Virus record (IMG/VR): IMGVR_UViG_3300035145_003993
Span: 147,365-211,364 of that record
DNA: 64,000 nt
Direction: 5' to 3' (one strand)
In this document: piece by piece, positions 1 to 64,000 of the stretch
How the letters are laid out: the number at the start of each line of letters is the position of its first letter
Numbering within the stretch: position 1 is the first letter of the stretch
Translations under genes and position numbers: made by a program
Notes under the pieces: model-generated
Databases searched by the model: none
What the model saw: the letters and a program-made list of their open reading frames with translations, nothing else
What the model was told of the DNA's origin: nothing

Positions 1-269
1 CTAAATTTGTAACCTAACTCAGGATCAAATTTGTCAACAGCTTTAAGAAGTCCTATTGTACTTTCTTGAATAAGATCATCAAAATCTAAACCATTTCTAT
101 GATATTTTTTTGCAATTGAAATAACTAATCGATAATTTGACTCAATTAGCTTTTTTCTTGCTTTTTCATCACCTTTTTTAATTCTTCTTGATAATTCAAT
201 TTCCTCTTTTTTCTTTAATAAGGGATTTTCTTTAATAACTTTAGAGAAACTAGAGTGAATATTAACCAT
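1..269 (-). CDS. RNA polymerase sigma-70 family factor (RpoD/RpoS-like), N-terminal part, runs off the window edge
   Basis: Not in ORF track. Manual translation from ATG at 269 (AGGA RBS upstream): [89 protein letters not shown], matching sigma regions 1.2 and 2.1-2.3 (LxxxEE; NxRLVxxIAKKY; DLIQE..GLxKAVDKFD...GYKF). Confidence 0.9.
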
Positions 270-302
270 TAATTGTCCTTTAATTATATAGGTTTTTTGT
301 TA

Positions 303-331
303 ATTATACTATATATCAATTATAATTACAC
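303..331 (-). promoter_or_regulatory. Promoter GTGTAA-N17-TATAAT upstream of the sigma gene
   Basis: Forward attata at 303-308 and ttacac at 326-331, exact 17-nt spacer; the same pair recurs at four other gene-upstream sites. Confidence 0.75.
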
Positions 332-509
332 GCGATTTTTCTTTTTCTTTTAATCTTTCATTAGGTACACGATCATAGTCGTATGGATTAGGAATTTCAA
401 TTCTTAACATTCTATCATTTTCATCATAGAAATTTTCTTTTTGTTTTTCATAAATAGATTTTTTAATTAAAAGGTCATCTATAATACTGATTTCAATTTT
501 AGAATTCAT
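309..509 (-). CDS. hypothetical protein, 66 aa
   Basis: ORF in operon context with AAGGA RBS; no recognisable motif. Confidence 0.6.
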   Translation of the reverse strand: MNSKIEISIIDDLLIKKSIYEKQKENFYDENDRMLRIEIPNPYDYDRVPNERLKEKEKSRVIIIDI

Positions 510-532
510 AATTTTCCTTTCATGACTCTATA

Positions 533-2164
533 TTAATACATATCATCTGATAGTTGAACTAATTGAACTCCTCCATGACCGTCATTACTATTTAAAACAA
601 TACACCCTACTGATATTAGACTATTACATACACTAACTGCGTTTGATATTGCAGTTGCAGTAACTTTTTGTGGATCAATAATTCCTTCATCAATCATATC
701 AACATACGATTCAGTACGAACATCATATCCATAATTCCAATCTCTATTGTTTTTTATCATTTCAATAATATAATCAACTGGTTTATCTCCATTTTGCAAA
801 ATCTTTTTCAATGGAGACATACATGCGTCAGAAACAATTTTTGAAACAGTGCTATCTAGCAAGGATTCTTCTTTGCTTTCTTCTAAAAGATTTATTCCTG
901 CTCTTGCCAAAGCAATCCCACCACCTGGCAAGAATCCACTTTCAATAGCAGCTTTCGTTGCATGAAGAGCATCATCGATTCTATCTACTAATTCTAATAA
1001 CTCAGATTCTGTATGAGCTCCAATTGAAAGAACAGCAACAATACCTTTATTAATAATAAGCCTTTGTTTATAAAAGACTTCATCTTCCTTTGAAAGAGTT
1101 TTATCTTCTAATTTTTTCTCAACAGCCTTCGAAATTTCATCAGAGTTTTCACAAGAAGCACATTCAACAAAAAGAGTTGAATTATGATTTGTTTCGATCT
1201 TTTTAGAATTCCCTAAGTCTGAAAGGAGAACATTAGACATTTCTCTTTCATCTAAATCATAGAAAACTTTTGTTCCTAAAGCTTTAGCGAGATCATTTAA
1301 AATTTGATTTCTTTTTTCACCATAAAATGGAGATCTAACTGCACAAACTTGCAAAGTACCTTTTGAAACATTAGCTAACAAAGATTGAATTACTTCTTGT
1401 TCATAGTCATTTGCAATAATAAATAAAGATTTTCCAGTTTGATGTATTTTTTCTAAAATCGGAAGAATTTGTGAAAGACTATTTAATTTACAACTTAGGA
1501 TTAAAATTAAAGGATCATCTAAAACTGTTTTTGATTTTTCATTGTCATTAATAAAATAAGGTGAAACATATCCACGATCAATTTTAACACCACGAACTAA
1601 TTTAAGCTCTGTATTTGTAGTTTTAGATTTTTCGACTGTAACTAGTCCAGAAGAACCTACTTCTGACATTGCGTTAGCAATCAAGTTACCAATATATTCG
1701 TCACCGTTAGCACTAATTGTTGCAACTTGCCTTATTTCTTCATTAGAAGAAACTTTCTTTGATTTTTTAGATAATATTTCAACAACATCAGAAACCTTTT
1801 TATTTAAGTAAGAAGTGATTTCTGATGGTGATCCTATTCCTGTTTGCAAAGCTTGAGATGCTCTAAAATATAATTCTTTAGCTAAAACAGTTGAAGTTGT
1901 ACTTCCATCACCCGCTACAGTTGCTGTATTTTCGCTAGCTTGTTTTAAAAGTTTTGCGCCAAGATCTTCAACTCTATTTTGTAGAACAATACTTTTAGCT
2001 ACTGTTGCACCATCTTTAGTTAAATGAGGAGGTTCGTTATTTTTTTCTATTAATACTAATTTACCTCTTGGTCCCATTGTGATTGAAACAGCATCACAAA
2101 GTTTTTTTACTCCACTTTTTAGATGATTTTGTGCTTCTTCATCAAAGTATATTAAGTCTGACAT
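533..2164 (-). CDS. groEL: Phage-encoded group I chaperonin (GroEL-like)
   Basis: TMGPRGKLV, TKDGATVAK, AGDGSTTSTVL, ISANGD, DRGYVSPYF, GFLPGGG, GIIDP motifs; no GGM tail. Confidence 0.96.
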   Translation of the reverse strand: MSDLIYFDEEAQNHLKSGVKKLCDAVSITMGPRGKLVLIEKNNEPPHLTKDGATVAKSIVLQNRVEDLGAKLLKQASENTATVAGDGSTTSTVLAKELYFRASQALQTGIGSPSEITSYLNKKVSDVVEILSKKSKKVSSNEEIRQVATISANGDEYIGNLIANAMSEVGSSGLVTVEKSKTTNTELKLVRGVKIDRGYVSPYFINDNEKSKTVLDDPLILILSCKLNSLSQILPILEKIHQTGKSLFIIANDYEQEVIQSLLANVSKGTLQVCAVRSPFYGEKRNQILNDLAKALGTKVFYDLDEREMSNVLLSDLGNSKKIETNHNSTLFVECASCENSDEISKAVEKKLEDKTLSKEDEVFYKQRLIINKGIVAVLSIGAHTESELLELVDRIDDALHATKAAIESGFLPGGGIALARAGINLLEESKEESLLDSTVSKIVSDACMSPLKKILQNGDKPVDYIIEMIKNNRDWNYGYDVRTESYVDMIDEGIIDPQKVTATAISNAVSVCNSLISVGCIVLNSNDGHGGVQLVQLSDDMY

Positions 2165-2173
2165 TATTGTTGT

Positions 2174-2392
2174 TTATCCTTTCAACAAAGTCTTTTGTGT
2201 GTTTTCTGACAAAGACTCGTTTTTTGTCATTGTTGCGATTGAAGATGCACTAAGCATCCTTTTTTCATTAGTCAATACATCCTTGGCAAAATATAAATCA
2301 CCTGATTGGATTGCAACCTCATTTTCACTAATGATATTTTTATTTCTTAATTCTAACAAAATACTATTTGATAATACACTTTCAGTCGTCAT
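2174..2392 (-). CDS. hypothetical protein, 72 aa
   Basis: ORF tightly packed between exonuclease and groEL; no GroES-like motif seen. Confidence 0.65.
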   Translation of the reverse strand: MTTESVLSNSILLELRNKNIISENEVAIQSGDLYFAKDVLTNEKRMLSASSIATMTKNESLSENTQKTLLKG

Positions 2393-3203
2393 TATTTATA
2401 TTCCTTTCTAAAGATTTAAAAGTTTGTATATACTTTTCCCATGACTTATCTTTTCCTATTATAGAATTAAATTTAAAATTTATAAATTCTTTTTTTAATA
2501 AGTCCCAATTAAAAATTTTATTTTCACTTAATACGAAGTTTTTTTCTTCATCAACTAAATCATGAAATTTTATCATAAATTTGTTTTTATTAAATTTTTC
2601 TCTATTATTTTCTTCTGTTAAAAAATTCTCTAATAATTCTTTATTAGAAAGAAGCTTTTGAGCTTTTTTATTACCGATCCCGTTAAATCCTATAATATTA
2701 TCTGATTTGTCTCCTACAAGAGATTTCCAATCAACATAGTTGTATTCTGTTTTTTCTAGAAAACACTTTCTTACTGGATTATATAGTTTTATATTACTTG
2801 AAATTATTTGTATAAAGTCAGTATCTGATGAAACGATTGTGACATTTTCGTTATGATGTTTTTGTGTTGCAATATGTGCTATGACATCATCACATTCATA
2901 GTCATCATGTTTAATAATTTTAAAAGGAAAATATTCTTTTAAAAGTCTTATAATTTCTTTTTTTTGTGACTGAAAATTGTCTTTATCGTGATAAACTCTT
3001 TGTCCTTTATAATCAGGAGAAATTTCTAATCTTTTTTTAGGAATACCTTCCAAAACAAAATAACAAACATCAGGATCGAATTTTTCTACTAAAGGTCTTA
3101 AACTTCTAAAAAAATTAAATATAGTTGAATAATCTCCTTTATTCATTCTAGAATAACGCGATCTATAAATTAAATTATATCCATCAAGAAGTAGTACTTT
3201 CAT
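2382..3203 (-). CDS. 5'-3' exonuclease / flap endonuclease (T4 RNase H / Pol I N-terminal-like), paralog 1
   Basis: LLDGYNL, YKGQR, YECDDVIA, VSSDTDFIQ, LVGDKSDNIIGFNGIGNKKA (H3TH). Start moved to ATG 3203 (MKVLLLDG). Confidence 0.92.
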   Translation of the reverse strand: MKVLLLDGYNLIYRSRYSRMNKGDYSTIFNFFRSLRPLVEKFDPDVCYFVLEGIPKKRLEISPDYKGQRVYHDKDNFQSQKKEIIRLLKEYFPFKIIKHDDYECDDVIAHIATQKHHNENVTIVSSDTDFIQIISSNIKLYNPVRKCFLEKTEYNYVDWKSLVGDKSDNIIGFNGIGNKKAQKLLSNKELLENFLTEENNREKFNKNKFMIKFHDLVDEEKNFVLSENKIFNWDLLKKEFINFKFNSIIGKDKSWEKYIQTFKSLERNINNDD

Positions 3204-3669
3204 TATTGATTTCTTCTTTTTCTTTACCATTAATAATACTAGTATTTAAAATATTTGTATTGTCAATAATATTTGCTGTTTGACCATTATCTAAATTAAT
3301 CTTTATTTGATTATTTTTTATAATACTATTATTTGTCTCATTTTTACACTTTAAAGAATCTCTATTTAATTTTTCTTCCACTATATTAAAGAATTCTTCT
3401 TCGAGATTAATTGCACTTTCAATCATTTTACTAATAGAAGATTTTGCTCTTTCTAAAATAAATTCATTAACTTCATCTAAATCTTCAAAAGTATTATCTA
3501 ACTTATCTATACTAATTTTTTTACCTTTTTTATTAGGTAATAAAACTTTATAATTAGTTACTTCACCTTCTAGATCTTTTATGACAATTTGCTCTACTAT
3601 CTTTACAGGTATAATAGCTTGCTTGTCTTTTAAAATAGTATATAAAATTTGCCCTACTTCATATGACAT
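3184..3669 (-). CDS. hypothetical protein, 161 aa
   Basis: ORF on main coding strand, overlaps the next gene. Confidence 0.7.
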   Translation of the reverse strand: MSYEVGQILYTILKDKQAIIPVKIVEQIVIKDLEGEVTNYKVLLPNKKGKKISIDKLDNTFEDLDEVNEFILERAKSSISKMIESAINLEEEFFNIVEEKLNRDSLKCKNETNNSIIKNNQIKINLDNGQTANIIDNTNILNTSIINGKEKEEINNESTTS

Positions 3670-3671
3670 TT

Positions 3672-3998
3672 TTATTTCTCTTTTATGTTTTTATTTATTT
3701 TATCATTTATTTTATTTCCAAGTTTTGATGCTTTATTTAAAGGCATTAATCCTAATGCCTCCCTAACTTGGTCGTATAATTCTTCGCTTAATTTGCTTTT
3801 TAATTGCATCATATTTGCGTATGAATGTAAAACTATTTCTCTTTCAACATCATCTTCTTCAATTTTTCTAGATTCATACATAAACAAAACAGAAGGCATG
3901 TTTTCTTCATTATTTAAATTAACAAAAGGAAGTCCTCCAGTTATTGTTTCCTCACCTTTACTAAAATCTTCATAACATATTTCTGGCTGTCTTTTCAT
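3672..3998 (-). CDS. hypothetical protein, 108 aa
   Basis: ORF with AAGGA RBS. Confidence 0.7.
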   Translation of the reverse strand: MKRQPEICYEDFSKGEETITGGLPFVNLNNEENMPSVLFMYESRKIEEDDVEREIVLHSYANMMQLKSKLSEELYDQVREALGLMPLNKASKLGNKINDKINKNIKEK

Positions 3999-4047
3999 AC
4001 AATATCCTTTTTTTGTCTATTATATGAAATATAATGTCTTATTAAAA

Positions 4048-6471
4048 TTATAATTTCATTTTTTTAATTTTATCATCTATTGTATTTTTGACCTGGACTC
4101 TTTTGATACTGTCTTTTAAATAATTATCTTTTATAACACTGTTATTTTTAAAAACATATTCATTAAAATCTTGAAGCATTTTTTTCGTTTCAGAAAATGA
4201 CGAATTATTAATTTCTTTTAATTTTTTCCCGTATTCTGATTTTTGAAAATCTTTTGGATCATAATCTATATCAAATAAATTTGTGTCTGATAGATATTTT
4301 AATCCGTCGATTTTTTCTAAATCTTCATATCTTTTATCAAGTTCGTCATTTAAATTATTATATTTTTGTTCTGTCATTTTTTTATTATCATCATATAATT
4401 TAAGAACATTTTGATATTCTTTTGAAAATAAAGACTGAAAGTATTCAATCACTTTAATATACGTTTCAGCAATTTCTTTTTGAATAAAACCTTCAATATT
4501 AGATATTTCATCGTCGTCAGTACTTAAAATTTCGTTAATAAAGTCTTCGTTATTTTCTAATTCATTTATTTTCATAAAATTTGTATTTAACCAATTAAAT
4601 ATAGCAATATATTTTTCTTGATAACTCATTTCAAAAAATTTAAGACTAAAAATAATTCTATCAGTAATTATCTTCTCTAATTCTTGAAGATAATTGCTAT
4701 TCTCTATTGAGTCTTTAAAAGTTTTATATGAACTTTCATTTTTAAAGTCTTCAAAATTGTGATCAATATTTTTTTTAAATAAATTTTTATCTTTACTCTT
4801 AATTTTAATATCATCTAATAATAAATTATAATATTGTTTTATATACGAATCAGAATCTTCTTGTATACTTTTTTTAATATTACTAATTTCTTCTTGTTTT
4901 AATTTATCGTCAGAATTTTTTAAATCGTCTATTTTTTCTTCGAAATTTTTTAATTCTTTTTTATATATATCTTTTTCGTCAATAAATATTTGATCAGTTA
5001 GATAGTCATTTATGTAACCTTTGAGATCATTATCTTTGATGTAATTTAAAAAACCTCCAATGTTATCTTGAATTTTATTTTGAATTAGTTCATTAAAAGT
5101 TTTATCTTGAATTTTATTTACTTTTTTAAAATCTGTATTAGAAACAAGGCTTTTGTCTACACCATAATCAAGATTATATTCATTAACAGCTTTTACTAAA
5201 AGTAAGTCAATTATAATGCAAGAAGCAAGTCTATATTGATCTTTATAATATTTATTTATTTTATCTAAATCTTCATCAGATTTTTCTATTTCAAAAGTTT
5301 TATTATTTAAATCTTTTTTTTCTGATTCAGAACTGTTTTCAATCTTATCTCCTAGATCATTAAATTTTTTATTAGTTTTTTCGTTTTTATTAACTTGTTT
5401 TAAAGATTCTGTTTTAAAGTCAAATTTCCCATCATTGATAATCTTTTGAATTTCTTCATTTTCTAAAAGAACTGCTACAGCTATAGAATTGGATAATTCT
5501 AGAATTAAAGAAGCAAATTTATCAATTTCAAAATCATTACCAATATTTTCTTTTAATATAATATTTTTATTATTAATTTGCAAAACTTTTTTTAATCTAT
5601 ATGAAGACTCGTTCTTTTTTGTGTCAACTAAAGAAGTTTTTTTTATCGATTTTAAATAACTTTTAAGTTTCTCTAAGAATTTTTTTGATGTTTTGTTTTT
5701 TATAATGTTATAAGAAGTATAAGTTCGATTTTCTAATACTTTTTTTATTAAATTGAAAGTTTCTTTGTCTTTTTTCTTAAGAACCTCGTTGTTCATAATA
5801 TCAAAAAATTCTGGGTGAGCTTTTTTACTTAAAAATAAATTTAATTTAGGTTTAAGTTTATTAACTTTTTGTATGTTTTTTCTTAAAAGTTGATCAATAA
5901 TAGTTTTTGTAGGTGATTCTATTTTATTATCTTCATTAGATATAAGTTCAATTTCATAAATCATCCAAAAGATTATAAGTTGATACATATCATGGTCAAT
6001 ATTATTGTATTTTGCATATAAATTTTTATTATACAATTTCCCAGTTAAAAGATCAGATAAATTAATTTTGTCAAATATTGTTACACCTGGAACACTTAAA
6101 GCAAAAGTAGATAATTCTGAATTTGATATTCCTGCTTTGTTTAACATAGACTTTGTTGTATTGTCTATATTAGATATTGTTCTATCACTTGAATCAACAA
6201 AACTTACTCTTGCGTCTTTTAATGCTCTTTTAAAATCTTCATCTGACATGTTTTTTAATATTTTTGCTCTAAAGGTAAGCCATCCAGATTTTATTGTGAA
6301 TTTTGCTAATTGTGATAAAAACTTAGAACTATCACCCATAAATGAACTAACATCTCCAACAACGTCGGTTGTTATACCTTTTAATAATTCCTTATCAGAG
6401 CTGTCTTCTAAAATAATTTTTTTATTAAAAATCTTTAATACTTTATTTTTCATAGTGTTTATCTTCTTCAT
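4048..6471 (-). CDS. large K/N/D/E-rich hypothetical protein, about 800 aa (possible virion-internal protein)
   Basis: Long ORF, helical/low-complexity composition; alternative start at 6453. Confidence 0.7.
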   Translation of the reverse strand: MKKINTMKNKVLKIFNKKIILEDSSDKELLKGITTDVVGDVSSFMGDSSKFLSQLAKFTIKSGWLTFRAKILKNMSDEDFKRALKDARVSFVDSSDRTISNIDNTTKSMLNKAGISNSELSTFALSVPGVTIFDKINLSDLLTGKLYNKNLYAKYNNIDHDMYQLIIFWMIYEIELISNEDNKIESPTKTIIDQLLRKNIQKVNKLKPKLNLFLSKKAHPEFFDIMNNEVLKKKDKETFNLIKKVLENRTYTSYNIIKNKTSKKFLEKLKSYLKSIKKTSLVDTKKNESSYRLKKVLQINNKNIILKENIGNDFEIDKFASLILELSNSIAVAVLLENEEIQKIINDGKFDFKTESLKQVNKNEKTNKKFNDLGDKIENSSESEKKDLNNKTFEIEKSDEDLDKINKYYKDQYRLASCIIIDLLLVKAVNEYNLDYGVDKSLVSNTDFKKVNKIQDKTFNELIQNKIQDNIGGFLNYIKDNDLKGYINDYLTDQIFIDEKDIYKKELKNFEEKIDDLKNSDDKLKQEEISNIKKSIQEDSDSYIKQYYNLLLDDIKIKSKDKNLFKKNIDHNFEDFKNESSYKTFKDSIENSNYLQELEKIITDRIIFSLKFFEMSYQEKYIAIFNWLNTNFMKINELENNEDFINEILSTDDDEISNIEGFIQKEIAETYIKVIEYFQSLFSKEYQNVLKLYDDNKKMTEQKYNNLNDELDKRYEDLEKIDGLKYLSDTNLFDIDYDPKDFQKSEYGKKLKEINNSSFSETKKMLQDFNEYVFKNNSVIKDNYLKDSIKRVQVKNTIDDKIKKMKL

Positions 6472-6715
6472 ATAATTTTAAACTAATACCATAATTATCA
6501 GAACAGTAATTAATTAAGCTTATTTCGAAGTCATTTAATGTATGTTTATACGATTGACTATTCCTAGTAGAAAAATATTTTCTAATTTTAGGTTGCGAAT
6601 ATCTCATAATATATTTTTTAACAATTAACCAATTGTCTTCTTTATATATATCTAATAACTCTTCAAGAAGTTCTATAATTGTTTCCTTATGGTTTTGATC
6701 TATAGTGTTAAACAT
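6443..6715 (-). CDS. hypothetical protein, 90 aa
   Basis: ORF coupled to upstream gene by TAATG overlap at 6715. Confidence 0.7.
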   Translation of the reverse strand: MFNTIDQNHKETIIELLEELLDIYKEDNWLIVKKYIMRYSQPKIRKYFSTRNSQSYKHTLNDFEISLINYCSDNYGISLKLYEEDKHYEK

Positions 6716-7674
6716 TAAAATACTCCAAAATAATTTAGTTCAATACAATTATTATTTGATAAATCATCTATTTGTTTATTACTTTGAGTTATTTTAAAGT
6801 CTTGTAATAAAATATTTTTTTCTAAACCAGGTTCATAAATTAAAATCGACTCTAGATTAGTAAGACTTTTTAAATAAGAAACGAACTCTTTATATAGTAG
6901 ATATTGTATTAAACTTTTACAATCATTTTTTTTATTTAAATGACTTTGATTAAGAATAATATCTTTGCAGTAATTTGAAGAAATTTTATATTCATATTTA
7001 ACGTTTAAATAATCATACAATTTAAAATCAAACTTTTCTTCATTAGTATTAAAACTATATGATTTATTCATAATGATTGATTTAAAATCATTAAAACAAC
7101 TTAAATAAGATTTTAATTGATAACTTTCTGGGATTTTTATAAAAGAATTATTTAAACAATCATAAATATTAGATTTTGTTTCGTAAGAATTGTCAATTAA
7201 AATAGACCTATTATTTTTATTTGTAAAAGTTCCTTCTCTATTTTTATAATGACAAAAATTATAAATTCCTTCTAAATAAATTATATCTAAGTTAGAATCC
7301 CATAATATCGGAATAAATTTGGTTTCATTTTTTTTTATATTGATTTGTTGCCAATAATTTTTATTTTTTGATTTATTAAACAATTCTAATATTATAGAAA
7401 TAATTCTGTAGATGTTCGAATTAGTTTTGTAAAAGTTATTGATATTTTCGAGACTAATTCCTTTTATATCTCTTAGTTTTTGTGTTCTAAAGTCTATAAC
7501 AAATTCAGATCTTTCTTTAGACCATCTTACTGGAAATAACATGTTTGATGTAAATTCATAGCACTTCTTTTTTGAAATGATTCTTAATAAGTTTTTGTAA
7601 AAAACTAAACTTTTATTAATTGTATTAATTTGATTTAAATGATATGGTTTTGTAACATTAATAATTTCAAACAT
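6715..7674 (-). CDS. hypothetical protein, 319 aa
   Basis: Long ORF; no motif recognised. Confidence 0.7.
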   Translation of the reverse strand: MFEIINVTKPYHLNQINTINKSLVFYKNLLRIISKKKCYEFTSNMLFPVRWSKERSEFVIDFRTQKLRDIKGISLENINNFYKTNSNIYRIISIILELFNKSKNKNYWQQINIKKNETKFIPILWDSNLDIIYLEGIYNFCHYKNREGTFTNKNNRSILIDNSYETKSNIYDCLNNSFIKIPESYQLKSYLSCFNDFKSIIMNKSYSFNTNEEKFDFKLYDYLNVKYEYKISSNYCKDIILNQSHLNKKNDCKSLIQYLLYKEFVSYLKSLTNLESILIYEPGLEKNILLQDFKITQSNKQIDDLSNNNCIELNYFGVF

Positions 7675-7680
7675 CTACAA

Positions 7681-8388
7681 TTAAGAATTAATTTTTTTTA
7701 AAAATTCAATTATTTCTTTTTTCTCTTGGATAGACTCTTCGACTTCTGTATCGACATTACCTACCTTTATTACTGAAATTGGTGATGCCAATTTTTCTTC
7801 TGCTTTCTCTTTTGGCATATCTTGTAAATCTTCTAATTGATCTTTTCTACTTTGTGATCTTTTTAATTCACTTTTTGTTGCTTCTGATTTTCCAATAATA
7901 ATTTTTAAATCTTTAGGGCTATAAGCTGCTTTTCCGTTTACGTCAAGTAAAGTTATTTGTACGAGACCTTTTAAGAATACGTGTAAAGCCTTTTTTTCGT
8001 CACCTGTAAGCTTGTTAAAATATTTTTCTAAATCTTCATGAACACTTTTCTTAGAAAGAGAATGCGACGCTCTAAACTGATTTAGAATACTTTTAAGTTT
8101 ATCAAAATTATCAGCATCTGCTAAGTTAATAGTAGAAGGAGATTCATCTGGAGTATCATCAATCATTTCTTCTTTATCGTCAACTCTTTCTTCTTTATTA
8201 TCATCTCCTATTTCAGATGAGTCATTAGATTCTTCTTCATCTTCTTTGAGATTTTTTTCTAAATCTTGATGATAAGTTCCTCTACTTCTAGAGTCAGCAA
8301 TAAATTCATTTTGATTTTCTTTAACTTTTTCCCAAGAGTTTTCTTCTTTTAATATTTCTTCAAGTTTGTTTAAAATATCAAAATTCAT
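7681..8388 (-). CDS. acidic hypothetical protein, 235 aa
   Basis: ORF with GGAGG RBS; N-terminal ILxE-type leader. Confidence 0.75.
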   Translation of the reverse strand: MNFDILNKLEEILKEENSWEKVKENQNEFIADSRSRGTYHQDLEKNLKEDEEESNDSSEIGDDNKEERVDDKEEMIDDTPDESPSTINLADADNFDKLKSILNQFRASHSLSKKSVHEDLEKYFNKLTGDEKKALHVFLKGLVQITLLDVNGKAAYSPKDLKIIIGKSEATKSELKRSQSRKDQLEDLQDMPKEKAEEKLASPISVIKVGNVDTEVEESIQEKKEIIEFLKKINS

Positions 8389-8558
8389 TATTTATCCTCC
8401 CAGACAATTCTGTTTTGCCATCTTTCATTATACTGAGCATTTCGAAGTCTTCTTCTTTCGTCTTCTTCTCTAATATGATTTTCAATTTGACGTCTTTGTT
8501 GATTATCAATTTGTCTTTTATCTAGATCTTTTATAAACTTATCAAATTCAAATTCCAT
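8388..8558 (-). CDS. small hypothetical protein, 56 aa (missed by ORF track)
   Basis: AAGGA RBS, ATG at 8558, MEFEFDKFIKDLDKRQIDNQQRRQIENHIREEDERRRLRNAQYNERWQNRIVWEDK, stop overlaps next start (TAATG at 8386-8390). Confidence 0.7.
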   Translation of the reverse strand: MEFEFDKFIKDLDKRQIDNQQRRQIENHIREEDERRRLRNAQYNERWQNRIVWEDK

Positions 8559-8572
8559 TGTTATTTCCTTAT

Positions 8573-8923
8573 CTATTTGTATATAATTATTTTAATTTTA
8601 TAATTATTTTCAAAAACGTTATATAATTTATATTTTAATAATGATTTTTTACCATTAAATATAGATTCTTCAAAGTCTTCTAACCCAATTGAAATGTTAA
8701 TTTCTTTATTTATAAATAACTTCTGTAAAGACTTTTTATTAATTTTGAATGTAACCTTATATTTACTTTTTGAATTAACGTATGATAAAATAGAAAACTT
8801 TTCATTAAATAACTTAATCCATAGATTATTGTTATTAATATTAGAAGAAGAAAGATTATCTAAATCAATTATATCTTCTAGATCCTTAGACAAAAATAAT
8901 CTTTCTTCTTCACTATTCTGCAT
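8573..8923 (-). CDS. hypothetical protein, 116 aa
   Basis: ORF on main strand, overlaps neighbour. Confidence 0.6.
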   Translation of the reverse strand: MQNSEEERLFLSKDLEDIIDLDNLSSSNINNNNLWIKLFNEKFSILSYVNSKSKYKVTFKINKKSLQKLFINKEINISIGLEDFEESIFNGKKSLLKYKLYNVFENNYKIKIIIYK

Positions 8924-9260
8924 AATAATACATTACATCTTTTTTGATTTTGTCTATATCTTTTGAAGCTTCTAATTCTAGTTCTGAAACTCTTCCTGAA
9001 TAAGAATGGATAATAATTCCTACAGATAATTTTCTAAATCTCAATTCAATATCAGCATCACATTCATTAGTATATTTTAGTATTTCTACAATAAATGACT
9101 CAAAAAACTTTACACTTTCAAACAAATATACTTTTTTTAATTTCTTCTCTTCGACATTTATCCATTTAGACTTTTTTACTTTTAAAGGTTTAAAACTGTC
9201 TTGAACCTTTAAATTAGAATTTTCATTTAAATAGTTTTGCATCAGGTTTTTTAAATACAT
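8913..9260 (-). CDS. degenerate pterin-4a-carbinolamine dehydratase (PhhB/DCoH)-like protein
   Basis: W...L.K.Y.F...F...I.......I......V.I.H......ELE.S..ID pattern fits the PCD fold, but the HHP catalytic motif is absent. Confidence 0.45.
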   Translation of the reverse strand: MYLKNLMQNYLNENSNLKVQDSFKPLKVKKSKWINVEEKKLKKVYLFESVKFFESFIVEILKYTNECDADIELRFRKLSVGIIIHSYSGRVSELELEASKDIDKIKKDVMYYYAE

Positions 9261-9275
9261 TATTATTCCTTGAAT

Positions 9276-12200
9276 TTACTTTGTCTTTTTTCTAGACTTT
9301 CTAGTTTTAGGCAACTTAATAGTTTCTAAACCAAACTCAGAATCTAAATAATCTGCAAAGTCTTTTCCAATTAATAAACTTCCATATAATTCTTTGTAAT
9401 TTTCAAGAGCTTCCTTTGAATCTTTACCAATTTTATCAAATACTTTTGGAATTAATACATCGAAATCTGTTCTATTTTTAAATTCTGATGATGCAAATGC
9501 TTTAATAATTGATTCATCAATATCACTATCAGACATAGAATAAATGTGATTTATTAATTCATCTGCTGTTGTTTTAGTTAATATTTTTAGATCTTCATAT
9601 ACTGATCCAATGATTCCATTTGGACTAAACATATCATCTAATAATTTTTCAACGTCTTTTCTATTAAATTCGCCACCAAAAAAACTTTTAAGCTGATCAT
9701 CTTCATCCCTATTAGAATTTAATTTTTCTACTTTACCTATAAGATATCCTTTTCCTGGATTTAAAAAATAATCTCTTTGACTATCTCTTGTACTTTTTGC
9801 AGATGATTTTGATATCCCTTTAGATCCGGAAGATCCTAGTCCCGATAGTTTTTGAACTACATTAGCAATTGAAACAAAAATATTTTGTCCTTCATCTTTT
9901 TTGATTTGCTCAATTCTTGGACTAGATGGACTTAATCCTGGTGCAAGAATATCTTTTCCATAATGAGTATCAAAATATTCTTTAGTTGCTTTAATAATAC
10001 TATTTTTTGTTCTTCCTTGGATTTTTTTCTTATAGAAATTATCAAGTAAACCTATAACATATAAAGAAAAACCTGATTGATTTCCAAGAGAAGCTTCAAG
10101 AACTAAGTAAGAAGAAAAACCTTTATCATTTTTCGATAAATCCTTTAGTAATTCATTATAACTAGCTTCATCATCATCTGATAGTATTTTAATAGAATTT
10201 ATTTTTTCTGAAATTTCTTGTGCGACAGAATCATCTCTAGCTTCATCAAAATATCTTTGGAGTAATTTAGTATCTGTTAATATTTTACTAATTTCTGAAA
10301 AGTAATCTGAAACGTCTTCTAGTTTCTTTGATCTTTTGTATTTTCCTTGTAATTCTAATTGTTTTAATTGTGAAGAAGAAATAGCCACATCTGCTTCGTC
10401 TTCGTTTTTAGAAGGAACTCTTACGAATGATTTATCATCAATCAAATCAAGCTTAACCAAACGTTCAGTCCATCTATCTGCTGCTGCAGAATATATTCGA
10501 GCTTTTTCATCTGGATTACATGAATAAAACAACTCTTGAGACCAAGCCTTTTGAGCTAATTGTCTAACACCTGCTCCACTTGCAAACTGGCCATAGGACA
10601 TATGAGAAATATCAACGTCAGTAAGGTTTTCTTTTTTATCAAGACCAAACTTAGAAACATGTTCTTGTGTCTTTTTAATTACATCATCTATAGATGCATA
10701 ATTGTCATATAAGTCTCTATAGAACTTTCTTTTTTTATCTACATTAATAATATTAATTTTATCTTTGTATGATAGTCTTTCTAGAATTTCTTTAATTTCA
10801 TTTTCTTCTTCTTCACTCAAATCTTCAGCAGGAATAGTGTCTGGTATATTAATAATATTACCAAATTCATCTTCTTCGATTGGATTAAAAATATCTGGAT
10901 TAACTCTTTCTGTAGATTTCTTATATAAATCATTTAAACGTTTAATATCATCAGAAATTTGTTTCATATATTTCTGAAGTTCGAAAACAGTTAATGATAA
11001 ATTTCTATTTTTACTAGAATAATCTTCTAATTCTTTTGTAACATTAATTTCTTCTTCAATATAAAAATTGTCATCTTGATCAGGATCATCAGATATTCTT
11101 TTATCAAATTCAATATTTTGCTGTTTAAGCTTTTCTAATTCATCGTCAGATAATCTAGGTTCTAAATCAAAATCAGCAGTATATTCTTGATTTAAAGGGT
11201 ACATAATATCTAATTCTTGTTTGAGTTCTTGAATACTTTTATTTCTAGAAGAACCAGATCTAGACCATAGTCTTAATAGTACTTGTTCTCTAATTAAATC
11301 ACTTTCTAAGTCAAAGTCGCCTCTAGATAATTCTTCTTTAACATCTACAATAATTGATCTTATTTCTTCACTAGACAAACTTTTTCCAAGACCGACACTT
11401 CTTCTAAAACTCGAAACAGCGTTTTTAAGATTTAATTTTTGCGCTTTGTCTAGGGAAGAAATCATTCTGTCTTTTTCTGAATCACTAATTCCTAACATCA
11501 TATTAGACTGAGATTCGAGTGTTAAATAAACTTCTATTGACATTATTATCCAAAGTTTTCTTTTTGCTAATAGAGATAAATCATTTTCTTGACTAACACC
11601 CGAATTTTTGAGCTTATTTGAAACATAAACAACTAATTGATCCCAAGGTTGTAATACAGCAGACTTTTGACCGGCAACATATTTACCTGTTCCCGTAAAA
11701 CCTAAAGCTTTTGCTATTTTGTTATTTGAAGGACCTTTTGAAAATCTTTTTTGTTCTTTAGATTTAACTTTTTTATAAATAGATTCAACAGGTTGTGATA
11801 AACTAGGTGCTGGTTTTAAATCACTATCAGGCAAATCATCTAAATCTATTTCTGAAAAGTCTTCTTCGTCTTTTTTCTGTTGAACGCTATCTAAATCTTC
11901 AGATCCAAATTCATCGTCTAATTGTTGTTGAATCATTTCTAGTTCTTCTTGAGAAGGACCCTCAATATTATCTAAACTTCTTCTTCTTCTTCTTGAAGTT
12001 CTTGATTCTAATAAATCAATTTTATCTTCTATTGATTTAATTAATATATTCTCTAGTTTTAAATCTAATTCTTTGTTAACATAGTTAACTTTATCTAATT
12101 CTTCGTTAATTAAAGAGTCAAAGTCTCTAATACTTTTTGAATATTTTAAATCAATAGATTCTTTTATTTCTTTAATAAAATCATTCGTGATATTATTTTT

Positions 12201-12410
12201 CAAAAATTCAAAAATATATTTTTCATTTGGAAGATCTCCATTAGTTAAATTTAAAGATCTAACTAAACATTTGAATTCTTCAAAAAGAACTTTATTTTTA
12301 TTTAAATCACTCTCGCTTAATCTTGAAAGAGCATAAAACTTTCTTTGATAATCTTTGTTTTTAAAAGAAAGAAGTTTATTAACTCTATATTTTAGTTTGT
12401 TATTCGTCAT
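9276..12410 (-). CDS. large hypothetical protein, 1044 aa, with acidic linkers
   Basis: Long ORF; possible HTH-like segment (LTDVDISHMSYGQFASGAGVRQLAQKAW). Confidence 0.75.
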   Translation of the reverse strand: MTNNKLKYRVNKLLSFKNKDYQRKFYALSRLSESDLNKNKVLFEEFKCLVRSLNLTNGDLPNEKYIFEFLKNNITNDFIKEIKESIDLKYSKSIRDFDSLINEELDKVNYVNKELDLKLENILIKSIEDKIDLLESRTSRRRRRSLDNIEGPSQEELEMIQQQLDDEFGSEDLDSVQQKKDEEDFSEIDLDDLPDSDLKPAPSLSQPVESIYKKVKSKEQKRFSKGPSNNKIAKALGFTGTGKYVAGQKSAVLQPWDQLVVYVSNKLKNSGVSQENDLSLLAKRKLWIIMSIEVYLTLESQSNMMLGISDSEKDRMISSLDKAQKLNLKNAVSSFRRSVGLGKSLSSEEIRSIIVDVKEELSRGDFDLESDLIREQVLLRLWSRSGSSRNKSIQELKQELDIMYPLNQEYTADFDLEPRLSDDELEKLKQQNIEFDKRISDDPDQDDNFYIEEEINVTKELEDYSSKNRNLSLTVFELQKYMKQISDDIKRLNDLYKKSTERVNPDIFNPIEEDEFGNIINIPDTIPAEDLSEEEENEIKEILERLSYKDKINIINVDKKRKFYRDLYDNYASIDDVIKKTQEHVSKFGLDKKENLTDVDISHMSYGQFASGAGVRQLAQKAWSQELFYSCNPDEKARIYSAAADRWTERLVKLDLIDDKSFVRVPSKNEDEADVAISSSQLKQLELQGKYKRSKKLEDVSDYFSEISKILTDTKLLQRYFDEARDDSVAQEISEKINSIKILSDDDEASYNELLKDLSKNDKGFSSYLVLEASLGNQSGFSLYVIGLLDNFYKKKIQGRTKNSIIKATKEYFDTHYGKDILAPGLSPSSPRIEQIKKDEGQNIFVSIANVVQKLSGLGSSGSKGISKSSAKSTRDSQRDYFLNPGKGYLIGKVEKLNSNRDEDDQLKSFFGGEFNRKDVEKLLDDMFSPNGIIGSVYEDLKILTKTTADELINHIYSMSDSDIDESIIKAFASSEFKNRTDFDVLIPKVFDKIGKDSKEALENYKELYGSLLIGKDFADYLDSEFGLETIKLPKTRKSRKKTK

Positions 12411-12784
12411 TATTTTTGACCTTTATTAATAATTTGTGTTGCTGATTTCCAAATTTTTTCTGCTAAATCATCTGAAATGTCTTTATTATCATCTAATATT
12501 GATATCATAGCAGAAGATAACTCAACAGATTTCGGGACATAATTTTTATCTCTTACATTATGATTTTTTTTTAACATTGATACAGAGACAAAGTCATCTG
12601 CTGTAAGAGGAGTATTTAATTCTAAGTCTAGTTCTTTTTGATCTCCGTTTAATTTAGATCCTGTAGTATCAAACATTGTTGTTCGACTGCTTGTAAATCC
12701 ATCTGGAAACATTTCTTTTATGCTATTTTCAAACAAAATGTTTTTAACAATATCTCTAAGATCTTTTTTTGTCAAGTTACTCAT
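12410..12784 (-). CDS. hypothetical protein, 124 aa
   Basis: ORF with RBS; leader LRDIVKNILFE. Confidence 0.7.
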   Translation of the reverse strand: MSNLTKKDLRDIVKNILFENSIKEMFPDGFTSSRTTMFDTTGSKLNGDQKELDLELNTPLTADDFVSVSMLKKNHNVRDKNYVPKSVELSSAMISILDDNKDISDDLAEKIWKSATQIINKGQK

Positions 12785-12831
12785 ATTACTATAGCCTTAT
12801 TTTTATAATAATTATTTAATGTAAAAAGATT

Positions 12832-13149
12832 TTAGTGATATTTTATTTTATTTTCAAATCCTTCTTCATTAAGGACTATACTTTCTAAAACTAAATTAAG
12901 TATATTTATTGAATAAGAAAGACTTGATATATCTTTTTGTAATAAAAAGTTATTCTCTTCTATAGCATTAATTCTTTTTTTTAAAAAAATATTTTCTTCT
13001 TGAAGAGAATTTAATTCTTTTTTGTTTTCTTCTATTTGATTATTAAGATTATTAAGACTTTGTAATACTTCAAAAAAATTATTAATATTTTTTTTAATCT
13101 TTTTTAAATGGTGAATTTTCTTCGATTGCACTGTACAAGTCCTTTTCAT
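12832..13149 (-). CDS. coiled-coil hypothetical protein, about 105 aa
   Basis: Heptad-like L/I spacing; the true start is probably internal. Confidence 0.55.
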   Translation of the reverse strand: MKRTCTVQSKKIHHLKKIKKNINNFFEVLQSLNNLNNQIEENKKELNSLQEENIFLKKRINAIEENNFLLQKDISSLSYSINILNLVLESIVLNEEGFENKIKYH

Positions 13150-13396
13150 TAATATCTTTAAGATTGTTTACTTTTTTATTTTTTAATTCATCAATTCTTT
13201 CGTGAACAAGTTCTTTTAAGTAAAGATCGTCATTAACATATTTTTCGGCCATTAATCTAAAAAATTTTTGCATTGACATTTCATCTAAAAAAAGCTTTGT
13301 CCTAAGTTTCTTGTGTAATTCTCCAGGAAACTCAACATGAATTGTTTTATTATTAATAATTTTTTTGACTTGTTTATTTAATCGTTTATTTTTCAT
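13094..13396 (-). CDS. ribbon-helix-helix (Arc/CopG/ParG-like) DNA-binding protein
   Basis: KTIHVEFPGELHKKLRTKLFLDEMSMQKFFRLMAEKYV: alternating beta strand, Pro, helix, SM-turn, helix. Confidence 0.6.
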   Translation of the reverse strand: MKNKRLNKQVKKIINNKTIHVEFPGELHKKLRTKLFLDEMSMQKFFRLMAEKYVNDDLYLKELVHERIDELKNKKVNNLKDINEKDLYSAIEENSPFKKD

Positions 13397-14184
13397 TATC
13401 CTTGTTTAACTGCACCTGTTGCTGTATTATGTTTTGTGTTGTCTAAAACATGTTCAGGATATTCAATACCAAATTTACTATAAAGTTCTTTGTGATATAA
13501 ATCATCAAATTCTTGAACATTTTTTTCTATATTATCTCCACTATTTAATACTAATACATTTTTAGCTGCTTGTTTAACAATAAGTTCTTTAGCAAAAAGT
13601 TTATCAAAATTTTTATATGCTTTTATAGCTGCTTTAACATACTCTTTGACATCTGCTTCTTTTTCACTTATTTTTTTTACTAATGATGTACCTTGAGAAA
13701 CAACATTATCTAAAGATTTAATAGAACTCTCTAAATTTTCTACAGAGTCTTCTAGATCTTTTTCTGATTCTTCAAATATAAAATAATTTTTTAATGAATT
13801 TTTTCCAATTTTGAAGTTTTCATCTAGTTGACTTTCTATATAATCTTCAATTTTATTTATTTCTTCACCATTGATATGCTTCTTTTGCTCTTTTTCTAAT
13901 TTATTTATTTTTTTTGTAAGAGTTTCAACAGCTGCAATACTATAACCAATATCTTGAGTTTCTTGTTCACTTTTGTCAACAGGGTCTTCAGTGATATCTT
14001 CGTTAGAAGTCTCAGAACTTTCATCGGGAGTCTCAGAACCTTCATCGGGAGTCTCAGAACCTTCACCATCTTCGTCAGGCATATCAAAAGAAGGATTTTC
14101 ATCTTCTTCTACTAATAAACTTTTAAGACTTAAAAAACTATTTTTTTCTGTTAACACTTTATCAACTTTATTTAAAAAATTCAT
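13396..14184 (-). CDS. acidic hypothetical protein, 262 aa, with PDEGSET repeats
   Basis: ORF; LLVEE/LTE leader; internal heptapeptide repeats. Confidence 0.75.
   Translation of the reverse strand: MNFLNKVDKVLTEKNSFLSLKSLLVEEDENPSFDMPDEDGEGSETPDEGSETPDESSETSNEDITEDPVDKSEQETQDIGYSIAAVETLTKKINKLEKEQKKHINGEEINKIEDYIESQLDENFKIGKNSLKNYFIFEESEKDLEDSVENLESSIKSLDNVVSQGTSLVKKISEKEADVKEYVKAAIKAYKNFDKLFAKELIVKQAAKNVLVLNSGDNIEKNVQEFDDLYHKELYSKFGIEYPEHVLDNTKHNTATGAVKQG
14008..14065. repeat. 21-bp tandem repeat, about 2.8 copies, in frame (PDE[G/S]SET)
   Basis: agtctcagaactttcatcggg / agtctcagaaccttcatcggg / agtctcagaaccttca. Confidence 0.9.
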
Positions 14185-14193
14185 TATAACACC

Positions 14194-14916
14194 TTACAAT
14201 ATTTGTGATATTTTATCTGCTTTTTTAATTCTATCTTCAATAACTGACCATTTAAGTTCTTTCATCATTGCGAATACATACATTTTTCTATTTTTTAAAT
14301 AGTCCCTATAATAACTGTGTTCCCAACAATCCATTACAATAACTGGTATCATTCCAATCATTACATTTAAACTATGTAAATCTATAATAGTATTAACATA
14401 TCTTTTAAGATATATGTCATAATAAGTAACTGCCCAACCATTTCTAGCTGAAAGACAACATGCAATAAAATCTTCTTGCCACGCATCAAAACTTCCAAAG
14501 TCTCTAGCAAGCCTCATATAGCTTAATGAATTCATAGTAATATTACTATTTAAATCAGAAATATTTTCAAAATATAATCCATGAAGAAATGCTGCATTGT
14601 GATTATATGTTTCGTCTACTTTTAAGCTTCTAAATGATGAATGATTTAAATTAGCTAAAGATTTATCAACGCCATCAAGATTAGCAGAAATTTCATTTAA
14701 TTGTTTAGCATAACCTTCTAATAATTCTTGATGAGATTTTTTAGTTTTTGAAGATAAAAGTTCAGTCTGTAAATCAAACTTTCCTGCTTCAATAACATAA
14801 GCCTCTGATAGAAGACTTTTTGGATTACTTGTTTCTTTCTTATTGTTTTTATTCAATCCATTTTCGCTCAAAGATGAATCTACAGCTTCTTTAATAATTT
14901 TATCTAAATTTTTCAT
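14194..14916 (-). CDS. Fe/Mn superoxide dismutase family protein with N-terminal extension
   Basis: Metal ligands in SHQELLEGY, NAAFLHGLYFENI, MDCWEHSYY; FGSFDAW; GWAV. Confidence 0.88.
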   Translation of the reverse strand: MKNLDKIIKEAVDSSLSENGLNKNNKKETSNPKSLLSEAYVIEAGKFDLQTELLSSKTKKSHQELLEGYAKQLNEISANLDGVDKSLANLNHSSFRSLKVDETYNHNAAFLHGLYFENISDLNSNITMNSLSYMRLARDFGSFDAWQEDFIACCLSARNGWAVTYYDIYLKRYVNTIIDLHSLNVMIGMIPVIVMDCWEHSYYRDYLKNRKMYVFAMMKELKWSVIEDRIKKADKISQIL

Positions 14917-15374
14917 AAACTAAAATTGTCCTCAAATTCTTTAATAGGTACGTCTAAATATTCTTCGTTAGAGTCTATATCATATACATTTGATTTTATA
15001 TCAACATTAAAAGACTTTTTATATTTAACTTTTTTATTAGGTGGAAAAATTTCACCTTTATTATTTTTACTAGGTTTCTTAGATTCTTTATCTTTTTCGT
15101 TTATTTGATAATAAGATTTTGACATTTCTAAACTATCAAGGCCTTCACCCGGAAATAGTAATCTAACAAAAAATTCACCACCTTTTTCAATAACATTAAT
15201 TACTGTATATAAAAAACCCGCTTTGTCTTTAACTTTTAAACCTCTAGCAGAAGCTATTAAGTCATTATCATCTTTGTCTCTAACTTCAATTTCATTTAAA
15301 TTTAAATAATGATCAATTCTTTTTTCATATTCTTCTTTTAAAAGATCAAATATTTGATTACTATTATTTTTCAT
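14913..15374 (-). CDS. hypothetical protein, 153 aa
   Basis: ORF coupled by ATGA overlap to the SOD gene. Confidence 0.7.
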   Translation of the reverse strand: MKNNSNQIFDLLKEEYEKRIDHYLNLNEIEVRDKDDNDLIASARGLKVKDKAGFLYTVINVIEKGGEFFVRLLFPGEGLDSLEMSKSYYQINEKDKESKKPSKNNKGEIFPPNKKVKYKKSFNVDIKSNVYDIDSNEEYLDVPIKEFEDNFSL

Positions 15375-15473
15375 TTAATTTATCTTTCTTGTGTAATACG
15401 CTAATAGAAAGCATACTAAAATTATATATATTATATATTAATTATATTTGTTTATTTAATCAATACAGGTAAA

Positions 15474-15890
15474 TTATTCTTTGTATTGTTCAACAATAAT
15501 AGAAGACTGTTTAAGAATACAAACTCCTGACATATCTCTATATTCTTCTTTGTATACAACCTTCTTGATTCCACTATTAATAATTGCCATAGCACAGTTT
15601 TCGCAAGGACTTAATGTTATATACATTACCTTATCTTTTGGATTATTATAATCAAGTTTTAAAAGAGCATTTATTTCAGCATGCAACAATCCGCTACATC
15701 CAGGTTCACTAGATTTAGGTTCGTTTAGCATTCCAGAAGCTCGTCCATTATATCCTAAAGAAAGTACTTGTGTGTTATCTGACGTTACTATAAGTGCTCC
15801 AACTTTAAAATCTGGATGATGACTTCTTTGTGCAATTGTTTCTGTCATTTTCATCCATATTTTATCCCATGAGGGCCTATTTATATTCAT
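15474..15890 (-). CDS. dCMP deaminase
   Basis: VGALIV, GYNG, HAEINA, PCENC zinc motifs. Confidence 0.93.
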   Translation of the reverse strand: MNINRPSWDKIWMKMTETIAQRSHHPDFKVGALIVTSDNTQVLSLGYNGRASGMLNEPKSSEPGCSGLLHAEINALLKLDYNNPKDKVMYITLSPCENCAMAIINSGIKKVVYKEEYRDMSGVCILKQSSIIVEQYKE

Positions 15891-15911
15891 AACTATTTTC
15901 TCCGAGGTTTT

Positions 15912-16388
15912 ATGTCTTATTTGTTATTAGAAAATTATATTAAATCTATTATAGAAAAAAATACAATTAAAGAACTACATGTTTTTGATTTTGATATGAC
16001 TTTATACAATCATAATAAAAAAGATTGGTTTGAAGATGTCATGTTAAATTTAAAAAAATCTTTAAAAGATCCAAGTGTAAGAGTTATTTTATGCACAGCA
16101 AGAGAAAAAAGCGAAAATTTTATATTAAAAACTGAGAAGTTGCTTTCTACACGTAAAATGTCTCTTGAAGACTTTAATGAGTGTTATTTTAAATCAATAC
16201 ATAGAAAAGAAAAAACTCCGATTTATAAATCTAATGTCATTTTAGATGAAGTTAGTTCTAACACTAATATTGTAAAAGTAAAGTTTTGGGATGATCGTGA
16301 AGATACTCTTAATCAAGTTAAAAAAGATTTAAAAAAATATAACGAAAATATAATTTATATTCCTGTTAATCCTTTAAAAATTGCATAA
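15912..16388 (+). CDS. HAD-superfamily phosphatase (PNKP / Swiss-Army-Knife-like HAD)
   Basis: VFDFDMTLY motif I, LCTAR motif II, FWDDR motif IV; GAGG RBS; one of very few plus-strand genes. Confidence 0.75.
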   Translation: MSYLLLENYIKSIIEKNTIKELHVFDFDMTLYNHNKKDWFEDVMLNLKKSLKDPSVRVILCTAREKSENFILKTEKLLSTRKMSLEDFNECYFKSIHRKEKTPIYKSNVILDEVSSNTNIVKVKFWDDREDTLNQVKKDLKKYNENIIYIPVNPLKIA

Positions 16389-17228
16389 ATCTTTTTTCCA
16401 AGATAATATTTTTCTTTCAAGTTTTAAACTTTTATCTTTTTCATTTGCGTCTTTCAAAGTTATTCTATTCCAAGGGTATAATTTTCCTGTATTAGAAGAA
16501 GTAGATATTGTTTCTATTCCTTTAATAGAATATAAATAAATTTTACTGTCATCAATTTCAACGTTTCTTTTAAATTTTAAAACTTTTGGTGGTCTTCCCA
16601 TTTCAGACATTTCACTATCTTGTATTAATAATTCTTTACTAGTCCAAGGAATTGCAAATTTAATTGCGTCTTCTTTATAAGGAGTTACATAAGAGTATTT
16701 ATTTAAGCAATTAAATCTACTTTGACTTCCATGATAATATACTCTTTTCGAAATTTCAGGTATATAATATTGAGGTTTTACTTTAAAAGGAATAAAAATA
16801 TGGATTTCTTTTTTATCATCGGGACAAGAAAACCATAGTTTGTAAGCATCTGCAAATCCTTGTATTCCTTTACAGAATATTTTTTCTTTTCTCGCAACGA
16901 ATAAAAATAAACATTTTTCAATTTCATTAGGTAAAAGTTTAAAGTAATATGAATATTCTCTTCTCTGTAATATTTGATCAGGGCTAGATTCGTTTGTTGC
17001 ATTAAAAAAAGAAGCTCTTAGAAAAGATGTATTTTTTTCATGATAAGGAAAATATTTTCTAATCTCTTTTTCAGCTAATTTAAGTCTATGTCCTTCTATG
17101 ACTTTATCGTATCTTAAAGGTCTTAAAACTTTTTTATATTTTTTGTCTTTTGAAATAAACCAAATATCTGATGTTAGAAACTTTGTACCTAAGTTTTTAA
17201 TTTCAATAGGGACATTAATTTTTTTCAT
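16374..17228 (-). CDS. hypothetical protein with possible ADP-ribosyltransferase-fold C-terminal domain
   Basis: YYHGSQSRF...YVTPYKEDAIKFA resembles the H-G-[ST] / Y-x-[TS]...A-x-x-[FY] ART core. Confidence 0.4.
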   Translation of the reverse strand: MKKINVPIEIKNLGTKFLTSDIWFISKDKKYKKVLRPLRYDKVIEGHRLKLAEKEIRKYFPYHEKNTSFLRASFFNATNESSPDQILQRREYSYYFKLLPNEIEKCLFLFVARKEKIFCKGIQGFADAYKLWFSCPDDKKEIHIFIPFKVKPQYYIPEISKRVYYHGSQSRFNCLNKYSYVTPYKEDAIKFAIPWTSKELLIQDSEMSEMGRPPKVLKFKRNVEIDDSKIYLYSIKGIETISTSSNTGKLYPWNRITLKDANEKDKSLKLERKILSWKKDLCNF

Positions 17229-17273
17229 TATTTCTCTTTTTATTATGTTTTAATTTTATTTTAAATTATTATA

Positions 17274-18134
17274 TTAAGACAATATTGCTTTGACATAATC
17301 TTTAATTAATTTGTGAGCATTTATAACTGTTTTACCTTGTACTCTTGACATCGTTAAAGAGTTAATAATCATGTTTCTATTAGCCAAACTAAGTTGATCA
17401 GGTGAAAGTATAAACTGCCTAAAACATTCTGCAAAAAACTCTCTTTCATCTGTAGATCCATATTCTGAAGGCATGTGTTTCATAATTGACTCAATCATGT
17501 TTTCTATTTTAGATAATGGTGTAAACTTATCAGATAACTCATAATCTTTACAAATTTGAGAAGAAATACTAGAAAAGCCACCTTCAGAATTATTATCAAG
17601 AAAGTCAGCAAAATCATAAAATGATTCTTCAGCATCGTTTAAAAGTTTTTCGTTTCTTTCATCATCATTATTGTTTTCTATTATATCTTTTATAGACTTA
17701 AGCTCTCTAATAATATTTGTATAAGTTTCTCCTATTAATGTTATATACTCACTTGAATCTGATGAAACAAAATTAACGTGTATACAATGACCTATTTCAT
17801 GTACTAAAGTGTTTATAAGTTGTTCTTCATTTTTAAATTTACTTAAATCAAAAACAATAGCTTTAATATCAGTTTCTAAAAAAGCTTTCCAGTTATGTAA
17901 AGCTGATTTAAAATTTTTATCAATTTCAGCTCTTTCTTTATTACCCTTAACAATGACAAGACTTTTAAACAATTCTGATAATGGTGTGTTTATTCTGAAC
18001 TGTTTAAATTTAATATTAACGTTTTCTAACCCACTAATCAAATTATTTGTCATATAAAAATCATCTTCTGCATTTTTTGAAAAATAAACTTTTATACCAT
18101 AATAGTTTTCTATTCTCGTAAATTCAATATTCAT
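17274..18134 (-). CDS. zinc metallopeptidase (HEXXH, anthrax lethal factor/MtfA-like)
   Basis: TLVHEIGHCIH plus downstream YGSTDEREFFAECFRQF..P..L third-ligand motif. Confidence 0.75.
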   Translation of the reverse strand: MNIEFTRIENYYGIKVYFSKNAEDDFYMTNNLISGLENVNIKFKQFRINTPLSELFKSLVIVKGNKERAEIDKNFKSALHNWKAFLETDIKAIVFDLSKFKNEEQLINTLVHEIGHCIHVNFVSSDSSEYITLIGETYTNIIRELKSIKDIIENNNDDERNEKLLNDAEESFYDFADFLDNNSEGGFSSISSQICKDYELSDKFTPLSKIENMIESIMKHMPSEYGSTDEREFFAECFRQFILSPDQLSLANRNMIINSLTMSRVQGKTVINAHKLIKDYVKAILS

Positions 18135-18739
18135 ATATCACCTAACTTGATTAAATGTCTAATTAAATTATTATCTTTCTCTTTAAAAGTCGTATAATGT
18201 TTTGCACAACGTGGCTCGTACATTCCTTTTGAACCAACTCTCTCTTCAGCAGATGCATTATTTATATCAAACATAGCTTCAGTAAAATAAGCATCTTGAT
18301 CACAATCAGTACAGACTGCTGGGCATATTTCTATTTTTGTTGCCCAAGGCATTATATTTTTTATATTCTCAAAAGGTACCTCGTTTGCGTCTAATTGAAT
18401 TGATGACACAATTATATTAATACCTTTACGATATAAAGAAATTAAAACAGAATCAATATCATGTATCATAAATGCTTCATCTACAGCAATCACTGTATTC
18501 GAATTATACATGTCTTCATTGACATAGCACAATATTTCTTCAGCATGATTAATACAAAATGCAGGATATGTTGCTCCTGTATGTGTGCTTATAGCTTCTT
18601 TCGTATAACGATTATCTCTTTTAGCTTTAAATGCTATTACTTTACGACCTTTATATAAAGATCGGTCTATATCTGACATTAGTTTTGTCGTTTTAGATCC
18701 GAACATAGGCCCTGTATATATTTTAAATGTTGGATTCAT
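18131..18739 (-). CDS. tdk: thymidine kinase (type II)
   Basis: GPMFGSKTT P-loop, VDEA Walker B, AVCTDC and YEPRCAKHY zinc/lasso motifs. Confidence 0.93.
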   Translation of the reverse strand: MNPTFKIYTGPMFGSKTTKLMSDIDRSLYKGRKVIAFKAKRDNRYTKEAISTHTGATYPAFCINHAEEILCYVNEDMYNSNTVIAVDEAFMIHDIDSVLISLYRKGINIIVSSIQLDANEVPFENIKNIMPWATKIEICPAVCTDCDQDAYFTEAMFDINNASAEERVGSKGMYEPRCAKHYTTFKEKDNNLIRHLIKLGDI

Positions 18740-18828
18740 CTTCTATTTCTACTATCTTTATCATTTTCAATAACTTCTAATATCTCATTTTTACTAAATT
18801 TTTCTGGATTTAAAATTTCTTTAGACAC
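18736..18828 (-). CDS. small ORF, 30 aa (missed by track)
   Basis: AAGGA RBS then GTG; MSKEILNPEKFSKNEILEVIENDKDSRNRR; stop overlaps tdk ATG (ATGA). Confidence 0.45.
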   Translation of the reverse strand: MSKEILNPEKFSKNEILEVIENDKDSRNRR

Positions 18829-18837
18829 TTTTTCCTT

Positions 18838-19728
18838 TCAAGGTACGATATAAGCTGACCTAATATTAATTGTAAGTTCGATATCTACATCTTCTGGTAA
18901 AGAAATCTCACCAGCCGCTCTTACACTAAGTATCTTAAGAAATTCATAATCTGTCCATAAATCTTTTAAAACATTAGACTGTTTAAGAGTTACATCAACA
19001 TTTAAAGATTGATTTCTCCAAAGAAGATGAACGAATGAAATATTTTTATTTCCAGAATATGAAAAATTCCTATTATCTAATTTATTTTTTTTGCGTGAAT
19101 TACTTAAACCTGATCTTTCTAGAAATATTCTATTAGATAATTTATCTATAATTTGATTATAATATTTATTTTTTTCGGGATTATTTAATATTGTGTAATC
19201 AATATTATTGATGTCGATTTTTTCTTTACATTTTATGTCTAATAGTTCATTTTTTCCGCTCTTTATCACTAAAGATTTTATTAATTCTTGCGTAGGAATT
19301 TCGTTTAAAGAATTAATAAAAGAAATAGATTTTTGGCAATTTTCTTCAAGATTTTCACTTTCTATAAGTAAAACATTTGGATAATATTTTAAATTTGATT
19401 TAAGCAAATCTTCATAATATTTTCTTACTATTAGTATGCTATTTTCATCTTGACATTCATCACCTCTGATTTTTAATCTTTCTAAGATTGTTTTTTCACT
19501 AGGTAATAAAACAATATAAAGTATGTCAAGTCTATTTAGTTCTTTTAAAAGTTTATCATACCAAATCGATTCTATTCCTCTATCATAGAGTTTTGAATAA
19601 ACAATCATTGACATACAACTTCTATCTTGAATATTATAGATATAACCTGTTTCTTTATGAATTTTATTAAATAATGTAGTTTTACCACTACAGTCAGGTC
19701 CTTCAATAATAATATGTTGAAATCTCAT
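18838..19728 (-). CDS. dNMP (thymidylate) kinase fused to a degenerate ThyA/dCMP-hydroxymethylase-like C-terminal domain
   Basis: IIIEGPDCSGKTT P-loop and DRS motif; C-terminal ISFVHLLWRNQSLNVDVTLKQSNVLKDLWTDYEF resembles the TS-family Q-F/Y-x-x-R...RSxD...D/N segment. Confidence 0.7.
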   Translation of the reverse strand: MRFQHIIIEGPDCSGKTTLFNKIHKETGYIYNIQDRSCMSMIVYSKLYDRGIESIWYDKLLKELNRLDILYIVLLPSEKTILERLKIRGDECQDENSILIVRKYYEDLLKSNLKYYPNVLLIESENLEENCQKSISFINSLNEIPTQELIKSLVIKSGKNELLDIKCKEKIDINNIDYTILNNPEKNKYYNQIIDKLSNRIFLERSGLSNSRKKNKLDNRNFSYSGNKNISFVHLLWRNQSLNVDVTLKQSNVLKDLWTDYEFLKILSVRAAGEISLPEDVDIELTINIRSAYIVP

Positions 19729-19748
19729 TTAAAACCTTTTTATATTTT

Positions 19749-19777
19749 ATTGTATTAACTAATATGTATATTTACAT
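19749..19777 (-). promoter_or_regulatory. Promoter variant ATGTAA-N17-TACAAT upstream of the kinase gene
   Basis: One mismatch in each box, 17-nt spacer, intergenic. Confidence 0.55.
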
Positions 19778-19791
19778 ACAAAGGAAAAACA

Positions 19792-20001
19792 ATGTACCAA
19801 ATTTTAGAAAATTATATACAACTTGTATTTGAAAACGAAAAAAATAAAAACAAAACGTTTAAAGATATACTTAATAGTTTAAAAAATAGTCAAAATCCTA
19901 AAAAGGTACTAAGAAATACAGATCCTATAGAAAGAAATACAGATCAAATAGGATTTGACCAATTAATTAAAAAATCTAGTAATTCTAATCAAACGCGTTA
20001 A
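19792..20001 (+). pseudogene. short plus-strand ORF (69 aa), probable gene remnant with leader motif
   Basis: AAGGA RBS, MYQILENYIQLVFE leader, internal 14-bp direct repeat aagaaatacagatc (19911 and 19932), 3' end overlaps the dnaE-C stop. Confidence 0.4.
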
Positions 20002-23000
20002 TCTTTTTAAGCTTAGCTAAACTTGATGACATACCCCAGTTAACATCATTACTAATATCAGCCAACCAAGTTGTAAATTCAATTTCACCTTCCATATCTC
20101 CCCATACTCGAAGCCATCCACTTCGATTATCAATATCGACGCATTTCCATCTCATAAATGATTTACCGTTTTTAGTTGTTTTTCTAATAACTTCTGTAAC
20201 AGTAAACCATCCAATTCCACGCTCACCTTTTGGTATATCAAAAATACTATTGATTTGCTTCTGTTTTAGTTTTTTAACTAAGCTTGGTGGAAACAATAAA
20301 TCGTCATTTGCATCATTACTGAGTTCAAAATAGTTTTTAATTTTAGTACTTCTTGACCAATCACTAACAACTCTGTATTGTGAGATTAACTTTTCGACAA
20401 TTGGAATGATTTCTTCACCATTTTTATTTGCTTTTTTAATAGCAGTTTTTGTCATTCCAAAGCTTCCTTTCTTTAAAATCATATAATTATCCAAGATTAA
20501 ATCATGCATTTGTTTGTGATTGTCTAGTGTTCCATCTTGAAATTCTTGGAGTGACTTAAATGCTTCCATCTTTGTTAGTGATGAAAAAGCTGTTTTATTC
20601 ATTTTTGAATGTTTCCATTCTCCTTCTTTATTGTAAAAAAGATCTTGTAAATTATTATATGGTCTATTTACAAATATTTCTTCAACAGCTTTGTCACCTA
20701 CTCCTTTAAGAGATGTCAACGGAGGAACAAACGATTTTAAATCTTCTGAATATTCCCATTGAGATCCTGAGTGATTTATATCAATTGCTGATATGTCATA
20801 TCCTAGTGCCTTAATTTCTGCAATTACTTTGGACATTCCTTTAGGATTACCATTTTCTGATTGTAAAACAGTTGCTAGCCAGTCTGTTTCGTAGTGTGTA
20901 TGAAGCCACGCAGCGTAATATGAGTCGATTGCATAAGAAACAGCATGACTTTTATTGAAACCGTAAACAGCAAAACCTTCTATTTCTTCCCAAAGTTTTT
21001 TAGATATATGTTCGGGTACATCATTAATTTCTTTTGCACCTTTAATAAACTTTTCTCTTGCAATTGTTTTTTCATCTTTTTTATTTCCCATTGTTGCGAG
21101 ATTATTCTTAACAAGGGTTTTTCTCAGCTTATCAGCTTCACCTGGATCAAAACCTGATAGTTTTTGTGCAAGTAACATAAATTGCTCTTGAAATACAACG
21201 TAAGAAAATGTTGGTCCTAAAACTTCTTCGATAATCGGATGATCGTATTTAATTTGTTCTGCGTTTTGTTTAGATTTAACATATTTTTTATGAACATTAG
21301 CTTTAAGAGGTCCAGGACGATAAATAGCAGTTAAAGCTGCTAATTCTTCAATACTTTCTGGTTTAGCTTCTAATGAAAAGTTTCTAGCTCCTGTATTTGT
21401 AAATTGGAATATTCCTACAAATCTTCCATCATGATATACATGCTTCCAGACATCTTGATCATTTTGTTCGTGAAATCTACAATTTAAATGTTTATCAAAG
21501 AATTTTTTAGCATCACTAAATTGTGGATTATTATTACCCTCCTTTTTAAGGATTCTATAAATACAATTTTCAATATCTTTTAATAAGGATAAACCTAAGA
21601 AATCAAATTTAATAAAACCATTATCTTCTAAGTTTCTAAAATTTAATCCTTCTGACCATGGTGTTTGTAATTCTCCTCTTACACCTACGATAGGCATAGT
21701 TGTTTCTAAATGTTCAGGATCAGCTACTAACACACCCCCTGCATGACGACCAATTGCTCTATTCTGCATAAACAAAGAAGCAATATGAGTTTCAACTTCA
21801 GGATATCTTTCCATAAAATCTTTATATTCTGGAGAATACTTTTTACAATCTTCATGCTTAAGAACAAAAACAGATTTTTCTTGATCGTCACCTTTTGCCA
21901 TTTTCATAACTTGATCGTGAAGAGGACCAGTTACTTTATTTACTTCATCATACGGAATATCATAAAACTTAGATATATCTTTAATAAGAGACTTAAGCTT
22001 TAAAGTATTAAAGTTAGAAACAGGAATAACAGCATCGTTTCCATATAATTCTTTTGCAGCATTAATTAACTCATCACGATCACCAGCATCTGTATCAATA
22101 TCAGGCCATGAAACCCTATGCCTTCCTAAGAATCTTGCCCAAAGAAGATCGTATGGAAGAGGGTCAACTTGTGTAATGCCTAATAAATAATTAACTAAAG
22201 AGCCAGCTCCTGATCCTCTTCCTGGCCCTAATAAAGTTTTCTTTTCAGCCTTCTTAAAAATTTCATACATCGTAATAAAATATGCTTCGTGACCAAGATA
22301 CTTTATATCTGATAATTCTTCTTTAGCACGATCAACATAAACTTGGTTTGTATGAAAACCATGGCTAACGAGTGAATCTTTAACTAAAGAAGATAAGTGT
22401 TGAAAAGGAGTTTTATTTGGAACGTTTATTGTAGGTAGTTTAACTCCTGTATCAATCCAAGTATCTTCAAATTCATTCCAAACGATATCATGAGTTCGAT
22501 TAATAGCATCACGAACTAATTCTTCATTACCTTTATAAAATTCATAAGTAGGATATGAATCAAGAAATTCTTCCCACATTTGAGAAGCATTTTTTGGATA
22601 TAATTCACACTTAAGATCTTCAAATTCTGGAAGAGAAAGATTATCTCTTTTTCCTAACCAACCAAGTTTTTTATATAATTCTCGAGCTTGCCATTTTTCA
22701 TTTGAAGGGTAATGTGAATCTGCTGTACAAATAAGAGGAATACCTGTTAATTTATGGTGTTCTATAAGATAATCATTAACAGTATGCTGTTTTTCTAATT
22801 TATTAAACTGTAATTCAAGTTTAAAATTGTTTTCTCCAACACAAGAAACAAACCTATCTGTTAGATTTAATAATTCTTTCTGAATTTGTTCACGTGATTG
22901 ATTATGAACTTCACCTCTTAAAATACGATTACTATAAATACCACCAAGGCAGTTGTGCACTAAAATATTGTTAGCAAAAAAATTGTGATTACCTTCAACA

Positions 23001-23080
23001 GTAATGTCGTAAACGTCAGAAGTCTCATCTATTTCTTCAATAATTTCAACTTCAATAAATTTTGTTTGAATGTCTTTCAA
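19985..23080 (-). CDS. dnaE: DNA polymerase III alpha, C-terminal part (IntC 43 aa + 988 aa C-extein)
   Basis: TTG start with AGGA RBS; LVHN|CLGG junction; ADSHY, GRGSGAGSL, PDIDTD, GRHAGG, KFDFLGL, FNKSHA motifs; C-terminal OB-like region. Confidence 0.96.
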   Translation of the reverse strand: MKDIQTKFIEVEIIEEIDETSDVYDITVEGNHNFFANNILVHNCLGGIYSNRILRGEVHNQSREQIQKELLNLTDRFVSCVGENNFKLELQFNKLEKQHTVNDYLIEHHKLTGIPLICTADSHYPSNEKWQARELYKKLGWLGKRDNLSLPEFEDLKCELYPKNASQMWEEFLDSYPTYEFYKGNEELVRDAINRTHDIVWNEFEDTWIDTGVKLPTINVPNKTPFQHLSSLVKDSLVSHGFHTNQVYVDRAKEELSDIKYLGHEAYFITMYEIFKKAEKKTLLGPGRGSGAGSLVNYLLGITQVDPLPYDLLWARFLGRHRVSWPDIDTDAGDRDELINAAKELYGNDAVIPVSNFNTLKLKSLIKDISKFYDIPYDEVNKVTGPLHDQVMKMAKGDDQEKSVFVLKHEDCKKYSPEYKDFMERYPEVETHIASLFMQNRAIGRHAGGVLVADPEHLETTMPIVGVRGELQTPWSEGLNFRNLEDNGFIKFDFLGLSLLKDIENCIYRILKKEGNNNPQFSDAKKFFDKHLNCRFHEQNDQDVWKHVYHDGRFVGIFQFTNTGARNFSLEAKPESIEELAALTAIYRPGPLKANVHKKYVKSKQNAEQIKYDHPIIEEVLGPTFSYVVFQEQFMLLAQKLSGFDPGEADKLRKTLVKNNLATMGNKKDEKTIAREKFIKGAKEINDVPEHISKKLWEEIEGFAVYGFNKSHAVSYAIDSYYAAWLHTHYETDWLATVLQSENGNPKGMSKVIAEIKALGYDISAIDINHSGSQWEYSEDLKSFVPPLTSLKGVGDKAVEEIFVNRPYNNLQDLFYNKEGEWKHSKMNKTAFSSLTKMEAFKSLQEFQDGTLDNHKQMHDLILDNYMILKKGSFGMTKTAIKKANKNGEEIIPIVEKLISQYRVVSDWSRSTKIKNYFELSNDANDDLLFPPSLVKKLKQKQINSIFDIPKGERGIGWFTVTEVIRKTTKNGKSFMRWKCVDIDNRSGWLRVWGDMEGEIEFTTWLADISNDVNWGMSSSLAKLKKINAFD
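22952..23080 (-). mobile_element. Split intein C-fragment (DnaE), 43 aa
   Basis: Blocks F/G: VYDITVEGNHNFFANNILVHN, followed by Cys+1 at 22949-22951. Confidence 0.95.
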
Positions 23081-23099
23081 AATTATTCCTTTTTATTAG

Positions 23100-23128
23100 A
23101 ATATAATACAATTAGTTAATATTTACAC
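23100..23128 (-). promoter_or_regulatory. Promoter GTGTAA-N17-TATATT upstream of dnaE-C
   Basis: -35 box lies in the last codons of the endonuclease gene; -10 box is 19 nt before the TTG start. Confidence 0.6.
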
Positions 23129-24062
23129 TTTCATTAATTAAATCAATTGTATTATCAATTTCATTTTCCCATATAATCAAGTAGTTATAGTTTCTTTTTT
23201 TTGCTATCTTCATTTTGTAAGAATCAGCATTCCAAATATCACCTGCTTTTATTTTTCCTCTTGGGAAATCAAGAATGCTATTTTCATTATATAGAGAAGG
23301 GTGTGCGTGCCAAAATAGACCATGGCATTCAATGATTAAATTAAACTTTGGCAGATAAAAATCATATATGTAACATCTTTTGTTGTATAATAATTCATCT
23401 TTTGTCAAATTAATTCGATATTGAATAGAATAGTCAATGTTATTTTCTCTTAATAATCTTTCAATTCTTTTTTCTGTTTTAGGTTGTGATGTTTTTTTAA
23501 GAGCACCAATTGCACCTTTAACAGCTCTTTCTGAAATTATTGCATTTGCATTATCCTTACTTAATCCTTTCTTAAGCCAAAACTCAATGCAAAATGGAGA
23601 ATTTGATCGTTTATAGTTAGATAAACTTTCTTTTGCATCTTCAATATTTTCCGTTTTTTCTATCCAATACTCTAAAGTTTGTTTTTGGTTGTAAGGTTTA
23701 CCTGACTTTTTTCTAGTTTTAACTGTTCCTTTTTGTCCTTTTAAAGAAGTCTTCAAATAGTAACTTTCAATTTCTTTTATTGAAGTGTTTTTTGGAAATT
23801 TAAACTGACTTCTGAATGCTGTTGAAGTTTTTTGATTATCTACATGAAGCTTAAAACCGATTTTGTCTTTTAAAAGAATAGAAAAAGTTTGCTGTGATAT
23901 ATTTAACTCATTAAAGCATTTTCTATTGTCACGATTAATCATTTGATATAACATTGAAAACGAGTAAAGTTTATTAATAAAACCTTGTATTTCTTCTTTT
24001 GAGTAATAAGAAAAAAGTATTTCTTCTCTAATTTTCCATATATTTGTTTTTTTTGTTTTCAT
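23112..24062 (-). CDS. free-standing homing endonuclease, Vsr-like/DUF559 (EDxHD-type), inside the fractured dnaE
   Basis: SQPKTE...YIYDFYL...IIECHGLFWH...ADSYK...LIIWENE; position between IntN and IntC; AGGAGG RBS. Confidence 0.85.
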   Translation of the reverse strand: MKTKKTNIWKIREEILFSYYSKEEIQGFINKLYSFSMLYQMINRDNRKCFNELNISQQTFSILLKDKIGFKLHVDNQKTSTAFRSQFKFPKNTSIKEIESYYLKTSLKGQKGTVKTRKKSGKPYNQKQTLEYWIEKTENIEDAKESLSNYKRSNSPFCIEFWLKKGLSKDNANAIISERAVKGAIGALKKTSQPKTEKRIERLLRENNIDYSIQYRINLTKDELLYNKRCYIYDFYLPKFNLIIECHGLFWHAHPSLYNENSILDFPRGKIKAGDIWNADSYKMKIAKKRNYNYLIIWENEIDNTIDLINESVNIN

Positions 24063-24099
24063 TATATTATCCTCCTAGGCACATATTATATATTCTGCT

Positions 24100-25017
24100 T
24101 CAGAGGTTAATATTAATAATTATATCACCTTTAACAATATCTTTTGTATCAATCCATCCTTTGTCTTTAACAAGAACACGATGATCAGGTGTAAGTTTGA
24201 TTTCGTTACCTTCTTTGTCTTTAATTCTCATAAGCTTAGCACCTCCTCGGGTTTTGTCACCCCAGATTACTTTTTTAAATTCAGCTTTGCTAGTATATTC
24301 ATTATAAGAAAGAACTTGGATTTCTTCACCTTTATTAAATCTTTCTACAACTTCTTTAATAGATAGATTTCCAGATGAAGTTTGTAAAGTTGTGTCAGGA
24401 TGAAGACAAGCTGTAGATATGTGTAATCCTTCACCATGTTCTTGAAGCATTTGAAAATCAATACGTGGGTATCTATAAAAACCATATTTATACGATTTTT
24501 TAACTAAAGTAAATAAATTGTGAAGACCTTTTTGGTTTTTTGCTGTAACTACCAAATGATATCTTCTTTTCCACTCATCTTTAAGGATATCAACATTTTT
24601 TGTTTCATCTTCGTCTTCAACAACTAATCCGCCACTTTCATCATCTGCGTCAATATCAACTTTTTCTTTTGATTTCCTTTCAGCAGCAGCGGCAGATTTT
24701 GCGTCTTTTACTGCTTGTTTGTGAGCAGCATATTCTTCAGACCATTGTTGAAGTGAAGGAACAAAATAAAATTCAACTCCATAAATTTGTCTATAATTCC
24801 TTCCTGATTTTTGCATTCTAATTGTATGAGATCTTGCATGAGCAAGACCATTACCGTTACCATGGTCTGTTAGTGCCCATGCATCCATACCCTGAGATTC
24901 AGACAAAACAAAATCAATATGATCAGATGGGTATCCTAATCCATCGAATGTTGAAAACGTGCTGTGTGCATGAAGACCGACAAATCTATCTGGTGGTGTT
25001 ATTAAATCAATAGACAA
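24100..25017 (-). CDS. dnaE: DNA polymerase III alpha, N-terminal PHP part (203 aa N-extein + IntN 102 aa)
   Basis: LHAHSTFSTFDG, ALTDHGN, YGVEFY, HLVVTAKNQKG, YRYPRID PHP motifs; ISTA|CLHPDT junction; TTG start. Confidence 0.96.
   Translation of the reverse strand: MSIDLITPPDRFVGLHAHSTFSTFDGLGYPSDHIDFVLSESQGMDAWALTDHGNGNGLAHARSHTIRMQKSGRNYRQIYGVEFYFVPSLQQWSEEYAAHKQAVKDAKSAAAAERKSKEKVDIDADDESGGLVVEDEDETKNVDILKDEWKRRYHLVVTAKNQKGLHNLFTLVKKSYKYGFYRYPRIDFQMLQEHGEGLHISTACLHPDTTLQTSSGNLSIKEVVERFNKGEEIQVLSYNEYTSKAEFKKVIWGDKTRGGAKLMRIKDKEGNEIKLTPDHRVLVKDKGWIDTKDIVKGDIIININL
24103..24408 (-). mobile_element. Split intein N-fragment (DnaE), 102 aa
   Basis: Cys1 block A CLHPDT, block B TPDH, then a stop codon. 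Confidence 0.95.
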
Positions 25018-25045
25018 ATTATATACCTTTCTTTTTTTATTTATT

Positions 25046-25294
25046 TTATTTTTCTGATTTTAAAATGTTAATAACTTTTATATCACGAGTTTTAATATCA
25101 TATATTTTATTACTATTTACATCAAGCATTTTATAACTAAAAAATCTTTTATTTCCGTATTTTGTTTTATTTTCAAATAAAAAATTTCTATCTAAAACCA
25201 AAGCTGTTCTCGGACCTGAAAATTGATTTCTAAATATTTTATGTTCAAATGTTACAAGATCAGAAACTTCTAATCCTTTTGAATAAGAAGACAT
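25046..25294 (-). CDS. hypothetical protein, 82 aa
   Basis: ORF with AAGGA RBS. Confidence 0.65.
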   Translation of the reverse strand: MSSYSKGLEVSDLVTFEHKIFRNQFSGPRTALVLDRNFLFENKTKYGNKRFFSYKMLDVNSNKIYDIKTRDIKVINILKSEK

Positions 25295-25341
25295 ATAAAT
25301 TCCTTATTTTTATATTTCATTTAAATGTTTTTTTATAGTTT

Positions 25342-25370
25342 ATTATATTTATTAAATAATTAATTTACAC
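25342..25370 (-). promoter_or_regulatory. Promoter GTGTAA-N17-TATAAT heading the dnaE operon
   Basis: Perfect match, intergenic. Confidence 0.75.
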
Positions 25371-25394
25371 TTAAAAAATACAATAAGGTTTATA

Positions 25395-25493
25395 ATGAAA
25401 ACTAAAGAAATATTAAGAGAATGGAATTTATTTTTAAAAAATATATTGAGACTCTTATTTCTTAAATATTGTATTATACTAATCGTTCAATAA
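25395..25493 (+). pseudogene. 32-codon plus-strand stub with leader-like start
   Basis: AAGG RBS, MKTKEILREWNLFLKN...; resembles the start of ORF 36142-36564 (MKNIYEMFNQWRQFLLDE). Confidence 0.3.
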
Positions 25494-26657
25494 TTTTAAA
25501 GTTCTTTCTTGATTAAATCTCATAACTTTTCCATATTGTAATTTAAAACTTTCAACACAGTTTACAATATTATTTGGACTTTGAGCATCTTCACAGTGTG
25601 TATTAAAAAAATCAATTAAAGTTTCTAATGATTTTAAACCTCCACCAAGATTCCAATAACATTCTCCTGCGAACCACATTCTAGATCTATTAGGCATCCA
25701 CCTATTTTTAATACACTGTTTTATTTCTTTGTTAAGGTAATCATTTTTTGTATTTCCATTCATAATATCTTTTTTTGATAAAACGGGAGTAAAAGTATTA
25801 TTTAATAAATTGTTATAAGACTTTTCATCTAAAAGTTTTTTTGAAATACTATCTACACTATCTAAAAAACTTATTTCTTTAATTCTACATTTTCTAATAC
25901 AAATTTCTCTAAATGCTAATTGTCTAAGAATAGGTATAATTGGATTATCCTTTTCAATAAACCTTGGAGAAAGTGATAAAACTAAATGTGTTATTACCCT
26001 TGGATCAATTAAACCATGATGTAAAAATTTAGAAAGTTTTGTACTTCCTTCTCTTTCATTTCTTGTTTTATGATAAGATAAAACCTTTTCTTTGAATCTT
26101 TTTAAAATGTTACAAACATTTTTATGAGTTTTCAAAGATAAATTATGATTAATTTTATATAATTCGCCTATACTCCCAAAATCATTTATTTTATTATAAT
26201 TACAAAATATTTCTTCTTTCTTTAGTCTATTTTTTGTCCAATAGATCCATCTACTTTTTGCTGTCATTTTTGTACAAGACTCAATATAAGAGTCAGAATC
26301 GACTTCTTCTACATTAATATTATTAAATTTTAATTTTTCTGAAAAAAGAGGTTTATCGTAATATACTTTTTCGATATTTTCATTTTTACAAAAATCTTCA
26401 ATTAATGCAACAGGATTTTTTGATTTAATTATTTTAAGATTTAAATCATAATTTTCTTTTAATCTGCTTGAAAAATAATTTAATGATTCGTAATAAAATA
26501 GATTATTATTATTTTTATAATAATTTTTATTATTATCATTTAAATAATAATTTGAAATATATACAACACAAATATTTTTATAAGAAGATATAGCTTTTTT
26601 AAAAATAAAACTGTTTGTTCTAAAAGAATGATCAATTATAATTAGACATTTAGACAT
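25479..26657 (-). CDS. phrB: DNA photolyase/cryptochrome family protein (compact, divergent)
   Basis: YHKTRN...STKLSKFLHHGLI, RQLAFRE, GNT, WMPNRSRMWFA, EDAQSPNN FAD-binding motifs. Confidence 0.8.
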   Translation of the reverse strand: MSKCLIIIDHSFRTNSFIFKKAISSYKNICVVYISNYYLNDNNKNYYKNNNNLFYYESLNYFSSRLKENYDLNLKIIKSKNPVALIEDFCKNENIEKVYYDKPLFSEKLKFNNINVEEVDSDSYIESCTKMTAKSRWIYWTKNRLKKEEIFCNYNKINDFGSIGELYKINHNLSLKTHKNVCNILKRFKEKVLSYHKTRNEREGSTKLSKFLHHGLIDPRVITHLVLSLSPRFIEKDNPIIPILRQLAFREICIRKCRIKEISFLDSVDSISKKLLDEKSYNNLLNNTFTPVLSKKDIMNGNTKNDYLNKEIKQCIKNRWMPNRSRMWFAGECYWNLGGGLKSLETLIDFFNTHCEDAQSPNNIVNCVESFKLQYGKVMRFNQERTLKLLND

Positions 26658-26691
26658 ATAAACTCTTTTTATTAATTATTATTTATTTTTT

Positions 26692-26754
26692 AATATAATC
26701 ATTATTATTCTTATTTACACATAAAACTATAATTAATTAATATTTAATTTACAC
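26692..26754 (-). promoter_or_regulatory. Tandem promoters GTGTAA-N17-TATAGT (26726-26754) and GTGTAA-N17-TATATT (26692-26720) upstream of photolyase
   Basis: Two copies, both with 17-nt spacers, intergenic. Confidence 0.65.
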
Positions 26755-26772
26755 GCAAAAGTATGGTATAAG

Positions 26773-27003
26773 CTAAGTCTCAGATTTAGTTACCCACAGA
26801 CCGTCTTGATTTTCTAAATCCATTGTTTCTCTAGACGATCCATTTAAGTAAACAATTAGACCTTTAACAAAGTAATGATCTTGAATAATTTCTGTAACTA
26901 AACAGTTATTTTTTATCCTTTCACCATAAAAAAATATATCAATCATGTCACCTTCTTTTAACTGTGATACTTCGTGTATTTCATTTTTATAATTACTGGA
27001 CAT
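26773..27003 (-). CDS. hypothetical protein, 76 aa
   Basis: ORF on main strand. Confidence 0.6.
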   Translation of the reverse strand: MSSNYKNEIHEVSQLKEGDMIDIFFYGERIKNNCLVTEIIQDHYFVKGLIVYLNGSSRETMDLENQDGLWVTKSET

Positions 27004-28174
27004 TGATTTTAGGTTTTCCCCATCTAAGTGTTATTTGTGTATTGTTATTTAACATGTTTGTGCAAATATTAAAAGGTTCTACGTCATAGAATTTTAAAAT
27101 CTTATAAAGATCATCATACAAATAATCTATTCCTTCTTCCAAGATTTGGGTACCATTAAAAACATTTAAATCACCTTCAGCAATTACAGGACCTATCCTA
27201 CACATTATCTCTTCTATAATTGCATTAAATGCTGATTCAACTTGATTTGCATTAACAACGAAAGAGAATTCATTAGGAATTGTATTGAGTGTGTTTCCGC
27301 TTATAGACTGTAGTGCGCTTGTATTTGCATTGTCTACACCTAAAGTATATACAGTAATACAAGGATCTATTGCTGTAGAGTAAATGCAATTGTTATCATT
27401 AATATTTCTTATGTTGTTTTGAACAAAAGACTGAGAAGGCCCTGATCCTTCATTTGGCGATCCATCTGATATTAAGAGAATGTAATAAGACTCGTAGTTT
27501 GTCGTCTGTATTTGTGTCATTGCTTCTTGTAAAGGTGCTATAAAGTTTGTTCCACCTCCCGGACTTCTATTATTAACAATTGAAAGAACAGATTGCTTAT
27601 GCTGTTGATTTTTTCCTATACTTGAAGAAACTATTATATTACTATTGTATAATATAACAGAGTAACTTAAATTAAAATCAGAGTTAACAAATTGACTAAC
27701 TGTATCTCTAAGTTGAACTATTCTGTTTCCACTCATTGAACCACTATAATCTAAAAGCATTATTACAGCTGCATCTATTAAGTCAACGTCATGAACTTCT
27801 TCAGGGACAGTTATTATAACTGACTTGGTAGTTTGTCCGCGTCCTGGGTTATAAGAAGAAGTTATTCCGTATTTTCTATTACAATAGTTTTCAACACTAC
27901 ACTCTAGTCCTAGATCTATACATTGAAAGTTTGGTGTAACGTTAGTTGAAAGTGACGAAGCGCAATTATTTAAAAAATTAGGTGTACAAATTTCTTCAGT
28001 ACTATTTGTCTCAATAATAGAAATTCCTAGATTTACACTACAAGAATCTAAAACTTGTTTTTCTTCCAATATGTTTAAAGATATTCTACCGTATTGTATT
28101 GTTATAAATGCTAAAGTTGATAACACAGCAGACAATAACATAATAGTTAGTGCTGCAAATCCTTTGTTTTTCAT
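26993..28174 (-). CDS. TadG-like membrane-anchored vWA domain protein
   Basis: N-terminal KG|FAAL prepilin-like site and hydrophobic helix, QVLDSCS; intact MIDAS (DYSGS, GGTNF, LISDG). Confidence 0.75.
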   Translation of the reverse strand: MKNKGFAALTIMLLSAVLSTLAFITIQYGRISLNILEEKQVLDSCSVNLGISIIETNSTEEICTPNFLNNCASSLSTNVTPNFQCIDLGLECSVENYCNRKYGITSSYNPGRGQTTKSVIITVPEEVHDVDLIDAAVIMLLDYSGSMSGNRIVQLRDTVSQFVNSDFNLSYSVILYNSNIIVSSSIGKNQQHKQSVLSIVNNRSPGGGTNFIAPLQEAMTQIQTTNYESYYILLISDGSPNEGSGPSQSFVQNNIRNINDNNCIYSTAIDPCITVYTLGVDNANTSALQSISGNTLNTIPNEFSFVVNANQVESAFNAIIEEIMCRIGPVIAEGDLNVFNGTQILEEGIDYLYDDLYKILKFYDVEPFNICTNMLNNNTQITLRWGKPKINVQ

Positions 28175-28194
28175 GATTTATCTCTCCATATATT

Positions 28195-28223
28195 ATAATA
28201 TAAGGATTTGTTTTAAATTACAA
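28195..28223 (-). promoter_or_regulatory. Promoter variant TTGTAA-N17-TATTAT upstream of the vWA gene
   Basis: One mismatch in each box, 17-nt spacer. Confidence 0.45.
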
Positions 28224-28988
28224 ATTAGACTTTTTTAGATAAATAAGATGTCTTGTACCATGATAATTTTTATTTTCTATATTATCAATAGTCCAGTAAT
28301 GATTTGTTTTTTTAATGTTTCTATAAAAATCTTTCATTAATAAAACGTCTATATTAACGCCTTGATTTTTTAATATATCAACAGCTAATAAGTTTGAATT
28401 AAATTTTCTATCTCTACGAATAGCCTTTAATTCAACATATTTATCTTCATCAGGATGGTAAAAATCTGGCGTATATTGCTTGTCTCTTCCTGCATAATTT
28501 ACAGTAAAAGTTTTATGTTCATAAATATAAGGCTTATTTGTTGCTTCGCACCATCTTGCATAATCTGCCTCTAATCCTGATTTGAAAAAATAATTACTTG
28601 GTAAATCTCTTCTAAATCCTAATCTTCCATTTGAAGGTATTTCGTGTAAACCACTACTTTGAGCTTTATATTGGCAATCTTTACTACAATATTTAGTAGC
28701 TTGTCCTATTGGCTTTTGATATGATTTTCCACAAAAATTACAATTTAAATCGATTCTTTCATGACGATTTTCTTTTAAATAACATTCTCGTCTACAATAT
28801 TTTTTATCTCTTTTAGCTTTAAATTTATTGTTACAAGAAAGACAATTTTTATAAACATATTTTGAAGAATTTTTGTCTTTACAGACCTTTGAACAAAACT
28901 TTGATGAAGAAGCTCTTGATGCTGGTTTTTTATAAATAGATTTACACTCTTGACACGTTAACTCTACTTGATTACTTTTTCTAGGCAT
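28218..28988 (-). CDS. PD-(D/E)xK endonuclease (T7 endonuclease I-like) with N-terminal CxxC/CSxxC zinc-finger repeats; probable free-standing homing endonuclease
   Basis: KSGLEAD...YIYE...YTPDFY...YVELK; three CxxC...CSxxC-type units. Confidence 0.75.
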   Translation of the reverse strand: MPRKSNQVELTCQECKSIYKKPASRASSSKFCSKVCKDKNSSKYVYKNCLSCNNKFKAKRDKKYCRRECYLKENRHERIDLNCNFCGKSYQKPIGQATKYCSKDCQYKAQSSGLHEIPSNGRLGFRRDLPSNYFFKSGLEADYARWCEATNKPYIYEHKTFTVNYAGRDKQYTPDFYHPDEDKYVELKAIRRDRKFNSNLLAVDILKNQGVNIDVLLMKDFYRNIKKTNHYWTIDNIENKNYHGTRHLIYLKKSNL

Positions 28989-29053
28989 AGTTTATCTCCT
29001 TATAAAGTAATTATCTTACAGTACAGATAGTTGTCATAACAAATTATTTATTT

Positions 29054-29263
29054 TTATAAGACATTAAAAGACATTATATTGTAAGGAACAATTTCAATTT
29101 CATTATTAATTAACAAGTAAATCATTGCATAAAAATTATTATCTTTTTTAATGTCTATTACTAAACCTACTTTTTCTTTTTCGTTCGAATATAAAAAATT
29201 ATATTTAATTATTTGACCTATTTTTAAATCTAAAATTAATTTTTTATTATTCTTAAACTCCAA
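29054..29263 (-). CDS. hypothetical protein, 69 aa
   Basis: Small ORF overlapping the fpg stop. Confidence 0.55.
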   Translation of the reverse strand: MEFKNNKKLILDLKIGQIIKYNFLYSNEKEKVGLVIDIKKDNNFYAMIYLLINNEIEIVPYNIMSFNVL

Positions 29264-30047
29264 TGACTTGTCTTTCTTTTACCCAATGTGTAGTTCTATT
29301 ATCTGGAGTTATTTCTTTAATTACTTTATATTTGTTATAATCTCTTTTTCTACCATAAACAACAAAACCTTGTGTAGCAGAACCAGATTCACCGTCAAAA
29401 GTATAATAGCTTTGAATTGTAGCTCCTTGCTGGTTGTATGACTTATTTATTACAAATCTAATTGCTTTGTCTAGTGTTACTAGGTTTTCGTCTGTTAAAT
29501 CTTTTATAAAAGAATAAGGATTAATACATGAATACCATAAAGACTCTGCTTTAATATAATTTCCAATTCCAGAAATTATATTTTGATTCATTAGAACACA
29601 ACATATATTTTTATGATTATACTTTCTTAAAATATTGACAAAATTATTAGGTGGATTAGAAAGCATATCAGGACCTATAGACTTAAGTTTTTTTTCTAAG
29701 TCTAATCTTTTTTTAATTTGAAAAGTGCCAAAATTTCTGGTGTCATTAAAGTAAAGAGTATCATTCTCATAGAAAGTAAACTCTATTCTTGAATGTTTTG
29801 ACTTTTCTCGAGACCAATTACCAGTCATTCCTAAAGTATTAAAAACAATTACATCACCTAAATCCATCCAGATGAACTTACCTTTGCAATTAAAGGATTC
29901 AATTTCTTTACCAAATAAAGATTTTATTCCTGGTATTGGCTTTTTTACATATCGTCCACTCAATACATTAACAGATTTAATCATATAGTATCTAAAGTTT
30001 TGATTTAGTCTTTCAACAAATAGTTTAACTTCAGGTCCCTCTGGCAT
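29253..30047 (-). CDS. mutM: Fpg/Nei DNA glycosylase-AP lyase
   Basis: N-terminal MPEGPEV, KGK, LGMTG, DxRNFG, H2TH MNQNIISGIGNYIKAESL, zincless finger ending RTTHW. Confidence 0.93.
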   Translation of the reverse strand: MPEGPEVKLFVERLNQNFRYYMIKSVNVLSGRYVKKPIPGIKSLFGKEIESFNCKGKFIWMDLGDVIVFNTLGMTGNWSREKSKHSRIEFTFYENDTLYFNDTRNFGTFQIKKRLDLEKKLKSIGPDMLSNPPNNFVNILRKYNHKNICCVLMNQNIISGIGNYIKAESLWYSCINPYSFIKDLTDENLVTLDKAIRFVINKSYNQQGATIQSYYTFDGESGSATQGFVVYGRKRDYNKYKVIKEITPDNRTTHWVKERQVIGV

Positions 30048-30051
30048 ATTG

Positions 30052-30264
30052 TTAGTCCTTTAAAATAGATTTATTAACTTCTGGATCATCAATTTCAGTG
30101 TTTACAACATTCTTTTCAAAAACACCTTTTTTAGGTAATGTTTGATCATGAATTTTATTAGCTAAATCATTTTTACCTATCCAGCTTAAAATTTCCATTA
30201 AAGGATGAGCAATGATATTATGTACTGCATAATTTTTAAAAAATTTTTCATATTTAAGATTCAC
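30052..30264 (-). CDS. hypothetical protein, 70 aa
   Basis: ORF with HNIIAHP motif; in operon. Confidence 0.65.
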   Translation of the reverse strand: MNLKYEKFFKNYAVHNIIAHPLMEILSWIGKNDLANKIHDQTLPKKGVFEKNVVNTEIDDPEVNKSILKD

Positions 30265-30574
30265 TAAATACCTCTAATATATCTTCATCTCTAAAATATA
30301 CTTTTTCATTATTTTCTCCTAATGCAACGTAATAGCCTAAAGGAAAATTCTTTGTTTGAAAATGTATAGGAATTGCTGTTATTTTTTCATTAGATTCTTT
30401 ATCAATAAATGATATTAAATAAGACTTTTCGAAAAAAAATCTTCTTTCAACCATTGTGTTATAAAGATCTTCGTATTTTGCTTTTTTATAGTGTTTTGTA
30501 TCTTTAAAAGACCAAAATTTAAGTGTATCTTTATTCAATCGCGTCTTCATAAGGTTCTTCAATAAATTCACCAT
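30254..30574 (-). CDS. hypothetical protein, about 100 aa
   Basis: ORF in operon; the true start is probably internal (MKTRL). Confidence 0.55.
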   Translation of the reverse strand: MVNLLKNLMKTRLNKDTLKFWSFKDTKHYKKAKYEDLYNTMVERRFFFEKSYLISFIDKESNEKITAIPIHFQTKNFPLGYYVALGENNEKVYFRDEDILEVFSES

Positions 30575-30980
30575 TTTCTACTATTCTGTCAAGGTAATCT
30601 TCTAATTGTTCAAATGAAGTACAGACCTTAATACCACTTCTTGCTAACATTAAATTAAATTTAGCACCTTCAGGTAAACCTGCACAAAAATAAATAATAG
30701 GTTTGTTAAATGCAAAAGCATAACCAGCTTCCCAAATTGTTCCAATATCTTTGTCTCTAGTGTTTACTAACAAAAAGTCAGCTGTTTGAATGTGGTGAAG
30801 ATTACCTGTAAAAGTTTCGTCTTGCACACTTTTTGGTGCATTTGGAGGACAAATAAAAATTCTGCGAGGTGAAGCTAATTCAAAATTATTTGATCGATCA
30901 TCAAAAATTTTTTCAAGTTGAGTAAGTTCTTCGTCTTGTGTAGGATTAAACCAACCACTAGCTAAATAAATCTTTTTCAT
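30531..30980 (-). CDS. nucleoside 2-deoxyribosyltransferase / N-glycosidase family (NDT, MilB, DNPH1-like)
   Basis: KIYLASGWF, ELASP, TADFLL, DKDIGTIWEAGYA (Glu nucleophile), KPII. Start set at ATG 30980 with AAGGA RBS. Confidence 0.85.
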   Translation of the reverse strand: MKKIYLASGWFNPTQDEELTQLEKIFDDRSNNFELASPRRIFICPPNAPKSVQDETFTGNLHHIQTADFLLVNTRDKDIGTIWEAGYAFAFNKPIIYFCAGLPEGAKFNLMLARSGIKVCTSFEQLEDYLDRIVENGEFIEEPYEDAIE

Positions 30981-31061
30981 TAAAATATTCCTTTTATAAT
31001 AATTTTTTCTAAGTTTGTAATTGTTTTTCAATAAAGTTTACTATTTTTAATAACTTTAAAA

Positions 31062-32027
31062 TTAATTGTTGAATTGTTTTTTAACTTGATTTATGGCTCT
31101 TACATCATCATTCCACATCCTTGTAAAGATTTTTTCTTCACCAGATTTATTGCCGTTTAATTCTTCGCGGCGACAAGGGTAAATTGAATCTTCTTCATTG
31201 AATTCAAACAAATCGTTTTTAGGCTCTGGATGATATAAATTAGTTCCTTTTGAAGTAAAAGTACCATCTGCTTGTTTAACTCTAAATGTTCTAACATAAT
31301 GCATGTCAGGTTTTTCAAAATCTAAGCAAGTTGCAACTTCAGGAATTCTTTCAACAACTAGTCTTGCTATTTTAGTAGCAATAATATTATCAACCTCAGG
31401 CTGAATTTGTACATCTTGTCTTTGTTTAATAAGACCAATTAAATCTTTTAAATTAAACCTTGCAATATAAAATGTTTCGATAGATTTTGGCATAATAACT
31501 CTAGCGTCCATTAAAGAAATTAGTTTTGAATCTACCATATCAGAATATAATTGTTTTGCAGCAGCAGCAACTTCAATAAATCTATGGTAAAAATCAGAAT
31601 TTTCAATAGACTCTGGAACTAAAATATTATCGTGTCGTAGGTCTCTATCACCTGTGCATTGAGCAGCAAATGATCCTGCTCTGTGTCTAATTAAGTGTGT
31701 TACGGTTTGAGTATCAATACCACTTATCCTAAAAGTAAATCCTAAACATTCCATAGGCGTTGGTAAGGCTCTAAAATTTAGTACGTCTTGAAGGTTTTGT
31801 GAGGCCTCTTCAGGTGAAGCATTATTAAAGTCAGTTTCAAAAGGTCGATCAGCCCATGTTGCCTTGGTCATATTCCAAGCTATTTCTTGTGCTTGCTTTT
31901 GTGTTGGAGCATCAATCACTTCAATTTTAAGTGATTCTAAATTGTTAATATAGTTTGTAACAGGAACTTCGTTAAACTTTAAAAGCATAGGAAGTTGAAT
32001 CTTATCTAAATCATTATTAATTGGCAA
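31062..32027 (-). CDS. divergent ThyX (flavin-dependent thymidylate synthase)-like paralog
   Basis: PME..FTFRISG...HLIRHRAGSFAAQCTGDR, DARVIMP, N..L....KQR; motif altered versus RHRxxSxxxxSxRY; TTG start with AAGGAG RBS. Confidence 0.8.
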   Translation of the reverse strand: MPINNDLDKIQLPMLLKFNEVPVTNYINNLESLKIEVIDAPTQKQAQEIAWNMTKATWADRPFETDFNNASPEEASQNLQDVLNFRALPTPMECLGFTFRISGIDTQTVTHLIRHRAGSFAAQCTGDRDLRHDNILVPESIENSDFYHRFIEVAAAAKQLYSDMVDSKLISLMDARVIMPKSIETFYIARFNLKDLIGLIKQRQDVQIQPEVDNIIATKIARLVVERIPEVATCLDFEKPDMHYVRTFRVKQADGTFTSKGTNLYHPEPKNDLFEFNEEDSIYPCRREELNGNKSGEEKIFTRMWNDDVRAINQVKKQFNN

Positions 32028-32054
32028 ATTTTTTCTCCTTGTTATTTACCATTC

Positions 32055-32083
32055 ATTATAAAATTAAAAATTTTATTTTACAC
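32055..32083 (-). promoter_or_regulatory. Promoter GTGTAA-N17-TATAAT upstream of the ThyX paralog and NDT
   Basis: Perfect match immediately upstream of the gene. Confidence 0.75.
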
Positions 32084-32752
32084 TAAATTATTCTTTTTAC
32101 TAATCATATCTTCTAATTGTTCTAGTAAAACAATATTTTCTTTAAAAATTAAATTTTCTTTTTTTATTTTTGCAACTGCTTCATCAAATGTTAATTTATT
32201 TAAATCTTGATATGTTTTTAACACTTCATAATCACTATCTAATTCTGCTTTAATTGAATCAGACCTTTGTATGTCTATGTAAAAAATATTTCTATTAATT
32301 GCATATTGTATTTCTTTAACTAAATTTAAAAATATATCTTTTTTAAATGAAAAAATATTTTCTATATTAAGATTAGTAATAGAAGAATATTCAATTATTC
32401 CTTCATCATTTTTTTTGTCTGACTGAAAATAGAGTTTGCAATATTTATTTTTAATAAAAAAGAAAGAATAAGAATTTACTATTTGTAAATCGATTTCAAT
32501 TGTAAATTCATCGCAAAAATCTAAAGAGTGATTAAAGTTTGTTTGATATTTTTTACTAAATAACTGTGTATAGTTGCTTGTAAACGTTAAGTACATTATT
32601 CCTGGATCAATAACTAAAGTCATATTTCCAGTTTGAATGAGACCTAAAGAATAAATAATATCGTATTCGATTGTGTCCCAAACTTTACTTAAAAATTCAT
32701 AAGATCTAAATTTCTTGTTAGTATAAAAATCTAGATCTTCATGAAAAAACAT
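32078..32752 (-). CDS. hypothetical protein, 224 aa
   Basis: ORF within the nucleotide cluster. Confidence 0.65.
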   Translation of the reverse strand: MFFHEDLDFYTNKKFRSYEFLSKVWDTIEYDIIYSLGLIQTGNMTLVIDPGIMYLTFTSNYTQLFSKKYQTNFNHSLDFCDEFTIEIDLQIVNSYSFFFIKNKYCKLYFQSDKKNDEGIIEYSSITNLNIENIFSFKKDIFLNLVKEIQYAINRNIFYIDIQRSDSIKAELDSDYEVLKTYQDLNKLTFDEAVAKIKKENLIFKENIVLLEQLEDMISKKNNLV

Positions 32753-32753
32753 T

Positions 32754-33140
32754 TTAATAACCTTTTTGTAGCCTTTTTCTAATTATTTCGTCTTTAATAT
32801 TAAATGCATTATAAAATTCATTAACATCAACGCCGATTAAAATCATTAATGAGAAAAAATAATTAAAAGCATCTACTATTTCTTCTAAAAATTCATCTCT
32901 ATCAATTTCAGGCATATCTGTTTCTCGATGAGGCTTCCAATTTTTTAAATGTTGAAGTGCCTCAAACATTTCTTCAACTCCTTTTAAAGCTGTTTCACGT
33001 AATAAATTTTGATTTTCTTTTTTTGAAATATCTACAGGCCATTCGTTTGTATAAGAATCAGGAAACTTATCTTGAATAAGTTTCATAAACGATTGTCTTT
33101 TATTAAAGATTTCAACAAGTTTATCATTTTCTAATGTCAT
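32754..33140 (-). CDS. all-alpha NTP pyrophosphatase (MazG/dimeric dUTPase/T4 gp56 dCTPase-like)
   Basis: EEMFEAL..LKNWKPHR and EEIVDAFNYF (ExxE / ExxD metal motifs). Confidence 0.82.
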   Translation of the reverse strand: MTLENDKLVEIFNKRQSFMKLIQDKFPDSYTNEWPVDISKKENQNLLRETALKGVEEMFEALQHLKNWKPHRETDMPEIDRDEFLEEIVDAFNYFFSLMILIGVDVNEFYNAFNIKDEIIRKRLQKGY

Positions 33141-33142
33141 AT

Positions 33143-33373
33143 TTATTGTACTTTTTCTTCTTGAGTTTCGCTTAACTTTTCTTGTGAATTAGATAACATT
33201 TTATTAATTTGTTCGTTAAAAATTTCTTGATATTGTTCGTTAACTGTAAGTTTGTTTTCTTCATTAATTTCTAATGATACCATCCTGAGATGGTCAACAA
33301 TGTCTGTTCCAGTTAAGATTGCCATTTGAATTAGTTTAGCAATATGTGCTATTGTAGTATCATGTAATAACAA
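33143..33373 (-). CDS. hypothetical protein, 76 aa
   Basis: ORF with AAGGAG RBS. Confidence 0.7.
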   Translation of the reverse strand: MLLHDTTIAHIAKLIQMAILTGTDIVDHLRMVSLEINEENKLTVNEQYQEIFNEQINKMLSNSQEKLSETQEEKVQ

Positions 33374-33383
33374 AATTTTCTCC

Positions 33384-33746
33384 TTAAATTACTACTGGTG
33401 ATTTGCTTAATTTTTGTGTTATAATATCTGAATCGTGATCTAATGCTTTAAGCATAGAAATACCTTCTATCGTTTTAATTGATTTTAAAACTGTTATGAA
33501 TTTATCTTTTCCTTCAACAAATTTTTCAATATATGAAACGTTTAATTCAATTATTCTATGACCATTTGAAGATACAATATCTGAAACTGGTCTTGTTTGT
33601 CTGACTGTTACGATTCCTGGTAAGGCCCTCATGTCAGTCATAATATCAAGAACTGTAGGGTCTTCTCTATCTTCTATTTTAATTCTACATCTAATTAAAG
33701 TATTAATTAAGTCTTCATGTCTTTCAACGAGTAATTTTTTCTTCAT
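33384..33746 (-). CDS. hypothetical protein, 120 aa
   Basis: ORF with AAGGAG RBS, LLVE leader. Confidence 0.7.
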   Translation of the reverse strand: MKKKLLVERHEDLINTLIRCRIKIEDREDPTVLDIMTDMRALPGIVTVRQTRPVSDIVSSNGHRIIELNVSYIEKFVEGKDKFITVLKSIKTIEGISMLKALDHDSDIITQKLSKSPVVI

Positions 33747-33781
33747 TAATAATCTCCTTTATAATGTAGTAATTATTTCTT

Positions 33782-34504
33782 TTACTCGTGATTATTAATA
33801 TAACTGTTAACAGTTTCTGGCCAAAGATCTTTAATAATATCTAACATTCTAAATGCTAATTGTTGAATTTCCCATTGAGCTCCTTCATGTGTTCTTAAAT
33901 TTATAAACTTTAATATGTTATTTAAATTCGCAGAAGCGTAATATTCTGTATAAAGATTTTGTGGTAAAATTCCACGCGCTTGTTCTCTGCATATACCATT
34001 GTTTACTAAATCATCAAATAATTTTAAAGAATTTTTGTGATAATTTTTAATAACATTCGATGCTTTAGTTTTAATTTTAACGCTACTTACTGCAGAGTCA
34101 ATTTCTAATATAGGATCAATTAATTCATCTTGATTTGAAGATTGTCTATTTGATTTGTGTTGAGTTCTAAATTGATTAGGTTCATAAAATTCTATATTAG
34201 AATCTGTATATCTTCTAGAGATTTCGTTGTATGACCAAGTTCTGTGTCTATGATGTTGTGATCGAACAAATAATGGAACTTTAATTCTAAAAGTTGCAAA
34301 ATTATGTTCTAAAGTAGATGTATGTTTATGTTTAATTAAATAATTAATTAACTTTTTATCTTTATTATCAAGACTTTCTTTGTGAACTCCGAATGATACC
34401 CTTGCTGAATTTACTATTGTAATATCTTCGCCAACATATTGAACTAATTCTATTTTTCCTATGCCATCTTCATACAGATTTTTTTCAATAGTATCTATTT
34501 TCAA
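33782..34504 (-). CDS. thyX: flavin-dependent thymidylate synthase ThyX (canonical)
   Basis: NSARVSF, HTSTLEH, RHRTWSYNEISRRY, EQARGILP, FINLR...AQWEI. Confidence 0.96.
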   Translation of the reverse strand: MKIDTIEKNLYEDGIGKIELVQYVGEDITIVNSARVSFGVHKESLDNKDKKLINYLIKHKHTSTLEHNFATFRIKVPLFVRSQHHRHRTWSYNEISRRYTDSNIEFYEPNQFRTQHKSNRQSSNQDELIDPILEIDSAVSSVKIKTKASNVIKNYHKNSLKLFDDLVNNGICREQARGILPQNLYTEYYASANLNNILKFINLRTHEGAQWEIQQLAFRMLDIIKDLWPETVNSYINNHE

Positions 34505-34509
34505 ATTTA

Positions 34510-35274
34510 TTATCCTTCACTTTTTTGATTATTTAATGGCTTTTCAAAGTGATAAAAAGCTCCTCCTGTGTGACCGTCGTGAATTAGAGTTGCAAAACAC
34601 CTTGCAACAGGACCACCTAATTTATCCTTAAGTTTTTTATAAAAAGGATGATTTTTAATTTCTTTTGGAATTCTCCACGAAGAAGATGTAGAATATCCTG
34701 TATCATATTTAATAAAGTCAAACCCTGTATCTGTACCTAGCTTAATAAAATTTTCATGAACTGGAAAGTTAACATGTCCAATTTTATGTTCCTTTTCAGG
34801 TGAATGAAATTGTGTGTCTTGTGTATTCATTGGGAATCCTAGTACCATTCTCCCACCAGGTCGAAGAACTCTATAAAGCTCTTTCATAATATATGGATAA
34901 TTGTGGTCTTCAATATGTTCAAAAACTTCTGACGAAACCATGATATCAAACATTTCGTCACTATATGGGAGTCCTGTTGTGATATCATGTTGCTTTAATT
35001 GAAATTTGTTACTTTGCTTAGACCAAGCCATATCGATATATTTTTGTTGATAGTCAATACCATAATACTCAGTAAAAACAAAAAGACTTTTCATAAATGT
35101 CCAGAGTCTACCATTATAACATCCAATATCAAGAAGTTTTGGCTGATTTTTTCCATCATATCCATTTGAAGAGCACCACTTACGAACAGCTTCAACTAAA
35201 TAATTTTGAGAAAAAACAATAAATTGACAATCAATTAAAGTTTGTGGGTGAGACTTTTTTTGTATCGCAGCCAT
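34510..35274 (-). CDS. class I SAM-dependent methyltransferase
   Basis: LLDIGCYNG motif I, YGID, DITTGLPY...FD, SEVFEHI, RVLRPGG. Confidence 0.9.
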   Translation of the reverse strand: MAAIQKKSHPQTLIDCQFIVFSQNYLVEAVRKWCSSNGYDGKNQPKLLDIGCYNGRLWTFMKSLFVFTEYYGIDYQQKYIDMAWSKQSNKFQLKQHDITTGLPYSDEMFDIMVSSEVFEHIEDHNYPYIMKELYRVLRPGGRMVLGFPMNTQDTQFHSPEKEHKIGHVNFPVHENFIKLGTDTGFDFIKYDTGYSTSSSWRIPKEIKNHPFYKKLKDKLGGPVARCFATLIHDGHTGGAFYHFEKPLNNQKSEG

Positions 35275-35324
35275 ATGGTTACATACCTTTCTTATTTTTT
35301 ATAATTTTATTAATTTGTTTTATT

Positions 35325-35353
35325 ATTATATTAATATTAGTTTTATTTTACAC
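35325..35353 (-). promoter_or_regulatory. Promoter GTGTAA-N17-TATAAT heading the MTase-thyX operon
   Basis: Perfect match, intergenic. Confidence 0.75.
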
Positions 35354-35359
35354 TAAAAA

Positions 35360-36142
35360 TTAATCAATATTGTAATATAATTTTTCTGCCCAAGGTATAA
35401 CATCCCATTTTTTTGCTGAAATGTTGTGGTGTCCTACAATACTATATTTAGAAGCTTCTTTCACAGACATTACATCTAAACTTTCACAAACTGGTTTGTC
35501 TGTGAGATTAGTTGCTTCTCTTAATGATTGTAAAAATTGTTTGCAAACATCTGCAAAATCGTCACCAATCATTACTAATTTTCTTCCTTTTACTCTATTA
35601 TCTGGTATTTTACAAACTTGAAGTGATGCATCTGGGTACCAATTTTTAGTTTTTTCCCAATATTTTTCATCTGGATGCATGCAAATATCAATACCAATAG
35701 AGTATTTATTAAATTTTCCTGCATGATAAGCAGCTAAACCTGTATCTAAGCATTGTAAAATTTCATATTCACCTGTTTTATGATTTCTTCCAATTAAAAA
35801 ATGTGAAGAAACGTGTCTTCCTCTTGCAAGATTAAAAACATTATAACAGTGTCTAGAATTTAATCCTCCCCAATGTACACAAATAGATGTAGGATCAGAT
35901 TTTCTTTTATACCAATTTTTTGTACCATCATCAAGTTCGTATAAAGGCGCAGACCAATCAATTTCTAAAGGAGAATCAATTGGAACGACTTTTCCCATAT
36001 GCATTATGATAGGCATCCCATAATATTGTCTAACTGCTCTATGAGTTGCTGGTCCATATATACCATCTGCTTTAACACCTACTTCTTGTTGAAGTGATAT
36101 TACATATTCTTTGTTTTTATTTAAAGTACTAAACTGTTCCAT
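35360..36142 (-). CDS. endolysin: peptidoglycan-binding domain plus N-acetylmuramoyl-L-alanine amidase (Amidase_2)
   Basis: LQ..VGVKADGIYGPAT; ICVHW, SSHFLI, AYHAG..N..SIGID, VGHH...K.D. Confidence 0.85.
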   Translation of the reverse strand: MEQFSTLNKNKEYVISLQQEVGVKADGIYGPATHRAVRQYYGMPIIMHMGKVVPIDSPLEIDWSAPLYELDDGTKNWYKRKSDPTSICVHWGGLNSRHCYNVFNLARGRHVSSHFLIGRNHKTGEYEILQCLDTGLAAYHAGKFNKYSIGIDICMHPDEKYWEKTKNWYPDASLQVCKIPDNRVKGRKLVMIGDDFADVCKQFLQSLREATNLTDKPVCESLDVMSVKEASKYSIVGHHNISAKKWDVIPWAEKLYYNID

Positions 36143-36564
36143 TATCTATTATTACCTTCAATTCTATCTTTAATTCTATCTTTAATTATTTCTTCCTTGT
36201 TAGGATAAGATTTTATAACTATTTTAAGACATTTTTCTGTTAATTTTATTAAAGATTTTACATCATCATCAGTTATAGGTTCATTTTTATTTTTTTTAAA
36301 ACTTTTTTTAAGTTTAAAAAGACTTTCATCATCTGTAGACATTTCTAAATATTCTAAATAAGAATTAATATTTAACAATAATGAATTAATCATTCTGTCT
36401 GCAGATTCTGGTGTTTTTAAACTTAGTTTAACAAATCCTATAGCTTCATCATAGTCTAAATCCATCTGCTTTTCACTAATTTCTGTAATGATTTCTTTAT
36501 TTGGCAAATTTTCATCTAGTAGAAATTGTCTCCATTGATTAAACATTTCGTATATATTTTTCAT
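36142..36564 (-). CDS. hypothetical protein, 140 aa
   Basis: ORF with AAGGA RBS; WRQFLLDE leader. Confidence 0.7.
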   Translation of the reverse strand: MKNIYEMFNQWRQFLLDENLPNKEIITEISEKQMDLDYDEAIGFVKLSLKTPESADRMINSLLLNINSYLEYLEMSTDDESLFKLKKSFKKNKNEPITDDDVKSLIKLTEKCLKIVIKSYPNKEEIIKDRIKDRIEGNNR

Positions 36565-36575
36565 AAATAATCCTT

Positions 36576-37562
36576 TTAATAATCTAAATTTTCTTCGTAA
36601 TCATCATATTCATCAGAATCACCAAATTCAGTAAATGCAGTTGCTGTATTTAAAACATATTTTCCTAAGACATTTTGTAAGTCTTCTGTTCCAACTTCAT
36701 TTTTTGCTCTATTTATCATATCCTCATTGATATTACTACCGTCGAGAGCGCCACAAATTTTCAAAGATCCAAGAGCTGTCATTAGATTTATTATTTCGTC
36801 ACTTGCATTTTGAGTTCTTAGAAAATTAATTTTTTCTTGAACGCTATCTTTAATTCTTTTCTTTTCAGAAGGTTTTACATTATAGACACCTCCTTGAGAA
36901 AATAAATCGTTTTCATCTTCAGACTGCTCTAAATTTAGTGGCTGTCTAAAGAAACTAATAACATCATCATTTTTTCCTGAAATGACATTTTGACTCCACT
37001 CTTCTAGGCTATCAAATTTATTAATACCTAAATCACCTTCAATATCATCTTTATTTAAGCTCAATTCTTCATAGACATCATCTGATAAGTTTAAAGAATT
37101 TGACAGTAATTCTTGAAATAAAAGAACTAAAGGATTTTCTTGATTTTCTTGATTTATAGGATTAGAATCGATTCCAAAAACAGATTTAATAGCAGATAAT
37201 TCTTTGTCTGTAAGTTGTTTAAAATCATTATTATTAATCCTTCTAGTAAAAGAATCTTTAACGCTATTAGGAATACTATTAGGATTGCCAATCTCTTTTG
37301 CTGTGTTTACTATAGCTGTTTCTTCGTTAGGTTTTAATTTAGTATTTTTCCCTATTTGAGTTCCTAAAATACCTGTTGTTCCTATTGCTAATATTAATAT
37401 TTTTTCTAATGGTGTTGTATTAGAAACGAATTTTTTTATATTTTTTAAAAAATTTTCGTCTATTCTATTATTTTTATTTAAAATACTTTCAAATATATAG
37501 TCTATTTCATCGTAGTAAAATATTTGATTTTTAATATAACTTTCTAATAATTGATTTGTCAT
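36576..37562 (-). CDS. hypothetical protein, 328 aa, with a short hydrophobic segment
   Basis: ORF; LLESYIK leader; ILILAIGTTGILG segment. Confidence 0.7.
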   Translation of the reverse strand: MTNQLLESYIKNQIFYYDEIDYIFESILNKNNRIDENFLKNIKKFVSNTTPLEKILILAIGTTGILGTQIGKNTKLKPNEETAIVNTAKEIGNPNSIPNSVKDSFTRRINNNDFKQLTDKELSAIKSVFGIDSNPINQENQENPLVLLFQELLSNSLNLSDDVYEELSLNKDDIEGDLGINKFDSLEEWSQNVISGKNDDVISFFRQPLNLEQSEDENDLFSQGGVYNVKPSEKKRIKDSVQEKINFLRTQNASDEIINLMTALGSLKICGALDGSNINEDMINRAKNEVGTEDLQNVLGKYVLNTATAFTEFGDSDEYDDYEENLDY

Positions 37563-37595
37563 ATAATATTCTTTCTATTAAATTTATAATAAATA

Positions 37596-38201
37596 TTATT
37601 CTAAATCAAAACTTACAGAAACTTTTCCTTTTAATCGTGGTATTCTTAATTGCTGGACTATATTGTGTTCTTTTGCCTCTTCAGCTTCTAAAAACCAATC
37701 TGCGTGACCTTTGTCATGAATTAAGTTTAAGAAATAATCATCCGGCTTTCCACAATTTCGTGCCATCATAGTATATAATTTTTTATTTAATCGTTCAGAC
37801 TCGCGTGCATCAGCTTTAAGTTCTTCAACTTTACCAAAAGCCATTGAAGAAACATCATGAATCATTAGTACAGAATCTTTGTCCATAAATCGTAAACCTT
37901 CGTCACCAAAAGAAGCTAATAAAGCTCCACATGACATTGCTTTTCCTTTAACAATAGTTGCTACAGGAATTGTTGATGATTTAATTGTAGCTATCATTGA
38001 TAATAGTGAATAAGCTTGACCTCCAAATGAATCAATAACAATAGGTATAATTTTTTGCCCAGTATTTTGAGCAGCACTAACGAGAGTTGAAAATTCGCTA
38101 GCAGACTCTTCAGTAAATTCATTTACAGTTATAACTACAGGATCGTTTCTTAGCTCAAGATCCTTGATTAGTGGAGATATCTCAGCAACAAAATTAATCA
38201 T
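37596..38201 (-). CDS. clpP: ClpP-like serine protease
   Basis: IDSFGG, GKAMSCG (catalytic Ser), LMIHD (His), WF..AEEA.E. Confidence 0.9.
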   Translation of the reverse strand: MINFVAEISPLIKDLELRNDPVVITVNEFTEESASEFSTLVSAAQNTGQKIIPIVIDSFGGQAYSLLSMIATIKSSTIPVATIVKGKAMSCGALLASFGDEGLRFMDKDSVLMIHDVSSMAFGKVEELKADARESERLNKKLYTMMARNCGKPDDYFLNLIHDKGHADWFLEAEEAKEHNIVQQLRIPRLKGKVSVSFDLE

Positions 38202-38445
38202 TTAACATTCCTCTCAAAGAATCAATTGTCATTAATCCAACTTTTCTTGACACTTCTTTGTCATCAACTACCTTAATAAATGTAGGAACATTCATAACAT
38301 GATATTTACATGACTTAACAGTATCTTCAGATATATCAATAATCTCAATTGATAATTCGTTTTTAATATTTTCTGTTAGTCTATTTTTCATTTGCTTACA
38401 CGGCCCACACCAAGGAGCACTAAAAAATAAAATTTTTGTATTCAT
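38194..38445 (-). CDS. trxA: thioredoxin
   Basis: FSAPWCGPCK, cis-Pro VPT. Confidence 0.93.
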   Translation of the reverse strand: MNTKILFFSAPWCGPCKQMKNRLTENIKNELSIEIIDISEDTVKSCKYHVMNVPTFIKVVDDKEVSRKVGLMTIDSLRGMLND

Positions 38446-38502
38446 AAACCACCTTTTTAATTTTTATATATTATATTAATAAAAAGTTTTTTTTATTAAT
38501 TA

Positions 38503-39468
38503 TTAAGCTATATTTTCCCAACCCCAACTGTCACCACTCATACCATCAGCATTATAGTCTGTAACAGTTCCTTCGAAGAAGTTTTTAAAACTGTCACCAT
38601 TAATAATCCAGTCTAACCAATCTAGCGGATTATGTTTGACTTTAAAATTAGGCTTTAAACCTAACTGAATTAAGCGACGGTCTGCAAGATATCTGATGTA
38701 TTGCTTAACCTCTTCTTTGTCTAATCCTTCAATATGACCCATTTCATAAGCTAAATCAATAACTTTGTCTTCTAATTTTACAGCTTGACGATACATTTTA
38801 TAAATTGATTTTTTAAATTCGTCATTTACAATTCGTGGATGTTCTTTTACAAACTCTCTAAATAGATGAGTCATGCCTTGAACGTGCATCGTCTCGTCGC
38901 GGATAGACCATTCAACGATTTCACACATTCCTTTCATTTTTCCAAACCTTTGGTAATTTAATAACATTACAAATGCTGAAAATAGACTCATTCCTTCATT
39001 ACACGCAGACTGCGCAAGAGCTAGTCCTAGTCCTTTTTTAGTACTTACATCGTTTTGTTGCATGAACTCAATTTTATCACTCATTTCTTTATATTCAAGA
39101 AACGCGCCATATTCTTCTTCAGACAATCCTAGTGTATCGTTCAAGAGAGCATAGCTTCTTTGATGTGTGCCTTCACGATTTGCAAAACTTAATAGCATAC
39201 TCCTAATTTCATTATTTTTAAACTTAGGAATAAACAGATCACAATAATTACCACCTACTTGCACATCACTTTGTGTAAATAGTCTAAGAATTTGTGTAAT
39301 ATGGTTTTTTTCTTCTAAAGATATTTTTCCACCTTTCCACTGATTGACATCTTCAGCTAACTTTGCTTCCCAACTTCCCCAGTGAATCTTTTCATGACTT
39401 TCTGCGATTTCCATTGCCCAAGCATACTTGAAGGGCTTATATGTTGTATTGTATTTTAGTAATGACAT
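38503..39468 (-). CDS. nrdB: ribonucleotide reductase class Ia beta subunit
   Basis: LFTQSD, REGTHQRSY (radical Tyr), EGMSL, RDETMH di-iron ligands, NFFE. Confidence 0.95.
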   Translation of the reverse strand: MSLLKYNTTYKPFKYAWAMEIAESHEKIHWGSWEAKLAEDVNQWKGGKISLEEKNHITQILRLFTQSDVQVGGNYCDLFIPKFKNNEIRSMLLSFANREGTHQRSYALLNDTLGLSEEEYGAFLEYKEMSDKIEFMQQNDVSTKKGLGLALAQSACNEGMSLFSAFVMLLNYQRFGKMKGMCEIVEWSIRDETMHVQGMTHLFREFVKEHPRIVNDEFKKSIYKMYRQAVKLEDKVIDLAYEMGHIEGLDKEEVKQYIRYLADRRLIQLGLKPNFKVKHNPLDWLDWIINGDSFKNFFEGTVTDYNADGMSGDSWGWENIA

Positions 39469-39501
39469 ACGTTTAACCTTTGTAAAAACCTTGTATAATA
39501 A

Positions 39502-40563
39502 TTATCCTTGACAGCTTAAACATTCATCAGGATCAGCGAAATCTTGTAACTTATCTTGCTTAACCTTCTGACTAACCTTTTCAGCTGAAGCTCCTGCGTT
39601 TGTCCTTAGATAATATAATCCTTTTAACTTCTTTTTCCAAGCTCTAATATGTACTGCATTAACATAAGATTTATCAGTACCAGCGGGAAAGAATAAATTA
39701 ACACTTTGACCTTGGCAAATAAATTCTTGTCTATCACCTGCGTGATCTATAATCCATCTTTGATCTAATTCAAATGCTGTTTTAAATACTTCTTTATGCC
39801 AATCTGACATGTATTCAAGGTGTTGAACAGATCCTTCTGCTAAGATAATAGATTTCCATTGTTCATTCATCCAAGATTCAATATCAATTTTTTCTACATT
39901 GTCAGCATACTCTCTTAAAACTTTTTCTAAGTGATGATTTTTCACTAAATAAGAACCTACTCTTGTTCTATGTGTATATGCATTACTTTTCCAAGGTTCA
40001 ATAGATGGTGAAGTCCCTGCAATAATAGAAGAATTAGCATTTGGAGCAATTGCTAATAGATGAGAATTCCTAACTCCGTAACCAGATCCATCAGGACATT
40101 CACCTTTTTTAATCGCCAACTCTTTTGTACGCTGTTTTGCTTTTTCTTTAATTAATGAGAATATATTAATATTTGTTGCTTTTGCAATCCCTGATTCAAA
40201 CGGAATATTTTTTGATTGAAGATAGGAGTGAAATCCCATTGCACCTAAACCAAGTGATCTTTCTCTCATAGCGGAAAATTTTGCTTTGTGCAAATAGTCA
40301 GGAGCATTTTCAATAAAAAATTGTAGGACGTTATCTAAATACTCTATTAAATCTTCAACAATATTTGTGTCTTTCCATTCATCAAACTTTTCAACATTTA
40401 GTGAGCTTAAACAACATACTGCACTTCTTTCAGGAGATGTTGCCAAATGGATCTCATTACAATTGTGAACGAGCATGTTATTTGCAAAAAAATTTTTATT
40501 GTCTTTAACAGTTATGTCAAAAACAGGTTCTTTTGTTTCTCTTTTAATTATTTTTAATCCCAT
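39502..40563 (-). CDS. nrdA: ribonucleotide reductase alpha, C-terminal part (IntC 34 aa + 319 aa)
   Basis: LVHN|CNEI junction, CCLSSLN, RSLGLGAMG, AIAPNANSS, QGQSVN, LYYLR, C-terminal CLSC. Confidence 0.96.
   Translation of the reverse strand: MGLKIIKRETKEPVFDITVKDNKNFFANNMLVHNCNEIHLATSPERSAVCCLSSLNVEKFDEWKDTNIVEDLIEYLDNVLQFFIENAPDYLHKAKFSAMRERSLGLGAMGFHSYLQSKNIPFESGIAKATNINIFSLIKEKAKQRTKELAIKKGECPDGSGYGVRNSHLLAIAPNANSSIIAGTSPSIEPWKSNAYTHRTRVGSYLVKNHHLEKVLREYADNVEKIDIESWMNEQWKSIILAEGSVQHLEYMSDWHKEVFKTAFELDQRWIIDHAGDRQEFICQGQSVNLFFPAGTDKSYVNAVHIRAWKKKLKGLYYLRTNAGASAEKVSQKVKQDKLQDFADPDECLSCQG
40462..40563 (-). mobile_element. Split intein C-fragment (NrdA), 34 aa
   Basis: VFDITVKDNKNFFANNMLVHN, followed by Cys+1 at 40459-40461. 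Confidence 0.95.
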
Positions 40564-41302
40564 ATTTTCTACCTTTTATCCATTCTTCACTGTTAAGTGC
40601 ATCGATTTCTTTTTTGCTCATTTGTTTTGAAACTTTAAGTTTTTCGTTAGTGTACCAATTTTTTCCTGATAATGACTTAGAAAGTTTATTATTATGGCTA
40701 TTCGTTCTTTTATATTTAAAATCACTGTCATTTAAGTTATACAAATCTTTCATTGCGTTTACAAAACCTTTTAAGCCCGATCCATATTTTTTAAATCTAA
40801 ATTTTGAATAAGACTTTGGAAAACCATAAACTTCTGAACTATATATTTGCCACTTTCTTTTAGGTAGCTGTCCTTCTTTTTGAAAATAAGTAAAAGCTGA
40901 TTTTAATATTTCTTCATCAGTAAAACCTGTGTATGTTGGATTTTTTTCTCCTGATGTTGCAATAGAATTTTTTAGTCGCCATTCACTATATTTTTCATCA
41001 GGAACTATCCATCCACCATCACCACCCGTAGTCATATTATAACCCTTTTTAAAAGTATCATAATATTCAATGTAATACTTTTCTTTTTCTAAAGCTTCTT
41101 TTTTAGTATAACATTCAAAAATTATTTTAGATACTATATTTTTAGGACCGTATTTTCTAATTGCTTTATAAAAATGTGTATCATGACCTGATTGTGCATT
41201 TGTAATATGTTTGTGTAGTCTTTTTGACAAAGTTAGTCCAGTGTATCCAATGTATGACTTGTTTGTTTGTTTAAAAGTGTGCATGTATATTATATATTTC
41301 AA
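40544..41302 (-). CDS. free-standing GIY-YIG homing endonuclease inside the fractured nrdA
   Basis: YIIY...SYIGYT, RLHKH, FYKAIRKYG, E..YI...GYNMT.GG; TTG start with AAGGAG RBS; 20-nt overlap with the nrdA-C start. Confidence 0.9.
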   Translation of the reverse strand: MKYIIYMHTFKQTNKSYIGYTGLTLSKRLHKHITNAQSGHDTHFYKAIRKYGPKNIVSKIIFECYTKKEALEKEKYYIEYYDTFKKGYNMTTGGDGGWIVPDEKYSEWRLKNSIATSGEKNPTYTGFTDEEILKSAFTYFQKEGQLPKRKWQIYSSEVYGFPKSYSKFRFKKYGSGLKGFVNAMKDLYNLNDSDFKYKRTNSHNNKLSKSLSGKNWYTNEKLKVSKQMSKKEIDALNSEEWIKGRKYGIKNN

Positions 41303-41360
41303 ACTATCTCCTTATGTTAGTAAATGAATTTCAACATTAAATATACATCTAACAATCAAA

Positions 41361-42527
41361 TTAAGAAAAAACTAATTCATCGTCTTCTTTAAGATCTTTA
41401 GCTTTTACATATCCTCTATTTACAGTATATACTTTGTGATCAGGAGTACAAACAATTTTTTTACCAGTTTCTTCATCTATTATTTCAAGTACTTCTGCAC
41501 TTTTACTAATTAATCCTGCATCAGTAATTTCTTTGTATTCAATTTCTTTTGTATCAATATTATAAGACAACACAAAAATTTCTTTTCCTTCATGAAAAAG
41601 ATCAACAACTTCTTCTAATGATACCTGTGCATTTGGCACATTGTCAATTAACACATCAATCTTCGTATCTCCTGTTAAGCAAAGATTTGATCCATGTATC
41701 TTAAGTCCTAAATCTTTTTGATATTGAGGTAAGTGTTTATTTGCTTCTGAAATGAAGTTAATATATGGCTCGCCTGTTCTAAATCTGACTTTTAGTATTC
41801 TTTGCCATAATTCTCTTGCGTCAACTGTGTCTCTTATTGTTTTATCATTAGGATCAATTAAATTCCATTTTTCGCCTTTAGATACTGCTTCCATAAATTC
41901 GTCTGTTACATTTACTGCATTGTTTAAATTAAAACATTTACGATTTACGTCTCCTCCTGTTGGAAGTCGAATACTTAAAAATTCAATAATATCAGGATGA
42001 GAAACATCCATATAAGCTGCATAGCTTCCTTTCCTAGTTTTTCCTTGTCTATAAGCAGTCATATCACTATCTGCAGATTTTAAAAAAGGAATTGGTCCTG
42101 GTGATATTGAAGAATTAGATCTAACTTTAGACCAATGACCTCCTACACCACCACCTTTTACAGACATCCAACGTAATTCATTTGAATGATCTATAAGACC
42201 TTCTAAAGAGTCATCAACATAACTTAAAAAACAAGAAATAGGAAGTCCTAATTCTGTACCACCGGGAACGGGAGCATTAGATAAGATTGGAGAACTAAAC
42301 ATAAACCAACCTTTTGCCGCGTAATTATAAATTCTTTGTGCAAGTGACAAATCATATTTTTTATTTTGAAAATCGTAAGAGAATGCTACAGCTGCCCTTG
42401 CAAAACTTTCTTGAGGAGACTCCTCGTGATCTTGCATATAATAGTCTCTAAGTAATTTTCGTGAAAAATTTGTTAATTTATCGTCATAATCTAAGTTAAT
42501 ACTAATACCATAGCATTCTTTTTTCAT
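41361..42527 (-). CDS. nrdA: ribonucleotide reductase alpha, N-terminal part (282 aa + IntN 106 aa)
   Basis: FSSPILSN, PISCFL, GGGVG, QGKTRKGS, TGEPYI, HGSNL|CLTGDT junction. Confidence 0.96.
   Translation of the reverse strand: MKKECYGISINLDYDDKLTNFSRKLLRDYYMQDHEESPQESFARAAVAFSYDFQNKKYDLSLAQRIYNYAAKGWFMFSSPILSNAPVPGGTELGLPISCFLSYVDDSLEGLIDHSNELRWMSVKGGGVGGHWSKVRSNSSISPGPIPFLKSADSDMTAYRQGKTRKGSYAAYMDVSHPDIIEFLSIRLPTGGDVNRKCFNLNNAVNVTDEFMEAVSKGEKWNLIDPNDKTIRDTVDARELWQRILKVRFRTGEPYINFISEANKHLPQYQKDLGLKIHGSNLCLTGDTKIDVLIDNVPNAQVSLEEVVDLFHEGKEIFVLSYNIDTKEIEYKEITDAGLISKSAEVLEIIDEETGKKIVCTPDHKVYTVNRGYVKAKDLKEDDELVFS
41364..41681 (-). mobile_element. Split intein N-fragment (NrdA), 106 aa
   Basis: Cys1 CLTGDT, block B CTPDH, RGYV.A.DL...D.L, then a stop codon. 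Confidence 0.95.
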
Positions 42528-42541
42528 ATTTTATTCCTTAT

Positions 42542-43015
42542 TCAATCTGAACTTCCGATTTTACCTTTTTTTCTTGTAGAAAGTTTGGATAGATTTAAGT
42601 ATTCTTCTTCGCCAATTTCAGAATATTCGTTGTCACACTTAACTACAATAATTTGAACAGGAAGTTTTTCGCCATGTTTTATATTATACTCTTCGTTACT
42701 AACGTTTACAAGATTTACAAATATTTCACCAGTATAACCTTCATCAATTACTCCAGCACGATATTTCAAAGGAGTTTTTGTAATTGATCCTCTTTCTTTA
42801 ATTAAAGTTACATATCCAGGAGGAGTAAAAACGTGTAAACCTGTTGAGACCATTGATCCTTTTTTATTATTTAAGGAAGGCATTATTGATACATCATCAC
42901 CTGAATTGTACAGATCTAGTCCCGCACTTTCACCGTTATATGCTGGAACATAATTACTTATATTATTAGATTTTAAAACTTTCTTTAATTCTTCTTTACA
43001 ATAAATCTTAATCAT
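42542..43015 (-). CDS. dut: trimeric dUTPase
   Basis: SAGLDL, ERGS, GVIDEGYTGEI, VQ, RKKGKIGSS (motifs 1-5). Confidence 0.92.
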   Translation of the reverse strand: MIKIYCKEELKKVLKSNNISNYVPAYNGESAGLDLYNSGDDVSIMPSLNNKKGSMVSTGLHVFTPPGYVTLIKERGSITKTPLKYRAGVIDEGYTGEIFVNLVNVSNEEYNIKHGEKLPVQIIVVKCDNEYSEIGEEEYLNLSKLSTRKKGKIGSSD

Positions 43016-44384
43016 CTTTTTTATTGACTTCTTTCCACTTTTCTCTTAATTTTTCTTTCATTGTGTGATTATCTTGTGATACAACTTCATTTAAAGTTAA
43101 TTCTGTATCATCTATAATTTCAAATTTTGACTTAGCAGTATCAATATTAATTGGAAATAATAAACCATCTCGCCCTGCTCTATTTTTTGCTACAAAAATT
43201 CTTCCACTTCCAGTTGATTTTTCCATAGGTTTTCTACTTATCGAAATAACAACATCAGCGACTTGAGCTTTACCATACGATTCACCTAAATTTTCTAAAC
43301 CTACAACGTCAGACTTAGATGAATCTTTATTTGCTTGAGAAGCTGTCCAAATAGGGATATTAAGTTCTACTGCAAGATTTCTTAATTCTGTATATATTAA
43401 TTTTAATTCATGCCTTAATGAATCATAAGCTTTTGATGATTTCATAACATCAGCATAATCAACTGTTACAAGACTTGGTTTAAACCCTTTTAAAGTAAGT
43501 TTTTCAATATGATTCCTTAATGTCATTACTGAAGCTGAACCTGTCGGGTATTCTTTGATAATAAGTTTTCCTAATTCCATAGACTTATATTTATCAATAA
43601 CTTCATTTTTCCTATCAATGATTTCATTTGAAGGAATGTCGCATAGATTAGAATCGTATCTTTTTCCTGTATCATGTTCTGATAGTTCGAAAGTATAATG
43701 AATTACATTTTTGCCTGCCCTCATTGCTGAACAGCCCATAGCTACCAAAAAATGTGATTTACCAACACCTGTATTAGCTGCAACGACGCCTAATTCTCCT
43801 CTTCCTAAACCACCTCTAAGAATATCTGGAGCATCAATTCTATCAAGACCCGTTGGACAAACTTGACGATTTATTTGAACAAACCTAGCTTCAATGTCAT
43901 CAAAAAAATTGTGACCTGCAGTATTTGGAAGACCTACTGAAATAGCTTCTTTCATTATATTTAATACTGATTCATATTTTTCAGTTTGTATTAATTCTAC
44001 ACTTTGTTCTAAAGCATCTCTAAAGGCTTGTCTTTTACAAAATTCAAGAGACTTATCTTTAACATACTGAAGATCTCCTACATCAGGATTAGTTTTCATT
44101 CGATGAAGATATTCAATAATCTGATCTCTTAAGACAGAATCTTTTGACTTTGATAAATCTTCTTTTATAATTGTAATAAGGATTGTAAGAGTTGGAAATG
44201 TTTTATATTTGTTATAATAAGAGTAGTACCTTTCACAAAGAAAAGAAAGATATTTTAAATCAAAATAATCTGAATTCATTACTTCGATCATTTGAGCAGA
44301 CCAGTTAACGTCAGTAAGCATGCTTTGAAAAACTTTTTCTTGAAAAGCCTTTCCAAATTTAGAAAAGTTTTTTTCTTGACTCAT
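43008..44384 (-). CDS. dnaB: replicative DNA helicase (DnaB/T4 gp41-like, SF4)
   Basis: ANTGVGKS, TFELS, VDYAD, WTASQAN, KNRAGRDG. Confidence 0.92.
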   Translation of the reverse strand: MSQEKNFSKFGKAFQEKVFQSMLTDVNWSAQMIEVMNSDYFDLKYLSFLCERYYSYYNKYKTFPTLTILITIIKEDLSKSKDSVLRDQIIEYLHRMKTNPDVGDLQYVKDKSLEFCKRQAFRDALEQSVELIQTEKYESVLNIMKEAISVGLPNTAGHNFFDDIEARFVQINRQVCPTGLDRIDAPDILRGGLGRGELGVVAANTGVGKSHFLVAMGCSAMRAGKNVIHYTFELSEHDTGKRYDSNLCDIPSNEIIDRKNEVIDKYKSMELGKLIIKEYPTGSASVMTLRNHIEKLTLKGFKPSLVTVDYADVMKSSKAYDSLRHELKLIYTELRNLAVELNIPIWTASQANKDSSKSDVVGLENLGESYGKAQVADVVISISRKPMEKSTGSGRIFVAKNRAGRDGLLFPINIDTAKSKFEIIDDTELTLNEVVSQDNHTMKEKLREKWKEVNKKDD

Positions 44385-45352
44385 TAAATATTATTCCTTA
44401 AACAAGATTTGATTGATATTAGAAATTCGTGTATATTATAAAAATTTAATCCTTCGCGATTTAAAATTTTTAATAATTTAAATTTGTTTATTTTAGATTC
44501 TTTATTTTCGTATTGGTAATTAATTTTTTTTATTTGATTAGCACTTAACATTAAAGAGTCTAAATACATTAATTTCCAATTTTTTATTAATTGATCTTTA
44601 TTTTCTATTATATTAGAATAAAGCTTTATTTTACATTTGTTTTTAACTTTTTCATTTGATTCATTAATTATATCATTTATTGTCAAGTCTCTTTTCTGGA
44701 TTAAATCTGGAAACCGTTTGGACATGGTTTTAATACCTGCTCCTTTGATACCTTTTATTCCGTCACTTACGTCACCTGCAAAACATCTTGTTAAACAAAA
44801 ATTATATGCAGGAACTTGCCACTTTTCTAATATATATTTTTCATCAATTAAACACTTCTTGTTAGGAGACCAAATTTTAGTATTTTCATCTAATAATTGA
44901 TAATAGTCCTTATCAGAAGTAACAATTATTTTTTTATCATTTGAAATTTTTGTTTTTACTAAATAAGAAATTATATCATCTGCTTCACAATCATCTACAT
45001 AAATTTGTGTTACAGGAGTTTCGTATAAAATTTCTACTAAAATTTTTAACTGATTGTTTCTATTTTCTGATGTGTCGGGAATGTCTTTATAATATTCACT
45101 TCTATTTAGTCTTACTGGTCTTCTTCCTTCTTTGTAAGAAGGATCAATGTTTCTTCTTCTGAGAGATCCTCCACCTTCCCAAGCAACAATAATTTTTTGT
45201 GGCCTGAATTTGGTAGACAAATACTCAATATTTTTTAAAAAGCCAATAATTCCACCGCATAGCTGTCCATTCAATGATTTTGATGGATTAGCTGCAAAGT
45301 GTCTCATAAAAACATTCAAGCCATCGATGTAAATTATTGGCTTGTCTATCAT
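44384..45352 (-). CDS. 5'-3' exonuclease (T4 RNase H-like), paralog 2
   Basis: IDGLNVF, AWEG, YKEGR, EADDII, TSDKDYYQL, GDVSDGIKGIKGAG. Confidence 0.92.
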   Translation of the reverse strand: MIDKPIIYIDGLNVFMRHFAANPSKSLNGQLCGGIIGFLKNIEYLSTKFRPQKIIVAWEGGGSLRRRNIDPSYKEGRRPVRLNRSEYYKDIPDTSENRNNQLKILVEILYETPVTQIYVDDCEADDIISYLVKTKISNDKKIIVTSDKDYYQLLDENTKIWSPNKKCLIDEKYILEKWQVPAYNFCLTRCFAGDVSDGIKGIKGAGIKTMSKRFPDLIQKRDLTINDIINESNEKVKNKCKIKLYSNIIENKDQLIKNWKLMYLDSLMLSANQIKKINYQYENKESKINKFKLLKILNREGLNFYNIHEFLISIKSCLRNNI

Positions 45353-45357
45353 TTTAC

Positions 45358-46575
45358 CTACTTTAACATTTTAAAAGCTTCTTCATGAACTTCCATTATA
45401 TGTTGAGAAACAGCTTCAATATCTGTATAACTTTCTGGATCAATATCAGGATCTTCTGTTTCATTTTTTCTAATCATAGCTTTTTCAAGAATCATATCAA
45501 TATATTGTCCATATTCAGGATGATTAATGATTTCGTGAAAATCAGCCTTATAAAACTTTTTTGTTACAATTTGTTCACCTTCATTATTATAAACTTCTAA
45601 ATGCTTCCAAGCTCCATTTCCTCCAACTTCAATAGTATATCCGCTATGCTCATCTTGTCCATGTCTTCTTAGCATGTCAAACATTTGTTCGTGTTCTTTG
45701 ATTCCTTTTCCAAAATGAATCTCAAAATTACATGTTCTAAATGGAGCAGAAACTTTGTTTTTTATAGTTTTAGCTGAAACGTTGATTCCAATTGGTTCTT
45801 TATCTTTATTAAGAATTTGAGATCCCGCTCCTAATTTAATTCTTACAGAAGAATGAAAAGGAATTGACATTCCACCGGGTGTTGTAGTAGGATCTCCATA
45901 TAGTACACCAACTTTTGTACGTATTTGATTAAGACATACAAATAAAACTTTTTCATTTGCAATAACACCAGTAATTTTTCTCATTCCTTTTGATATTGCT
46001 CTTGCTTGGAGTCCAATACTTTCTTTTTCATAATCTCCCGTTAATTCAGCTCTAGGTGAAGTTGCTGCAACTGAATCCCAGATAATTGTTACTGGCACAT
46101 CTTTATTCATAGCTTTTGCTTTAATAATAGTACTTTCAGCAATACTTAAAACTTCTTCAGTACAGTGTGTGTCTACATAAACAAATCTTTTTGATATATC
46201 TACACCTAAAATCTTTAGATTTTCTACAGATGTAGCGTTTTCTGTATCGATGTATACAACAATACCACCCATTTGTTGGGTTGATTTTGCAATTTGAGTT
46301 GCAATATGAGATTTACCAATTGAAGGTGGACCAAATATTTCTACGATTCTACCTTCAGGTAAACCACCATTCTTTTGATTTGAGATAATGTAATCTAATT
46401 GTTTAGACCCTGTGCTTATCCATCTACTAACGTGTGTAGGTGACTCGTCAGTACTAAGATTATAAGCTACTCTTGATCCTCTTTCTTTATTTAAGGATTT
46501 AATTAAGTCAGATGTAAAGTCATCTAATTCTTCTTTAGACTCTTTTTTTGACTTTTTTGTTCTTGTTTTAGTCAT
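45358..46575 (-). CDS. recA: RecA/UvsX-like recombinase
   Basis: GRIVEIFGPPSIGKS, YIDTE, WDSVAA, NQIR, TPGG..I.FHSSVR, KNKVSAPFR. Confidence 0.95.
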   Translation of the reverse strand: MTKTRTKKSKKESKEELDDFTSDLIKSLNKERGSRVAYNLSTDESPTHVSRWISTGSKQLDYIISNQKNGGLPEGRIVEIFGPPSIGKSHIATQIAKSTQQMGGIVVYIDTENATSVENLKILGVDISKRFVYVDTHCTEEVLSIAESTIIKAKAMNKDVPVTIIWDSVAATSPRAELTGDYEKESIGLQARAISKGMRKITGVIANEKVLFVCLNQIRTKVGVLYGDPTTTPGGMSIPFHSSVRIKLGAGSQILNKDKEPIGINVSAKTIKNKVSAPFRTCNFEIHFGKGIKEHEQMFDMLRRHGQDEHSGYTIEVGGNGAWKHLEVYNNEGEQIVTKKFYKADFHEIINHPEYGQYIDMILEKAMIRKNETEDPDIDPESYTDIEAVSQHIMEVHEEAFKMLK

Positions 46576-46635
46576 TTATAATTCCTAGTTTATTTAATAA
46601 AAACCTAATAGTCTGTTTTGAATAGTTAATAATTT

Positions 46636-47421
46636 TTATAGTGAGTCTAGGTCTGCAAATGCATCATCTAAGCTTTTATATTTTCCAGAAATTTGATCAG
46701 GAGAATTTTCATCAACACTTTCTTTATTCGATCCTCCTCTTGTTGTTTCTTGCTTTGGATCATCATCTGAACTATTTAGCCATTCATTAATAATTCTTTC
46801 AAGATCTTCATAAGTTTTAAGTTCGAATAAATTATTAACATCTGGAATAGAGTCTAACCAATTCTTTGACTTTGAAGTATCTTCTGATAGAGGTGAATCT
46901 TTACCACGTGGTCTAACATCAGTAGATGCCCACATTTGTCCTGGATTCTTTTGACAAGTAATTCTTACGTCGCGCCCTTCATGAGGATCAGTAATATCAC
47001 CATAATCTTCATCTAGCATATAATTTAGAAGTGTTTGATAAACAGATTTACCAAATGCCCATAGTCTTACGCCTTTTTCTTCTTCACCTCTAACGATAAC
47101 AGGAGCATAGCATCTCATTTTTGGATAAAGCTTTTTAGCTAATTCATAGGATTCTTTAGTTCCTTCATCACGAAGTTTTGTAATAAGTTCTTGAATTGGA
47201 TCAGGCTTATCAAATTGATAAGGAGCAAGTAAACCAGGATTGTTTCCAATGTTATAATAAAACATTAGCTCTTTAAAAGGTTGACCATCATTATTAGGAT
47301 ATGCAAGAAGGCGAACAGTTGTTTCAGTACCTTCTTCAGGGCGCCACATTGTATTTTTCTTAGAATTTTGACCACTTAGTTGTCCAAGTTTCTTACGGAT
47401 TGCTGCTAGATCAATAGCCAT
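46636..47421 (-). CDS. single-stranded DNA-binding protein (T4 gp32-like)
   Basis: WRP...VRLL, PF, DPI, G..LW.FGK.VY, DITDP..GRD, acidic C-terminal tail (DDAFADLDSL); position next to recA. Confidence 0.75.
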   Translation of the reverse strand: MAIDLAAIRKKLGQLSGQNSKKNTMWRPEEGTETTVRLLAYPNNDGQPFKELMFYYNIGNNPGLLAPYQFDKPDPIQELITKLRDEGTKESYELAKKLYPKMRCYAPVIVRGEEEKGVRLWAFGKSVYQTLLNYMLDEDYGDITDPHEGRDVRITCQKNPGQMWASTDVRPRGKDSPLSEDTSKSKNWLDSIPDVNNLFELKTYEDLERIINEWLNSSDDDPKQETTRGGSNKESVDENSPDQISGKYKSLDDAFADLDSL

Positions 47422-47502
47422 ATTTATTTGCCTTTCGGTTATTTGTTTAAATTTTTAATTGGATAATTTTTTAATTTTTTTGTGAAAACCAATTATGGAA
47501 TG

Positions 47503-47531
47503 ATTATATTTTATAATTTTTATTTTTACAC
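47503..47531 (-). promoter_or_regulatory. Promoter GTGTAA-N17-TATAAT heading the ssb-recA-helicase-nrd operon
   Basis: Perfect match, intergenic. Confidence 0.75.
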
Positions 47532-47538
47532 AAAATTA

Positions 47539-47766
47539 TTAATTTTTTTTGTTCAAATAATATTGAACTGATTTGTTTTTAGGTTTTTTACTTCTATGTT
47601 TATTATCAGTTTCTTTAGATGATTTATATTTAATTTTCTTATTAAAATCAACAGGGTTATCATTAGATTCACCTACTGGTAAACTATAACCACTAATTGA
47701 AGCTGAAGTTGAAAATTCTGATAAGAGGTTTTTTAAAACTCTTTCGTATATATCGTTTTCATTCAT
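47539..47766 (-). CDS. hypothetical protein, 75 aa
   Basis: ORF with AAGGA RBS; LLSE leader. Confidence 0.65.
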   Translation of the reverse strand: MNENDIYERVLKNLLSEFSTSASISGYSLPVGESNDNPVDFNKKIKYKSSKETDNKHRSKKPKNKSVQYYLNKKN

Positions 47767-47791
47767 ATTATATTCCTTTCTAGAGTAATTA

Positions 47792-48397
47792 TTAAAAAGG
47801 AACTGTATATAAGCCGTCTATTCTATCTTTTTCGTCTTTCATAATAATTTCATGTGCTGTTTGTAATACTAAAGATAATCTTGATTTATGATATCCATAA
47901 AATTTATTACTTTCGGACAAAACATTACCTAAAAGGAAAATTGCTTGCCATTCTTCCCATGAAAGATGAATTTTGTAAAATTGTAATAAATAAAGTGTCA
48001 TATCATTAACTTGATATTTTGGACACGATTCATTCCAATCATAGTATTGTCCTAATTTTTCTTTATGCCATTCTGATTTAGTCTCTACAAACCTATTTCT
48101 AGTTAAGGTCCCAACTCTTCCAATTATAGATAATAAGCAACACTTTATAATTGAAGCCTTATCTAAATCATAATTTAATTCTTTCATTAAAGAATTTGAC
48201 CTTTTAACTAGATTAATTGAATAATCAACTAACCCTCCAATTCCACAAAAAGGTTCTTTATCTTTTTGAGAATAAGAAGACAGTAAAATTCGTTGATCCA
48301 TAGATTCTACAAGTTTATCAATATTTTCATCTTTTAATTTAGAAAGTAAATTTGTATATTGATTCCATAAAACTTCTACGTCTCTTTCTTTGTACAT
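47792..48397 (-). CDS. HD-domain-like protein with lost metal ligands (probable pseudo-enzyme)
   Basis: GGLVDYS..., CLLSIIGRVG, SEWH...G..Y, L.LLQ.Y.I.L...E..AI follow the phage HD hydrolase layout, but the H, HD and D ligands are replaced. Confidence 0.55.
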   Translation of the reverse strand: MYKERDVEVLWNQYTNLLSKLKDENIDKLVESMDQRILLSSYSQKDKEPFCGIGGLVDYSINLVKRSNSLMKELNYDLDKASIIKCCLLSIIGRVGTLTRNRFVETKSEWHKEKLGQYYDWNESCPKYQVNDMTLYLLQFYKIHLSWEEWQAIFLLGNVLSESNKFYGYHKSRLSLVLQTAHEIIMKDEKDRIDGLYTVPF

Positions 48398-48407
48398 TTA
48401 AATCCTT

Positions 48408-48659
48408 TTATAATTTCCATTTGATTCCTGATATATTTTGGAATTTTTTTGTTAGTTTCTTTTTTTGTTGTGCTAATTCTATAATCTTTTCAGAATTATA
48501 TGTTTCTTTATTTAATTCAGTCATTAAGTCCTTTGATACATTTAAAAGGTCTTGAAGAGTTTCAAGTTGAATATCAGATCCTTTTATACTAATGTTTATA
48601 TCATGACCTTTTATAAACCTTGCAGCAGCTTGATGTAATAAATTTTCGTTAATGTTCAT
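48408..48659 (-). CDS. hypothetical protein, 83 aa
   Basis: ORF with GAGG RBS. Confidence 0.65.
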   Translation of the reverse strand: MNINENLLHQAAARFIKGHDINISIKGSDIQLETLQDLLNVSKDLMTELNKETYNSEKIIELAQQKKKLTKKFQNISGIKWKL

Positions 48660-48673
48660 TTTATCCTCTTATT

Positions 48674-49723
48674 CTAATCACACTCTGTGTTAAATTGTGA
48701 TATAGACACGGGAAAGTTTCCTAAGTCTTTATCGTTATATCCTTTCATAATTATACTTTTAAATTCATTTACATAGTCTTTTTCAACATCAAAAACTATT
48801 GCGTCATGAATAATGAATATAGGGATTGCTTTATTTAAATCTAAAATATTAGTTATTTCACTAAAATAAAGTAATGCAATATCTACTGCTGATGATTGAA
48901 CGTAATTATTTATTACTACATTCTTTCTTTTTTCATTCAGATTCCAAATTGGTCGACCATAAAAATTTCTTCTAACATTTTGTTTGTCAATTTTTGATGA
49001 TATTTCATATAAATAATCTAATTCAAAATGATCTTTAATAATTTCAAATATTTTAACTGCTTTGTTTGCTGAAATATTTCTAAGGTTTTCATGGCTTGCA
49101 CCATATAGTACAGATATTATTGCTCTTTTAATAATAGACCTGTCTATATCAAAATCTAACATGCTATTAATAGTTTCATATATATCACCATCAATATCTT
49201 TTCCAACTATTTTTAAACAAAATCTTGGTTCTAAATTTTGAAAATCTATACTTAATAGTTTACCATTATTAAACCTAGATTCGAAAATATTTCGACATCT
49301 TTTAGGTAAGACTAAAATATTTGGACTATTATTAACTGTCAATCTTCCAGAAATATTTTTTGAATTATCATAATTTGCTTTTCTTGAAAAGCCATTTCGT
49401 GGTTTAAATTGCTTTAAAACACTAGATATAGTTTGGTTTGTTTCAACAGAGTTAATTGCTTTATAGGCAATTAAATTAACTTTTGGTTTTTGTATTTTAT
49501 CGAATAAGTTAAAATATAAATTTAATTTATCTAAATAATTTTCTTCATCTAAAGAATTTATATGATTTAATAGTTCTTCTTTATGATTAAGAAATTCTTC
49601 TTGCAAATAGTTAGGTAATATTTCTACTTCATCATAATCTTCTGATAATGATGCTAAGAATTTGAAAAAGATTTTAAATTTATTATCATATTCAACATTG
49701 TATATTCTATATATTTTTTCCAT
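48674..49723 (-). CDS. polA: minimal family A DNA polymerase (polymerase domain only, no exonuclease domains)
   Basis: Motif A IDFQNLEPR, motif B RSIIKRAIISVLYG, NYVQSSAVD, motif C IHDAIVFD; 349 aa. Confidence 0.82.
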   Translation of the reverse strand: MEKIYRIYNVEYDNKFKIFFKFLASLSEDYDEVEILPNYLQEEFLNHKEELLNHINSLDEENYLDKLNLYFNLFDKIQKPKVNLIAYKAINSVETNQTISSVLKQFKPRNGFSRKANYDNSKNISGRLTVNNSPNILVLPKRCRNIFESRFNNGKLLSIDFQNLEPRFCLKIVGKDIDGDIYETINSMLDFDIDRSIIKRAIISVLYGASHENLRNISANKAVKIFEIIKDHFELDYLYEISSKIDKQNVRRNFYGRPIWNLNEKRKNVVINNYVQSSAVDIALLYFSEITNILDLNKAIPIFIIHDAIVFDVEKDYVNEFKSIIMKGYNDKDLGNFPVSISQFNTECD

Positions 49724-49729
49724 AAAAGA

Positions 49730-49758
49730 ATAATATTCTTAAATAATAAAATTTACAC
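49730..49758 (-). promoter_or_regulatory. Promoter GTGTAA-N17-TATTAT; -10 box 6 nt from the polA ATG (probably leaderless mRNA)
   Basis: 17-nt spacer; no SD between the -10 box and ATG. Confidence 0.6.
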
Positions 49759-49771
49759 TTTTATATTAAAA

Positions 49772-52306
49772 TTAATTTTTTGTAGGTAAAGGAGGCAAAT
49801 CGCTATTTTGTAAAGTAGGTAAAGGAGGTAAAGGAGGCAACTTTACCTTTTGCGAAGCAGGTAAAGGAGGTAAAGGAGAACTACTTTTTATTCTTTCACC
49901 TTCTCTTTTAAGTCTTTCTAATTCTTCTCTTCTTAAATTACTACTTTTTAATTTACTTTTTTTGTTTTTTATTTCATCTTCTTTATTATTACTATTTTCT
50001 TTGTTTTGCTGCGTTTCAATTTTTATTTCTTTTAATGTATGTTCATTATCATTATTTATAGGGTCATCGAACAAAGGATTTTGTAAATAGTGATAATAAT
50101 ATTTTAAAACTGTATCTACATACAATTTTGTTTTTTGTGATGAAAATATTATATTAGAAGCGTCTGCACCAGGGTTTTGTTTTTTATAACTAGTGATCGC
50201 TTTCCTAGTTCCACCTCCTCCAGCGTGATATGCAGAAAGCATTTGAACTAAATTATCATTAAAATTTGTTTTGTGAATATTAATAAGTTTAGCGGCTCCA
50301 AAAATATTTTGTGCTGGATCATCTTGATCAGTCACTCCCATATCTTTTGCGGTAAAGGGCATAAGTTGCATAAGACCTTGAGCACCCTTAGGACTCTTAG
50401 CGGTAGATATAAAGTCGCTTTCATACTTCATAAAAGCCCATAATAAAGCTTCTGGTAAGTAATACATCTCAGCAGCACCCTTGACTAAGCCTTTCCAGGG
50501 TTCTGCTCTTTTAACTTCGTTTTTATCATTGCGTGTTCTAACATCAGGATTTCTTTTGTAAACTATATATCCGTCTGTCTGATTTGTTTCTTTTTTGTTT
50601 CTTTGATTATTATTTTTTCTTTGATTTGATTTTTGACTGTATTTTGTAATTTCTTGGATAGCTTTTGTTTTATTTTGATCTTTACCATAAACTTTTAAAA
50701 CTTCTTCTTCTTTAACATCTTTTTTTCTAGTGTTTTTTACTTGTCTAAAAGAATCTTCAGACTTTGGCTTAGATTTATTAAGAGGGCTTGCATATACTTT
50801 TTCTTTAGACGACGGTTGACGTACATCTGCAAATCTTTCACGACCTCTTTTTATACTATTTGCTTTTGGTAAAGGTAAAAATGATCTATTTTCGTCGGTA
50901 TAATCTTCATATAAGTTATATGTTTGATCTTGAATAAAAGTAGGAATTTTACTTGTACTAAAAGATGAATTAAATTCTGGTTTAGTTATGTTTAAATCAT
51001 TATATATATTTTGAGAATCAAAATATATAAAACTTTTTTTATAGAAGTTATTTAAATTTATTAGACTAGAATTAGAACTAATATTAGACTTATCAATAAT
51101 ATCTGAAGTTTTTATTGAAAAGGTCATGACCTTTTCAATAAAATATTGTGATAGGAAATCATTGTCTTTAATAGATGAGCTAGATAAAATTTTGTCTTTT
51201 AATTTATATGGCTTGTTATTGACATTAATGAAATATATTTCTGGATCATAAAAATATATTCTATTATCATTTGTTTGAATAAAATCATCATACTGTTGTT
51301 TTTTAATCTTTTTTAAATCAATATCATTATCTTCTTTTTCTTCATCGGCGTAAACTTTTATTATAAGAAAATATTTTAAATTTATATTAATGACTTCATC
51401 AATATCTTGTATAGAGTTAATAATATCAAGACCAGAAGACTCATTCTCTAATGTATTTTTCTGGTCTCCTGGTAAATCGTAATAATAAGTTAAATTATTA
51501 ATTTTGGTTTGATCAATAAGTTTTATAGAATCTTTTATTTTAGATCTAGATTCATTAAGAGATATATTGTCTTGTAAAATTGATAACTTAGTTTCAGTAA
51601 AAAACTTTCTTTTAATATACGTGTTATCTGTATTGTCAAAAAGAGAGAAAAATTTAATTGTAAAAATTTTTTTATTTTTTATATTCTTGAATTGATTTTG
51701 TATTGCTTGTTTGATATCTGATTCACTAGTGACTTGTTTCTTATTGCTAAAATAATAACCTAAGATAAACTTAAGGTCATAATATGAAAGCGATTTTATG
51801 AAAAATCCTAATGTGTCAGATAAGTCTCCTTGTTTATTATTATAACTTGATTTTTGAAATCCAAAAAATGCATTTACTTCTCCTTTAAAATCATTTGTAT
51901 TTTTACTTTTTATAAAGCTTGACATATTTTTTGAATAGTCAATTTCTATTGAATTATTAAAAATAAAAAATTCTGTATTACTAAAAATTAAATCTATATT
52001 TGAACCATGTTCTTTTTTAATAATTAAATCTTTCTCAATTTCAGATTTAACATTTATAATTGGATTGTCACTTATATAAAATTTAAAATCTGAGCTGTCG
52101 ATATTATTATTAAAGATTAATCTAGTATTAAAAATAATTGAACTTTTGTTGATAAAGTCTGTTGCATCACTTAACTTTTCTATTTTTCCATTTACTAAAA
52201 AATTATACATAAAAGTGTTTTTATAAAAAAACAAGCTGTCATAGTTGTTTTTAAAATGACCTAGAGTTTTTATATTTAATTTTATAGGATTAATATTATT
52301 AGACAT
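49772..52306 (-). CDS. large protein with C-terminal lytic transglycosylase (SLT) domain, probably tail-associated
   Basis: KYESDF (catalytic Glu), SPKGAQGLMQLMP.TA, NIFGAA, AYHAG; located in the tail module; LPP-rich tail. Confidence 0.85.
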   Translation of the reverse strand: MSNNINPIKLNIKTLGHFKNNYDSLFFYKNTFMYNFLVNGKIEKLSDATDFINKSSIIFNTRLIFNNNIDSSDFKFYISDNPIINVKSEIEKDLIIKKEHGSNIDLIFSNTEFFIFNNSIEIDYSKNMSSFIKSKNTNDFKGEVNAFFGFQKSSYNNKQGDLSDTLGFFIKSLSYYDLKFILGYYFSNKKQVTSESDIKQAIQNQFKNIKNKKIFTIKFFSLFDNTDNTYIKRKFFTETKLSILQDNISLNESRSKIKDSIKLIDQTKINNLTYYYDLPGDQKNTLENESSGLDIINSIQDIDEVININLKYFLIIKVYADEEKEDNDIDLKKIKKQQYDDFIQTNDNRIYFYDPEIYFINVNNKPYKLKDKILSSSSIKDNDFLSQYFIEKVMTFSIKTSDIIDKSNISSNSSLINLNNFYKKSFIYFDSQNIYNDLNITKPEFNSSFSTSKIPTFIQDQTYNLYEDYTDENRSFLPLPKANSIKRGRERFADVRQPSSKEKVYASPLNKSKPKSEDSFRQVKNTRKKDVKEEEVLKVYGKDQNKTKAIQEITKYSQKSNQRKNNNQRNKKETNQTDGYIVYKRNPDVRTRNDKNEVKRAEPWKGLVKGAAEMYYLPEALLWAFMKYESDFISTAKSPKGAQGLMQLMPFTAKDMGVTDQDDPAQNIFGAAKLINIHKTNFNDNLVQMLSAYHAGGGGTRKAITSYKKQNPGADASNIIFSSQKTKLYVDTVLKYYYHYLQNPLFDDPINNDNEHTLKEIKIETQQNKENSNNKEDEIKNKKSKLKSSNLRREELERLKREGERIKSSSPLPPLPASQKVKLPPLPPLPTLQNSDLPPLPTKN

Positions 52307-52314
52307 TTTATTAT

Positions 52315-55300
52315 TTACCTCTGTGTAGTTTTAACATTATTTTGTAATATTAATCTTTGATCATAAAAAGGTTCTTTTTTATAATTTTCACCAACTACAA
52401 TAGTAATTTTTTTATTATTTTTTTTATTTTTATTATTTTTAAATTTATCTCTTCTTTTAGATAAATCATTTAAAGTTTTTTCATTTAGCATATCTTCTAT
52501 ATTTTTAAGTTGGCCATAATTGTCTCCATATGAAAGAGTTAACTGTGTAGTAAATTTTCCAGGCGAAAAGTTATGTGTAATTCCTGTTACAATATACTTG
52601 TTATCTAAAGTTGTCCCTGTTTCAAAATCTAAAAAGATACTTTGACCAAAATTGATCCAAGGACAGCCAAAAATTTCTACTGATGCTTGCGTAGGCATGA
52701 TAATAAGAGGTAATTGTTCTGAAATTCTGTCGTTAATAAGAGATTGATCATTCCTATCTGACCTTGTCATAAAAATCGTCGATAATTTATTGTCATTTAA
52801 TGTTGAAACGTTTGCATTCATCATTACAGAATTTTGTGATCCGAAAGATAAAGATGGATATATTTCTTTATAAATGTCTTTAACACTGCCTATAAAATTT
52901 TTATTGTTTATAAATCTAACGTAATTTATTTTATATTTGTCGTTCTCTTTTACTAATAATTTTTTTTCAACAAGATCATCAAGTTCTTTTTTCTGATTTT
53001 TAAAGTAGTTTTCTAAATTTTTTCTATCAACAGACACCTTTTCAGGTCTTTTGTTGTCTTTAAAGTCTTTCCTTGATAATATAAATTCTCCAACTGAATT
53101 GTTTATATTTCCAGAATATAATTCTTGAAGTACTTCAGACGAAGAACTAAATGGCGAATCTACTCTGTCAAAAATAGAAATTCTTAATATAGTTCTTTCT
53201 TCACCATTTTTTAATCCTATTGAAGATAGACAATCAAAATTCATATGGATAATAGGAATTTTAAATTTAATCTTATTAGCTGGAAAATCATCAGATAAAC
53301 CATATATATTTCTTAAAATTTTATTTTTTTCTTTTTCAAAAACACTTGTTCTACTATATGCTTCAAGTGGTCTAACTGGGTTTTTATATGATTTAATAGA
53401 TTTATTTTTTGATTTTGTGTCTCTTGATTCGTATAAAGAAGATAATCCTAAACTAATGTTATCAGGAGATCTAACAAAGTTTTGTATAATTTGTGTAATT
53501 AACGACTCAGGTGTTATTACAATATTTCTATTAAAAATATCTTCTAAAAAGTCTTTTAACATATTTTTATTAATTAAAAAACTTGATATACTTTCGTTTG
53601 ACATTTTTCCAGCATTTTCATTTGCTGTGTAAAATATTGTTTGAATTTCGTCAAATTGAGAAGATTTTTTACCTTTAATTTTAGCTAAATAAATTTGAAC
53701 TATTGTATTTATAATTGAACCTAAACTAACATATTGAATTTGGCTTTTTTCTGGGTAAAGTTTATCCGAAGTAGGATAGAAAAAATCGATAAATTCCAGA
53801 GATCCCATTATATTTTCTAATATTTTTCTTTTATTATCTACTTCTTCTGAGTCTTGTCTTGAAATACTATCTATAAGATTTATGATTTTTCTAATAGAAG
53901 CTAAAATGTTGTTTATTTTAGAAATAATTTCTTTTTTGCTATTAGATATGATATGAAAAAAATCTGGATCTTTACTTCCAAAAAGCAAATTATTAAAAAC
54001 TTTTCTATTATTTTCATCTAATTTATCTTTATAGTTTATTCTAAAGAATGTTTCACTTCCTGAAATTTCGATAACATTTGATAGATTTCCATTTATTATT
54101 GATAGTAGTTGTTCGTATTCTTTTTTAAACGTAGATAAAATACCAATTTGTTTTTTAGTTAATCTTAATGATTCGTTAAAAATCCCTTTTAGATTCTTAG
54201 TATTTAAATTATATCCTTCGAAAAATTTTGAGTCTTCACTATTTCTTAAATCCTTAATAATATTTTCTATATTGCTGAGTTCACTTTCGAATTCTGCTTG
54301 AGTAATTCTATTATCGACTCTTGATGAAATTTGTTGATTTTTAAATTCATGAGGTCCTTTCATTGCAATAGACAAATCAATGTTAACTAATCCTGTATTA
54401 TCTATAGAAAATGAAGAATTTACTATCATATATTTTTCTGCAACTCTAGAGTTACCTATAAAATATCCTAAAGGATTTTTCGGATTATCACTATCTGGAT
54501 TAGACCAGCCATATTCTAATAAAATTTCTGCGCCAAATTCTCCTAACAAATCAGGTTTTATAAAAGGAGCAATATCATTCATTCTAGTTCTATCATGTAA
54601 AACTAAGCTCAATCTTCCACTTTTATATGACATTAATCCTTTTGTAGGGTTTGCATTAATACTAAAACTTTTTAAAGTCATTAAAGGTTGTGTTGGATCA
54701 TTAACAGTAGTTTTTCTATTTGAATTTAAATTATTTTGACTATGTCCTATATTTTCATTTAAATTAACTAAAGTCTGAGGTGATGTAAAAAGAGACATAT
54801 TCGTTTTAAAAACATCATCACTTATTTTATCACCTGAAAATTCGTTATAATTTTTACTTTTATTATTAATATTACCATAAAGAAACGAATTCAGTGTAGA
54901 CGAAGTCGCATTAACAGAAAAACTTCTTATATTTCCTGTATTGTTTACTGAATTTAGATCTTGGCGTGATAATGAAGGCAATATGAATGTTGCATTAAAG
55001 TATGGATATGACTTATTCATTTCAAGTGTTGTAATACTATTAAAAAAAGTTGATACTTCTAAAGAATTTTGTGTTCCTATACGAATATTAGGATTTGTAA
55101 TCAATATCGATGAAACAGAAGTATCATACTTTTTTGGATTTTTAACATCCAAATTTAAAGATCTGTTAAGGAATTTTCTATTAAGATCAAATTTAACATT
55201 TCTTTTGTTTAAATCTATCCCGGTAAAAGAAGACAAAACTTTTATATCTCTTTTAAAAGATTTATTTGAAGCTATTAATTTAGAAGAAGCTTTATTTAAT

Positions 55301-55746
55301 AGTAAACCTATATTAAAGTTATCTTTAGAATCACTATGACCAAAAACAATTTGATCAATTATATTTTTATTATTTTTATTTTTATATATAGGATATTTTG
55401 AATAATCTGTATGTATAAAACAAAATGATTGACTTATGAAGTTTATGATATCTTTTTTTTCGTTATCACTAAAGACACCTTCAGCGTTAATAGTTTCGCA
55501 TATAAAAGAAATTATTTCGTATGTTGTATATCCAATATTAGTTAAAGATTGAAACAAATAGGTTAGTAATTCATAAAATTCTTCTTTTGTTTTAATCGAG
55601 TCACTAACGTCTAATACTTTTTGTTTTAGTATATCTTCACTTGACGAAATTTGTATATAATCTTTAATATTACTATTTTTTAAAACGGTATGGATTTTTC
55701 CAAAACTATTGTTTGATTTTATACTTCCATAGATTGTTGACGACAT
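52315..55746 (-). CDS. baseplate hub-like protein (T4 gp27/late control D-like), 1143 aa
   Basis: C-terminal FGCPWINFGQSIFLDF...Y.VTGITH.F..G.FTT.L pattern; LEYGWS; position in tail module. Confidence 0.55.
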   Translation of the reverse strand: MSSTIYGSIKSNNSFGKIHTVLKNSNIKDYIQISSSEDILKQKVLDVSDSIKTKEEFYELLTYLFQSLTNIGYTTYEIISFICETINAEGVFSDNEKKDIINFISQSFCFIHTDYSKYPIYKNKNNKNIIDQIVFGHSDSKDNFNIGLLLNKASSKLIASNKSFKRDIKVLSSFTGIDLNKRNVKFDLNRKFLNRSLNLDVKNPKKYDTSVSSILITNPNIRIGTQNSLEVSTFFNSITTLEMNKSYPYFNATFILPSLSRQDLNSVNNTGNIRSFSVNATSSTLNSFLYGNINNKSKNYNEFSGDKISDDVFKTNMSLFTSPQTLVNLNENIGHSQNNLNSNRKTTVNDPTQPLMTLKSFSINANPTKGLMSYKSGRLSLVLHDRTRMNDIAPFIKPDLLGEFGAEILLEYGWSNPDSDNPKNPLGYFIGNSRVAEKYMIVNSSFSIDNTGLVNIDLSIAMKGPHEFKNQQISSRVDNRITQAEFESELSNIENIIKDLRNSEDSKFFEGYNLNTKNLKGIFNESLRLTKKQIGILSTFKKEYEQLLSIINGNLSNVIEISGSETFFRINYKDKLDENNRKVFNNLLFGSKDPDFFHIISNSKKEIISKINNILASIRKIINLIDSISRQDSEEVDNKRKILENIMGSLEFIDFFYPTSDKLYPEKSQIQYVSLGSIINTIVQIYLAKIKGKKSSQFDEIQTIFYTANENAGKMSNESISSFLINKNMLKDFLEDIFNRNIVITPESLITQIIQNFVRSPDNISLGLSSLYESRDTKSKNKSIKSYKNPVRPLEAYSRTSVFEKEKNKILRNIYGLSDDFPANKIKFKIPIIHMNFDCLSSIGLKNGEERTILRISIFDRVDSPFSSSSEVLQELYSGNINNSVGEFILSRKDFKDNKRPEKVSVDRKNLENYFKNQKKELDDLVEKKLLVKENDKYKINYVRFINNKNFIGSVKDIYKEIYPSLSFGSQNSVMMNANVSTLNDNKLSTIFMTRSDRNDQSLINDRISEQLPLIIMPTQASVEIFGCPWINFGQSIFLDFETGTTLDNKYIVTGITHNFSPGKFTTQLTLSYGDNYGQLKNIEDMLNEKTLNDLSKRRDKFKNNKNKKNNKKITIVVGENYKKEPFYDQRLILQNNVKTTQR

Positions 55747-56030
55747 TATTCTATCTCTTCTTTAAGCTTTAGTATCTGTGTTAAATCAACAGGAATTCTT
55801 AAAACAACACCTTCAGGGACTTGAAGCCACCAGCCAATTCCACTAGCAGCAGCAATTATCCACCAGTTATTTGGATCATTGTAATACTCTTGAGAATAAT
55901 GATCAAGCCTTTTTCCTGATTCTGATTCTATCAAATCGTGATCAATGATGCCAGATTCAACAGCTTGGTAGATATAAGGAGATATGTTTACAAACTTGCC
56001 TTTTATTAATTTATATTTATCTATTGCCAT
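55746..56030 (-). CDS. LysM-like baseplate protein (P2 gpX / T4 gp53-like)
   Basis: RLDHYSQEYYNDPNNWWIIAAA...G..LRIP; tail module position. Confidence 0.7.
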   Translation of the reverse strand: MAIDKYKLIKGKFVNISPYIYQAVESGIIDHDLIESESGKRLDHYSQEYYNDPNNWWIIAAASGIGWWLQVPEGVVLRIPVDLTQILKLKEEIE

Positions 56031-56039
56031 TGTAATTCC

Positions 56040-58805
56040 TTATTTTTTTTCTATTTCATCATTAAAGAAAGTTTTATTAACAGCTCCAACATTGTAAATA
56101 GGTGCTCTCATAATTCCTTCGTGATCTAATCCAGGTGCTATATCGTGAATTGGAGAGAATCCCATTGTTATTTTTACCCCATGAGGAGCATTTGATCCTG
56201 GACTATTTGTATTCCATACTGATTCTTGATAGTTAACATCTAAACTTGTTATAAACCCAGCAAGTCCTTTTCCTTTTGACGATTCAAATGCTTTTGTATA
56301 AGGATTGTTTATATTACCTAACTCATCTTCAGAACTAAAAATATTTATTTGTTTTTGATCTTTGATTAAAGAATCTTTTTCTATTTTAAAAGACTCAGTA
56401 TTATTATTAACATAAATTTTAGGAATAGCTATAAAAGATATTAACCCTGTATCATTTTCTTCAATAAATAAAAAAACAAAAGATTTTTCTAATGAGAAAA
56501 TATTTTTCAAGGTATTATTTCCATCATCACCTGAAAATGCTATAAATCTGGCAAGAGAGTTATTACTTCTTAAACCAGATGCGTCAAATTTTTCTACAAA
56601 AACTGATTTTTTATTCTTAAAATAAGACGTTCTTAATTTATTCAAATCGTATAACATGTTATTTAAAATTTCTGATCCTTGGAAATTATAAGTACTAAGC
56701 TTATAATCATCATTTATATTATTTTGATTAAGAATTTTTTCTATTTTTTCTACGTCGTTTTTAGGTGCTTGAGAAATATCATCAGAAATATTAATTAAAG
56801 CACTTACACTTTTATACGCTTGTTGTTTTAATGCTTCACGATTAAAATCTAAAGTGCTTTTATGACGAGTAAAAAGTACATAAGCTTTTGTTTTACTGTT
56901 AAATATAATATTATTATTATGTTTAAATTTAATTCCTCTTAATTTTTTATTTCCATGTAGTCTTTTTAAATTTTCTAAACTATAATTTGATTTTAAAACA
57001 TCACCAACTCTTAATCTAATTAAAGGAGAAGCTGTTGGTACCTGTGTAAAAGGGAATCTAAAGTCTTTTAAATCTTTAAATTTGCCTGTATTTGCAGGAA
57101 TACCTTGAGACCATTGTGGATAAACCATAGAAACTATCTTGTTAACTTGATACCACATCAAATCAAAATCTTCAGATTGCATAGAATATAAAGAAAAAGT
57201 TAGATTTATAGATCTTGTTGTTTTAACATAATGTTTTACATCGTCAATTCTACCATATCCTGATGTTGAAGAATATTCTGGACTAAAAGAATCTGATATT
57301 GTGTCTAAAAACGCATGCATAGACACAATTTCATTAGTTCTTAAGTCATGCAAATAGAAAGGCATATATTCGTTATCTAAATAAGATTCAACTTGTTCGA
57401 CTAATTCTTGAGGTAGTCTTCTAGCAGAATTTTTAGATCCTGCTGAAAAGTTTTGATAGACTATATGATTTTGACTATCTCTTAATTTATGCTTAAAATA
57501 TTGAGTTGCTTTAAGTAGTTGTGGAAGCGTAGTTATTGATGTATTAAAGCTAGAATATTGATTTGGAAATTTTTCTTTCCATTTATATTTATATTCTTCT
57601 TTAAATAAAATCTCTTGATTATTAAATCTACTTCTATCTAATAAATCTTTTTTATCTTTGTCTTTGTCAAATATTGTTCTTGAAGGATCAAGTAAACGTT
57701 GAGTAGAATTCTTTCGATAGAGAGGATTAACACCAGGAATAGTAGTTTGTGTATTAAGTAAAGGATTATCTTTGTATATAATTAAATATCCTATATTAAT
57801 TCTTTCTAATATAAATTTAAAATAATATTGACTAAATTGGATAAAAAACTTATCAATAATATTTTCTTTTGAATCTTCTTTAGCTTTATAAAGTATTTCT
57901 GAATGCCAGTATGATTCTTGTTGAAATTTTCTAATAAGAAGAAAAAATCTATTTCTTCCTATTTTTGATATTCCTGTTAACGTTCTTCCTATATACTTAA
58001 AAAGTAATTCAAAGTTCGAATCTATTTGAGAATAATTTAGATCATATTTATCATTTTTATATAAATTTTTGTATTTTGGATCTGTATTTATAAACTTATC
58101 AAATCCGATAATAAAATATTTTATTAGATTTGCAAGCGAAAAAGTTTTTGAACTTCGTTTTATTCTTTTATCTCTATAAGAATTTAGTAATTTATCAAAA
58201 TAATATTTAATAGGATCAGGAATTAAATTATTTTTTAAATCATTTCCATAACCTGATAGAAACCAAAAAGATGATAAATAAACAATTGATTCAATTAAAT
58301 AATCAAAAATATAAGTAATTAATGATATATCTATTTTTGATCCATTTGGTCCTGTTTGTAAAAATAAACCTGCTGAATTAAACTCTATACCTGCAATCAT
58401 TTCAAGTTCTTCAGCATAAATTGCTCTATTAGAATCACCTTCAGCAAATATTGAATTATATCTTGAATAATATTTAACAGGTTTATCATATCCAAATGAC
58501 GGATTAACTAATAAATTTTCATTTCCTTGACTATTTTTTTTGGATGGAAAAATATCACTTTCTAAATCTTTTACACCAGATTCAAAAGAAACAATACCCA
58601 CTCCTTTATCTACTAACCCAGTAAGACCTTTAAGTCCTGCAGGCAAAGCGTTTGTTGAAGGTATTACTGTAGTATTATTTCCTGGACTTTTTGAAGAAAA
58701 ATAATCTTCTTGATTTTGTAATTTTTCTTGTGAAGCTTCACCAGGATTTTTAACTTCACCATCAATAATTATTTTTCCACTAGGATCCAAGATATACTTT
58801 GACAT
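56040..58805 (-). CDS. baseplate/tail-tube-initiator-like protein, 921 aa
   Basis: F.AFLDTISDSFSPEY....GYGR.D....Y..T.RSINLTF, LRVGD, GFITSL.V.Y...W: tube-like fold pattern. Confidence 0.55.
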   Translation of the reverse strand: MSKYILDPSGKIIIDGEVKNPGEASQEKLQNQEDYFSSKSPGNNTTVIPSTNALPAGLKGLTGLVDKGVGIVSFESGVKDLESDIFPSKKNSQGNENLLVNPSFGYDKPVKYYSRYNSIFAEGDSNRAIYAEELEMIAGIEFNSAGLFLQTGPNGSKIDISLITYIFDYLIESIVYLSSFWFLSGYGNDLKNNLIPDPIKYYFDKLLNSYRDKRIKRSSKTFSLANLIKYFIIGFDKFINTDPKYKNLYKNDKYDLNYSQIDSNFELLFKYIGRTLTGISKIGRNRFFLLIRKFQQESYWHSEILYKAKEDSKENIIDKFFIQFSQYYFKFILERINIGYLIIYKDNPLLNTQTTIPGVNPLYRKNSTQRLLDPSRTIFDKDKDKKDLLDRSRFNNQEILFKEEYKYKWKEKFPNQYSSFNTSITTLPQLLKATQYFKHKLRDSQNHIVYQNFSAGSKNSARRLPQELVEQVESYLDNEYMPFYLHDLRTNEIVSMHAFLDTISDSFSPEYSSTSGYGRIDDVKHYVKTTRSINLTFSLYSMQSEDFDLMWYQVNKIVSMVYPQWSQGIPANTGKFKDLKDFRFPFTQVPTASPLIRLRVGDVLKSNYSLENLKRLHGNKKLRGIKFKHNNNIIFNSKTKAYVLFTRHKSTLDFNREALKQQAYKSVSALINISDDISQAPKNDVEKIEKILNQNNINDDYKLSTYNFQGSEILNNMLYDLNKLRTSYFKNKKSVFVEKFDASGLRSNNSLARFIAFSGDDGNNTLKNIFSLEKSFVFLFIEENDTGLISFIAIPKIYVNNNTESFKIEKDSLIKDQKQINIFSSEDELGNINNPYTKAFESSKGKGLAGFITSLDVNYQESVWNTNSPGSNAPHGVKITMGFSPIHDIAPGLDHEGIMRAPIYNVGAVNKTFFNDEIEKK

Positions 58806-58810
58806 TTAAT

Positions 58811-59077
58811 TTACCCTTTAATAATAGGTTTCTTCTTTAAATATTCGTTAAGATCTACGTCTTCTTTATCTTTTAAGATCTTTACGTTTTCTTCTGTTAA
58901 ACTTTTTTCAAACTTATCAGATAACACATTAGTATGTTTATTAAACTTTTCTGAGATTAATTTAAAAGCTAATTCTTCGTCTATTCCTAAAAGATCTGCA
59001 TATACTTTAGACATTTCTTCTTTTATTTTGTTTAATTCTTTAAAATTACTTATATTTTTTTTTAAATTAAATTTCAT
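58811..59077 (-). CDS. hypothetical protein, 88 aa
   Basis: ORF with GGGG RBS. Confidence 0.65.
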   Translation of the reverse strand: MKFNLKKNISNFKELNKIKEEMSKVYADLLGIDEELAFKLISEKFNKHTNVLSDKFEKSLTEENVKILKDKEDVDLNEYLKKKPIIKG

Positions 59078-59096
59078 GTTATTTCCCCAGTGTTGA

Positions 59097-62063
59097 TTAC
59101 AGAGCTGATATTTCTGTTGATGACCCAGAATAGCTCACTGTTGCACTTTCAGTTAGACCGGGTTGACCTCTAAGATCGCTAGGATTAGTTGCTTGTCTCA
59201 AAAATCCACTTGATAGAAGTCCACTCCCTACTTTTCTGCCGTCTAAGTTAATATTAATAGGTTGTACTTGAGTATTATTATTATTTAAAGATTCTTGAGT
59301 AACTCTATTTCTATTTACTGCAATTTGTTCTTGAGTTTGATTTAAGTCATTCATTACTTGACTTCCAGCATATCTATTTTTATTTAACCCTTCTAAAACA
59401 TTTAAAGAATCTTTGATTTCTTCGTTATAATTCGATAGTATATCAAATCTATATTTAAGTCTATTTTCACTAATATTTAGTAGTTTTTCTTGTATTCTTA
59501 AAAGTTCTTGATTACTTTGACCTGGTCTTTTTTTGATTTCGTTTTCAACAATCGAGATAAGTGCTCCAACGCCTCTAGCTTGTTGCATATCTCCACCTTT
59601 TAATAGATTATATTTAAGCTGTTCATCAATATCAGATGCGTTAAATTCTAATCTTTTAGCTCTTTGTCTTTCTTCAGCTAATTCCCCGCCTGTGCCTGTA
59701 ACGTCAAATAATGCTAAAGTTTTTCCTAGAGTAGTATCTGCAAGTTGTCTTTGTACTTCATTAAAAGCTGTTCTAACAATTTGAATAACCATATCCCTAA
59801 TAAATCTAAAAACAGGCTTACCTAATTGAAACATTGAAGGAAGTATTTTTCCTGTAATTGAATCTAAAATTTTTCTTAAACTAGTTGTTATGCCTAATGC
59901 TTCATCTTCAGAAATGCTGAATATTCTTCTAAAATTTTCTCCTAACGATAAAGTGCTACCACTGTCAAGAAAATCAACTAAACTTACAAAACCATCTGCT
60001 AAAGTATCAATTAAACCTGGACCAATAGCTGCAAAACCTTTTAATAACTGTCCTACTAACTTTCCTCCGGCTTGAAATAAAGTCCCGCCTGGTCCACTTG
60101 AAATATTACTAAAATTTTTAAAGTTAAATATATTTTTTAAATAGTGTGAAAATTCTCTTTGAGCTTTATAAACATTCGTATTATCTTTAAAAGAAAGTCC
60201 TAAAACACTCGTTAGTTTATTCATAAATGGTTTTACAGAATTATCTAAAGCTTTGACATTAAACAAACCTTTTTTACCATTAGTACCTATTAAAATATCT
60301 ATAGTGTCTTCAATAGGTTTAAATGCATTCCTAAAACTTTTCATTAGAGAACTGTCTCTACCAAAATCAATACCTTTAAGATAAAATTCTTCAACTCTTT
60401 TAGACACTGCTTTAAATTTATCACTTAATCCTGTTGCTAGTATTAAAGAAGAACTTAATCCATCCATAAAAGATGACATAAAAGATGTATTTTGCATTAT
60501 ATTTTTAATTTCTTTTAAAGAACCAGACATATCATTAAAAGCTTTAAGTTGCTTAGCTTCAGGAGTATTATCTCTCATCTTTTTCATAGAATCTTCATAA
60601 GACATTCCTGCATTTCTAAAATCCATTAAAGCTTTAAGAGATGCAGCAGAAAGACCTGTAGTTGAAGCCATTAAAGATTTTTCGTGACGATTTAGTTGTT
60701 CGAATGATCTACCAGTAGCCATCATTGAATTTCTAAACATTTCAAATATTTCTTCAGGTTTTTCTGCTCGGATTAGTTTAAGAGCATCAACATTCATACC
60801 AAATGTCTGAGATAGCATAGCAGAGGTTTGTGCAGCAGATTCAAATGTATCTAATTTACTAAACATTGAGATTGCGTCTTGAGCTGAAAGTCCCATCTTT
60901 GTTAATTGAGCTGATGTTTCTTGTAATTCTCTTGTAGATAAATGACCAAAGTTTATAATATCTCTTTGAAGAGTTAGGAAATTTTTTGAAATAATTTTTC
61001 TATTAACACCTGTTTCTTTTGCAACTGCAGAAAGAGATTTTTGAATTCCTAAGAGAGTTACATTTATATTTTCTCCTCTTAGTGCTGCTTCTTGTGCAAT
61101 GAAAGCAACATCTTCAGCAGAAGCTCCTAATGATCTTATATTTTTTTCGAAAAAATTAAATTGCTCTGCAGAACCCATTGTTACTTTTGATAAACTTTCA
61201 CCAAAAATATCTGCATAAGGACCCATTTCATTCAACCTTTGTCCTAATGCTTGAATTCTATTTGCTATTCCCGCTGCACCTTTATCAAATAATTTAACAC
61301 TATCACTTGTAATATCCTTAAATTCTAATAAACTACTCCCAGAATTTTCAGCAAAATTTTGTATTGCTCGACCTGCGCCACTCCCAAATTTATTGGAAAT
61401 ATCAAACAACTCTTTGGTTGATTCGACTGCAGTTCCTATTGTCATCACAAGATCTTGTCTTAATGAATTTCCTATCTTAGCAGATGCAGCTCCTATCTTT
61501 AAAGGAAGAGCAATCATAAATTTTGCAAATTTAGATGCAAACTTTAATACCTGAAAGAATCCTGTCGCAAGAAATTCAACTGCTTTTCTTAACTTTATGG
61601 CAATTTTTATTAATTTAGTAAAAACAATTATTAAAGGATGATTTGCTATTGAATCTAATGCTTCTAACATAAAATCTTTTACTTTTGAAATAGAATTAGT
61701 AACTGGTTTTACAAATTTATTATTTGTAATATTTCCAAGAGCCATAATACTAGCACCTGCACTTGCTGACGCTAGTTTTATTTTAAGTAAACTTTTTTCA
61801 AATTTACCTAATTTAGAACTTTTAATTTTTTCTTTAAACATTTCAAATTGTTCATTGATTTTTTCTTGTGAATTAGTAAATTCTTTATATGACACAGCAA
61901 TTTGACTAAAGATTTTTTCTGTTAAGGCTAATTGGTTTTTTTGTTGATTTTGTAATATTTCTTCCTGATCTATTCTTGTTGATAACATATCAAGATAATT
62001 TGAAAGTAGTTCATTTTGTGTTCTTTGATTTTGAACTTGTTCTTGATTATCTGTGTCTGTCAT
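59097..62063 (-). CDS. tape measure protein (probable)
   Basis: Long A/G/S/L-rich helical ORF directly downstream of the tail chaperone pair and upstream of baseplate genes. Confidence 0.72.
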   Translation of the reverse strand: MTDTDNQEQVQNQRTQNELLSNYLDMLSTRIDQEEILQNQQKNQLALTEKIFSQIAVSYKEFTNSQEKINEQFEMFKEKIKSSKLGKFEKSLLKIKLASASAGASIMALGNITNNKFVKPVTNSISKVKDFMLEALDSIANHPLIIVFTKLIKIAIKLRKAVEFLATGFFQVLKFASKFAKFMIALPLKIGAASAKIGNSLRQDLVMTIGTAVESTKELFDISNKFGSGAGRAIQNFAENSGSSLLEFKDITSDSVKLFDKGAAGIANRIQALGQRLNEMGPYADIFGESLSKVTMGSAEQFNFFEKNIRSLGASAEDVAFIAQEAALRGENINVTLLGIQKSLSAVAKETGVNRKIISKNFLTLQRDIINFGHLSTRELQETSAQLTKMGLSAQDAISMFSKLDTFESAAQTSAMLSQTFGMNVDALKLIRAEKPEEIFEMFRNSMMATGRSFEQLNRHEKSLMASTTGLSAASLKALMDFRNAGMSYEDSMKKMRDNTPEAKQLKAFNDMSGSLKEIKNIMQNTSFMSSFMDGLSSSLILATGLSDKFKAVSKRVEEFYLKGIDFGRDSSLMKSFRNAFKPIEDTIDILIGTNGKKGLFNVKALDNSVKPFMNKLTSVLGLSFKDNTNVYKAQREFSHYLKNIFNFKNFSNISSGPGGTLFQAGGKLVGQLLKGFAAIGPGLIDTLADGFVSLVDFLDSGSTLSLGENFRRIFSISEDEALGITTSLRKILDSITGKILPSMFQLGKPVFRFIRDMVIQIVRTAFNEVQRQLADTTLGKTLALFDVTGTGGELAEERQRAKRLEFNASDIDEQLKYNLLKGGDMQQARGVGALISIVENEIKKRPGQSNQELLRIQEKLLNISENRLKYRFDILSNYNEEIKDSLNVLEGLNKNRYAGSQVMNDLNQTQEQIAVNRNRVTQESLNNNNTQVQPININLDGRKVGSGLLSSGFLRQATNPSDLRGQPGLTESATVSYSGSSTEISAL

Positions 62064-62119
62064 GTTTTTTACTCACTTAAATAATATAATAATTATTATT
62101 AAAAATAAAAGTCAATAAA

Positions 62120-62371
62120 CTAAAAGCTTTTTTTAAATATATTTTTTGAATTATTTAAACTTTTTGGATTTTGATTTATATTATTTTGTTTTTCTAAATT
62201 TTCTTTTAATTTCTGAATGAACCAAAATCTTTTCCAAACTGGTAAATTATAAGCATCTTTATAGTTAAAATTTAGATTGTTCATTAAAACAAATATTTGT
62301 TCTAATATAACTTCTTTATTTTCAGGAGTCAGGCCAAAAAAACGAGGCTCCGATTGGTAAATCAACCTCAC
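62120..62371 (-). CDS. C-terminal (gpT-like) segment of the tail assembly chaperone, probably reached by frameshift
   Basis: No convincing RBS or start; frame opens across the U7 run; IF.L...NF.Y.D.YNLP.W.R.WF motif. Confidence 0.65.
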   Translation of the reverse strand: MRLIYQSEPRFFGLTPENKEVILEQIFVLMNNLNFNYKDAYNLPVWKRFWFIQKLKENLEKQNNINQNPKSLNNSKNIFKKSF

Positions 62372-63161
62372 TTTCTTCGTGACAATGAGAACAAGTCATA
62401 TGAGATTTCATATCAATTCCTGGTTCATAATCATCTAAAAATCTTCTTAAAGCTAAAGAATCTCTTGCTGGCATATGTTGAACAAATAAATTAATTTTAT
62501 TTCTATCAGAAATTCCTTCAATTGATAAAATAGATCGTGATAGTCTATCTGTGACAGTATTTTCTGTGCTAAGACCACTTCTTTTCTTTCTATCACTAAT
62601 AATCATCATTTCTCTTTCATCGTGTCCTGTTAAAAATTTAACTTTTACAGACTTTTTAGTTACGGGAAGAGTAACTTCAAAAATGTTTTGTCCTAATTCA
62701 ACAGGATCAACTTTAAGTCTTTTAATTTCTAATTGTGAAAGATCAAATGTGCTTTTATTTGTACTACTACATTCAGGACAATTAATTTCTAATGTATAAT
62801 CAGATCCATAACCTGTAATTCTTAAAGCAATTAAAAGAGCATTTCTATCACCTGAAATTAGATCGTCTGGATTAATTTCTTTGTCAATTAAACAACTTTT
62901 AATTAGCTTTGAAATAACAGTACCGTTTTTAATATATGCTCGAGAAGTTAAAATGTCTTCTTCTCTTGCAGTCATAGGTTTAATTTCTACTGATTCTGTA
63001 CCTTGAAGTGAATTATTATTATAAATAACACCTCTAGAAGGTAAAGGAACTGCTTCAACTGCTATATCAATTCCAAAATCATCAAGCATTACATTTCTTT
63101 TTTGAATTGGGCCATTATCGTCAATATCCGACGGTTTAATCGGCTCGTTTAATTTATCCAT
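62322..63161 (-). CDS. tail assembly chaperone / baseplate hub assembly protein (gpG / T4 gp26-like)
   Basis: VPLPSRG..Y, MTAREEDIL, GDR.ALL..LRI.GYG..Y, CPEC, LP.T, CSHC, ending FFWP; GGAG RBS. Confidence 0.7.
   Translation of the reverse strand: MDKLNEPIKPSDIDDNGPIQKRNVMLDDFGIDIAVEAVPLPSRGVIYNNNSLQGTESVEIKPMTAREEDILTSRAYIKNGTVISKLIKSCLIDKEINPDDLISGDRNALLIALRITGYGSDYTLEINCPECSSTNKSTFDLSQLEIKRLKVDPVELGQNIFEVTLPVTKKSVKVKFLTGHDEREMMIISDRKKRSGLSTENTVTDRLSRSILSIEGISDRNKINLFVQHMPARDSLALRRFLDDYEPGIDMKSHMTCSHCHEESEVDLPIGASFFWPDS
62336..62342 (-). other. U7 slippery site (TCG TTT TTT TGG) for a +1/-2 frameshift
   Basis: Frame 0 gives FFWPDS-stop; shifted frame gives FFGLTPENKEV..., continuing to 62120. 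Confidence 0.65.
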
Positions 63162-63179
63162 TACAACTCCAAATATACA

Positions 63180-64000
63180 TTAATTGTTTATATCAATTAT
63201 AGAAGTATTATTATCTTCTGTAAAATCATTTATATCATTAATTAAATTATCTAATTTAATAGATGTAAATATATTTGATTTGAGTTCGTCACCAAAAAAT
63301 GATATTCCAATTGTTCCAGATAATGTATTCTCTAGTTTTTGTTGTCTAAATTTTTCTGTATTTAGAACAGAAACATCAACAAAATAATCTTTAATAACTC
63401 CTGCAGATTGATAACTTGATAAAAATTCTTCTAAAGAAGAAGATAATATAGATCGAGTATTAAATAAAGAATCGTTTTCTGAGTTTAAGCTGAACAGTAA
63501 AGGACTTCCATTAATTACTGGACTAGTAAGAAGTAAGTTTTTTAAATTTCTTTTAATATCTAAATAAATTCTTGTATTATGATATAAAGAAAAAACATTT
63601 TTTCTATCTTGGATTAATGTATTTGCTGATAGAGGTTTAATTTGTCTATTAGCTGAAATGATGCCTATAGGGTTAATATTATAATCTTTCTTTTTAGAAT
63701 TAATTAATAATTGATCGAAATCATTATTATTATAAATAAATTTTGAGTTAACAATATTAGTAATTGTTAGTATACTATTATCATAAGAAACATTATCTAT
63801 AGACTGACCTATTGATAAAGATTGTGATAAAGAATTAATAAAAACTAAAGAAGCTGGAATCTCTATTACTTTATCGTTAATTGATGCTTCACATCTATTT
63901 AATAAACTTATACTATATTTTGAATTAAAAAATCTTAAGTATTGATTATTAAAAGAATTATTAGTTCCATCTATTAGAGAAGATTTTATATTATCTCTTT
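63180..64000 (-). CDS. tail sheath-like protein, C-terminal part (start outside window; missed by track)
   Basis: Manual translation of segments at both ends and the middle: IPASLVF...YNINPI...SANTL...TRIYLDIKRNL...LLFSLN...L..YQSAGVIKDYFVD...LSGTIGI, a degenerate sheath domain pattern. Confidence 0.6.
   Translation of the reverse strand, partial: RDNIKSSLIDGTNNSFNNQYLRFFNSKYSISLLNRCEASINDKVIEIPASLVFINSLSQSLSIGQSIDNVSYDNSILTITNIVNSKFIYNNNDFDQLLINSKKKDYNINPIGIISANRQIKPLSANTLIQDRKNVFSLYHNTRIYLDIKRNLKNLLLTSPVINGSPLLFSLNSENDSLFNTRSILSSSLEEFLSSYQSAGVIKDYFVDVSVLNTEKFRQQKLENTLSGTIGISFFGDELKSNIFTSIKLDNLINDINDFTEDNNTSIIDINN

Follow-up and report, generated by a model that had tools for sequence, protein, structure and literature searches.

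Short helical leaders shared by unrelated proteins of an uncultured T4-like jumbo phage are candidate capsid-targeting propeptides

The window, which is the whole 64,000-nucleotide stretch of DNA that we analyzed (positions 147,365 to 211,364 of IMG/VR record IMGVR_UViG_3300035145_003993), falls inside a phage genome of 211,364 bp with a GC content of 27%. The phage is an uncultured, T4-like jumbo phage. About 20 of its unrelated proteins begin with a similar short helical tag, and one of them is a HAD_SAK_1-type phosphatase of 158 amino acids (15912 to 16388, plus strand; Pfam PF10307, E value of 2e-8) that resembles Pnkp of RNA repair. Its leader, of the class that we call Y-type, takes up 15 codons (15912 to 15956, plus strand), ends in ...LLENYIKSIIE, and scores 14.0 bits. 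HAD homologues number about 60. Among 16 homologues, no variation occurs at Y9, I10, or K11, and conservation at L5, L6, and E7 is 90% or more. The AF2 model shows the leader as a detached helix spanning residues 3 to 14 (pLDDT of 55 to 65; core, 85 to 97), and a Foldseek search with the body found the Pnkp1 RNA-repair complex 4xrp_A at a TM score of 0.54. The neighbors of the HAD gene are nucleotide-metabolism genes, with dCMP deaminase, thymidine kinase, and DnaE.

Y-type leaders also start a basic ORF of 69 amino acids (19792 to 20001, plus strand), where the first 14 codons end in ...ILENYIQLVFE, and a protein of 328 amino acids (36576 to 37562, minus strand), where the leader (...QLLESYIKNQ) lies at 37488 to 37562. 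The small ORF has an AAGGA ribosome-binding site upstream and no homologue in the three related genomes G001, G002, and G004; the 328-amino-acid protein keeps its leader in nine homologues, three of which have an additional leader-bearing module fused in front. A 140-amino-acid protein (36142 to 36564, minus strand) has a leader of a second class, the W-type, at 36511 to 36564 (...FNQWRQFLLDE), and further W-type members are found at genome positions 2081, 83810, 85372, and 138497. Directly upstream of these two tagged minus-strand genes lies a gene for a ClpP-like protease (37596 to 38201, minus strand; Pfam CLP_protease, E value of 2.5e-23).

An HExxH zinc metallopeptidase of 286 amino acids (17274 to 18134, minus strand), with an invariant HEIGH motif and only subthreshold Pfam matches (M90, ATLF, and DUF6782), bears a Y-type motif at its extreme C-terminus (LIKDYVKAILS; 17277 to 17309, minus strand). 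As the original prediction had noticed, this end resembles the leaders, and all 19 homologues, the most distant at 42% identity, retain it without any change at Y280. It is modeled by AF2 as a detached helix (residues 273 to 285, pLDDT below 50; core, 85 to 94). An adjacent [LI]-x-E is absent from this copy, so that there, at least, the motif would dock without being removed. The peptides that the original prediction quoted for the proteins starting at 15912, 19792, 37562, and 36564 and for the peptidase C-terminus are all encoded there. The exception among its examples is the supposed second-type leader at 25395: this 32-amino-acid ORF (25395 to 25493, plus strand) is flanked by two minus-strand genes, runs into the start of a 392-amino-acid gene, lacks an E beyond the motif, and is probably not a real gene.

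Several tagged genes were missing from the original prediction. A protein of 124 amino acids (12410 to 12784, minus strand) starts with a leader of a third class, the I-type (...DLRDIVKNILFE; 14.1 bits with an independently trained matrix), which is retained in the G001 orthologue. Weaker cases are a 115-amino-acid protein with a Y-type leader (8913 to 9260, minus strand; ...NLMQNYLNE), whose G001 orthologue is 64% identical and starts similarly, and a 240-amino-acid protein with an I-type leader (14194 to 14916, minus strand; ...LDKIIKEAVDSSLSE; 8.6 bits), for which G001 has a matching start at 40587. About 10 more such genes lie outside the window.

The motif belongs to protein starts. Genome-wide, the strict pattern [IL][IL]E[NS][YF]I occurs at 6 of 4,110 N-terminal positions versus 1 of 60,368 internal positions (odds ratio, 88; p = 4e-7), the N-terminal occurrences lying at residues 4 to 8, so the enrichment on which the original prediction had staked its case is present. 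The W-type pattern gave six N-terminal matches in five proteins and no internal match (p = 7e-8). A profile scan used a matrix trained on G001, G004, and G002 only and then run on this genome at a cutoff of at least 12 bits; it returned 9 matches compared to 0.25 expected from shuffled sequences, and 8 of the 9 are N-terminal, starting at residues 5 to 8. The sole strong internal match lies within a paralogue of the gene that occupies the position of T4 gp22. Anchored patterns and the matrix were required for a clear signal; loose regular expressions and all-against-all N-terminal scoring gave only modest enrichment.

The bodies behind the leaders are unrelated to each other by blastp, as had been claimed, and the bodies of 40 Y-type proteins sort into 27 families without relation to one another, which identifies the leader as a tag and not as the mark of a paralogue family. 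None of the Pfam and PHROG models overlaps a leader, and PHROGs gave no informative match for 10 tagged proteins. An ordinary paralogous family with a common N-terminal domain was rejected on the same grounds, the unrelated bodies and the lack of a domain model over the N-terminus, and a Sec, Tat, or lipoprotein signal peptide, which has some 7 to 15 uncharged hydrophobic residues ahead of a signal-peptidase site, was rejected because the leaders, inspected by eye, have charges every two to four positions and no hydrophobic core. The two leader types originally proposed both exist, but the description was incomplete, since the I-type is a third and much larger class. The leader is the most conserved part of the HAD, 328-amino-acid, and peptidase families, and N-terminal and C-terminal tags alike are modeled by AF2 as detached helices. 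There is no conservation in the DNA 5' of the start codons, and the leader codons vary, which shows that selection on the motif acts on the protein; this selection is purifying.

Most leaders end in a sequence that a gp21-type protease might cut. An [LIVF]-x-E tripeptide stands at +4 to +8 from the anchor in 39 of 128 N-terminal cases versus 25 of 263 internal ones, and the I-type pattern, I-[RK]-E at +3, accounts for another 63 of the 128. A protease-type site is found in nearly all leaders and is enriched over internal anchors. Within this genome, [LIVF]-x-E ends at residues 17 to 19 in 12 of 19 leaders. The idea of a portable tag with a cut site fits these ends, but neither the peptidase C-terminal copy nor the variation of E15 in the HAD family.

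The genome has a T4-type head module by Pfam, with a Gp23 capsid protein, a portal protein (Portal_T4, Gp20), and a Peptidase_S77 (gp21) prohead protease (PF03420, E value of 1.2e-28). The protease (genome positions 9084 to 9686) is 39% identical to T4 gp21 and retains the catalytic His (HP motif) and Ser (SSRG) in the alignment. In the capsid protein, L-[RK]-E is invariant before a variable linker, at the cut position of T4 gp23, among the 74 relatives examined. Capsid protein and protease of this phage both have an L[IV]E.W motif near their N-termini; the corresponding L-[LIV]-x-x-W is present near the N-termini of T4 gp23 and gp21, and the W-type cargo leaders look as if copied from this gp23/gp21-type motif, although the capsid protein has it embedded in a longer delta region (about 59 residues) and in the cargo it forms a portable tag of 18 residues. 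Tagged genes also occur inside the head module: in 21 of 25 head loci, a core-module gene begins with an I-type start. Upstream of the capsid gene lies a 505-amino-acid protein without significant BLAST similarity to T4 gp22, a putative scaffold by position and composition only. A complex prediction pairing the protein at the gp22 position (27-row alignment) with the HAD protein (16 rows) scored 0.00, which is evidence neither way.

Leaders recur in genomes of 27% to 40% GC, where the hydrophobic positions are kept and the polar ones change. The I-type profile matches 7,765 protein clusters worldwide. Tagged genes number about 20 to 48 per genome, reach 10 to 13% of all genes in G004 and G002, and form arrays of 10 to 20 consecutive genes in related phages; G000 and G001 have a variable slot in common. 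Some ORFs carry repeated leaders, neighboring tagged modules also occur as in-frame fusions, and a zeta-toxin-like kinase is another tagged enzyme. Counting leader-bearing contigs only, an S77 (gp21-type) protease is encoded in 12 of the 12 that are at least 40% complete. Among cultured phages, leader arrays were not found in Flavobacterium phage immuto, which has two I-type-like starts (record positions 102836 and 113144), or in Microcystis phage Mel-JY01, Syn9, and S-PM2. A tblastn search of GenBank phages with I-type proteins gave no usable match, which says little about absence, because a 15-residue match cannot meet the E-value limit.

The closest known counterpart of the leaders is the capsid-targeting sequence (CTS) of T4; the set described here is larger than the one first noticed, which lacked the I-type class. 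In T4, gp21 cleaves after L/I-x-E, 10 residues suffice to target IPIII, and C-terminal propeptides are present on Alt and gp21 as well (PMC9026906). Like the CTSs of IPI, IPII, and IPIII and the Alt propeptides, the leaders are short terminal peptides on unrelated proteins of a phage with a gp21-type protease, most of them place an L/I-x-E behind hydrophobic or aromatic residues that would serve in targeting, and they occupy variable loci with swapped bodies. The arrays of tagged genes and the slot shared by G000 and G001 resemble the hyperplastic internal-protein loci of T-even phages (PMC3012670). The T4 pattern has aromatic residues at positions 4 and 7, I at position 8, and E at position 10. 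W-type leaders, which fit W..[FY][IL].E, reproduce the spacing of IPII and IPIII exactly (W..F[IL].E for Y..FI.E), whereas Y- and I-type leaders, L..[YI]I[KR]..hh(x)E, are spaced longer. The T4 analogy drawn in the original prediction agrees with the head module, the protease and its presence beside the leaders, the [LIVF]-x-E ends, the W-type spacing, and the L-[RK]-E of the capsid protein, and it is weakened by the final E, which is not invariant in the HAD family. There are three classes of 14 to 27 residues instead of one 10-residue CTS, and the 20 to 48 tagged genes per genome compare to about 4 in T4. Unlike the CTS, the tags are found on a HAD phosphatase, a metallopeptidase, and a zeta-toxin-like kinase, are repeated in some ORFs, and have one C-terminal copy without a cut site.

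Other jumbo phages with a gp21-type protease offer a second comparison. In the giant phages phiKZ, 201phi2-1, and SPN3US, head and ejection proteins have propeptides; a diverged enzyme processes about 19 head proteins after Glu, and the N-terminal propeptides are believed to direct their proteins into the prohead (PMC9026906, PMC5694885). However, the cleavage motif of that group is S/A-x-E and no common leader sequence has been reported for it, whereas the leaders described here are recognizable from sequence alone and occur beside head genes much closer to those of T4. A likeness in working principle only, with no sequence similarity, exists to encapsulins. Their cargo-loading peptides are short, are N- or C-terminal, and load unrelated enzymes into an HK97-fold shell; they bind the shell protein directly and stay on. 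The present system, by contrast, is viral and includes a scaffold, a protease, and DNA packaging.

What we observe is a position-specific motif on unrelated bodies, usually with a protease consensus at its end, that co-occurs with a T4-type head and protease. We think that there is a slightly better than even chance that the leaders are an expanded T4-like capsid-targeting propeptide system. From these sequence features we infer core docking, cleavage, packaging, and ejection of the tagged proteins. The leaders would be short amphipathic helices that serve as portable capsid-targeting propeptides, each docking its protein on the scaffolding core of the T4-type head during prohead assembly. The gp21-family protease would then cleave after [LIVF]-x-E at the leader end and release the cargo within the capsid, to be ejected later together with the DNA. 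Such cargo would comprise the RNA-repair-type HAD phosphatase, the zinc metallopeptidase, small basic proteins, and many ORFans. Against packaging count the tagged share of 10 to 13% of genes in G004 and G002, which is large for capsid cargo, the place of the HAD gene among nucleotide-metabolism genes, and the conservation of a ClpP-like protease across the clade; that some HAD homologues have A, T, K, or D in place of E15 counts against a cleavable propeptide.

The helix could instead be a docking motif for a hub outside the capsid, such as a complex for replication or nucleotide metabolism, the chaperonin of the phage, or a protein of the host, and the tagged proteins would then be cytoplasmic and unpackaged. 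We regard this as unlikely. It would account for the HAD gene amid dCMP deaminase, thymidine kinase, and DnaE, for a motif that can be N- or C-terminal and that lacks a cut site on the peptidase, and for detached, conserved helices, which are expected of any short linear docking motif; the genome also encodes a Cpn60 chaperonin. Left unexplained would be the conservation of [LIVF]-x-E where leaders end, the likeness to the capsid protein and protease N-termini, the tagged genes within the head module, and the strict co-occurrence with S77. In our view, it is improbable that the tags serve as terminal degrons or as recognition sites through which the ClpP-like protease, with a host or phage unfoldase, would time-limit the tagged proteins. 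Mel-JY01 has a ClpP-like gene without leader arrays, immuto has its I-type-like starts without ClpP, the G004 gene beside ClpP is untagged, and repeated leaders within one ORF suit cleavage sites better than degrons. The known short Clp degrons also differ from a conserved amphipathic helix of 14 to 18 residues that has an invariant aromatic position and ends in Glu, although such degrons are possible at either terminus, which favors the degron idea, as do the ClpP-like gene directly upstream of the tagged pair at 36142 to 37562 in both G000 and G001 and its presence in six of six leader-rich relatives tested.

The conserved starts might also be mainly scars of recombination or duplication, in which tandem cassettes spread and shuffle via common 5' ends while the peptide plays no part in targeting. 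Tagged genes do lie in tandem arrays, neighboring modules are fused in frame, and same-codon use among leaders is 0.51 to 0.65, compared to 0.36 to 0.48 expected from codon usage. However, 35 to 50% of synonymous sites still differ and the upstream DNA is unconserved, leader residues are invariant among homologues only 42 to 68% identical overall, the motif is also conserved at a C-terminus, and leaders persist from 27% to 40% GC with their hydrophobic positions kept; we judge this explanation to be as improbable as degrons. Negligibly probable is a chance likeness arising from AT-rich codon bias (L, I, E, N, Y, and K). The genome has 27% GC and all residues of LLENYIK have AT-rich codons, but the motif is almost absent from internal positions of the same proteins, exceeds shuffles 9 to 0.25, and recurs in genomes of 36 to 40% GC. 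An origin in chance or composition is refuted by the positional and shuffle controls.

The capsid-targeting reading can be extended, tentatively and with considerable doubt, to a cargo code in which the three classes mark thousands of families as capsid-packaged, injected effectors readable from sequence. Its bearers could be a clade of abundant, uncultured aquatic T4-related jumbo phages, and the cargo could include enzymes and polyprotein-like multicargo chains. The leader classes might address different parts of the prohead core or different stoichiometries. If capsid targeting is correct, the packaged and injected protein arsenal of widespread aquatic jumbo phages could be listed from sequence alone; such proteins, likely active in host takeover and counterdefense, are otherwise found only via virion proteomics of cultured phages. 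The T4 targeting-sequence principle, which covers about four proteins, would then apply to tens in each genome, the new leader classes might be usable as packaging tags for protein delivery, and a role would be assigned to thousands of metagenomic ORFans that start with similar stretches of about 14 residues. Searches with leader strings and family models found neither a family model nor a mention in the literature for such ORFans; literature string searches with the leader sequences found no relevant paper, and those on capsid targeting in cyanophages found only a T4 review.

The timing of expression gave two further observations. In a late-promoter test, TATAAATA was present upstream of 3 of 18 tagged genes compared to 13 of 274 genes overall, a link that is suggestive but weak in a genome of 27% GC. 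In favor of capsid targeting, an 85-gene block of presumed early genes is free of tagged genes (P = 6e-4).

The genome under study is a single virus record of 211,364 bp and 27% GC (the window is its final 64 kb). Genome 2.4-14.1 kb carries a head module of T4 type, in which Pfam identifies the major capsid protein (Gp23; E=5e-80), the portal (T4-type; E=5e-77), the large terminase (T4-type) and a gp21-family prohead protease (Peptidase_S77; E=1e-28). Aligned with T4 gp21 over 152 residues, this protease shows 39% identity and matching His and Ser motifs. Relatives of the capsid protein number 592 in IMG/VR, with up to 86% identity and many on contigs of 140 to 290 kb; the closest cultured phages, Flavobacterium phage immuto, Microcystis phage Mel-JY01 and Rhodothermus phage RM378, are 33 to 44% identical. 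The genome therefore falls in a large, uncultured clade of aquatic jumbo phages distantly related to T4. We compared it with G001 (239,550 bp, complete; capsid protein identity 86%), G004 (288,697 bp; 57%) and G002 (first 260 kb used; 58%).

The original prediction was that unrelated proteins share N-terminal leaders of two types. The quoted peptides are all present at the given coordinates, but the example at 25395 is only a 32-aa plus-strand ORF, closely flanked by minus-strand genes on either side, and is unlikely to be a real gene. Genome-wide, six proteins have the strict pattern [IL][IL]E[NS][YF]I beginning within residues 4 to 8, and there is one internal copy (odds ratio 88, p=4e-7), and the Trp-centered pattern of the second type has six N-terminal matches (five proteins) and none internally (p=7e-8). 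N-terminal enrichment, set beforehand as a check, was borne out by an independent 13-column matrix trained solely on leaders of the three relatives: run over this genome, it gave nine matches of at least 12 bits versus 0.25 in shuffles, eight of them beginning at residues 5 to 8. These positional and shuffle controls rule out chance similarity. No conservation of the DNA 5' of the start codons of leader genes was found, and synonymous codons vary.

Both predicted types exist, and the four genomes hold a third. The first, Y-type, reads MK.LR.YIR..LL(.)E in the GC-richer genomes and LLE[NS]YIK..I.E in the AT-rich genome studied here, where the polar face has drifted and the hydrophobic positions are retained. 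The additional I-type keeps the Y-type spacing with Ile replacing Tyr (consensus MK[IL]TKRQL[KR]RII[RK]EE). In the genome studied here it is found in the window (12410-12784), elsewhere at genome 84884 and 87490, and on a gene of the head module (genome 7692). The second predicted type is the W-type, W..[FY][LI].E. N-termini matching the anchor pattern, some by chance, number 19 of 274 genes in this genome, 21 of 296 in G001, 48 of 377 in G004 and 40 of 305 in G002. In G004, a stretch of adjacent genes (31.9-45.3 kb) includes 14 of the Y-type, and an I-type array lies at 52-60 kb; G002 has a Y-type array (248-260 kb). The bodies are indeed unrelated: blastp sorts 40 Y-type proteins into 27 families by body, most lacking a Pfam match, with exceptions including HAD_SAK_1, DUF5824 and a zeta-toxin/AAA_33 kinase. 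We found no Pfam or PHROG model covering a leader.

The leaders are strongly conserved. Among 16 homologues of the HAD protein (window 15912-16388, plus strand; overall identity 52 to 91%), Y9, I10 and K11 never vary and conservation is at least 90% at L5, L6 and E7, and homologues of the 328-aa protein (window 36576-37562, minus strand) retain its leader. The similar motif noticed at the C-terminus of a metallopeptidase (window 17274-18134, minus strand) recurs as a Y-type ending in 19 of 19 homologues, down to 42% identity and with Tyr invariant, suggesting that the motif works at either terminus. AlphaFold2 (AF2) models the HAD leader as a helix (residues 3 to 14; pLDDT 55 to 65, core 85 to 97) and the metallopeptidase ending likewise (pLDDT below 50, core 85 to 94). 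Strong conservation of a helix that is modeled as detached and poorly placed is what a docking peptide usually shows.

T4 gp21 cleaves after L/I-x-E, and ten N-terminal residues of IPIII are enough for packaging, residues 4 and 7 contributing to targeting and 8 and 10 to processing (PMC9026906); the targeting sequence is the sole part that T-even internal proteins have in common (PMC3012670). In comparison with T4 sequences read directly from NC_000866, W-type leaders have exactly the spacing of the targeting sequence, and they have L[IV]E.W in common with the N-terminal ends of this genome's capsid protein and protease, as in T4 gp23 and gp21. An [LIVF]-x-E site lies at +4 to +8 from the anchor in 39 of 128 N-terminal versus 25 of 263 internal cases (p=4e-7); in another 63 of these 128, I-[RK]-E stands at +3, as is typical of the I-type. 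The site ends at residue 17 to 19 in 12 of this genome's 19 leaders. In the capsid protein (74 relatives examined), L[RK]E is invariant ahead of a variable Gly/Ser linker, at the T4 gp23 cut position. Of 25 head loci, 21 contain a core-module gene whose start is I-type, and the genome's only strong internal matrix match falls in a protein paralogous to the one encoded directly upstream of the capsid gene, at the position of T4 scaffold gp22. A complex prediction for this scaffold-position protein with the HAD protein returned no answer and is neutral as evidence. Contigs were also picked solely through a back-translated pattern of the leaders; the 12 of them that are at least 40% complete all encode Peptidase_S77, the sole negative being a fragment estimated to be 13% complete.

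Capsid targeting is therefore the mechanism that we favor, with moderate confidence, from sequence, synteny, co-occurrence and modeled structure. By analogy, the leaders may function in the manner of the T4 targeting sequence, of which they would be a variant form; they would dock and be cleaved, and the tagged proteins would be packaged. Small, very basic proteins (pI 10 to 11), encoded in series at genome 140736-141077 (L008:7736-8077) and G001 16.1-17.3 kb, directly follow Y-type leaders; they recall internal proteins that associate with DNA, and one matches DUF5824. Among 85 small plus-strand genes that form a block at genome 88.9-123.6 kb, outside the window, none is tagged (P=6e-4). This block has its own enriched upstream motifs, AGTGTAAT and CATAAGGT, holds several small paralogue families and is presumably an early region.

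Could the leaders instead dock onto a hub other than the capsid? The HAD gene sits among nucleotide-metabolism genes and the C-terminal copy is uncut, but such a hub explains neither the Glu site nor the links to the head module, and we regard it as unlikely. We give still less weight to a degron for the phage ClpP-like protease, whose gene (window 37596-38201, minus strand), after those for ribonucleotide reductase (RNR) and thioredoxin, is conserved across the clade. It lies just upstream of two tagged genes (window 36142-37562), and all leader-rich relatives tested have it; however, Mel-JY01 encodes ClpP but shows no arrays, immuto shows leader-like starts but lacks ClpP, and the gene adjoining ClpP in G004 is untagged. 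Equally improbable as a full account are scars of recombination or duplication, as synonymous sites differ in a third to a half of cases. Same-codon use among leaders is nevertheless somewhat above expectation (0.51-0.65 versus 0.36-0.48), which suggests some contribution from common descent or from recombination through leader DNA, as has been proposed for T-even loci.

Leaders extend well beyond these genomes. A profile of 37 I-type leaders, searched against 1.84 billion representative proteins, matched 7,765 clusters at E ≤0.001 and 187 at E ≤1e-10. Many top matches (metagenomic ORFs among P0093-P0242) carry two to four leader copies, the inner ones still Met-initiated and often preceded by E-[SGAN]-K, and in three homologues of the 328-aa protein a further leader-bearing module is fused ahead of the protein. 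From their sequences, multileader ORFs look like in-frame fusions of adjacent tagged genes, or polyproteins; such fusions would fit leaders that serve as modules for cleavage and targeting. No leader arrays were found in Syn9, S-PM2 or Mel-JY01, and we found no paper containing the leader strings. The cultured phage immuto (L139) has two I-type-like proteins starting MKKSQLR.II[RK].. (L139:2836-3315 and L139:13144-13902; one with DUF5661 and a weak RegB-like match) and is a possible experimental entry point. The exact I-type pattern typical of the phage clade also occurs in IMG/VR contigs L197 and L220, labelled GVMAG-S-1030632-100; this giant-virus bin is possibly misassigned.

The window has other features as well. 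The slot between the ClpP-like gene and an Amidase_2 gene (window 35360-36142) holds two tagged genes here and one different tagged gene in G001. The DnaE polymerase gene (window 19985-25017, minus strand) is fractured into a PHP domain with an N-terminal intein half (24100-25017), a 316-aa ORF with no Pfam match (23112-24062) and a C-terminal intein block followed by pol III alpha (19985-23080), all on the minus strand. The RNR large subunit gene (window 39502-42527, minus strand) is similarly split into an N part with an N-intein (41361-42527), a free-standing GIY-YIG endonuclease (40544-41284) and a C-intein with the C part (39502-40563), again all minus strand, and the two N-intein pieces are paralogous. 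The phage also encodes a 543-aa Cpn60/GroEL-type chaperonin (window 533-2164, minus strand).

Follow-up and report, generated by a model that had tools for sequence, protein, structure and literature searches.

The described systems closest to the locus considered here are the fractured genes of Dassa, London, Stoddard and Pietrokovski (2009; PMC2677866), which include three DnaE loci (DnaE-1, DnaE-2, and DnaE-3) from ocean metagenomes with insertions at sites other than the cyanobacterial one. The novelty that an earlier note on this DNA, made from its letters alone, had implied for such a locus is therefore not upheld. At the DnaE-2 locus the endonuclease is Vsr-like, with its nuclease domain modelled over residues 196–315, and in 15 of 16 loci the 5′ UTR of the endonuclease gene contains an RNA hairpin, in many cases with the late-promoter motif TATAAATA (PMC2677866). 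An overlap of 6–69 bp between the 3′ end of the endonuclease gene and the downstream ORF was reported for 15 loci, and it is a frequent rather than a defining feature (PMC2677866). The prototype of the EDxHD (Vsr-like) homing endonucleases is I-Bth0305I (PDB 3R3P), which cleaves DNA adjoining its own insertion site (PMC3239194). For the host protein, the “active” PHP motif has been defined as HHDHEH[C/H]DH (PMC12926913), and the cysteine ligand of Mycobacterium tuberculosis DnaE1 is C158 (PMC5636811).

The stretch of DNA that was analysed (64,000 nt, hereafter the window) is part of a 211-kb record of an uncultured marine-type phage, in which dnaE is carried as two pieces. The locus consists of three ORFs on the minus strand (24100–25017, 23112–24062, and 19985–23080), the parts of which are listed in Table 1. 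The spacers between them are 37 nt (from the IntN ORF to the endonuclease gene) and 31 nt (from the endonuclease gene to the IntC ORF), and no convincing terminator was predicted between the three ORFs; matches to sigma-70-type promoters were not enriched (32 versus 34 expected from shuffled sequence). The N-half matches the Pfam families PHP (E 9e-20) and, in its N-terminal part, Intein_splicing (E 2e-10), and the C-half matches the C-terminal part of Intein_splicing (E 2e-9), DNA_pol3_alpha, the finger domain and HHH_6. The C-extein contains the polymerase motifs PDIDTD and FDFLGL, an intact FNKSH and the HhH region, so that the polymerase active site is already present in this half, as the earlier note had stated. 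The 1191-aa product that it had predicted for splicing also agrees with the ORF parts (203 + 988 aa).

Table 1. Features of the interrupted dnaE locus (positions in the window).
Feature	Position	Strand	Description
dnaE N-extein	24409..25017	-	203 codons, TTG start (as in the other dnaE half), ...HISTA end; intein-less alleles collinear up to here
IntN	24100..24408	-	102 codons and TGA stop; Cys1 at 24406-24408
RNA hairpin	24059..24119	-	Minimum free energy (MFE) and conservation in further loci
Endonuclease gene, free-standing	23112..24062	-	316 aa, EDxHD (Vsr-like) family
IntC	22952..23080	-	43 codons, TTG start, AAAGGA ahead, blocks F/G, ...ILVHN end
dnaE C-extein	19985..22951	-	988 codons and stop; Cys+1 (spliced C204) at 22949-22951
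Mobile cassette (IntN, hairpin, endonuclease gene, IntC)	22952..24408	-	1,457 nt

Among 50,697 phage genomes, none matched the locus in a megablast search, and in tblastn searches of phage genomes the DnaE and RecA proteins were at best about 30% and 35% identical, respectively; hence, the phage has no cultured relative among them. Several large ORFs in the neighbourhood have no match in either Pfam or PHROGs, and a small ORF resembling PolA (family-A polymerase-like) is located at 48674–49723.

The insertion had been placed before the cysteine ligand of the PHP metal site rather than at the cyanobacterial DnaE site, and the alignments bear this out. The FNKSH sequence, which adjoins the cyanobacterial site, is uninterrupted at position 868 of the spliced protein. 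Additionally, related viral contigs provide 30 distinct alleles without the intein, all of which read continuously through ...S[TS]A/CLGG... at exactly this site, where the slash marks the insertion point (...ACTGCA/TGTTTAGG... at the nucleotide level), and the insertion point is thus fixed between Ala203 and Cys204. The nine PHP ligand positions, as given by aligning the phage DnaE with Taq Pol III alpha and with M. tuberculosis DnaE1, are H16, H18, D25, H52, E82, H154, C204, D281, and H283 in the numbering of the spliced protein, and they make up a complete motif of the active type (HHDHEHCDH). Within this set, C204, which is also the Cys+1 residue of the intein, aligns with Taq C145 and M. 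tuberculosis C158 and is the sole cysteine, and the DxH pair D281/H283 (codons at 22712–22720, within the C-extein) aligns with Taq D212/H214. Seven of the nine ligands are invariant in all 33 alleles that were compared, and the HxH pair is present in 30 of them. As the first six ligands are located in the N-half and the last three in the C-half, the nine-ligand site can be complete only once the halves are joined. Based upon this motif, the phage DnaE is expected to possess PHP proofreading exonuclease activity. No match to a DnaQ-type exonuclease (PF00929) was found in the 211-kb record, which is about 84% complete, and a DnaQ of the host may be available to the phage.

The residues that characterize a class-1 split intein of the HINT fold are all present at this locus, viz. 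Cys1, T73 and H76 of block B (T73-x-x-H76 within LTPDHRV), blocks F and G, the terminal ...VHN, and Cys+1, and IntN and IntC match positions 3–93 and 119–155, respectively, of the Pfam family Intein_splicing. The reading of this region as a split intein with canonical residues is thus sustained in both halves. The closest solved relative of IntN is the NrdJ-1 intein (PDB 8UBS; E 6e-9). In 27 diverse homologues, Cys1, the block B T-x-x-H, the terminal HN, and Cys+1 are conserved throughout, with C1, T, W, T-x-D-H, and GW being invariant in IntN. IntC has a net charge of −8 and the C-terminal part of IntN is basic. About 78 metagenomic clusters of N-halves with the S[TS]A/C junction were observed, which are intact and of matching length, and the site at the PHP cysteine is occupied across diverse phages both with and without an endonuclease gene. 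Among 185,579 cellular genomes, which were searched for the IntN family in a non-exhaustive scan with a single block-B pattern, no dnaE with this intein was found; the only matches were distant inteins located in further genes, e.g., nrdJ. A contiguous mini-intein allele at the STA/C site was likewise not found, by searches that are unable to retrieve full-length precursors.

The 316-aa protein encoded between the intein halves has a helical N-terminal region followed by a nuclease domain (residues ~195–313) with the residues E197, D234, H247, H252, and D280, and its composite motif residues correspond to E25, D51, H69, and D97 of Vsr. Among 58 related sequences, D234, H252, and D280 are invariant and E197 nearly so. 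By Pfam alone the match to Vsr is weak (E 0.008, below the cut-off). However, profile comparisons matched both Vsr (E 0.004) and I-Bth0305I (3R3P, E 2e-4), and the AF2 model of the protein (pLDDT 93.7) had Vsr (1cw0) and I-Bth0305I (3r3p) as its top Foldseek matches, both with a probability of 1.00 and with target-normalised TM scores of 0.53 and 0.66, respectively. The assignment of a Vsr-like endonuclease is hence now supported by motif residues, profiles and predicted fold. Upstream of this gene, a predicted hairpin (MFE −15.3 kcal/mol, z −3.98) pairs the Shine-Dalgarno sequence AGGAGG of the gene with CCUCU from the final codons and stop of IntN; this hairpin is also found with compensatory changes in three other loci (L028, L029, and L067), i.e., in four loci in all. 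These predictions and covariations show a conserved hairpin that occludes the ribosome-binding site of the endonuclease gene. The T4/Aeh1 late-promoter motif TATAAATA is absent from the dnaE hairpin.

The history of this element differs from that of its host gene. In comparison to the most similar occupied allele (L028), the cassette shows 93–98% nucleotide identity versus 77–80% for the dnaE flanks, and dS is 0.09–0.28 in the cassette versus 1.67 in the dnaE exteins. Values of dN/dS are 0.05–0.13 (0.05–0.11 for the intein parts), showing purifying selection on the intein and the endonuclease, which is strong for the exteins and the intein. Contigs from seawater metagenomes (runs X3 and X12), which are about 96% identical to the exteins, skip exactly 1,457 nt. 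The cassette is mobile, because it retains 93–98% identity where its flanks retain about 78% and because a relative of about 96% identity lacks those 1,457 nt, and these comparisons show it to be much younger than dnaE. At the C junction, identity between occupied alleles drops sharply, whereas the step at the N junction is gradual (8 mismatches within 60 nt on one side and 7 within 60 nt on the other). The ends of the cassette fall at or near the intein boundaries. In the N-extein of the L028 allele there is an insertion of 9 nt that includes an in-frame TAG, and this copy may be defective or mis-assembled. These population data add evidence for joint movement of the split intein and the endonuclease gene as one unit.

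In our view, the locus is very probably the result of the insertion of a selfish 1,457-bp cassette, consisting of a class-1 split intein and an EDxHD homing endonuclease gene, between Ala203 and Cys204 of a phage dnaE. According to this explanation, the three ORFs, with their short spacers and no predicted terminator, would be co-transcribed and the basic C-terminal part of IntN would associate with the acidic IntC. An acyl shift at Cys1 would then be followed by trans-thioesterification by Cys204, cyclisation of the terminal Asn and a final acyl shift, which would join Ala203 to Cys204 in a 1191-aa DnaE with the nine-ligand PHP site. In mixed infections, the endonuclease would cut intein-less dnaE near the STA/CLGG codons, and repair would copy the whole cassette. 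We infer trans-splicing, endonuclease cleavage and PHP exonuclease activity from conserved residues; the transfer of the cassette and the empty-site allele point indirectly to site-specific double-strand cleavage of the unoccupied allele. By analogy with the model of Dassa et al., the target of the endonuclease could instead be the intein-containing allele and not the empty site. A regulatory benefit to the phage need not be assumed.

Such a benefit is the essence of a different proposal, in which trans-splicing at the cysteine ligand controls when the PHP proofreading site is assembled, and the element, instead of being solely selfish, has been co-opted for control of timing or fidelity. If this were true, early infection or unbalanced amounts of the halves would yield a proofreading-deficient polymerase, or none, but we regard it as quite improbable. 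There is similarly little likelihood that the intein halves serve as affinity domains holding the DnaE fragments together non-covalently, without splicing. The complementary charges of IntN and IntC are in accordance with this idea and a precedent is provided by a report on a fragmented phage NrdA (PMC3045599). However, the PHP metal site needs Cys204 to be placed beside Ala203, and in view of the conservation of all splicing residues in the 27 homologues and the low dN/dS of the intein parts (0.05–0.11), assembly solely by this means was rejected.

The earlier note had also suggested that the unspliced C-half could act as an error-prone polymerase. In a fuller form of this idea, the C-half would be proofreading-deficient before splicing, and trans-splicing would then turn it into a high-fidelity replicase. 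Although the C-half with its palm motifs (PDIDTD and FDFLGL), fingers and HhH, the 6 + 3 division of the PHP site and the lack of a DnaQ match in the record are all compatible with such a switch, this half retains no more than the final part of the PHP domain. Pol III alpha is known to unfold cooperatively, and point mutations in its PHP domain are by themselves sufficient to reduce stability and activity (Barros et al., PMC3666897), which argues against a functional unspliced form. Further, the cassette is absent from most relatives, including the one of about 96% identity, indicating that the phage lineage does not depend upon such a switch; it behaves as a selfish element of recent transfer, and the same site is occupied in diverse phages with and without the endonuclease gene. 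Hence, this suggestion found no support and is considered highly unlikely, marginally more so than the two above. The equally implausible view that the interrupted dnaE is a decaying gene replaced by the host replicase or the PolA-like ORF, to which that ORF and the in-frame TAG in the L028 N-extein could be taken to point, was rejected, since all three ORFs in the window are intact and retain the catalytic residues of PHP, polymerase and intein, strong purifying selection acts on exteins and intein, and about 78 independent clusters retain intact N-halves of matching length.

The selfish cassette remains the preferred explanation, and its presence before the PHP cysteine leaves the understanding of DnaE or of inteins unchanged; that the splicing nucleophile is a PHP zinc ligand is a further case of inteins at catalytic residues. 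The dnaE gene of this phage clade is a hot-spot: split inteins occupy at least six different sites in it, and up to three of them are found in one gene. Several split inteins in one gene must work together in one cell, which makes them of practical interest for multi-fragment protein ligation. The nrdA gene in the window is also fractured; its endonuclease is of the GIY-YIG type and overlaps the downstream ORF by 20 nt, and its intein is placed before the thiyl-radical Cys. In NrdJ-1 (8UBS) and the NrdA split inteins, as at dnaE, the +1 Cys belongs to the catalytic residues of the host enzyme, but the host gene and site differ, and the nrdA IntN in the window is 34% identical to that of dnaE.

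The DnaE proteins of M. tuberculosis (DnaE1) and Thermus with PHP exonuclease (PMC5636811) share the full nine-ligand set with the phage DnaE; the loop between E82 and H154, however, consists of about 72 highly charged residues in the phage protein versus about 34 in M. tuberculosis and 25 in Taq, based upon the alignments. The cyanobacterial split DnaE inteins (Ssp and Npu) interrupt the same host protein, Pol III alpha, and have the same predicted class-1 trans-splicing with Cys1 and Cys+1. However, they are located just before CFNKSH in the fingers rather than in the PHP domain, and their halves are cellular and at distant loci, whereas those of the phage are adjacent, 1 kb apart, with the endonuclease gene between them. 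The phage endonuclease agrees with I-Bth0305I (PMC3239194; 3R3P) in the E, D, H, and D motif residues, profile and predicted fold, with about 21% identity over the nuclease domain, but the gene for I-Bth0305I lies within a group I intron of phage recA, in contrast to the free-standing gene within the dnaE split intein.

A literature search recovered no paper containing the intein peptides of this locus and nothing specific on intein sites in the PHP domain of DnaE. With the fractured genes of Dassa et al. (PMC2677866), to which the earlier note had rightly compared it, the locus has in common a replication gene, a split intein, a same-strand endonuclease ORF between the halves, a hairpin and a phage context. 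The endonuclease of DnaE-2 is of about the same length, its domain at 196–315 matching the 316-aa protein, and our locus is possibly of the same type as one of their DnaE loci. Unlike most of these, it has a 31-nt gap in place of the overlap. The first descriptions were from short metagenomic fragments, whereas here a complete and intact fractured replication gene is seen in a long viral contig. To the account of Dassa et al., the present locus adds transfer of the cassette en bloc, an empty site in a relative that is nearly identical, and a +1 Cys that is a PHP ligand.

The window, which is the terminal 64 kb of an IMG/VR virus record of 211,364 bp, contains a dnaE region consisting of three ORFs in succession on the minus strand. 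In Pfam searches, the N-half (N-extein plus IntN) matched the PHP domain and the N-terminal part of an intein splicing domain, and the C-half (IntC plus C-extein) matched the C-terminal part of the same splicing domain and, downstream of it, DNA_pol3_alpha, finger and HHH_6. The N-half reads HISTA/CLHPDTTL (slashes mark splice junctions) and ends with NINL and a stop codon; the C-half begins with MKDIQ and reads NILVHN/CLGGIYS across its junction. These domains, together with the family evidence for the ORF between them, bear out an earlier note, made from the sequence alone, that a split intein is present here with an endonuclease between its halves. The N-extein, IntN, IntC and C-extein are 203, 102, 43 and 988 aa in length, and the predicted product of splicing N-extein to C-extein is therefore a DnaE of 1191 aa, the length that note had proposed. 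The FNKSH motif beside the cyanobacterial insertion site is intact in the C-half, also as it had stated.

Window coordinates of the two fractured genes and of other features discussed in the text
Feature	Position	Strand	Remarks
dnaE N-half ORF	24100-25017	minus	305 aa, TTG start
dnaE endonuclease ORF	23112-24062	minus	316 aa
dnaE C-half ORF	19985-23080	minus	1031 aa, TTG start
dnaE cassette	22952-24408	minus	1,457 nt
dnaE intein segments compared	22952-23080, 24100-24408	minus	
Loop between E82 and H154	24556-24771	minus	N-half residues ~83-153
Fractured nrdA	39502-42527	minus	
nrdA N-half + IntN	41361-42527	minus	
nrdA GIY-YIG endonuclease	40544-41302	minus	
nrdA IntC + C-half	39502-40563	minus	
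nrdA intein segments compared	40462-40563, 41361-41690	minus	
GroEL-type chaperonin	533-2164		
Short family-A polymerase-like protein	48674-49723		
SLT transglycosylase-domain protein	49772-52306		844 aa
Large ORFs without Pfam or PHROGs match	4048-6471, 9276-12410, 52315-55746, 59097-62063		
Large ORF without Pfam match	56040-58805		

About 45 related contigs were collected in two IMG/VR scans, and these provided 34 distinct dnaE alleles (35 including that of the window). In 30 of these 34 the junction is collinear and reads S[TS]A/CLGG (in contigs such as L027 or L033, ACTGCA/TGTTTAGG at the nucleotide level), and in four (L005, L016 and the partial contigs L035 and L041) intein sequence directly follows the alanine, so that with the window's own copy there are five occupied alleles. 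As the junction cysteine is invariant across all alleles, it is a native DnaE residue and not one borne by the intein. It aligns by phmmer with C145 of Taq Pol III alpha and C158 of M. tuberculosis DnaE1, the latter being the single cysteine among nine zinc ligands (Baños-Mateos et al., PMC5636811), and the insertion site is thus a PHP metal ligand, as the earlier note had claimed. Six further ligands (H16, H18, D25, H52, E82, and H154) are located in the N-half, and D281 and H283, which lie within CTADSHYP and align with D212/H214 of Taq, in the C-half; with the ligands divided in this manner, the nine-ligand site would be complete only after the halves are joined. The ligand set fits, at the sequence level, the pattern HHDHEH[C/H]DH that is used for calling a PHP domain "active" (PMC12926913). 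A DnaQ-type exonuclease was not found in the virus record, which is only ~84% complete. Beside the PHP active site, the loop between E82 and H154 is highly charged (AAAAERKSKEKVDIDADDESGGLVVEDEDETKN...) and, at ~72 residues, much longer than its counterpart in M. tuberculosis DnaE1 or Taq.

The class-1 splicing residues of the intein are complete (Cys1, T73-x-x-H76 of block B, blocks F/G ending in His-Asn, and Cys+1), and none of them varies among 27 diverse homologues. The net charge of IntC is -8 and that of the C-terminal half of IntN is +3.

The Vsr match of the 316-aa ORF was below the threshold in Pfam alone. However, an exhaustive search identified 3,216 representative clusters of relatives, and profiles of the family matched Vsr (E 0.004) and the catalytic domain of I-Bth0305I (3R3P; E 2e-4). 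Across 58 aligned relatives D234, G248, H252, D280, W298, and E299 do not vary and E197 and E245 hardly do; conserved residues match the E, D, H and D positions in EDxHD, the motif that I-Bth0305I served to define (PMC3239194). An AlphaFold model (pLDDT 93.7) gave Vsr and I-Bth0305I as its best PDB matches in Foldseek (probability 1.00), and the proposed Vsr-like nature of this protein is thus supported; no second gene of its family is present in the genome. The Shine-Dalgarno sequence of the endonuclease gene (AGGAGG) is predicted to pair with the last IntN codons and stop (CCUCU) in a hairpin (z -3.98), which contigs L028 and L029 share, as does the distant contig L067, in which it is formed by CCGCC and GGCGG. 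Hairpins at 15 of 16 fractured loci have been related to translational repression (Dassa et al. 2009, PMC2677866).

The occupied allele most similar to that of the window is found in L028 (IMGVR_UViG_3300020433_001472). Between these two contigs, nucleotide identity is 93% for both IntN and the endonuclease gene, 100% for the second spacer and 98% for IntC, compared with 77-80% for the dnaE exteins; identity changes abruptly at the C junction but more gradually at the N junction. The cassette has a synonymous divergence of 0.09-0.28, versus 1.67 for the C-extein, and dN/dS is 0.05-0.13 for the intein and endonuclease alike. In contigs from a seawater DNA run (X3) and a marine metatranscriptome (X12), position 22945 runs directly into 24403, and the missing stretch is exactly as long as the cassette (1,457 nt); the 6-nt offset arises because intein and C-extein begin with two nearly identical codons. 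Identity between the X3 contig and the window's exteins is ~96%, and L017/L033, which is closest among the IMG/VR relatives (94% protein identity), likewise lacks the cassette. These close relatives without the cassette, and its high identity to that of L028, show that its gain (or precise loss) is very recent and that it has passed en bloc between diverged phages. Nothing supports the suggestion that the unspliced C-half is a working error-prone polymerase; most relatives, including the one that is ~96% identical, are without the cassette. The L028 copy also contains a 9-nt insertion (TCCTAGGTA) at ~6030-6045 that introduces a TAG in frame into the N-extein, after STFS and before TFDG; this copy is either defective or misassembled.

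Searching with the N-half yielded 160 proteins, and the S[TS]A/C junction was present in ~78 clusters with 41-89% overall identity to the query. The neighbourhoods of three distant clusters showed the same split site, with a ~317-aa endonuclease gene or without any. A dnaE with an intein of the IntN family was not found among 185,579 cellular genomes scanned with a single block-B pattern, nor was a cultured relative of the phage among 50,697 phage genomes (megablast and tblastn).

In a related phage (L016, IMGVR_UViG_3300025078_000002; 1686-8572), dnaE is divided into four ORFs by three split inteins, at the PHP cysteine, FLGRHR/C...HN/TSWPDIDTD, and FMQNRS/C; Vsr-like endonuclease genes accompany two of them and none lies between the halves of the third. 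Further sites in the dnaE clade (contigs L017, L019, L020, L022, L023, L026, L044, L046, and L060) are YGFNK/S, three residues downstream of the cyanobacterial site, GPGRG/C...HN/SGAGS, and YGFF/C...SN/CFQEQ, and ORFs within them encode DUF559/ROS-MucR-like, endonuclease-I-like or C2H2 zinc-finger nucleases. Counting the three of L016, six split-intein sites are seen in this dnaE family. Additionally, in L008 (212-1224; also L011, L012, L022, L025, and L066) a 302-aa zinc-finger/PD-(D/E)xK-like ORF, with a second copy of dnaE codons 1-21 in front of it, lies just upstream of dnaE and looks like a free-standing homing endonuclease inserted at the 5' end of this gene. The window also encodes three other phage proteins and several ORFs of 800-1140 aa; five large ORFs had no Pfam match, and the four that were compared with PHROGs had none there either (see table).

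A second fractured gene of the window is nrdA, interrupted at SNL/CNEI, directly before the thiyl-radical cysteine; its endonuclease ORF shares 20 nt with the ORF for the C-half. The two split inteins of the window are related: identity between those of dnaE and nrdA is 34% for IntN and 76% for the final 21 residues of IntC. The nrdA intein, like that of dnaE, precedes a catalytic residue, and splicing nucleophiles doubling as catalytic residues are common. The closest solved relative of the dnaE intein is the NrdJ-1 split intein, which likewise derives from a fractured gene. A split intein with a free-standing endonuclease is the arrangement defined by Dassa et al. (2009, PMC2677866); the dnaE locus has exactly this arrangement, as the earlier note recognized, and belongs to that already described class. 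In that study, the Vsr-like protein at the DnaE-2 locus was modelled over residues 196-315 (Dassa et al. 2009, PMC2677866), and because this length matches the 316-aa protein described here, the two may be the same locus type.

Follow-up and report, generated by a model that had tools for sequence, protein, structure and literature searches.

Dassa et al. described "fractured genes" of phage-like origin, broken by split inteins, in ocean metagenomes in 2009, at loci designated NrdA-1 to NrdA-7, DnaE-1 to DnaE-3, gp41, IMPDH and NrdJ (PMC2677866). Both charge polarities were noted within that family: NrdA-2 was reported to be N-negative/C-positive, gp41-1 and gp41-8 share one polarity, and NrdJ-1 and IMPDH-1 share the other (PMC2677866). 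The last four are nevertheless all mutually orthogonal (PMC11766414, PMC7090010). Work on the capture-and-collapse pathway and on charge zippers showed that electrostatic forces bring the halves of natural split inteins together. Beyer et al., and earlier charge-swap studies that they cite, reversed zipper charges by design to reduce cross-reaction (10.1101/546465). Orthogonality could be obtained in this way with Npu DnaB, and mis-charged Npu DnaB halves were strongly impaired in trans-splicing; Npu DnaE with swapped zipper charges still spliced with the wild-type partner, so that charge swapping does not always suffice by itself for orthogonality (10.1101/546465).

Two fractured genes in one phage contig

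We analyzed a window of 64,000 nucleotides which forms the end of a 211-kb contig from a large uncultured phage of marine or wetland origin. The initial annotation proposed that two split inteins, in DnaE and NrdA, reside together in this genome, and the open reading frames, Pfam matches and catalytic residues all bear this out. In both cases the host gene consists of two neighboring minus-strand ORFs, the first ending in IntN (blocks A and B) and the second starting with IntC (blocks F and G), with a free-standing homing endonuclease gene between them, also on the minus strand (Table 1). The stretch 22952-41681 runs exactly from the end of the DnaE IntC to the start of the NrdA IntN. A motif scan of the whole window returned these two pairs alone; because the window covers just the last 64 kb of the contig, two is a lower limit for the genome.

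Table 1 Features of the two split-intein loci in the 64-kb window.
Feature	Position	Strand	Description
DnaE-N ORF, 305 aa	24100..25017	-	PHP-domain N-extein (203 aa) and IntN; Pfam PHP E 9e-20, Intein_splicing E 2e-10
DnaE site-a IntN, 102 aa	24103..24408	-	Cys1, block B TPDH; net +2, zipper segment +3
DnaE-locus homing endonuclease gene, 316 aa	23112..24062	-	free-standing; AGGAGG ribosome-binding site
DnaE-C ORF, 1031 aa	19985..23080	-	IntC and polymerase-core C-extein; Pfam Intein_splicing, DNA_pol3_alpha, finger, HHH_6
DnaE site-a IntC, 43 aa	22952..23080	-	VHN end, then CLGG (Cys+1); net -8, pre-block-F segment -6
NrdA-N ORF, 388 aa	41361..42527	-	N-extein and IntN; Pfam Ribonuc_red_lgN, Ribonuc_red_lgC, Intein_splicing
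NrdA IntN, 106 aa	41364..41681	-	follows GSNL; Cys1, TPDH; net -12, zipper segment -3
NrdA-locus homing endonuclease gene, 252 aa	40544..41302	-	free-standing GIY-YIG; TTG start after AAGGAG
NrdA-C ORF, 353 aa	39502..40563	-	IntC and C-extein
NrdA IntC, 34 aa	40462..40563	-	VHN end, then CNEI (Cys+1); net +2, pre-block-F segment +2

All four intein pieces match Pfam Intein_splicing (E 2e-10, 2e-9, 6e-9 and 3e-6), the weakest of these falling under the Pfam cut-off yet being correctly placed, and the exteins match PHP, DNA_pol3_alpha and Ribonuc_red. Both inteins carry the canonical class 1 residues: Cys1, TPDH in block B, the penultimate His, the terminal Asn and Cys+1, as the initial annotation had stated for Cys1, Asn and Cys+1. 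Judged from these conserved residues and the intact ORFs, both are apparently functional.

The DnaE IntN begins with its Cys directly after ISTA and ends three residues short of the stop codon, and the DnaE-C ORF has a TTG start 7 nt downstream of an AAGGA ribosome-binding site. The insertion point, which we call site a, follows extein residue 203, inside the PHP domain. About 33 related phage contigs have contiguous DnaE across the ISTA-CLGG junction, and among the related contigs the site-a insertion was found only in the window's own contig (L001), L002 and L003. The intervening endonuclease matches PHROGs homing/HNH endonuclease families (E 2e-17 to 1e-7); a Pfam Vsr match (E 0.008) is sub-threshold and the best matches to PDB profiles, 3R3P and Vsr, are weak (E 0.13-0.4), so that it may be called Vsr-like or I-Bth0305I-like at a sub-threshold level only.

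The NrdA C-extein starts at the Cys of the conserved SNL-C motif of ribonucleotide reductase (RNR), which is the insertion point described for NrdA-1 to NrdA-7, directly ahead of the active-site Cys (PMC2677866). The NrdA-C ORF and the endonuclease gene overlap by 20 nt, and the endonuclease is a clear member of its family (Pfam GIY-YIG E 1e-8, PHROG homing endonuclease E 1e-25). Among NrdA relatives, the majority are free of the intein and match the extein only. Both insertion points are thus found uninterrupted, at the same codon, in close relatives (about 33 loci for DnaE, most loci for NrdA), as expected of mobile fractured genes.

The arrangement is that reported by Dassa et al., in which two adjacent host ORFs of phage-like origin share a split intein around a free-standing GIY-YIG or Vsr-like endonuclease gene (PMC2677866); what differs is that here a single 211-kb contig carries fractured loci for both NrdA and DnaE. 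The closest solved structure to both IntNs by sequence is NrdJ-1 (PDB code 8UBS; E 6e-18 for NrdA, 7e-10 for DnaE), whose host gene and insertion point are different. We also considered whether the DnaE intein is an allele of the cyanobacterial DnaE split intein (Npu/Ssp DnaE), which has the same host protein family and likewise uses Cys1, Asn and Cys+1. This was rejected: the insertion point is another one, as Dassa et al. state for their DnaE sites (PMC2677866), and there is no close sequence similarity, Npu/Ssp DnaE being absent from the DnaE IntN matches at E<=1 (phmmer) and the similarity of the IntCs being marginal (E about 1). Unlike in Npu/Ssp DnaE, the two DnaE halves are neighbors on this contig, separated by an endonuclease gene.

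Charges of the four intein halves

Net charges (K+R minus D+E), when recomputed, agree exactly with the hand counts of the initial annotation, and both the net and the zipper-segment charges uphold its statement that the two inteins are of opposite polarity: DnaE is basic-N/acidic-C and NrdA is acidic-N/basic-C. In the 25 residues ahead of block B the charge is +3 in the DnaE IntN vs -3 in the NrdA IntN, and in the IntC segment preceding block F it is -6 vs +2. Homologous positions of the zipper are reversed in IntN and IntC alike (IntN, AKLMRIKDKE in DnaE vs AEVLEIIDEE in NrdA; IntC, EVEIIEE vs GLKIIKR), and this reversal probably helps partner choice.

With +3/-6 in strands assigned by alignment and from the literature, the DnaE intein belongs to the basic-N/acidic-C zipper class of gp41-1 and gp41-8. 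The gp41-1 structure (PDB code 6QAZ) has a basic IntN strand and an acidic IntC strand forming such a zipper (10.1101/546465), and the DnaE IntC aligns to its IntC, acidic run included. The gp41-1 IntN was not among the DnaE IntN matches (phmmer, E<=1), and its host is a helicase, unlike here. The NrdA intein, at -3/+2 locally and -12/+2 overall, falls into the acidic-N/basic-C class of Npu DnaE, NrdJ-1, IMPDH-1 and NrdA-2, so that NrdJ-1 and Npu/Ssp DnaE resemble it in polarity and are opposite to the DnaE intein.

To judge how unusual these charges are, we compared them with sliding windows over the proteins encoded in the 64-kb window. Both acidic halves lie in the lower tail (-8 in 43 residues at 2.7%, -12 in 106 residues at 4.1%), which suggests that the charge is maintained. 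The two +2 halves are ordinary, 38% and 30% of sliding windows being equally or more basic. The proposal that wrong pairings are like-charged therefore holds strongly for one of them, -12/-8; the other, +2/+2, is indistinguishable from the proteome background, and just one wrong pairing would be strongly repulsive.

The initial annotation also pointed to the near-identity of the two F/G strings. Both 19-residue strings are present and are identical at 15 of 19 positions, but reading this as a cross-splicing risk is not supported, as the motif is shared across unrelated inteins, including those of Npu DnaB, Spl DnaX, gp41-1 and PolB. Elsewhere the two inteins are well diverged: the IntNs are only 36% identical, and the IntC recognition segments differ in sequence and by nine residues in length (43 vs 34 aa).

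Polarity as a trait of intein lineages

Charge polarity follows lineage. Site-a inteins from the five genomes examined have IntNs of +2 to +11 and IntCs of -7 to -10 and are all basic-N/acidic-C. A net-basic IntN is found in 8 of 8 database cluster representatives at DnaE site a vs 2 of 40 other split IntNs (Fisher p = 1e-7); the site-a IntNs form one clade, and the basic label requires 3 changes on the tree vs 10.9 when shuffled. At the NrdA site, IntNs of -7 to -12 and IntCs of +1 to +2 occur in close relatives and in contigs L067 and L075. The L067 clade keeps the acidic-N/basic-C polarity at an extein identity of only 60%, and L075 retains it in a contiguous, unsplit mini-intein. The IntC-endonuclease-IntN unit was recovered in contigs from independent marine runs.

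We therefore favor, with a probability of roughly three in four, an explanation in which two independent fractured-gene insertions of a known kind have met in one genome, each with a polarity inherited within its lineage rather than evolved through co-residence. Each insertion would be a mobile unit, a class 1 split intein around a free-standing homing endonuclease gene, sitting at a conserved site in a phage replication gene (DnaE) or in a nucleotide-metabolism gene (NrdA). By analogy with the family, the two halves of each protein would be translated separately, meet through an IntN/IntC interface formed by an extended, charged β-strand zipper, collapse into the HINT fold and be joined by standard Cys1/Cys+1/Asn chemistry. 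The polarity would have been carried in by each lineage, basic-N/acidic-C by the DnaE site-a clade, like gp41-1, and acidic-N/basic-C by the NrdA clade, like NrdJ-1, NrdA-2 and Npu DnaE. Partner discrimination is most likely joint, resting on the divergence of the IntNs and of the IntC segments, with the reversed charge zipper adding to it. On this view the difference in polarity contributes to discrimination but follows from which lineages came together, and the contig provides one more ordinary example of a known arrangement, not a newly evolved code against mix-ups. The reciprocal reversal at homologous positions, seen against the NrdA intein and against P0003/L124, the closest non-DnaE relative, matches the outcome expected of selection for orthogonality, and it counts against this explanation.

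Such selection was the central proposal of the initial annotation: the DnaE charges would have been inverted relative to RNR-type inteins, or kept so, by selection against cross-splicing, making polarity an evolved electrostatic specificity code. Beyond the reciprocal reversal of both halves, it can draw on P0003/L124, whose IntN is 53% identical to the site-a IntN and which has an RNR-like host, an acidic zipper and charges opposite to site a on both halves; on the usual co-occurrence of site-a inteins with other split inteins (in the window, L003, L121, L125 and L126); and on the success of charge engineering in Npu DnaB. Adjacent inteins in the multi-split DnaE genes of relatives are of opposite polarity in 6 of 8 pairs, but with 0.6 expected, p about 0.3 and phylogenetically non-independent pairs this excess is not significant. 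Polarity is constant over the entire site-a and NrdA clades, whatever the partner. The divergent relatives L003 and L126, which are metagenomic contigs assumed to be viable, hold two basic-N/acidic-C inteins (a and b) within one DnaE gene, where one polypeptide carries an acidic IntC from one intein and a basic IntN from the other; co-residence thus does not require opposite polarity. Together with the unremarkable +2/+2 pairing, the orthogonality of natural inteins of the same polarity and the insufficiency of the charge swap in Npu DnaE, this makes an evolved code unlikely. Nor would it be novel, both polarities having been published in 2009 (PMC2677866) and charge-based engineering of orthogonality, with its limits, since then (10.1101/546465). 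The more specific version we regard as similarly doubtful: the ancestor of the whole site-a clade would have been an RNR-type split intein with an acidic IntN, and both zipper strands would have been reciprocally inverted by selection against cross-splicing with the RNR split inteins that it takes to be frequent in these phages. Were it true, polarity would be one evolved axis of a natural orthogonality system with several determinants, through which phages could sustain as many as three or more simultaneous trans-splicing reactions, even inside one protein.

At the other extreme, the polarity difference could be functionally irrelevant, a product of neutral drift and compensatory co-evolution within pairs, with discrimination achieved wholly by shape and hydrophobic register. 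The orthogonality of same-polarity family members, the co-residence of inteins a and b, and the sequence and length divergence of the present pair would all fit. We consider this quite improbable, since electrostatics drive natural split-intein association, mis-charging strongly impaired Npu DnaB, and both acidic halves are proteome outliers. Least probable, and hardly credible, is that one or both inteins have ceased to splice, the halves forming a non-covalent complex or the genes being defective. Nothing direct speaks for it; its precedent is the split NrdA of phage Aeh1, which is assembled non-covalently (PMC2677866; PMC3045599). The catalytic residues of both inteins are all intact, the ORFs are likewise intact and conserved at 85-95% identity in several samples, and the NrdA break immediately precedes the active-site Cys, a position at which covalent continuity of the backbone would be expected to matter.

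Partner specificity in a multi-intein phage clade

Given their divergence, and the orthogonality of comparably diverged family members, the DnaE and NrdA inteins are likely to be mutually orthogonal. As members of the gp41-1/NrdJ-1 family they are two further candidates for fast split inteins in protein engineering, where orthogonal pairs are already plentiful and swapping charges is a published principle. The charge reversals in Npu inteins were designed (10.1101/546465), whereas the one described here occurs in nature and spans a whole lineage. From these data it is already evident that polarity by itself is neither necessary nor sufficient for partner specificity. At least six split-intein lineages, distributed over two genes (DnaE sites a-e and NrdA), are present in this phage clade, and some genomes are predicted to carry out two or three trans-splicing reactions on one protein. 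The clade is therefore a good natural system in which to ask how split inteins find their partners.

Two fractured genes in the window

The window is the final 64 kb of a 211,364-bp viral contig, IMGVR_UViG_3300035145_003993 (window position x is contig x + 147364), with a G+C content of ~27% and almost all genes on the minus strand. Its genes include a module for replication and nucleotide metabolism (DnaB-like helicase, dUTPase, NrdA/NrdB, ThyX, DnaE and others) as well as virion-associated lysin-like genes. This DNA occurs in wetland, estuary and marine metagenomes. Searches returned no near-identical phage records, and at the protein level DnaE comes closest to that of Bacillus and Streptomyces phages, with ~30% identity, so no cultured relative is usable for comparison. 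The module also includes two ThyX/Thy1-like ORFs with RHR-type motifs, separated by 1.7 kb (31062-32027 and 33782-34504, minus strand), and a related locus, L121, has a 324-aa ORF annotated Thy1 upstream of DnaE.

DnaE and NrdA are each broken by a split intein, as the initial annotation had proposed: each of the four pieces has a Pfam match to the intein splicing domain, the expected extein domains are recognised as well, and Cys1, the block B TPDH, the C-terminal HN and Cys +1 are present in both inteins, matching the Cys1/Asn/Cys+1 residues named in that annotation. The ORFs between the N- and C-terminal intein halves (IntN and IntC) both match homing endonucleases in PHROGs, and ribosome-binding sites lie upstream of both C-pieces and both endonuclease genes. 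For the DnaE-locus endonuclease, profile matches show only weak likeness to Vsr and I-Bth0305I, and a single-sequence search returned no solved structure. A motif scan detected no further split intein in the 64-kb window.

Features of the fractured genes (window coordinates, minus strand) and multi-split DnaE loci of related viral contigs (L-numbered, with the inteins present)
Feature	Coordinates	Zipper-segment charge
DnaE-N: PHP domain, then IntN	24100-25017
DnaE IntN, 102 aa	24103-24408	+3
DnaE-locus endonuclease ORF, 316 aa	23112-24062
DnaE-C, IntC at start	19985-23080
DnaE IntC, 43 aa	22952-23080	-6
NrdA-N	41361-42527
NrdA IntN, 106 aa	41364-41681	-3
NrdA-locus GIY-YIG endonuclease ORF, 252 aa	40544-41302
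NrdA-C	39502-40563
NrdA IntC, 34 aa	40462-40563	+2
DnaE, a+b+c	L003:10001-16887
DnaE, a+b	L126:10001-16388
DnaE, a+c	L125:646-4275
DnaE, a+e	L121:6237-9866
DnaE, b+c	L028:10115-16480
DnaE, d+b	L031:8024-10978
DnaE, b+e	L029:10346-16543
DnaE, b+e	L013:1065-5234

Both loci have the "fractured gene" layout of Dassa et al. 2009 (PMC2677866), in which a free-standing homing endonuclease gene, GIY-YIG or Vsr-like, lies between the halves of a split intein, and which was reported in phage-like metagenomic loci for gp41, IMPDH, NrdA (seven), NrdJ, DnaE (three) and others. They are further members of this already known arrangement; the NrdA insertion point, directly before the active-site Cys, is common to the window and the NrdA loci of that study. 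The NrdJ-1 intein is the nearest solved structure to both IntNs, and the acidic IntC of gp41-1 aligns with the DnaE IntC. The similarity of the two F/G blocks had been raised as a cross-splicing concern, which is not supported: the 19-residue F/G string is a family-wide catalytic motif, common to Npu DnaB, Spl DnaX, gp41-1 and a PolB intein.

Distribution of the inteins among relatives

Intein presence is patchy among the relatives of both genes. Among 40 DnaE loci from related viral contigs, ~33 have an uninterrupted ISTA/CLGG, the insertion point of the window's intein (site a), and the site-a intein with its endonuclease is found only in the window's own contig, L002 and L003. In the NrdA survey, which took the 80 best loci, the split intein is present in nine close relatives and also in the clade L067-L069, with an extein identity of 60%, while L114, L117 and L118 have a large contiguous intein. 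L075 has a contiguous mini-intein of 150 aa at the same NrdA site (L075:1616-2065), without an endonuclease, whose acidic-N/basic-C pattern matches the split versions and so marks it as their unsplit relative. This patchiness marks both insertions as sporadic mobile elements that became co-resident by separate invasions. The six contigs shared by the two surveys contain neither intein, and the contigs of the relatives with an NrdA intein are too short to include DnaE. The IntC-endonuclease-IntN unit also occurs in contigs of independent samples, which yielded neither an intein-less joint nor RNA evidence.

Other endonuclease- and intein-like sequences occur in these genomes. A free-standing 256-aa Cys-rich ORF in the window (28218-28988, minus strand; PHROG HNH endonuclease, E 3e-12), with unrelated genes on both sides, resembles by eye the ORF between the site-b DnaE halves of L013, L029 and L126, and could be a homing endonuclease that lacks an associated intein here. 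In L121, a distant site-a locus, a 97-aa ORF without a family match (L121:7151-7444) occupies the endonuclease position and may be an endonuclease remnant or replacement. Upstream of NrdA in L055 (position 2686) and L057 (position 4976), an acidic intein C-terminal block, SHN followed by Thr, lies inside a 185-aa frame.

Charge polarity and intein lineage

Recomputed net charges (K+R minus D+E) are +2/-8 for the DnaE IntN/IntC and -12/+2 for those of NrdA, in exact agreement with earlier hand counts. The proteins of the window are neutral on average, and among all same-length sliding windows over them the acidic halves fall in the low tail (-8 per 43 aa in the lowest 2.7%, -12 per 106 aa in the lowest 4.1%), while the slightly basic ones are ordinary: 38% and 30% of sliding windows are at least as basic as +2 per 102 aa and +2 per 34 aa, respectively. 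Each pair therefore consists of a strongly acidic half and a near-neutral, slightly basic one. Of the wrong pairings, both described as like-charged, only the acidic-acidic one is clearly repulsive; +2/+2 is within the ordinary range.

The reversal of polarity is sharper on the zipper segments, identified in the gp41-1 structure paper as the strand before block B of IntN and the start of IntC. Charges are opposite at homologous positions of IntN (AKLMRIKDKE in DnaE versus AEVLEIIDEE in NrdA) and IntC (EVEIIEE versus GLKIIKR). The two inteins are related, with 36% identity in IntN and 64% in IntC, and the charge swap between them is genuine and natural.

We searched 1.84 billion representatives with the DnaE IntN using HMMER and examined the best 150 matches, among which 48 are clearly split IntNs and 10 of these net basic. 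All 8 with a site-a N-extein end (xSTA, GLSA, ATSA or CTSA) are basic, versus 2 of the 40 others (Fisher p = 1e-7). Maximum-likelihood analysis groups the site-a IntNs into a single clade (support 82/71) whose members are all basic, and on the tree the basic label requires 3 changes, versus 10.9 when shuffled (0 of 500 shuffles as low). The site-a inteins with fetched context (window, L003, L121, L125 and L126) have IntN charges of +2 to +11 and IntC charges of -7 to -10. Those at the NrdA site have -7 to -12 and +1 to +2 across all three forms; as this includes the unsplit mini-intein, polarity at the NrdA site is older than splitting. Judged from these sequences, polarity is a lineage-fixed trait.

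Co-resident split inteins and multiply fractured DnaE

The initial annotation had read the reversed polarity as an evolved electrostatic code against cross-splicing of co-resident split inteins. Its observation is confirmed and its interpretation partly supported: the reciprocal zipper reversal is real, but the evidence from lineage fixation, same-polarity co-residence and published experiments says that polarity is not a response to co-residence. The L003 DnaE is encoded by four ORFs with three split inteins, a (+4/-9), b (+4/-12) and c (-9/-1), and would need three trans-splicing reactions. On the 103-kb contig of L126, a distant relative with an IntN a 46% identical, inteins a (+4/-7) and b (+2/-4) co-occur. 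Same-polarity inteins thus share one DnaE gene in both. There, the acidic IntC of a and the basic IntN of b lie together on the middle polypeptide, as a wrong pair in cis that electrostatics would favour. Opposite polarity is found in 6 of 8 adjacent pairs, which are non-independent cases, where the lineage pool predicts a fraction of ~0.6 (binomial p ~0.3).

Selection against cross-talk could instead have acted anciently, at the origin of the site-a clade. Outside DnaE, the nearest relative of intein a is P0003 (a cluster-representative protein with an RNR-like host, locus L124; 53% IntN identity). Its zipper charges are opposite on both halves (IntN ANLIEIETEEG versus AKLMRIKDKEG in intein a; IntC start Lys-rich versus Glu-rich), so the site-a clade resembles an RNR-type intein whose charges were reciprocally inverted. 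This inversion and the other split inteins that usually accompany site-a inteins are the reasons for considering such an origin, and Npu DnaB halves have been made orthogonal by charge engineering (10.1101/546465). We nevertheless consider it unlikely, given the fixation of polarity within both the site-a clade and the NrdA-site inteins, the a+b pairs of L003 and L126 and the non-significant excess of opposite-polarity pairs. Moreover, Npu DnaE with swapped zipper charges still splices with its wild-type partner (10.1101/546465), and mutual orthogonality is reported for gp41-1, gp41-8, NrdJ-1 and IMPDH-1, which include two pairs of equal polarity (PMC11766414, citing Carvajal-Vallejos 2012; PMC7090010). 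The halves of each host protein would be translated separately, zipper strands would steer their capture electrostatically before collapse into the HINT fold, and class-1 chemistry would join them; orthogonality would arise from sequence, length and charge differences combined.

In L025, L026, L028-L031 and L040, the first ~21 DnaE codons are found ~1.1 kb upstream of the remaining gene, and residues 9-21 occur in duplicate (e.g. L028:8857-10001). The two parts are separated by a 311-aa endonuclease-like ORF (L028:8934-9869), and the arrangement could reflect either an intron or a further endonuclease insertion that duplicated its target.

In these related phages, DnaE has at least five split-intein sites (a ISTA/C, b LGRHR/C, c MQNRS/C, d GPGRG/C and e GFNK/S), with Thr or Ser at +1 in b, d and e and Ser1 in e, and an intervening endonuclease gene is absent from some junctions (site b of L003 and L027, site a of L125). 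Searches of the available literature returned neither a description of natural multi-split genes of this sort nor a match for cross-reaction of natural co-resident split inteins. The DnaE of these related phages is broken at up to three places simultaneously, and such multiply fractured genes are a more noteworthy by-product of this analysis than the two-intein case of the window.
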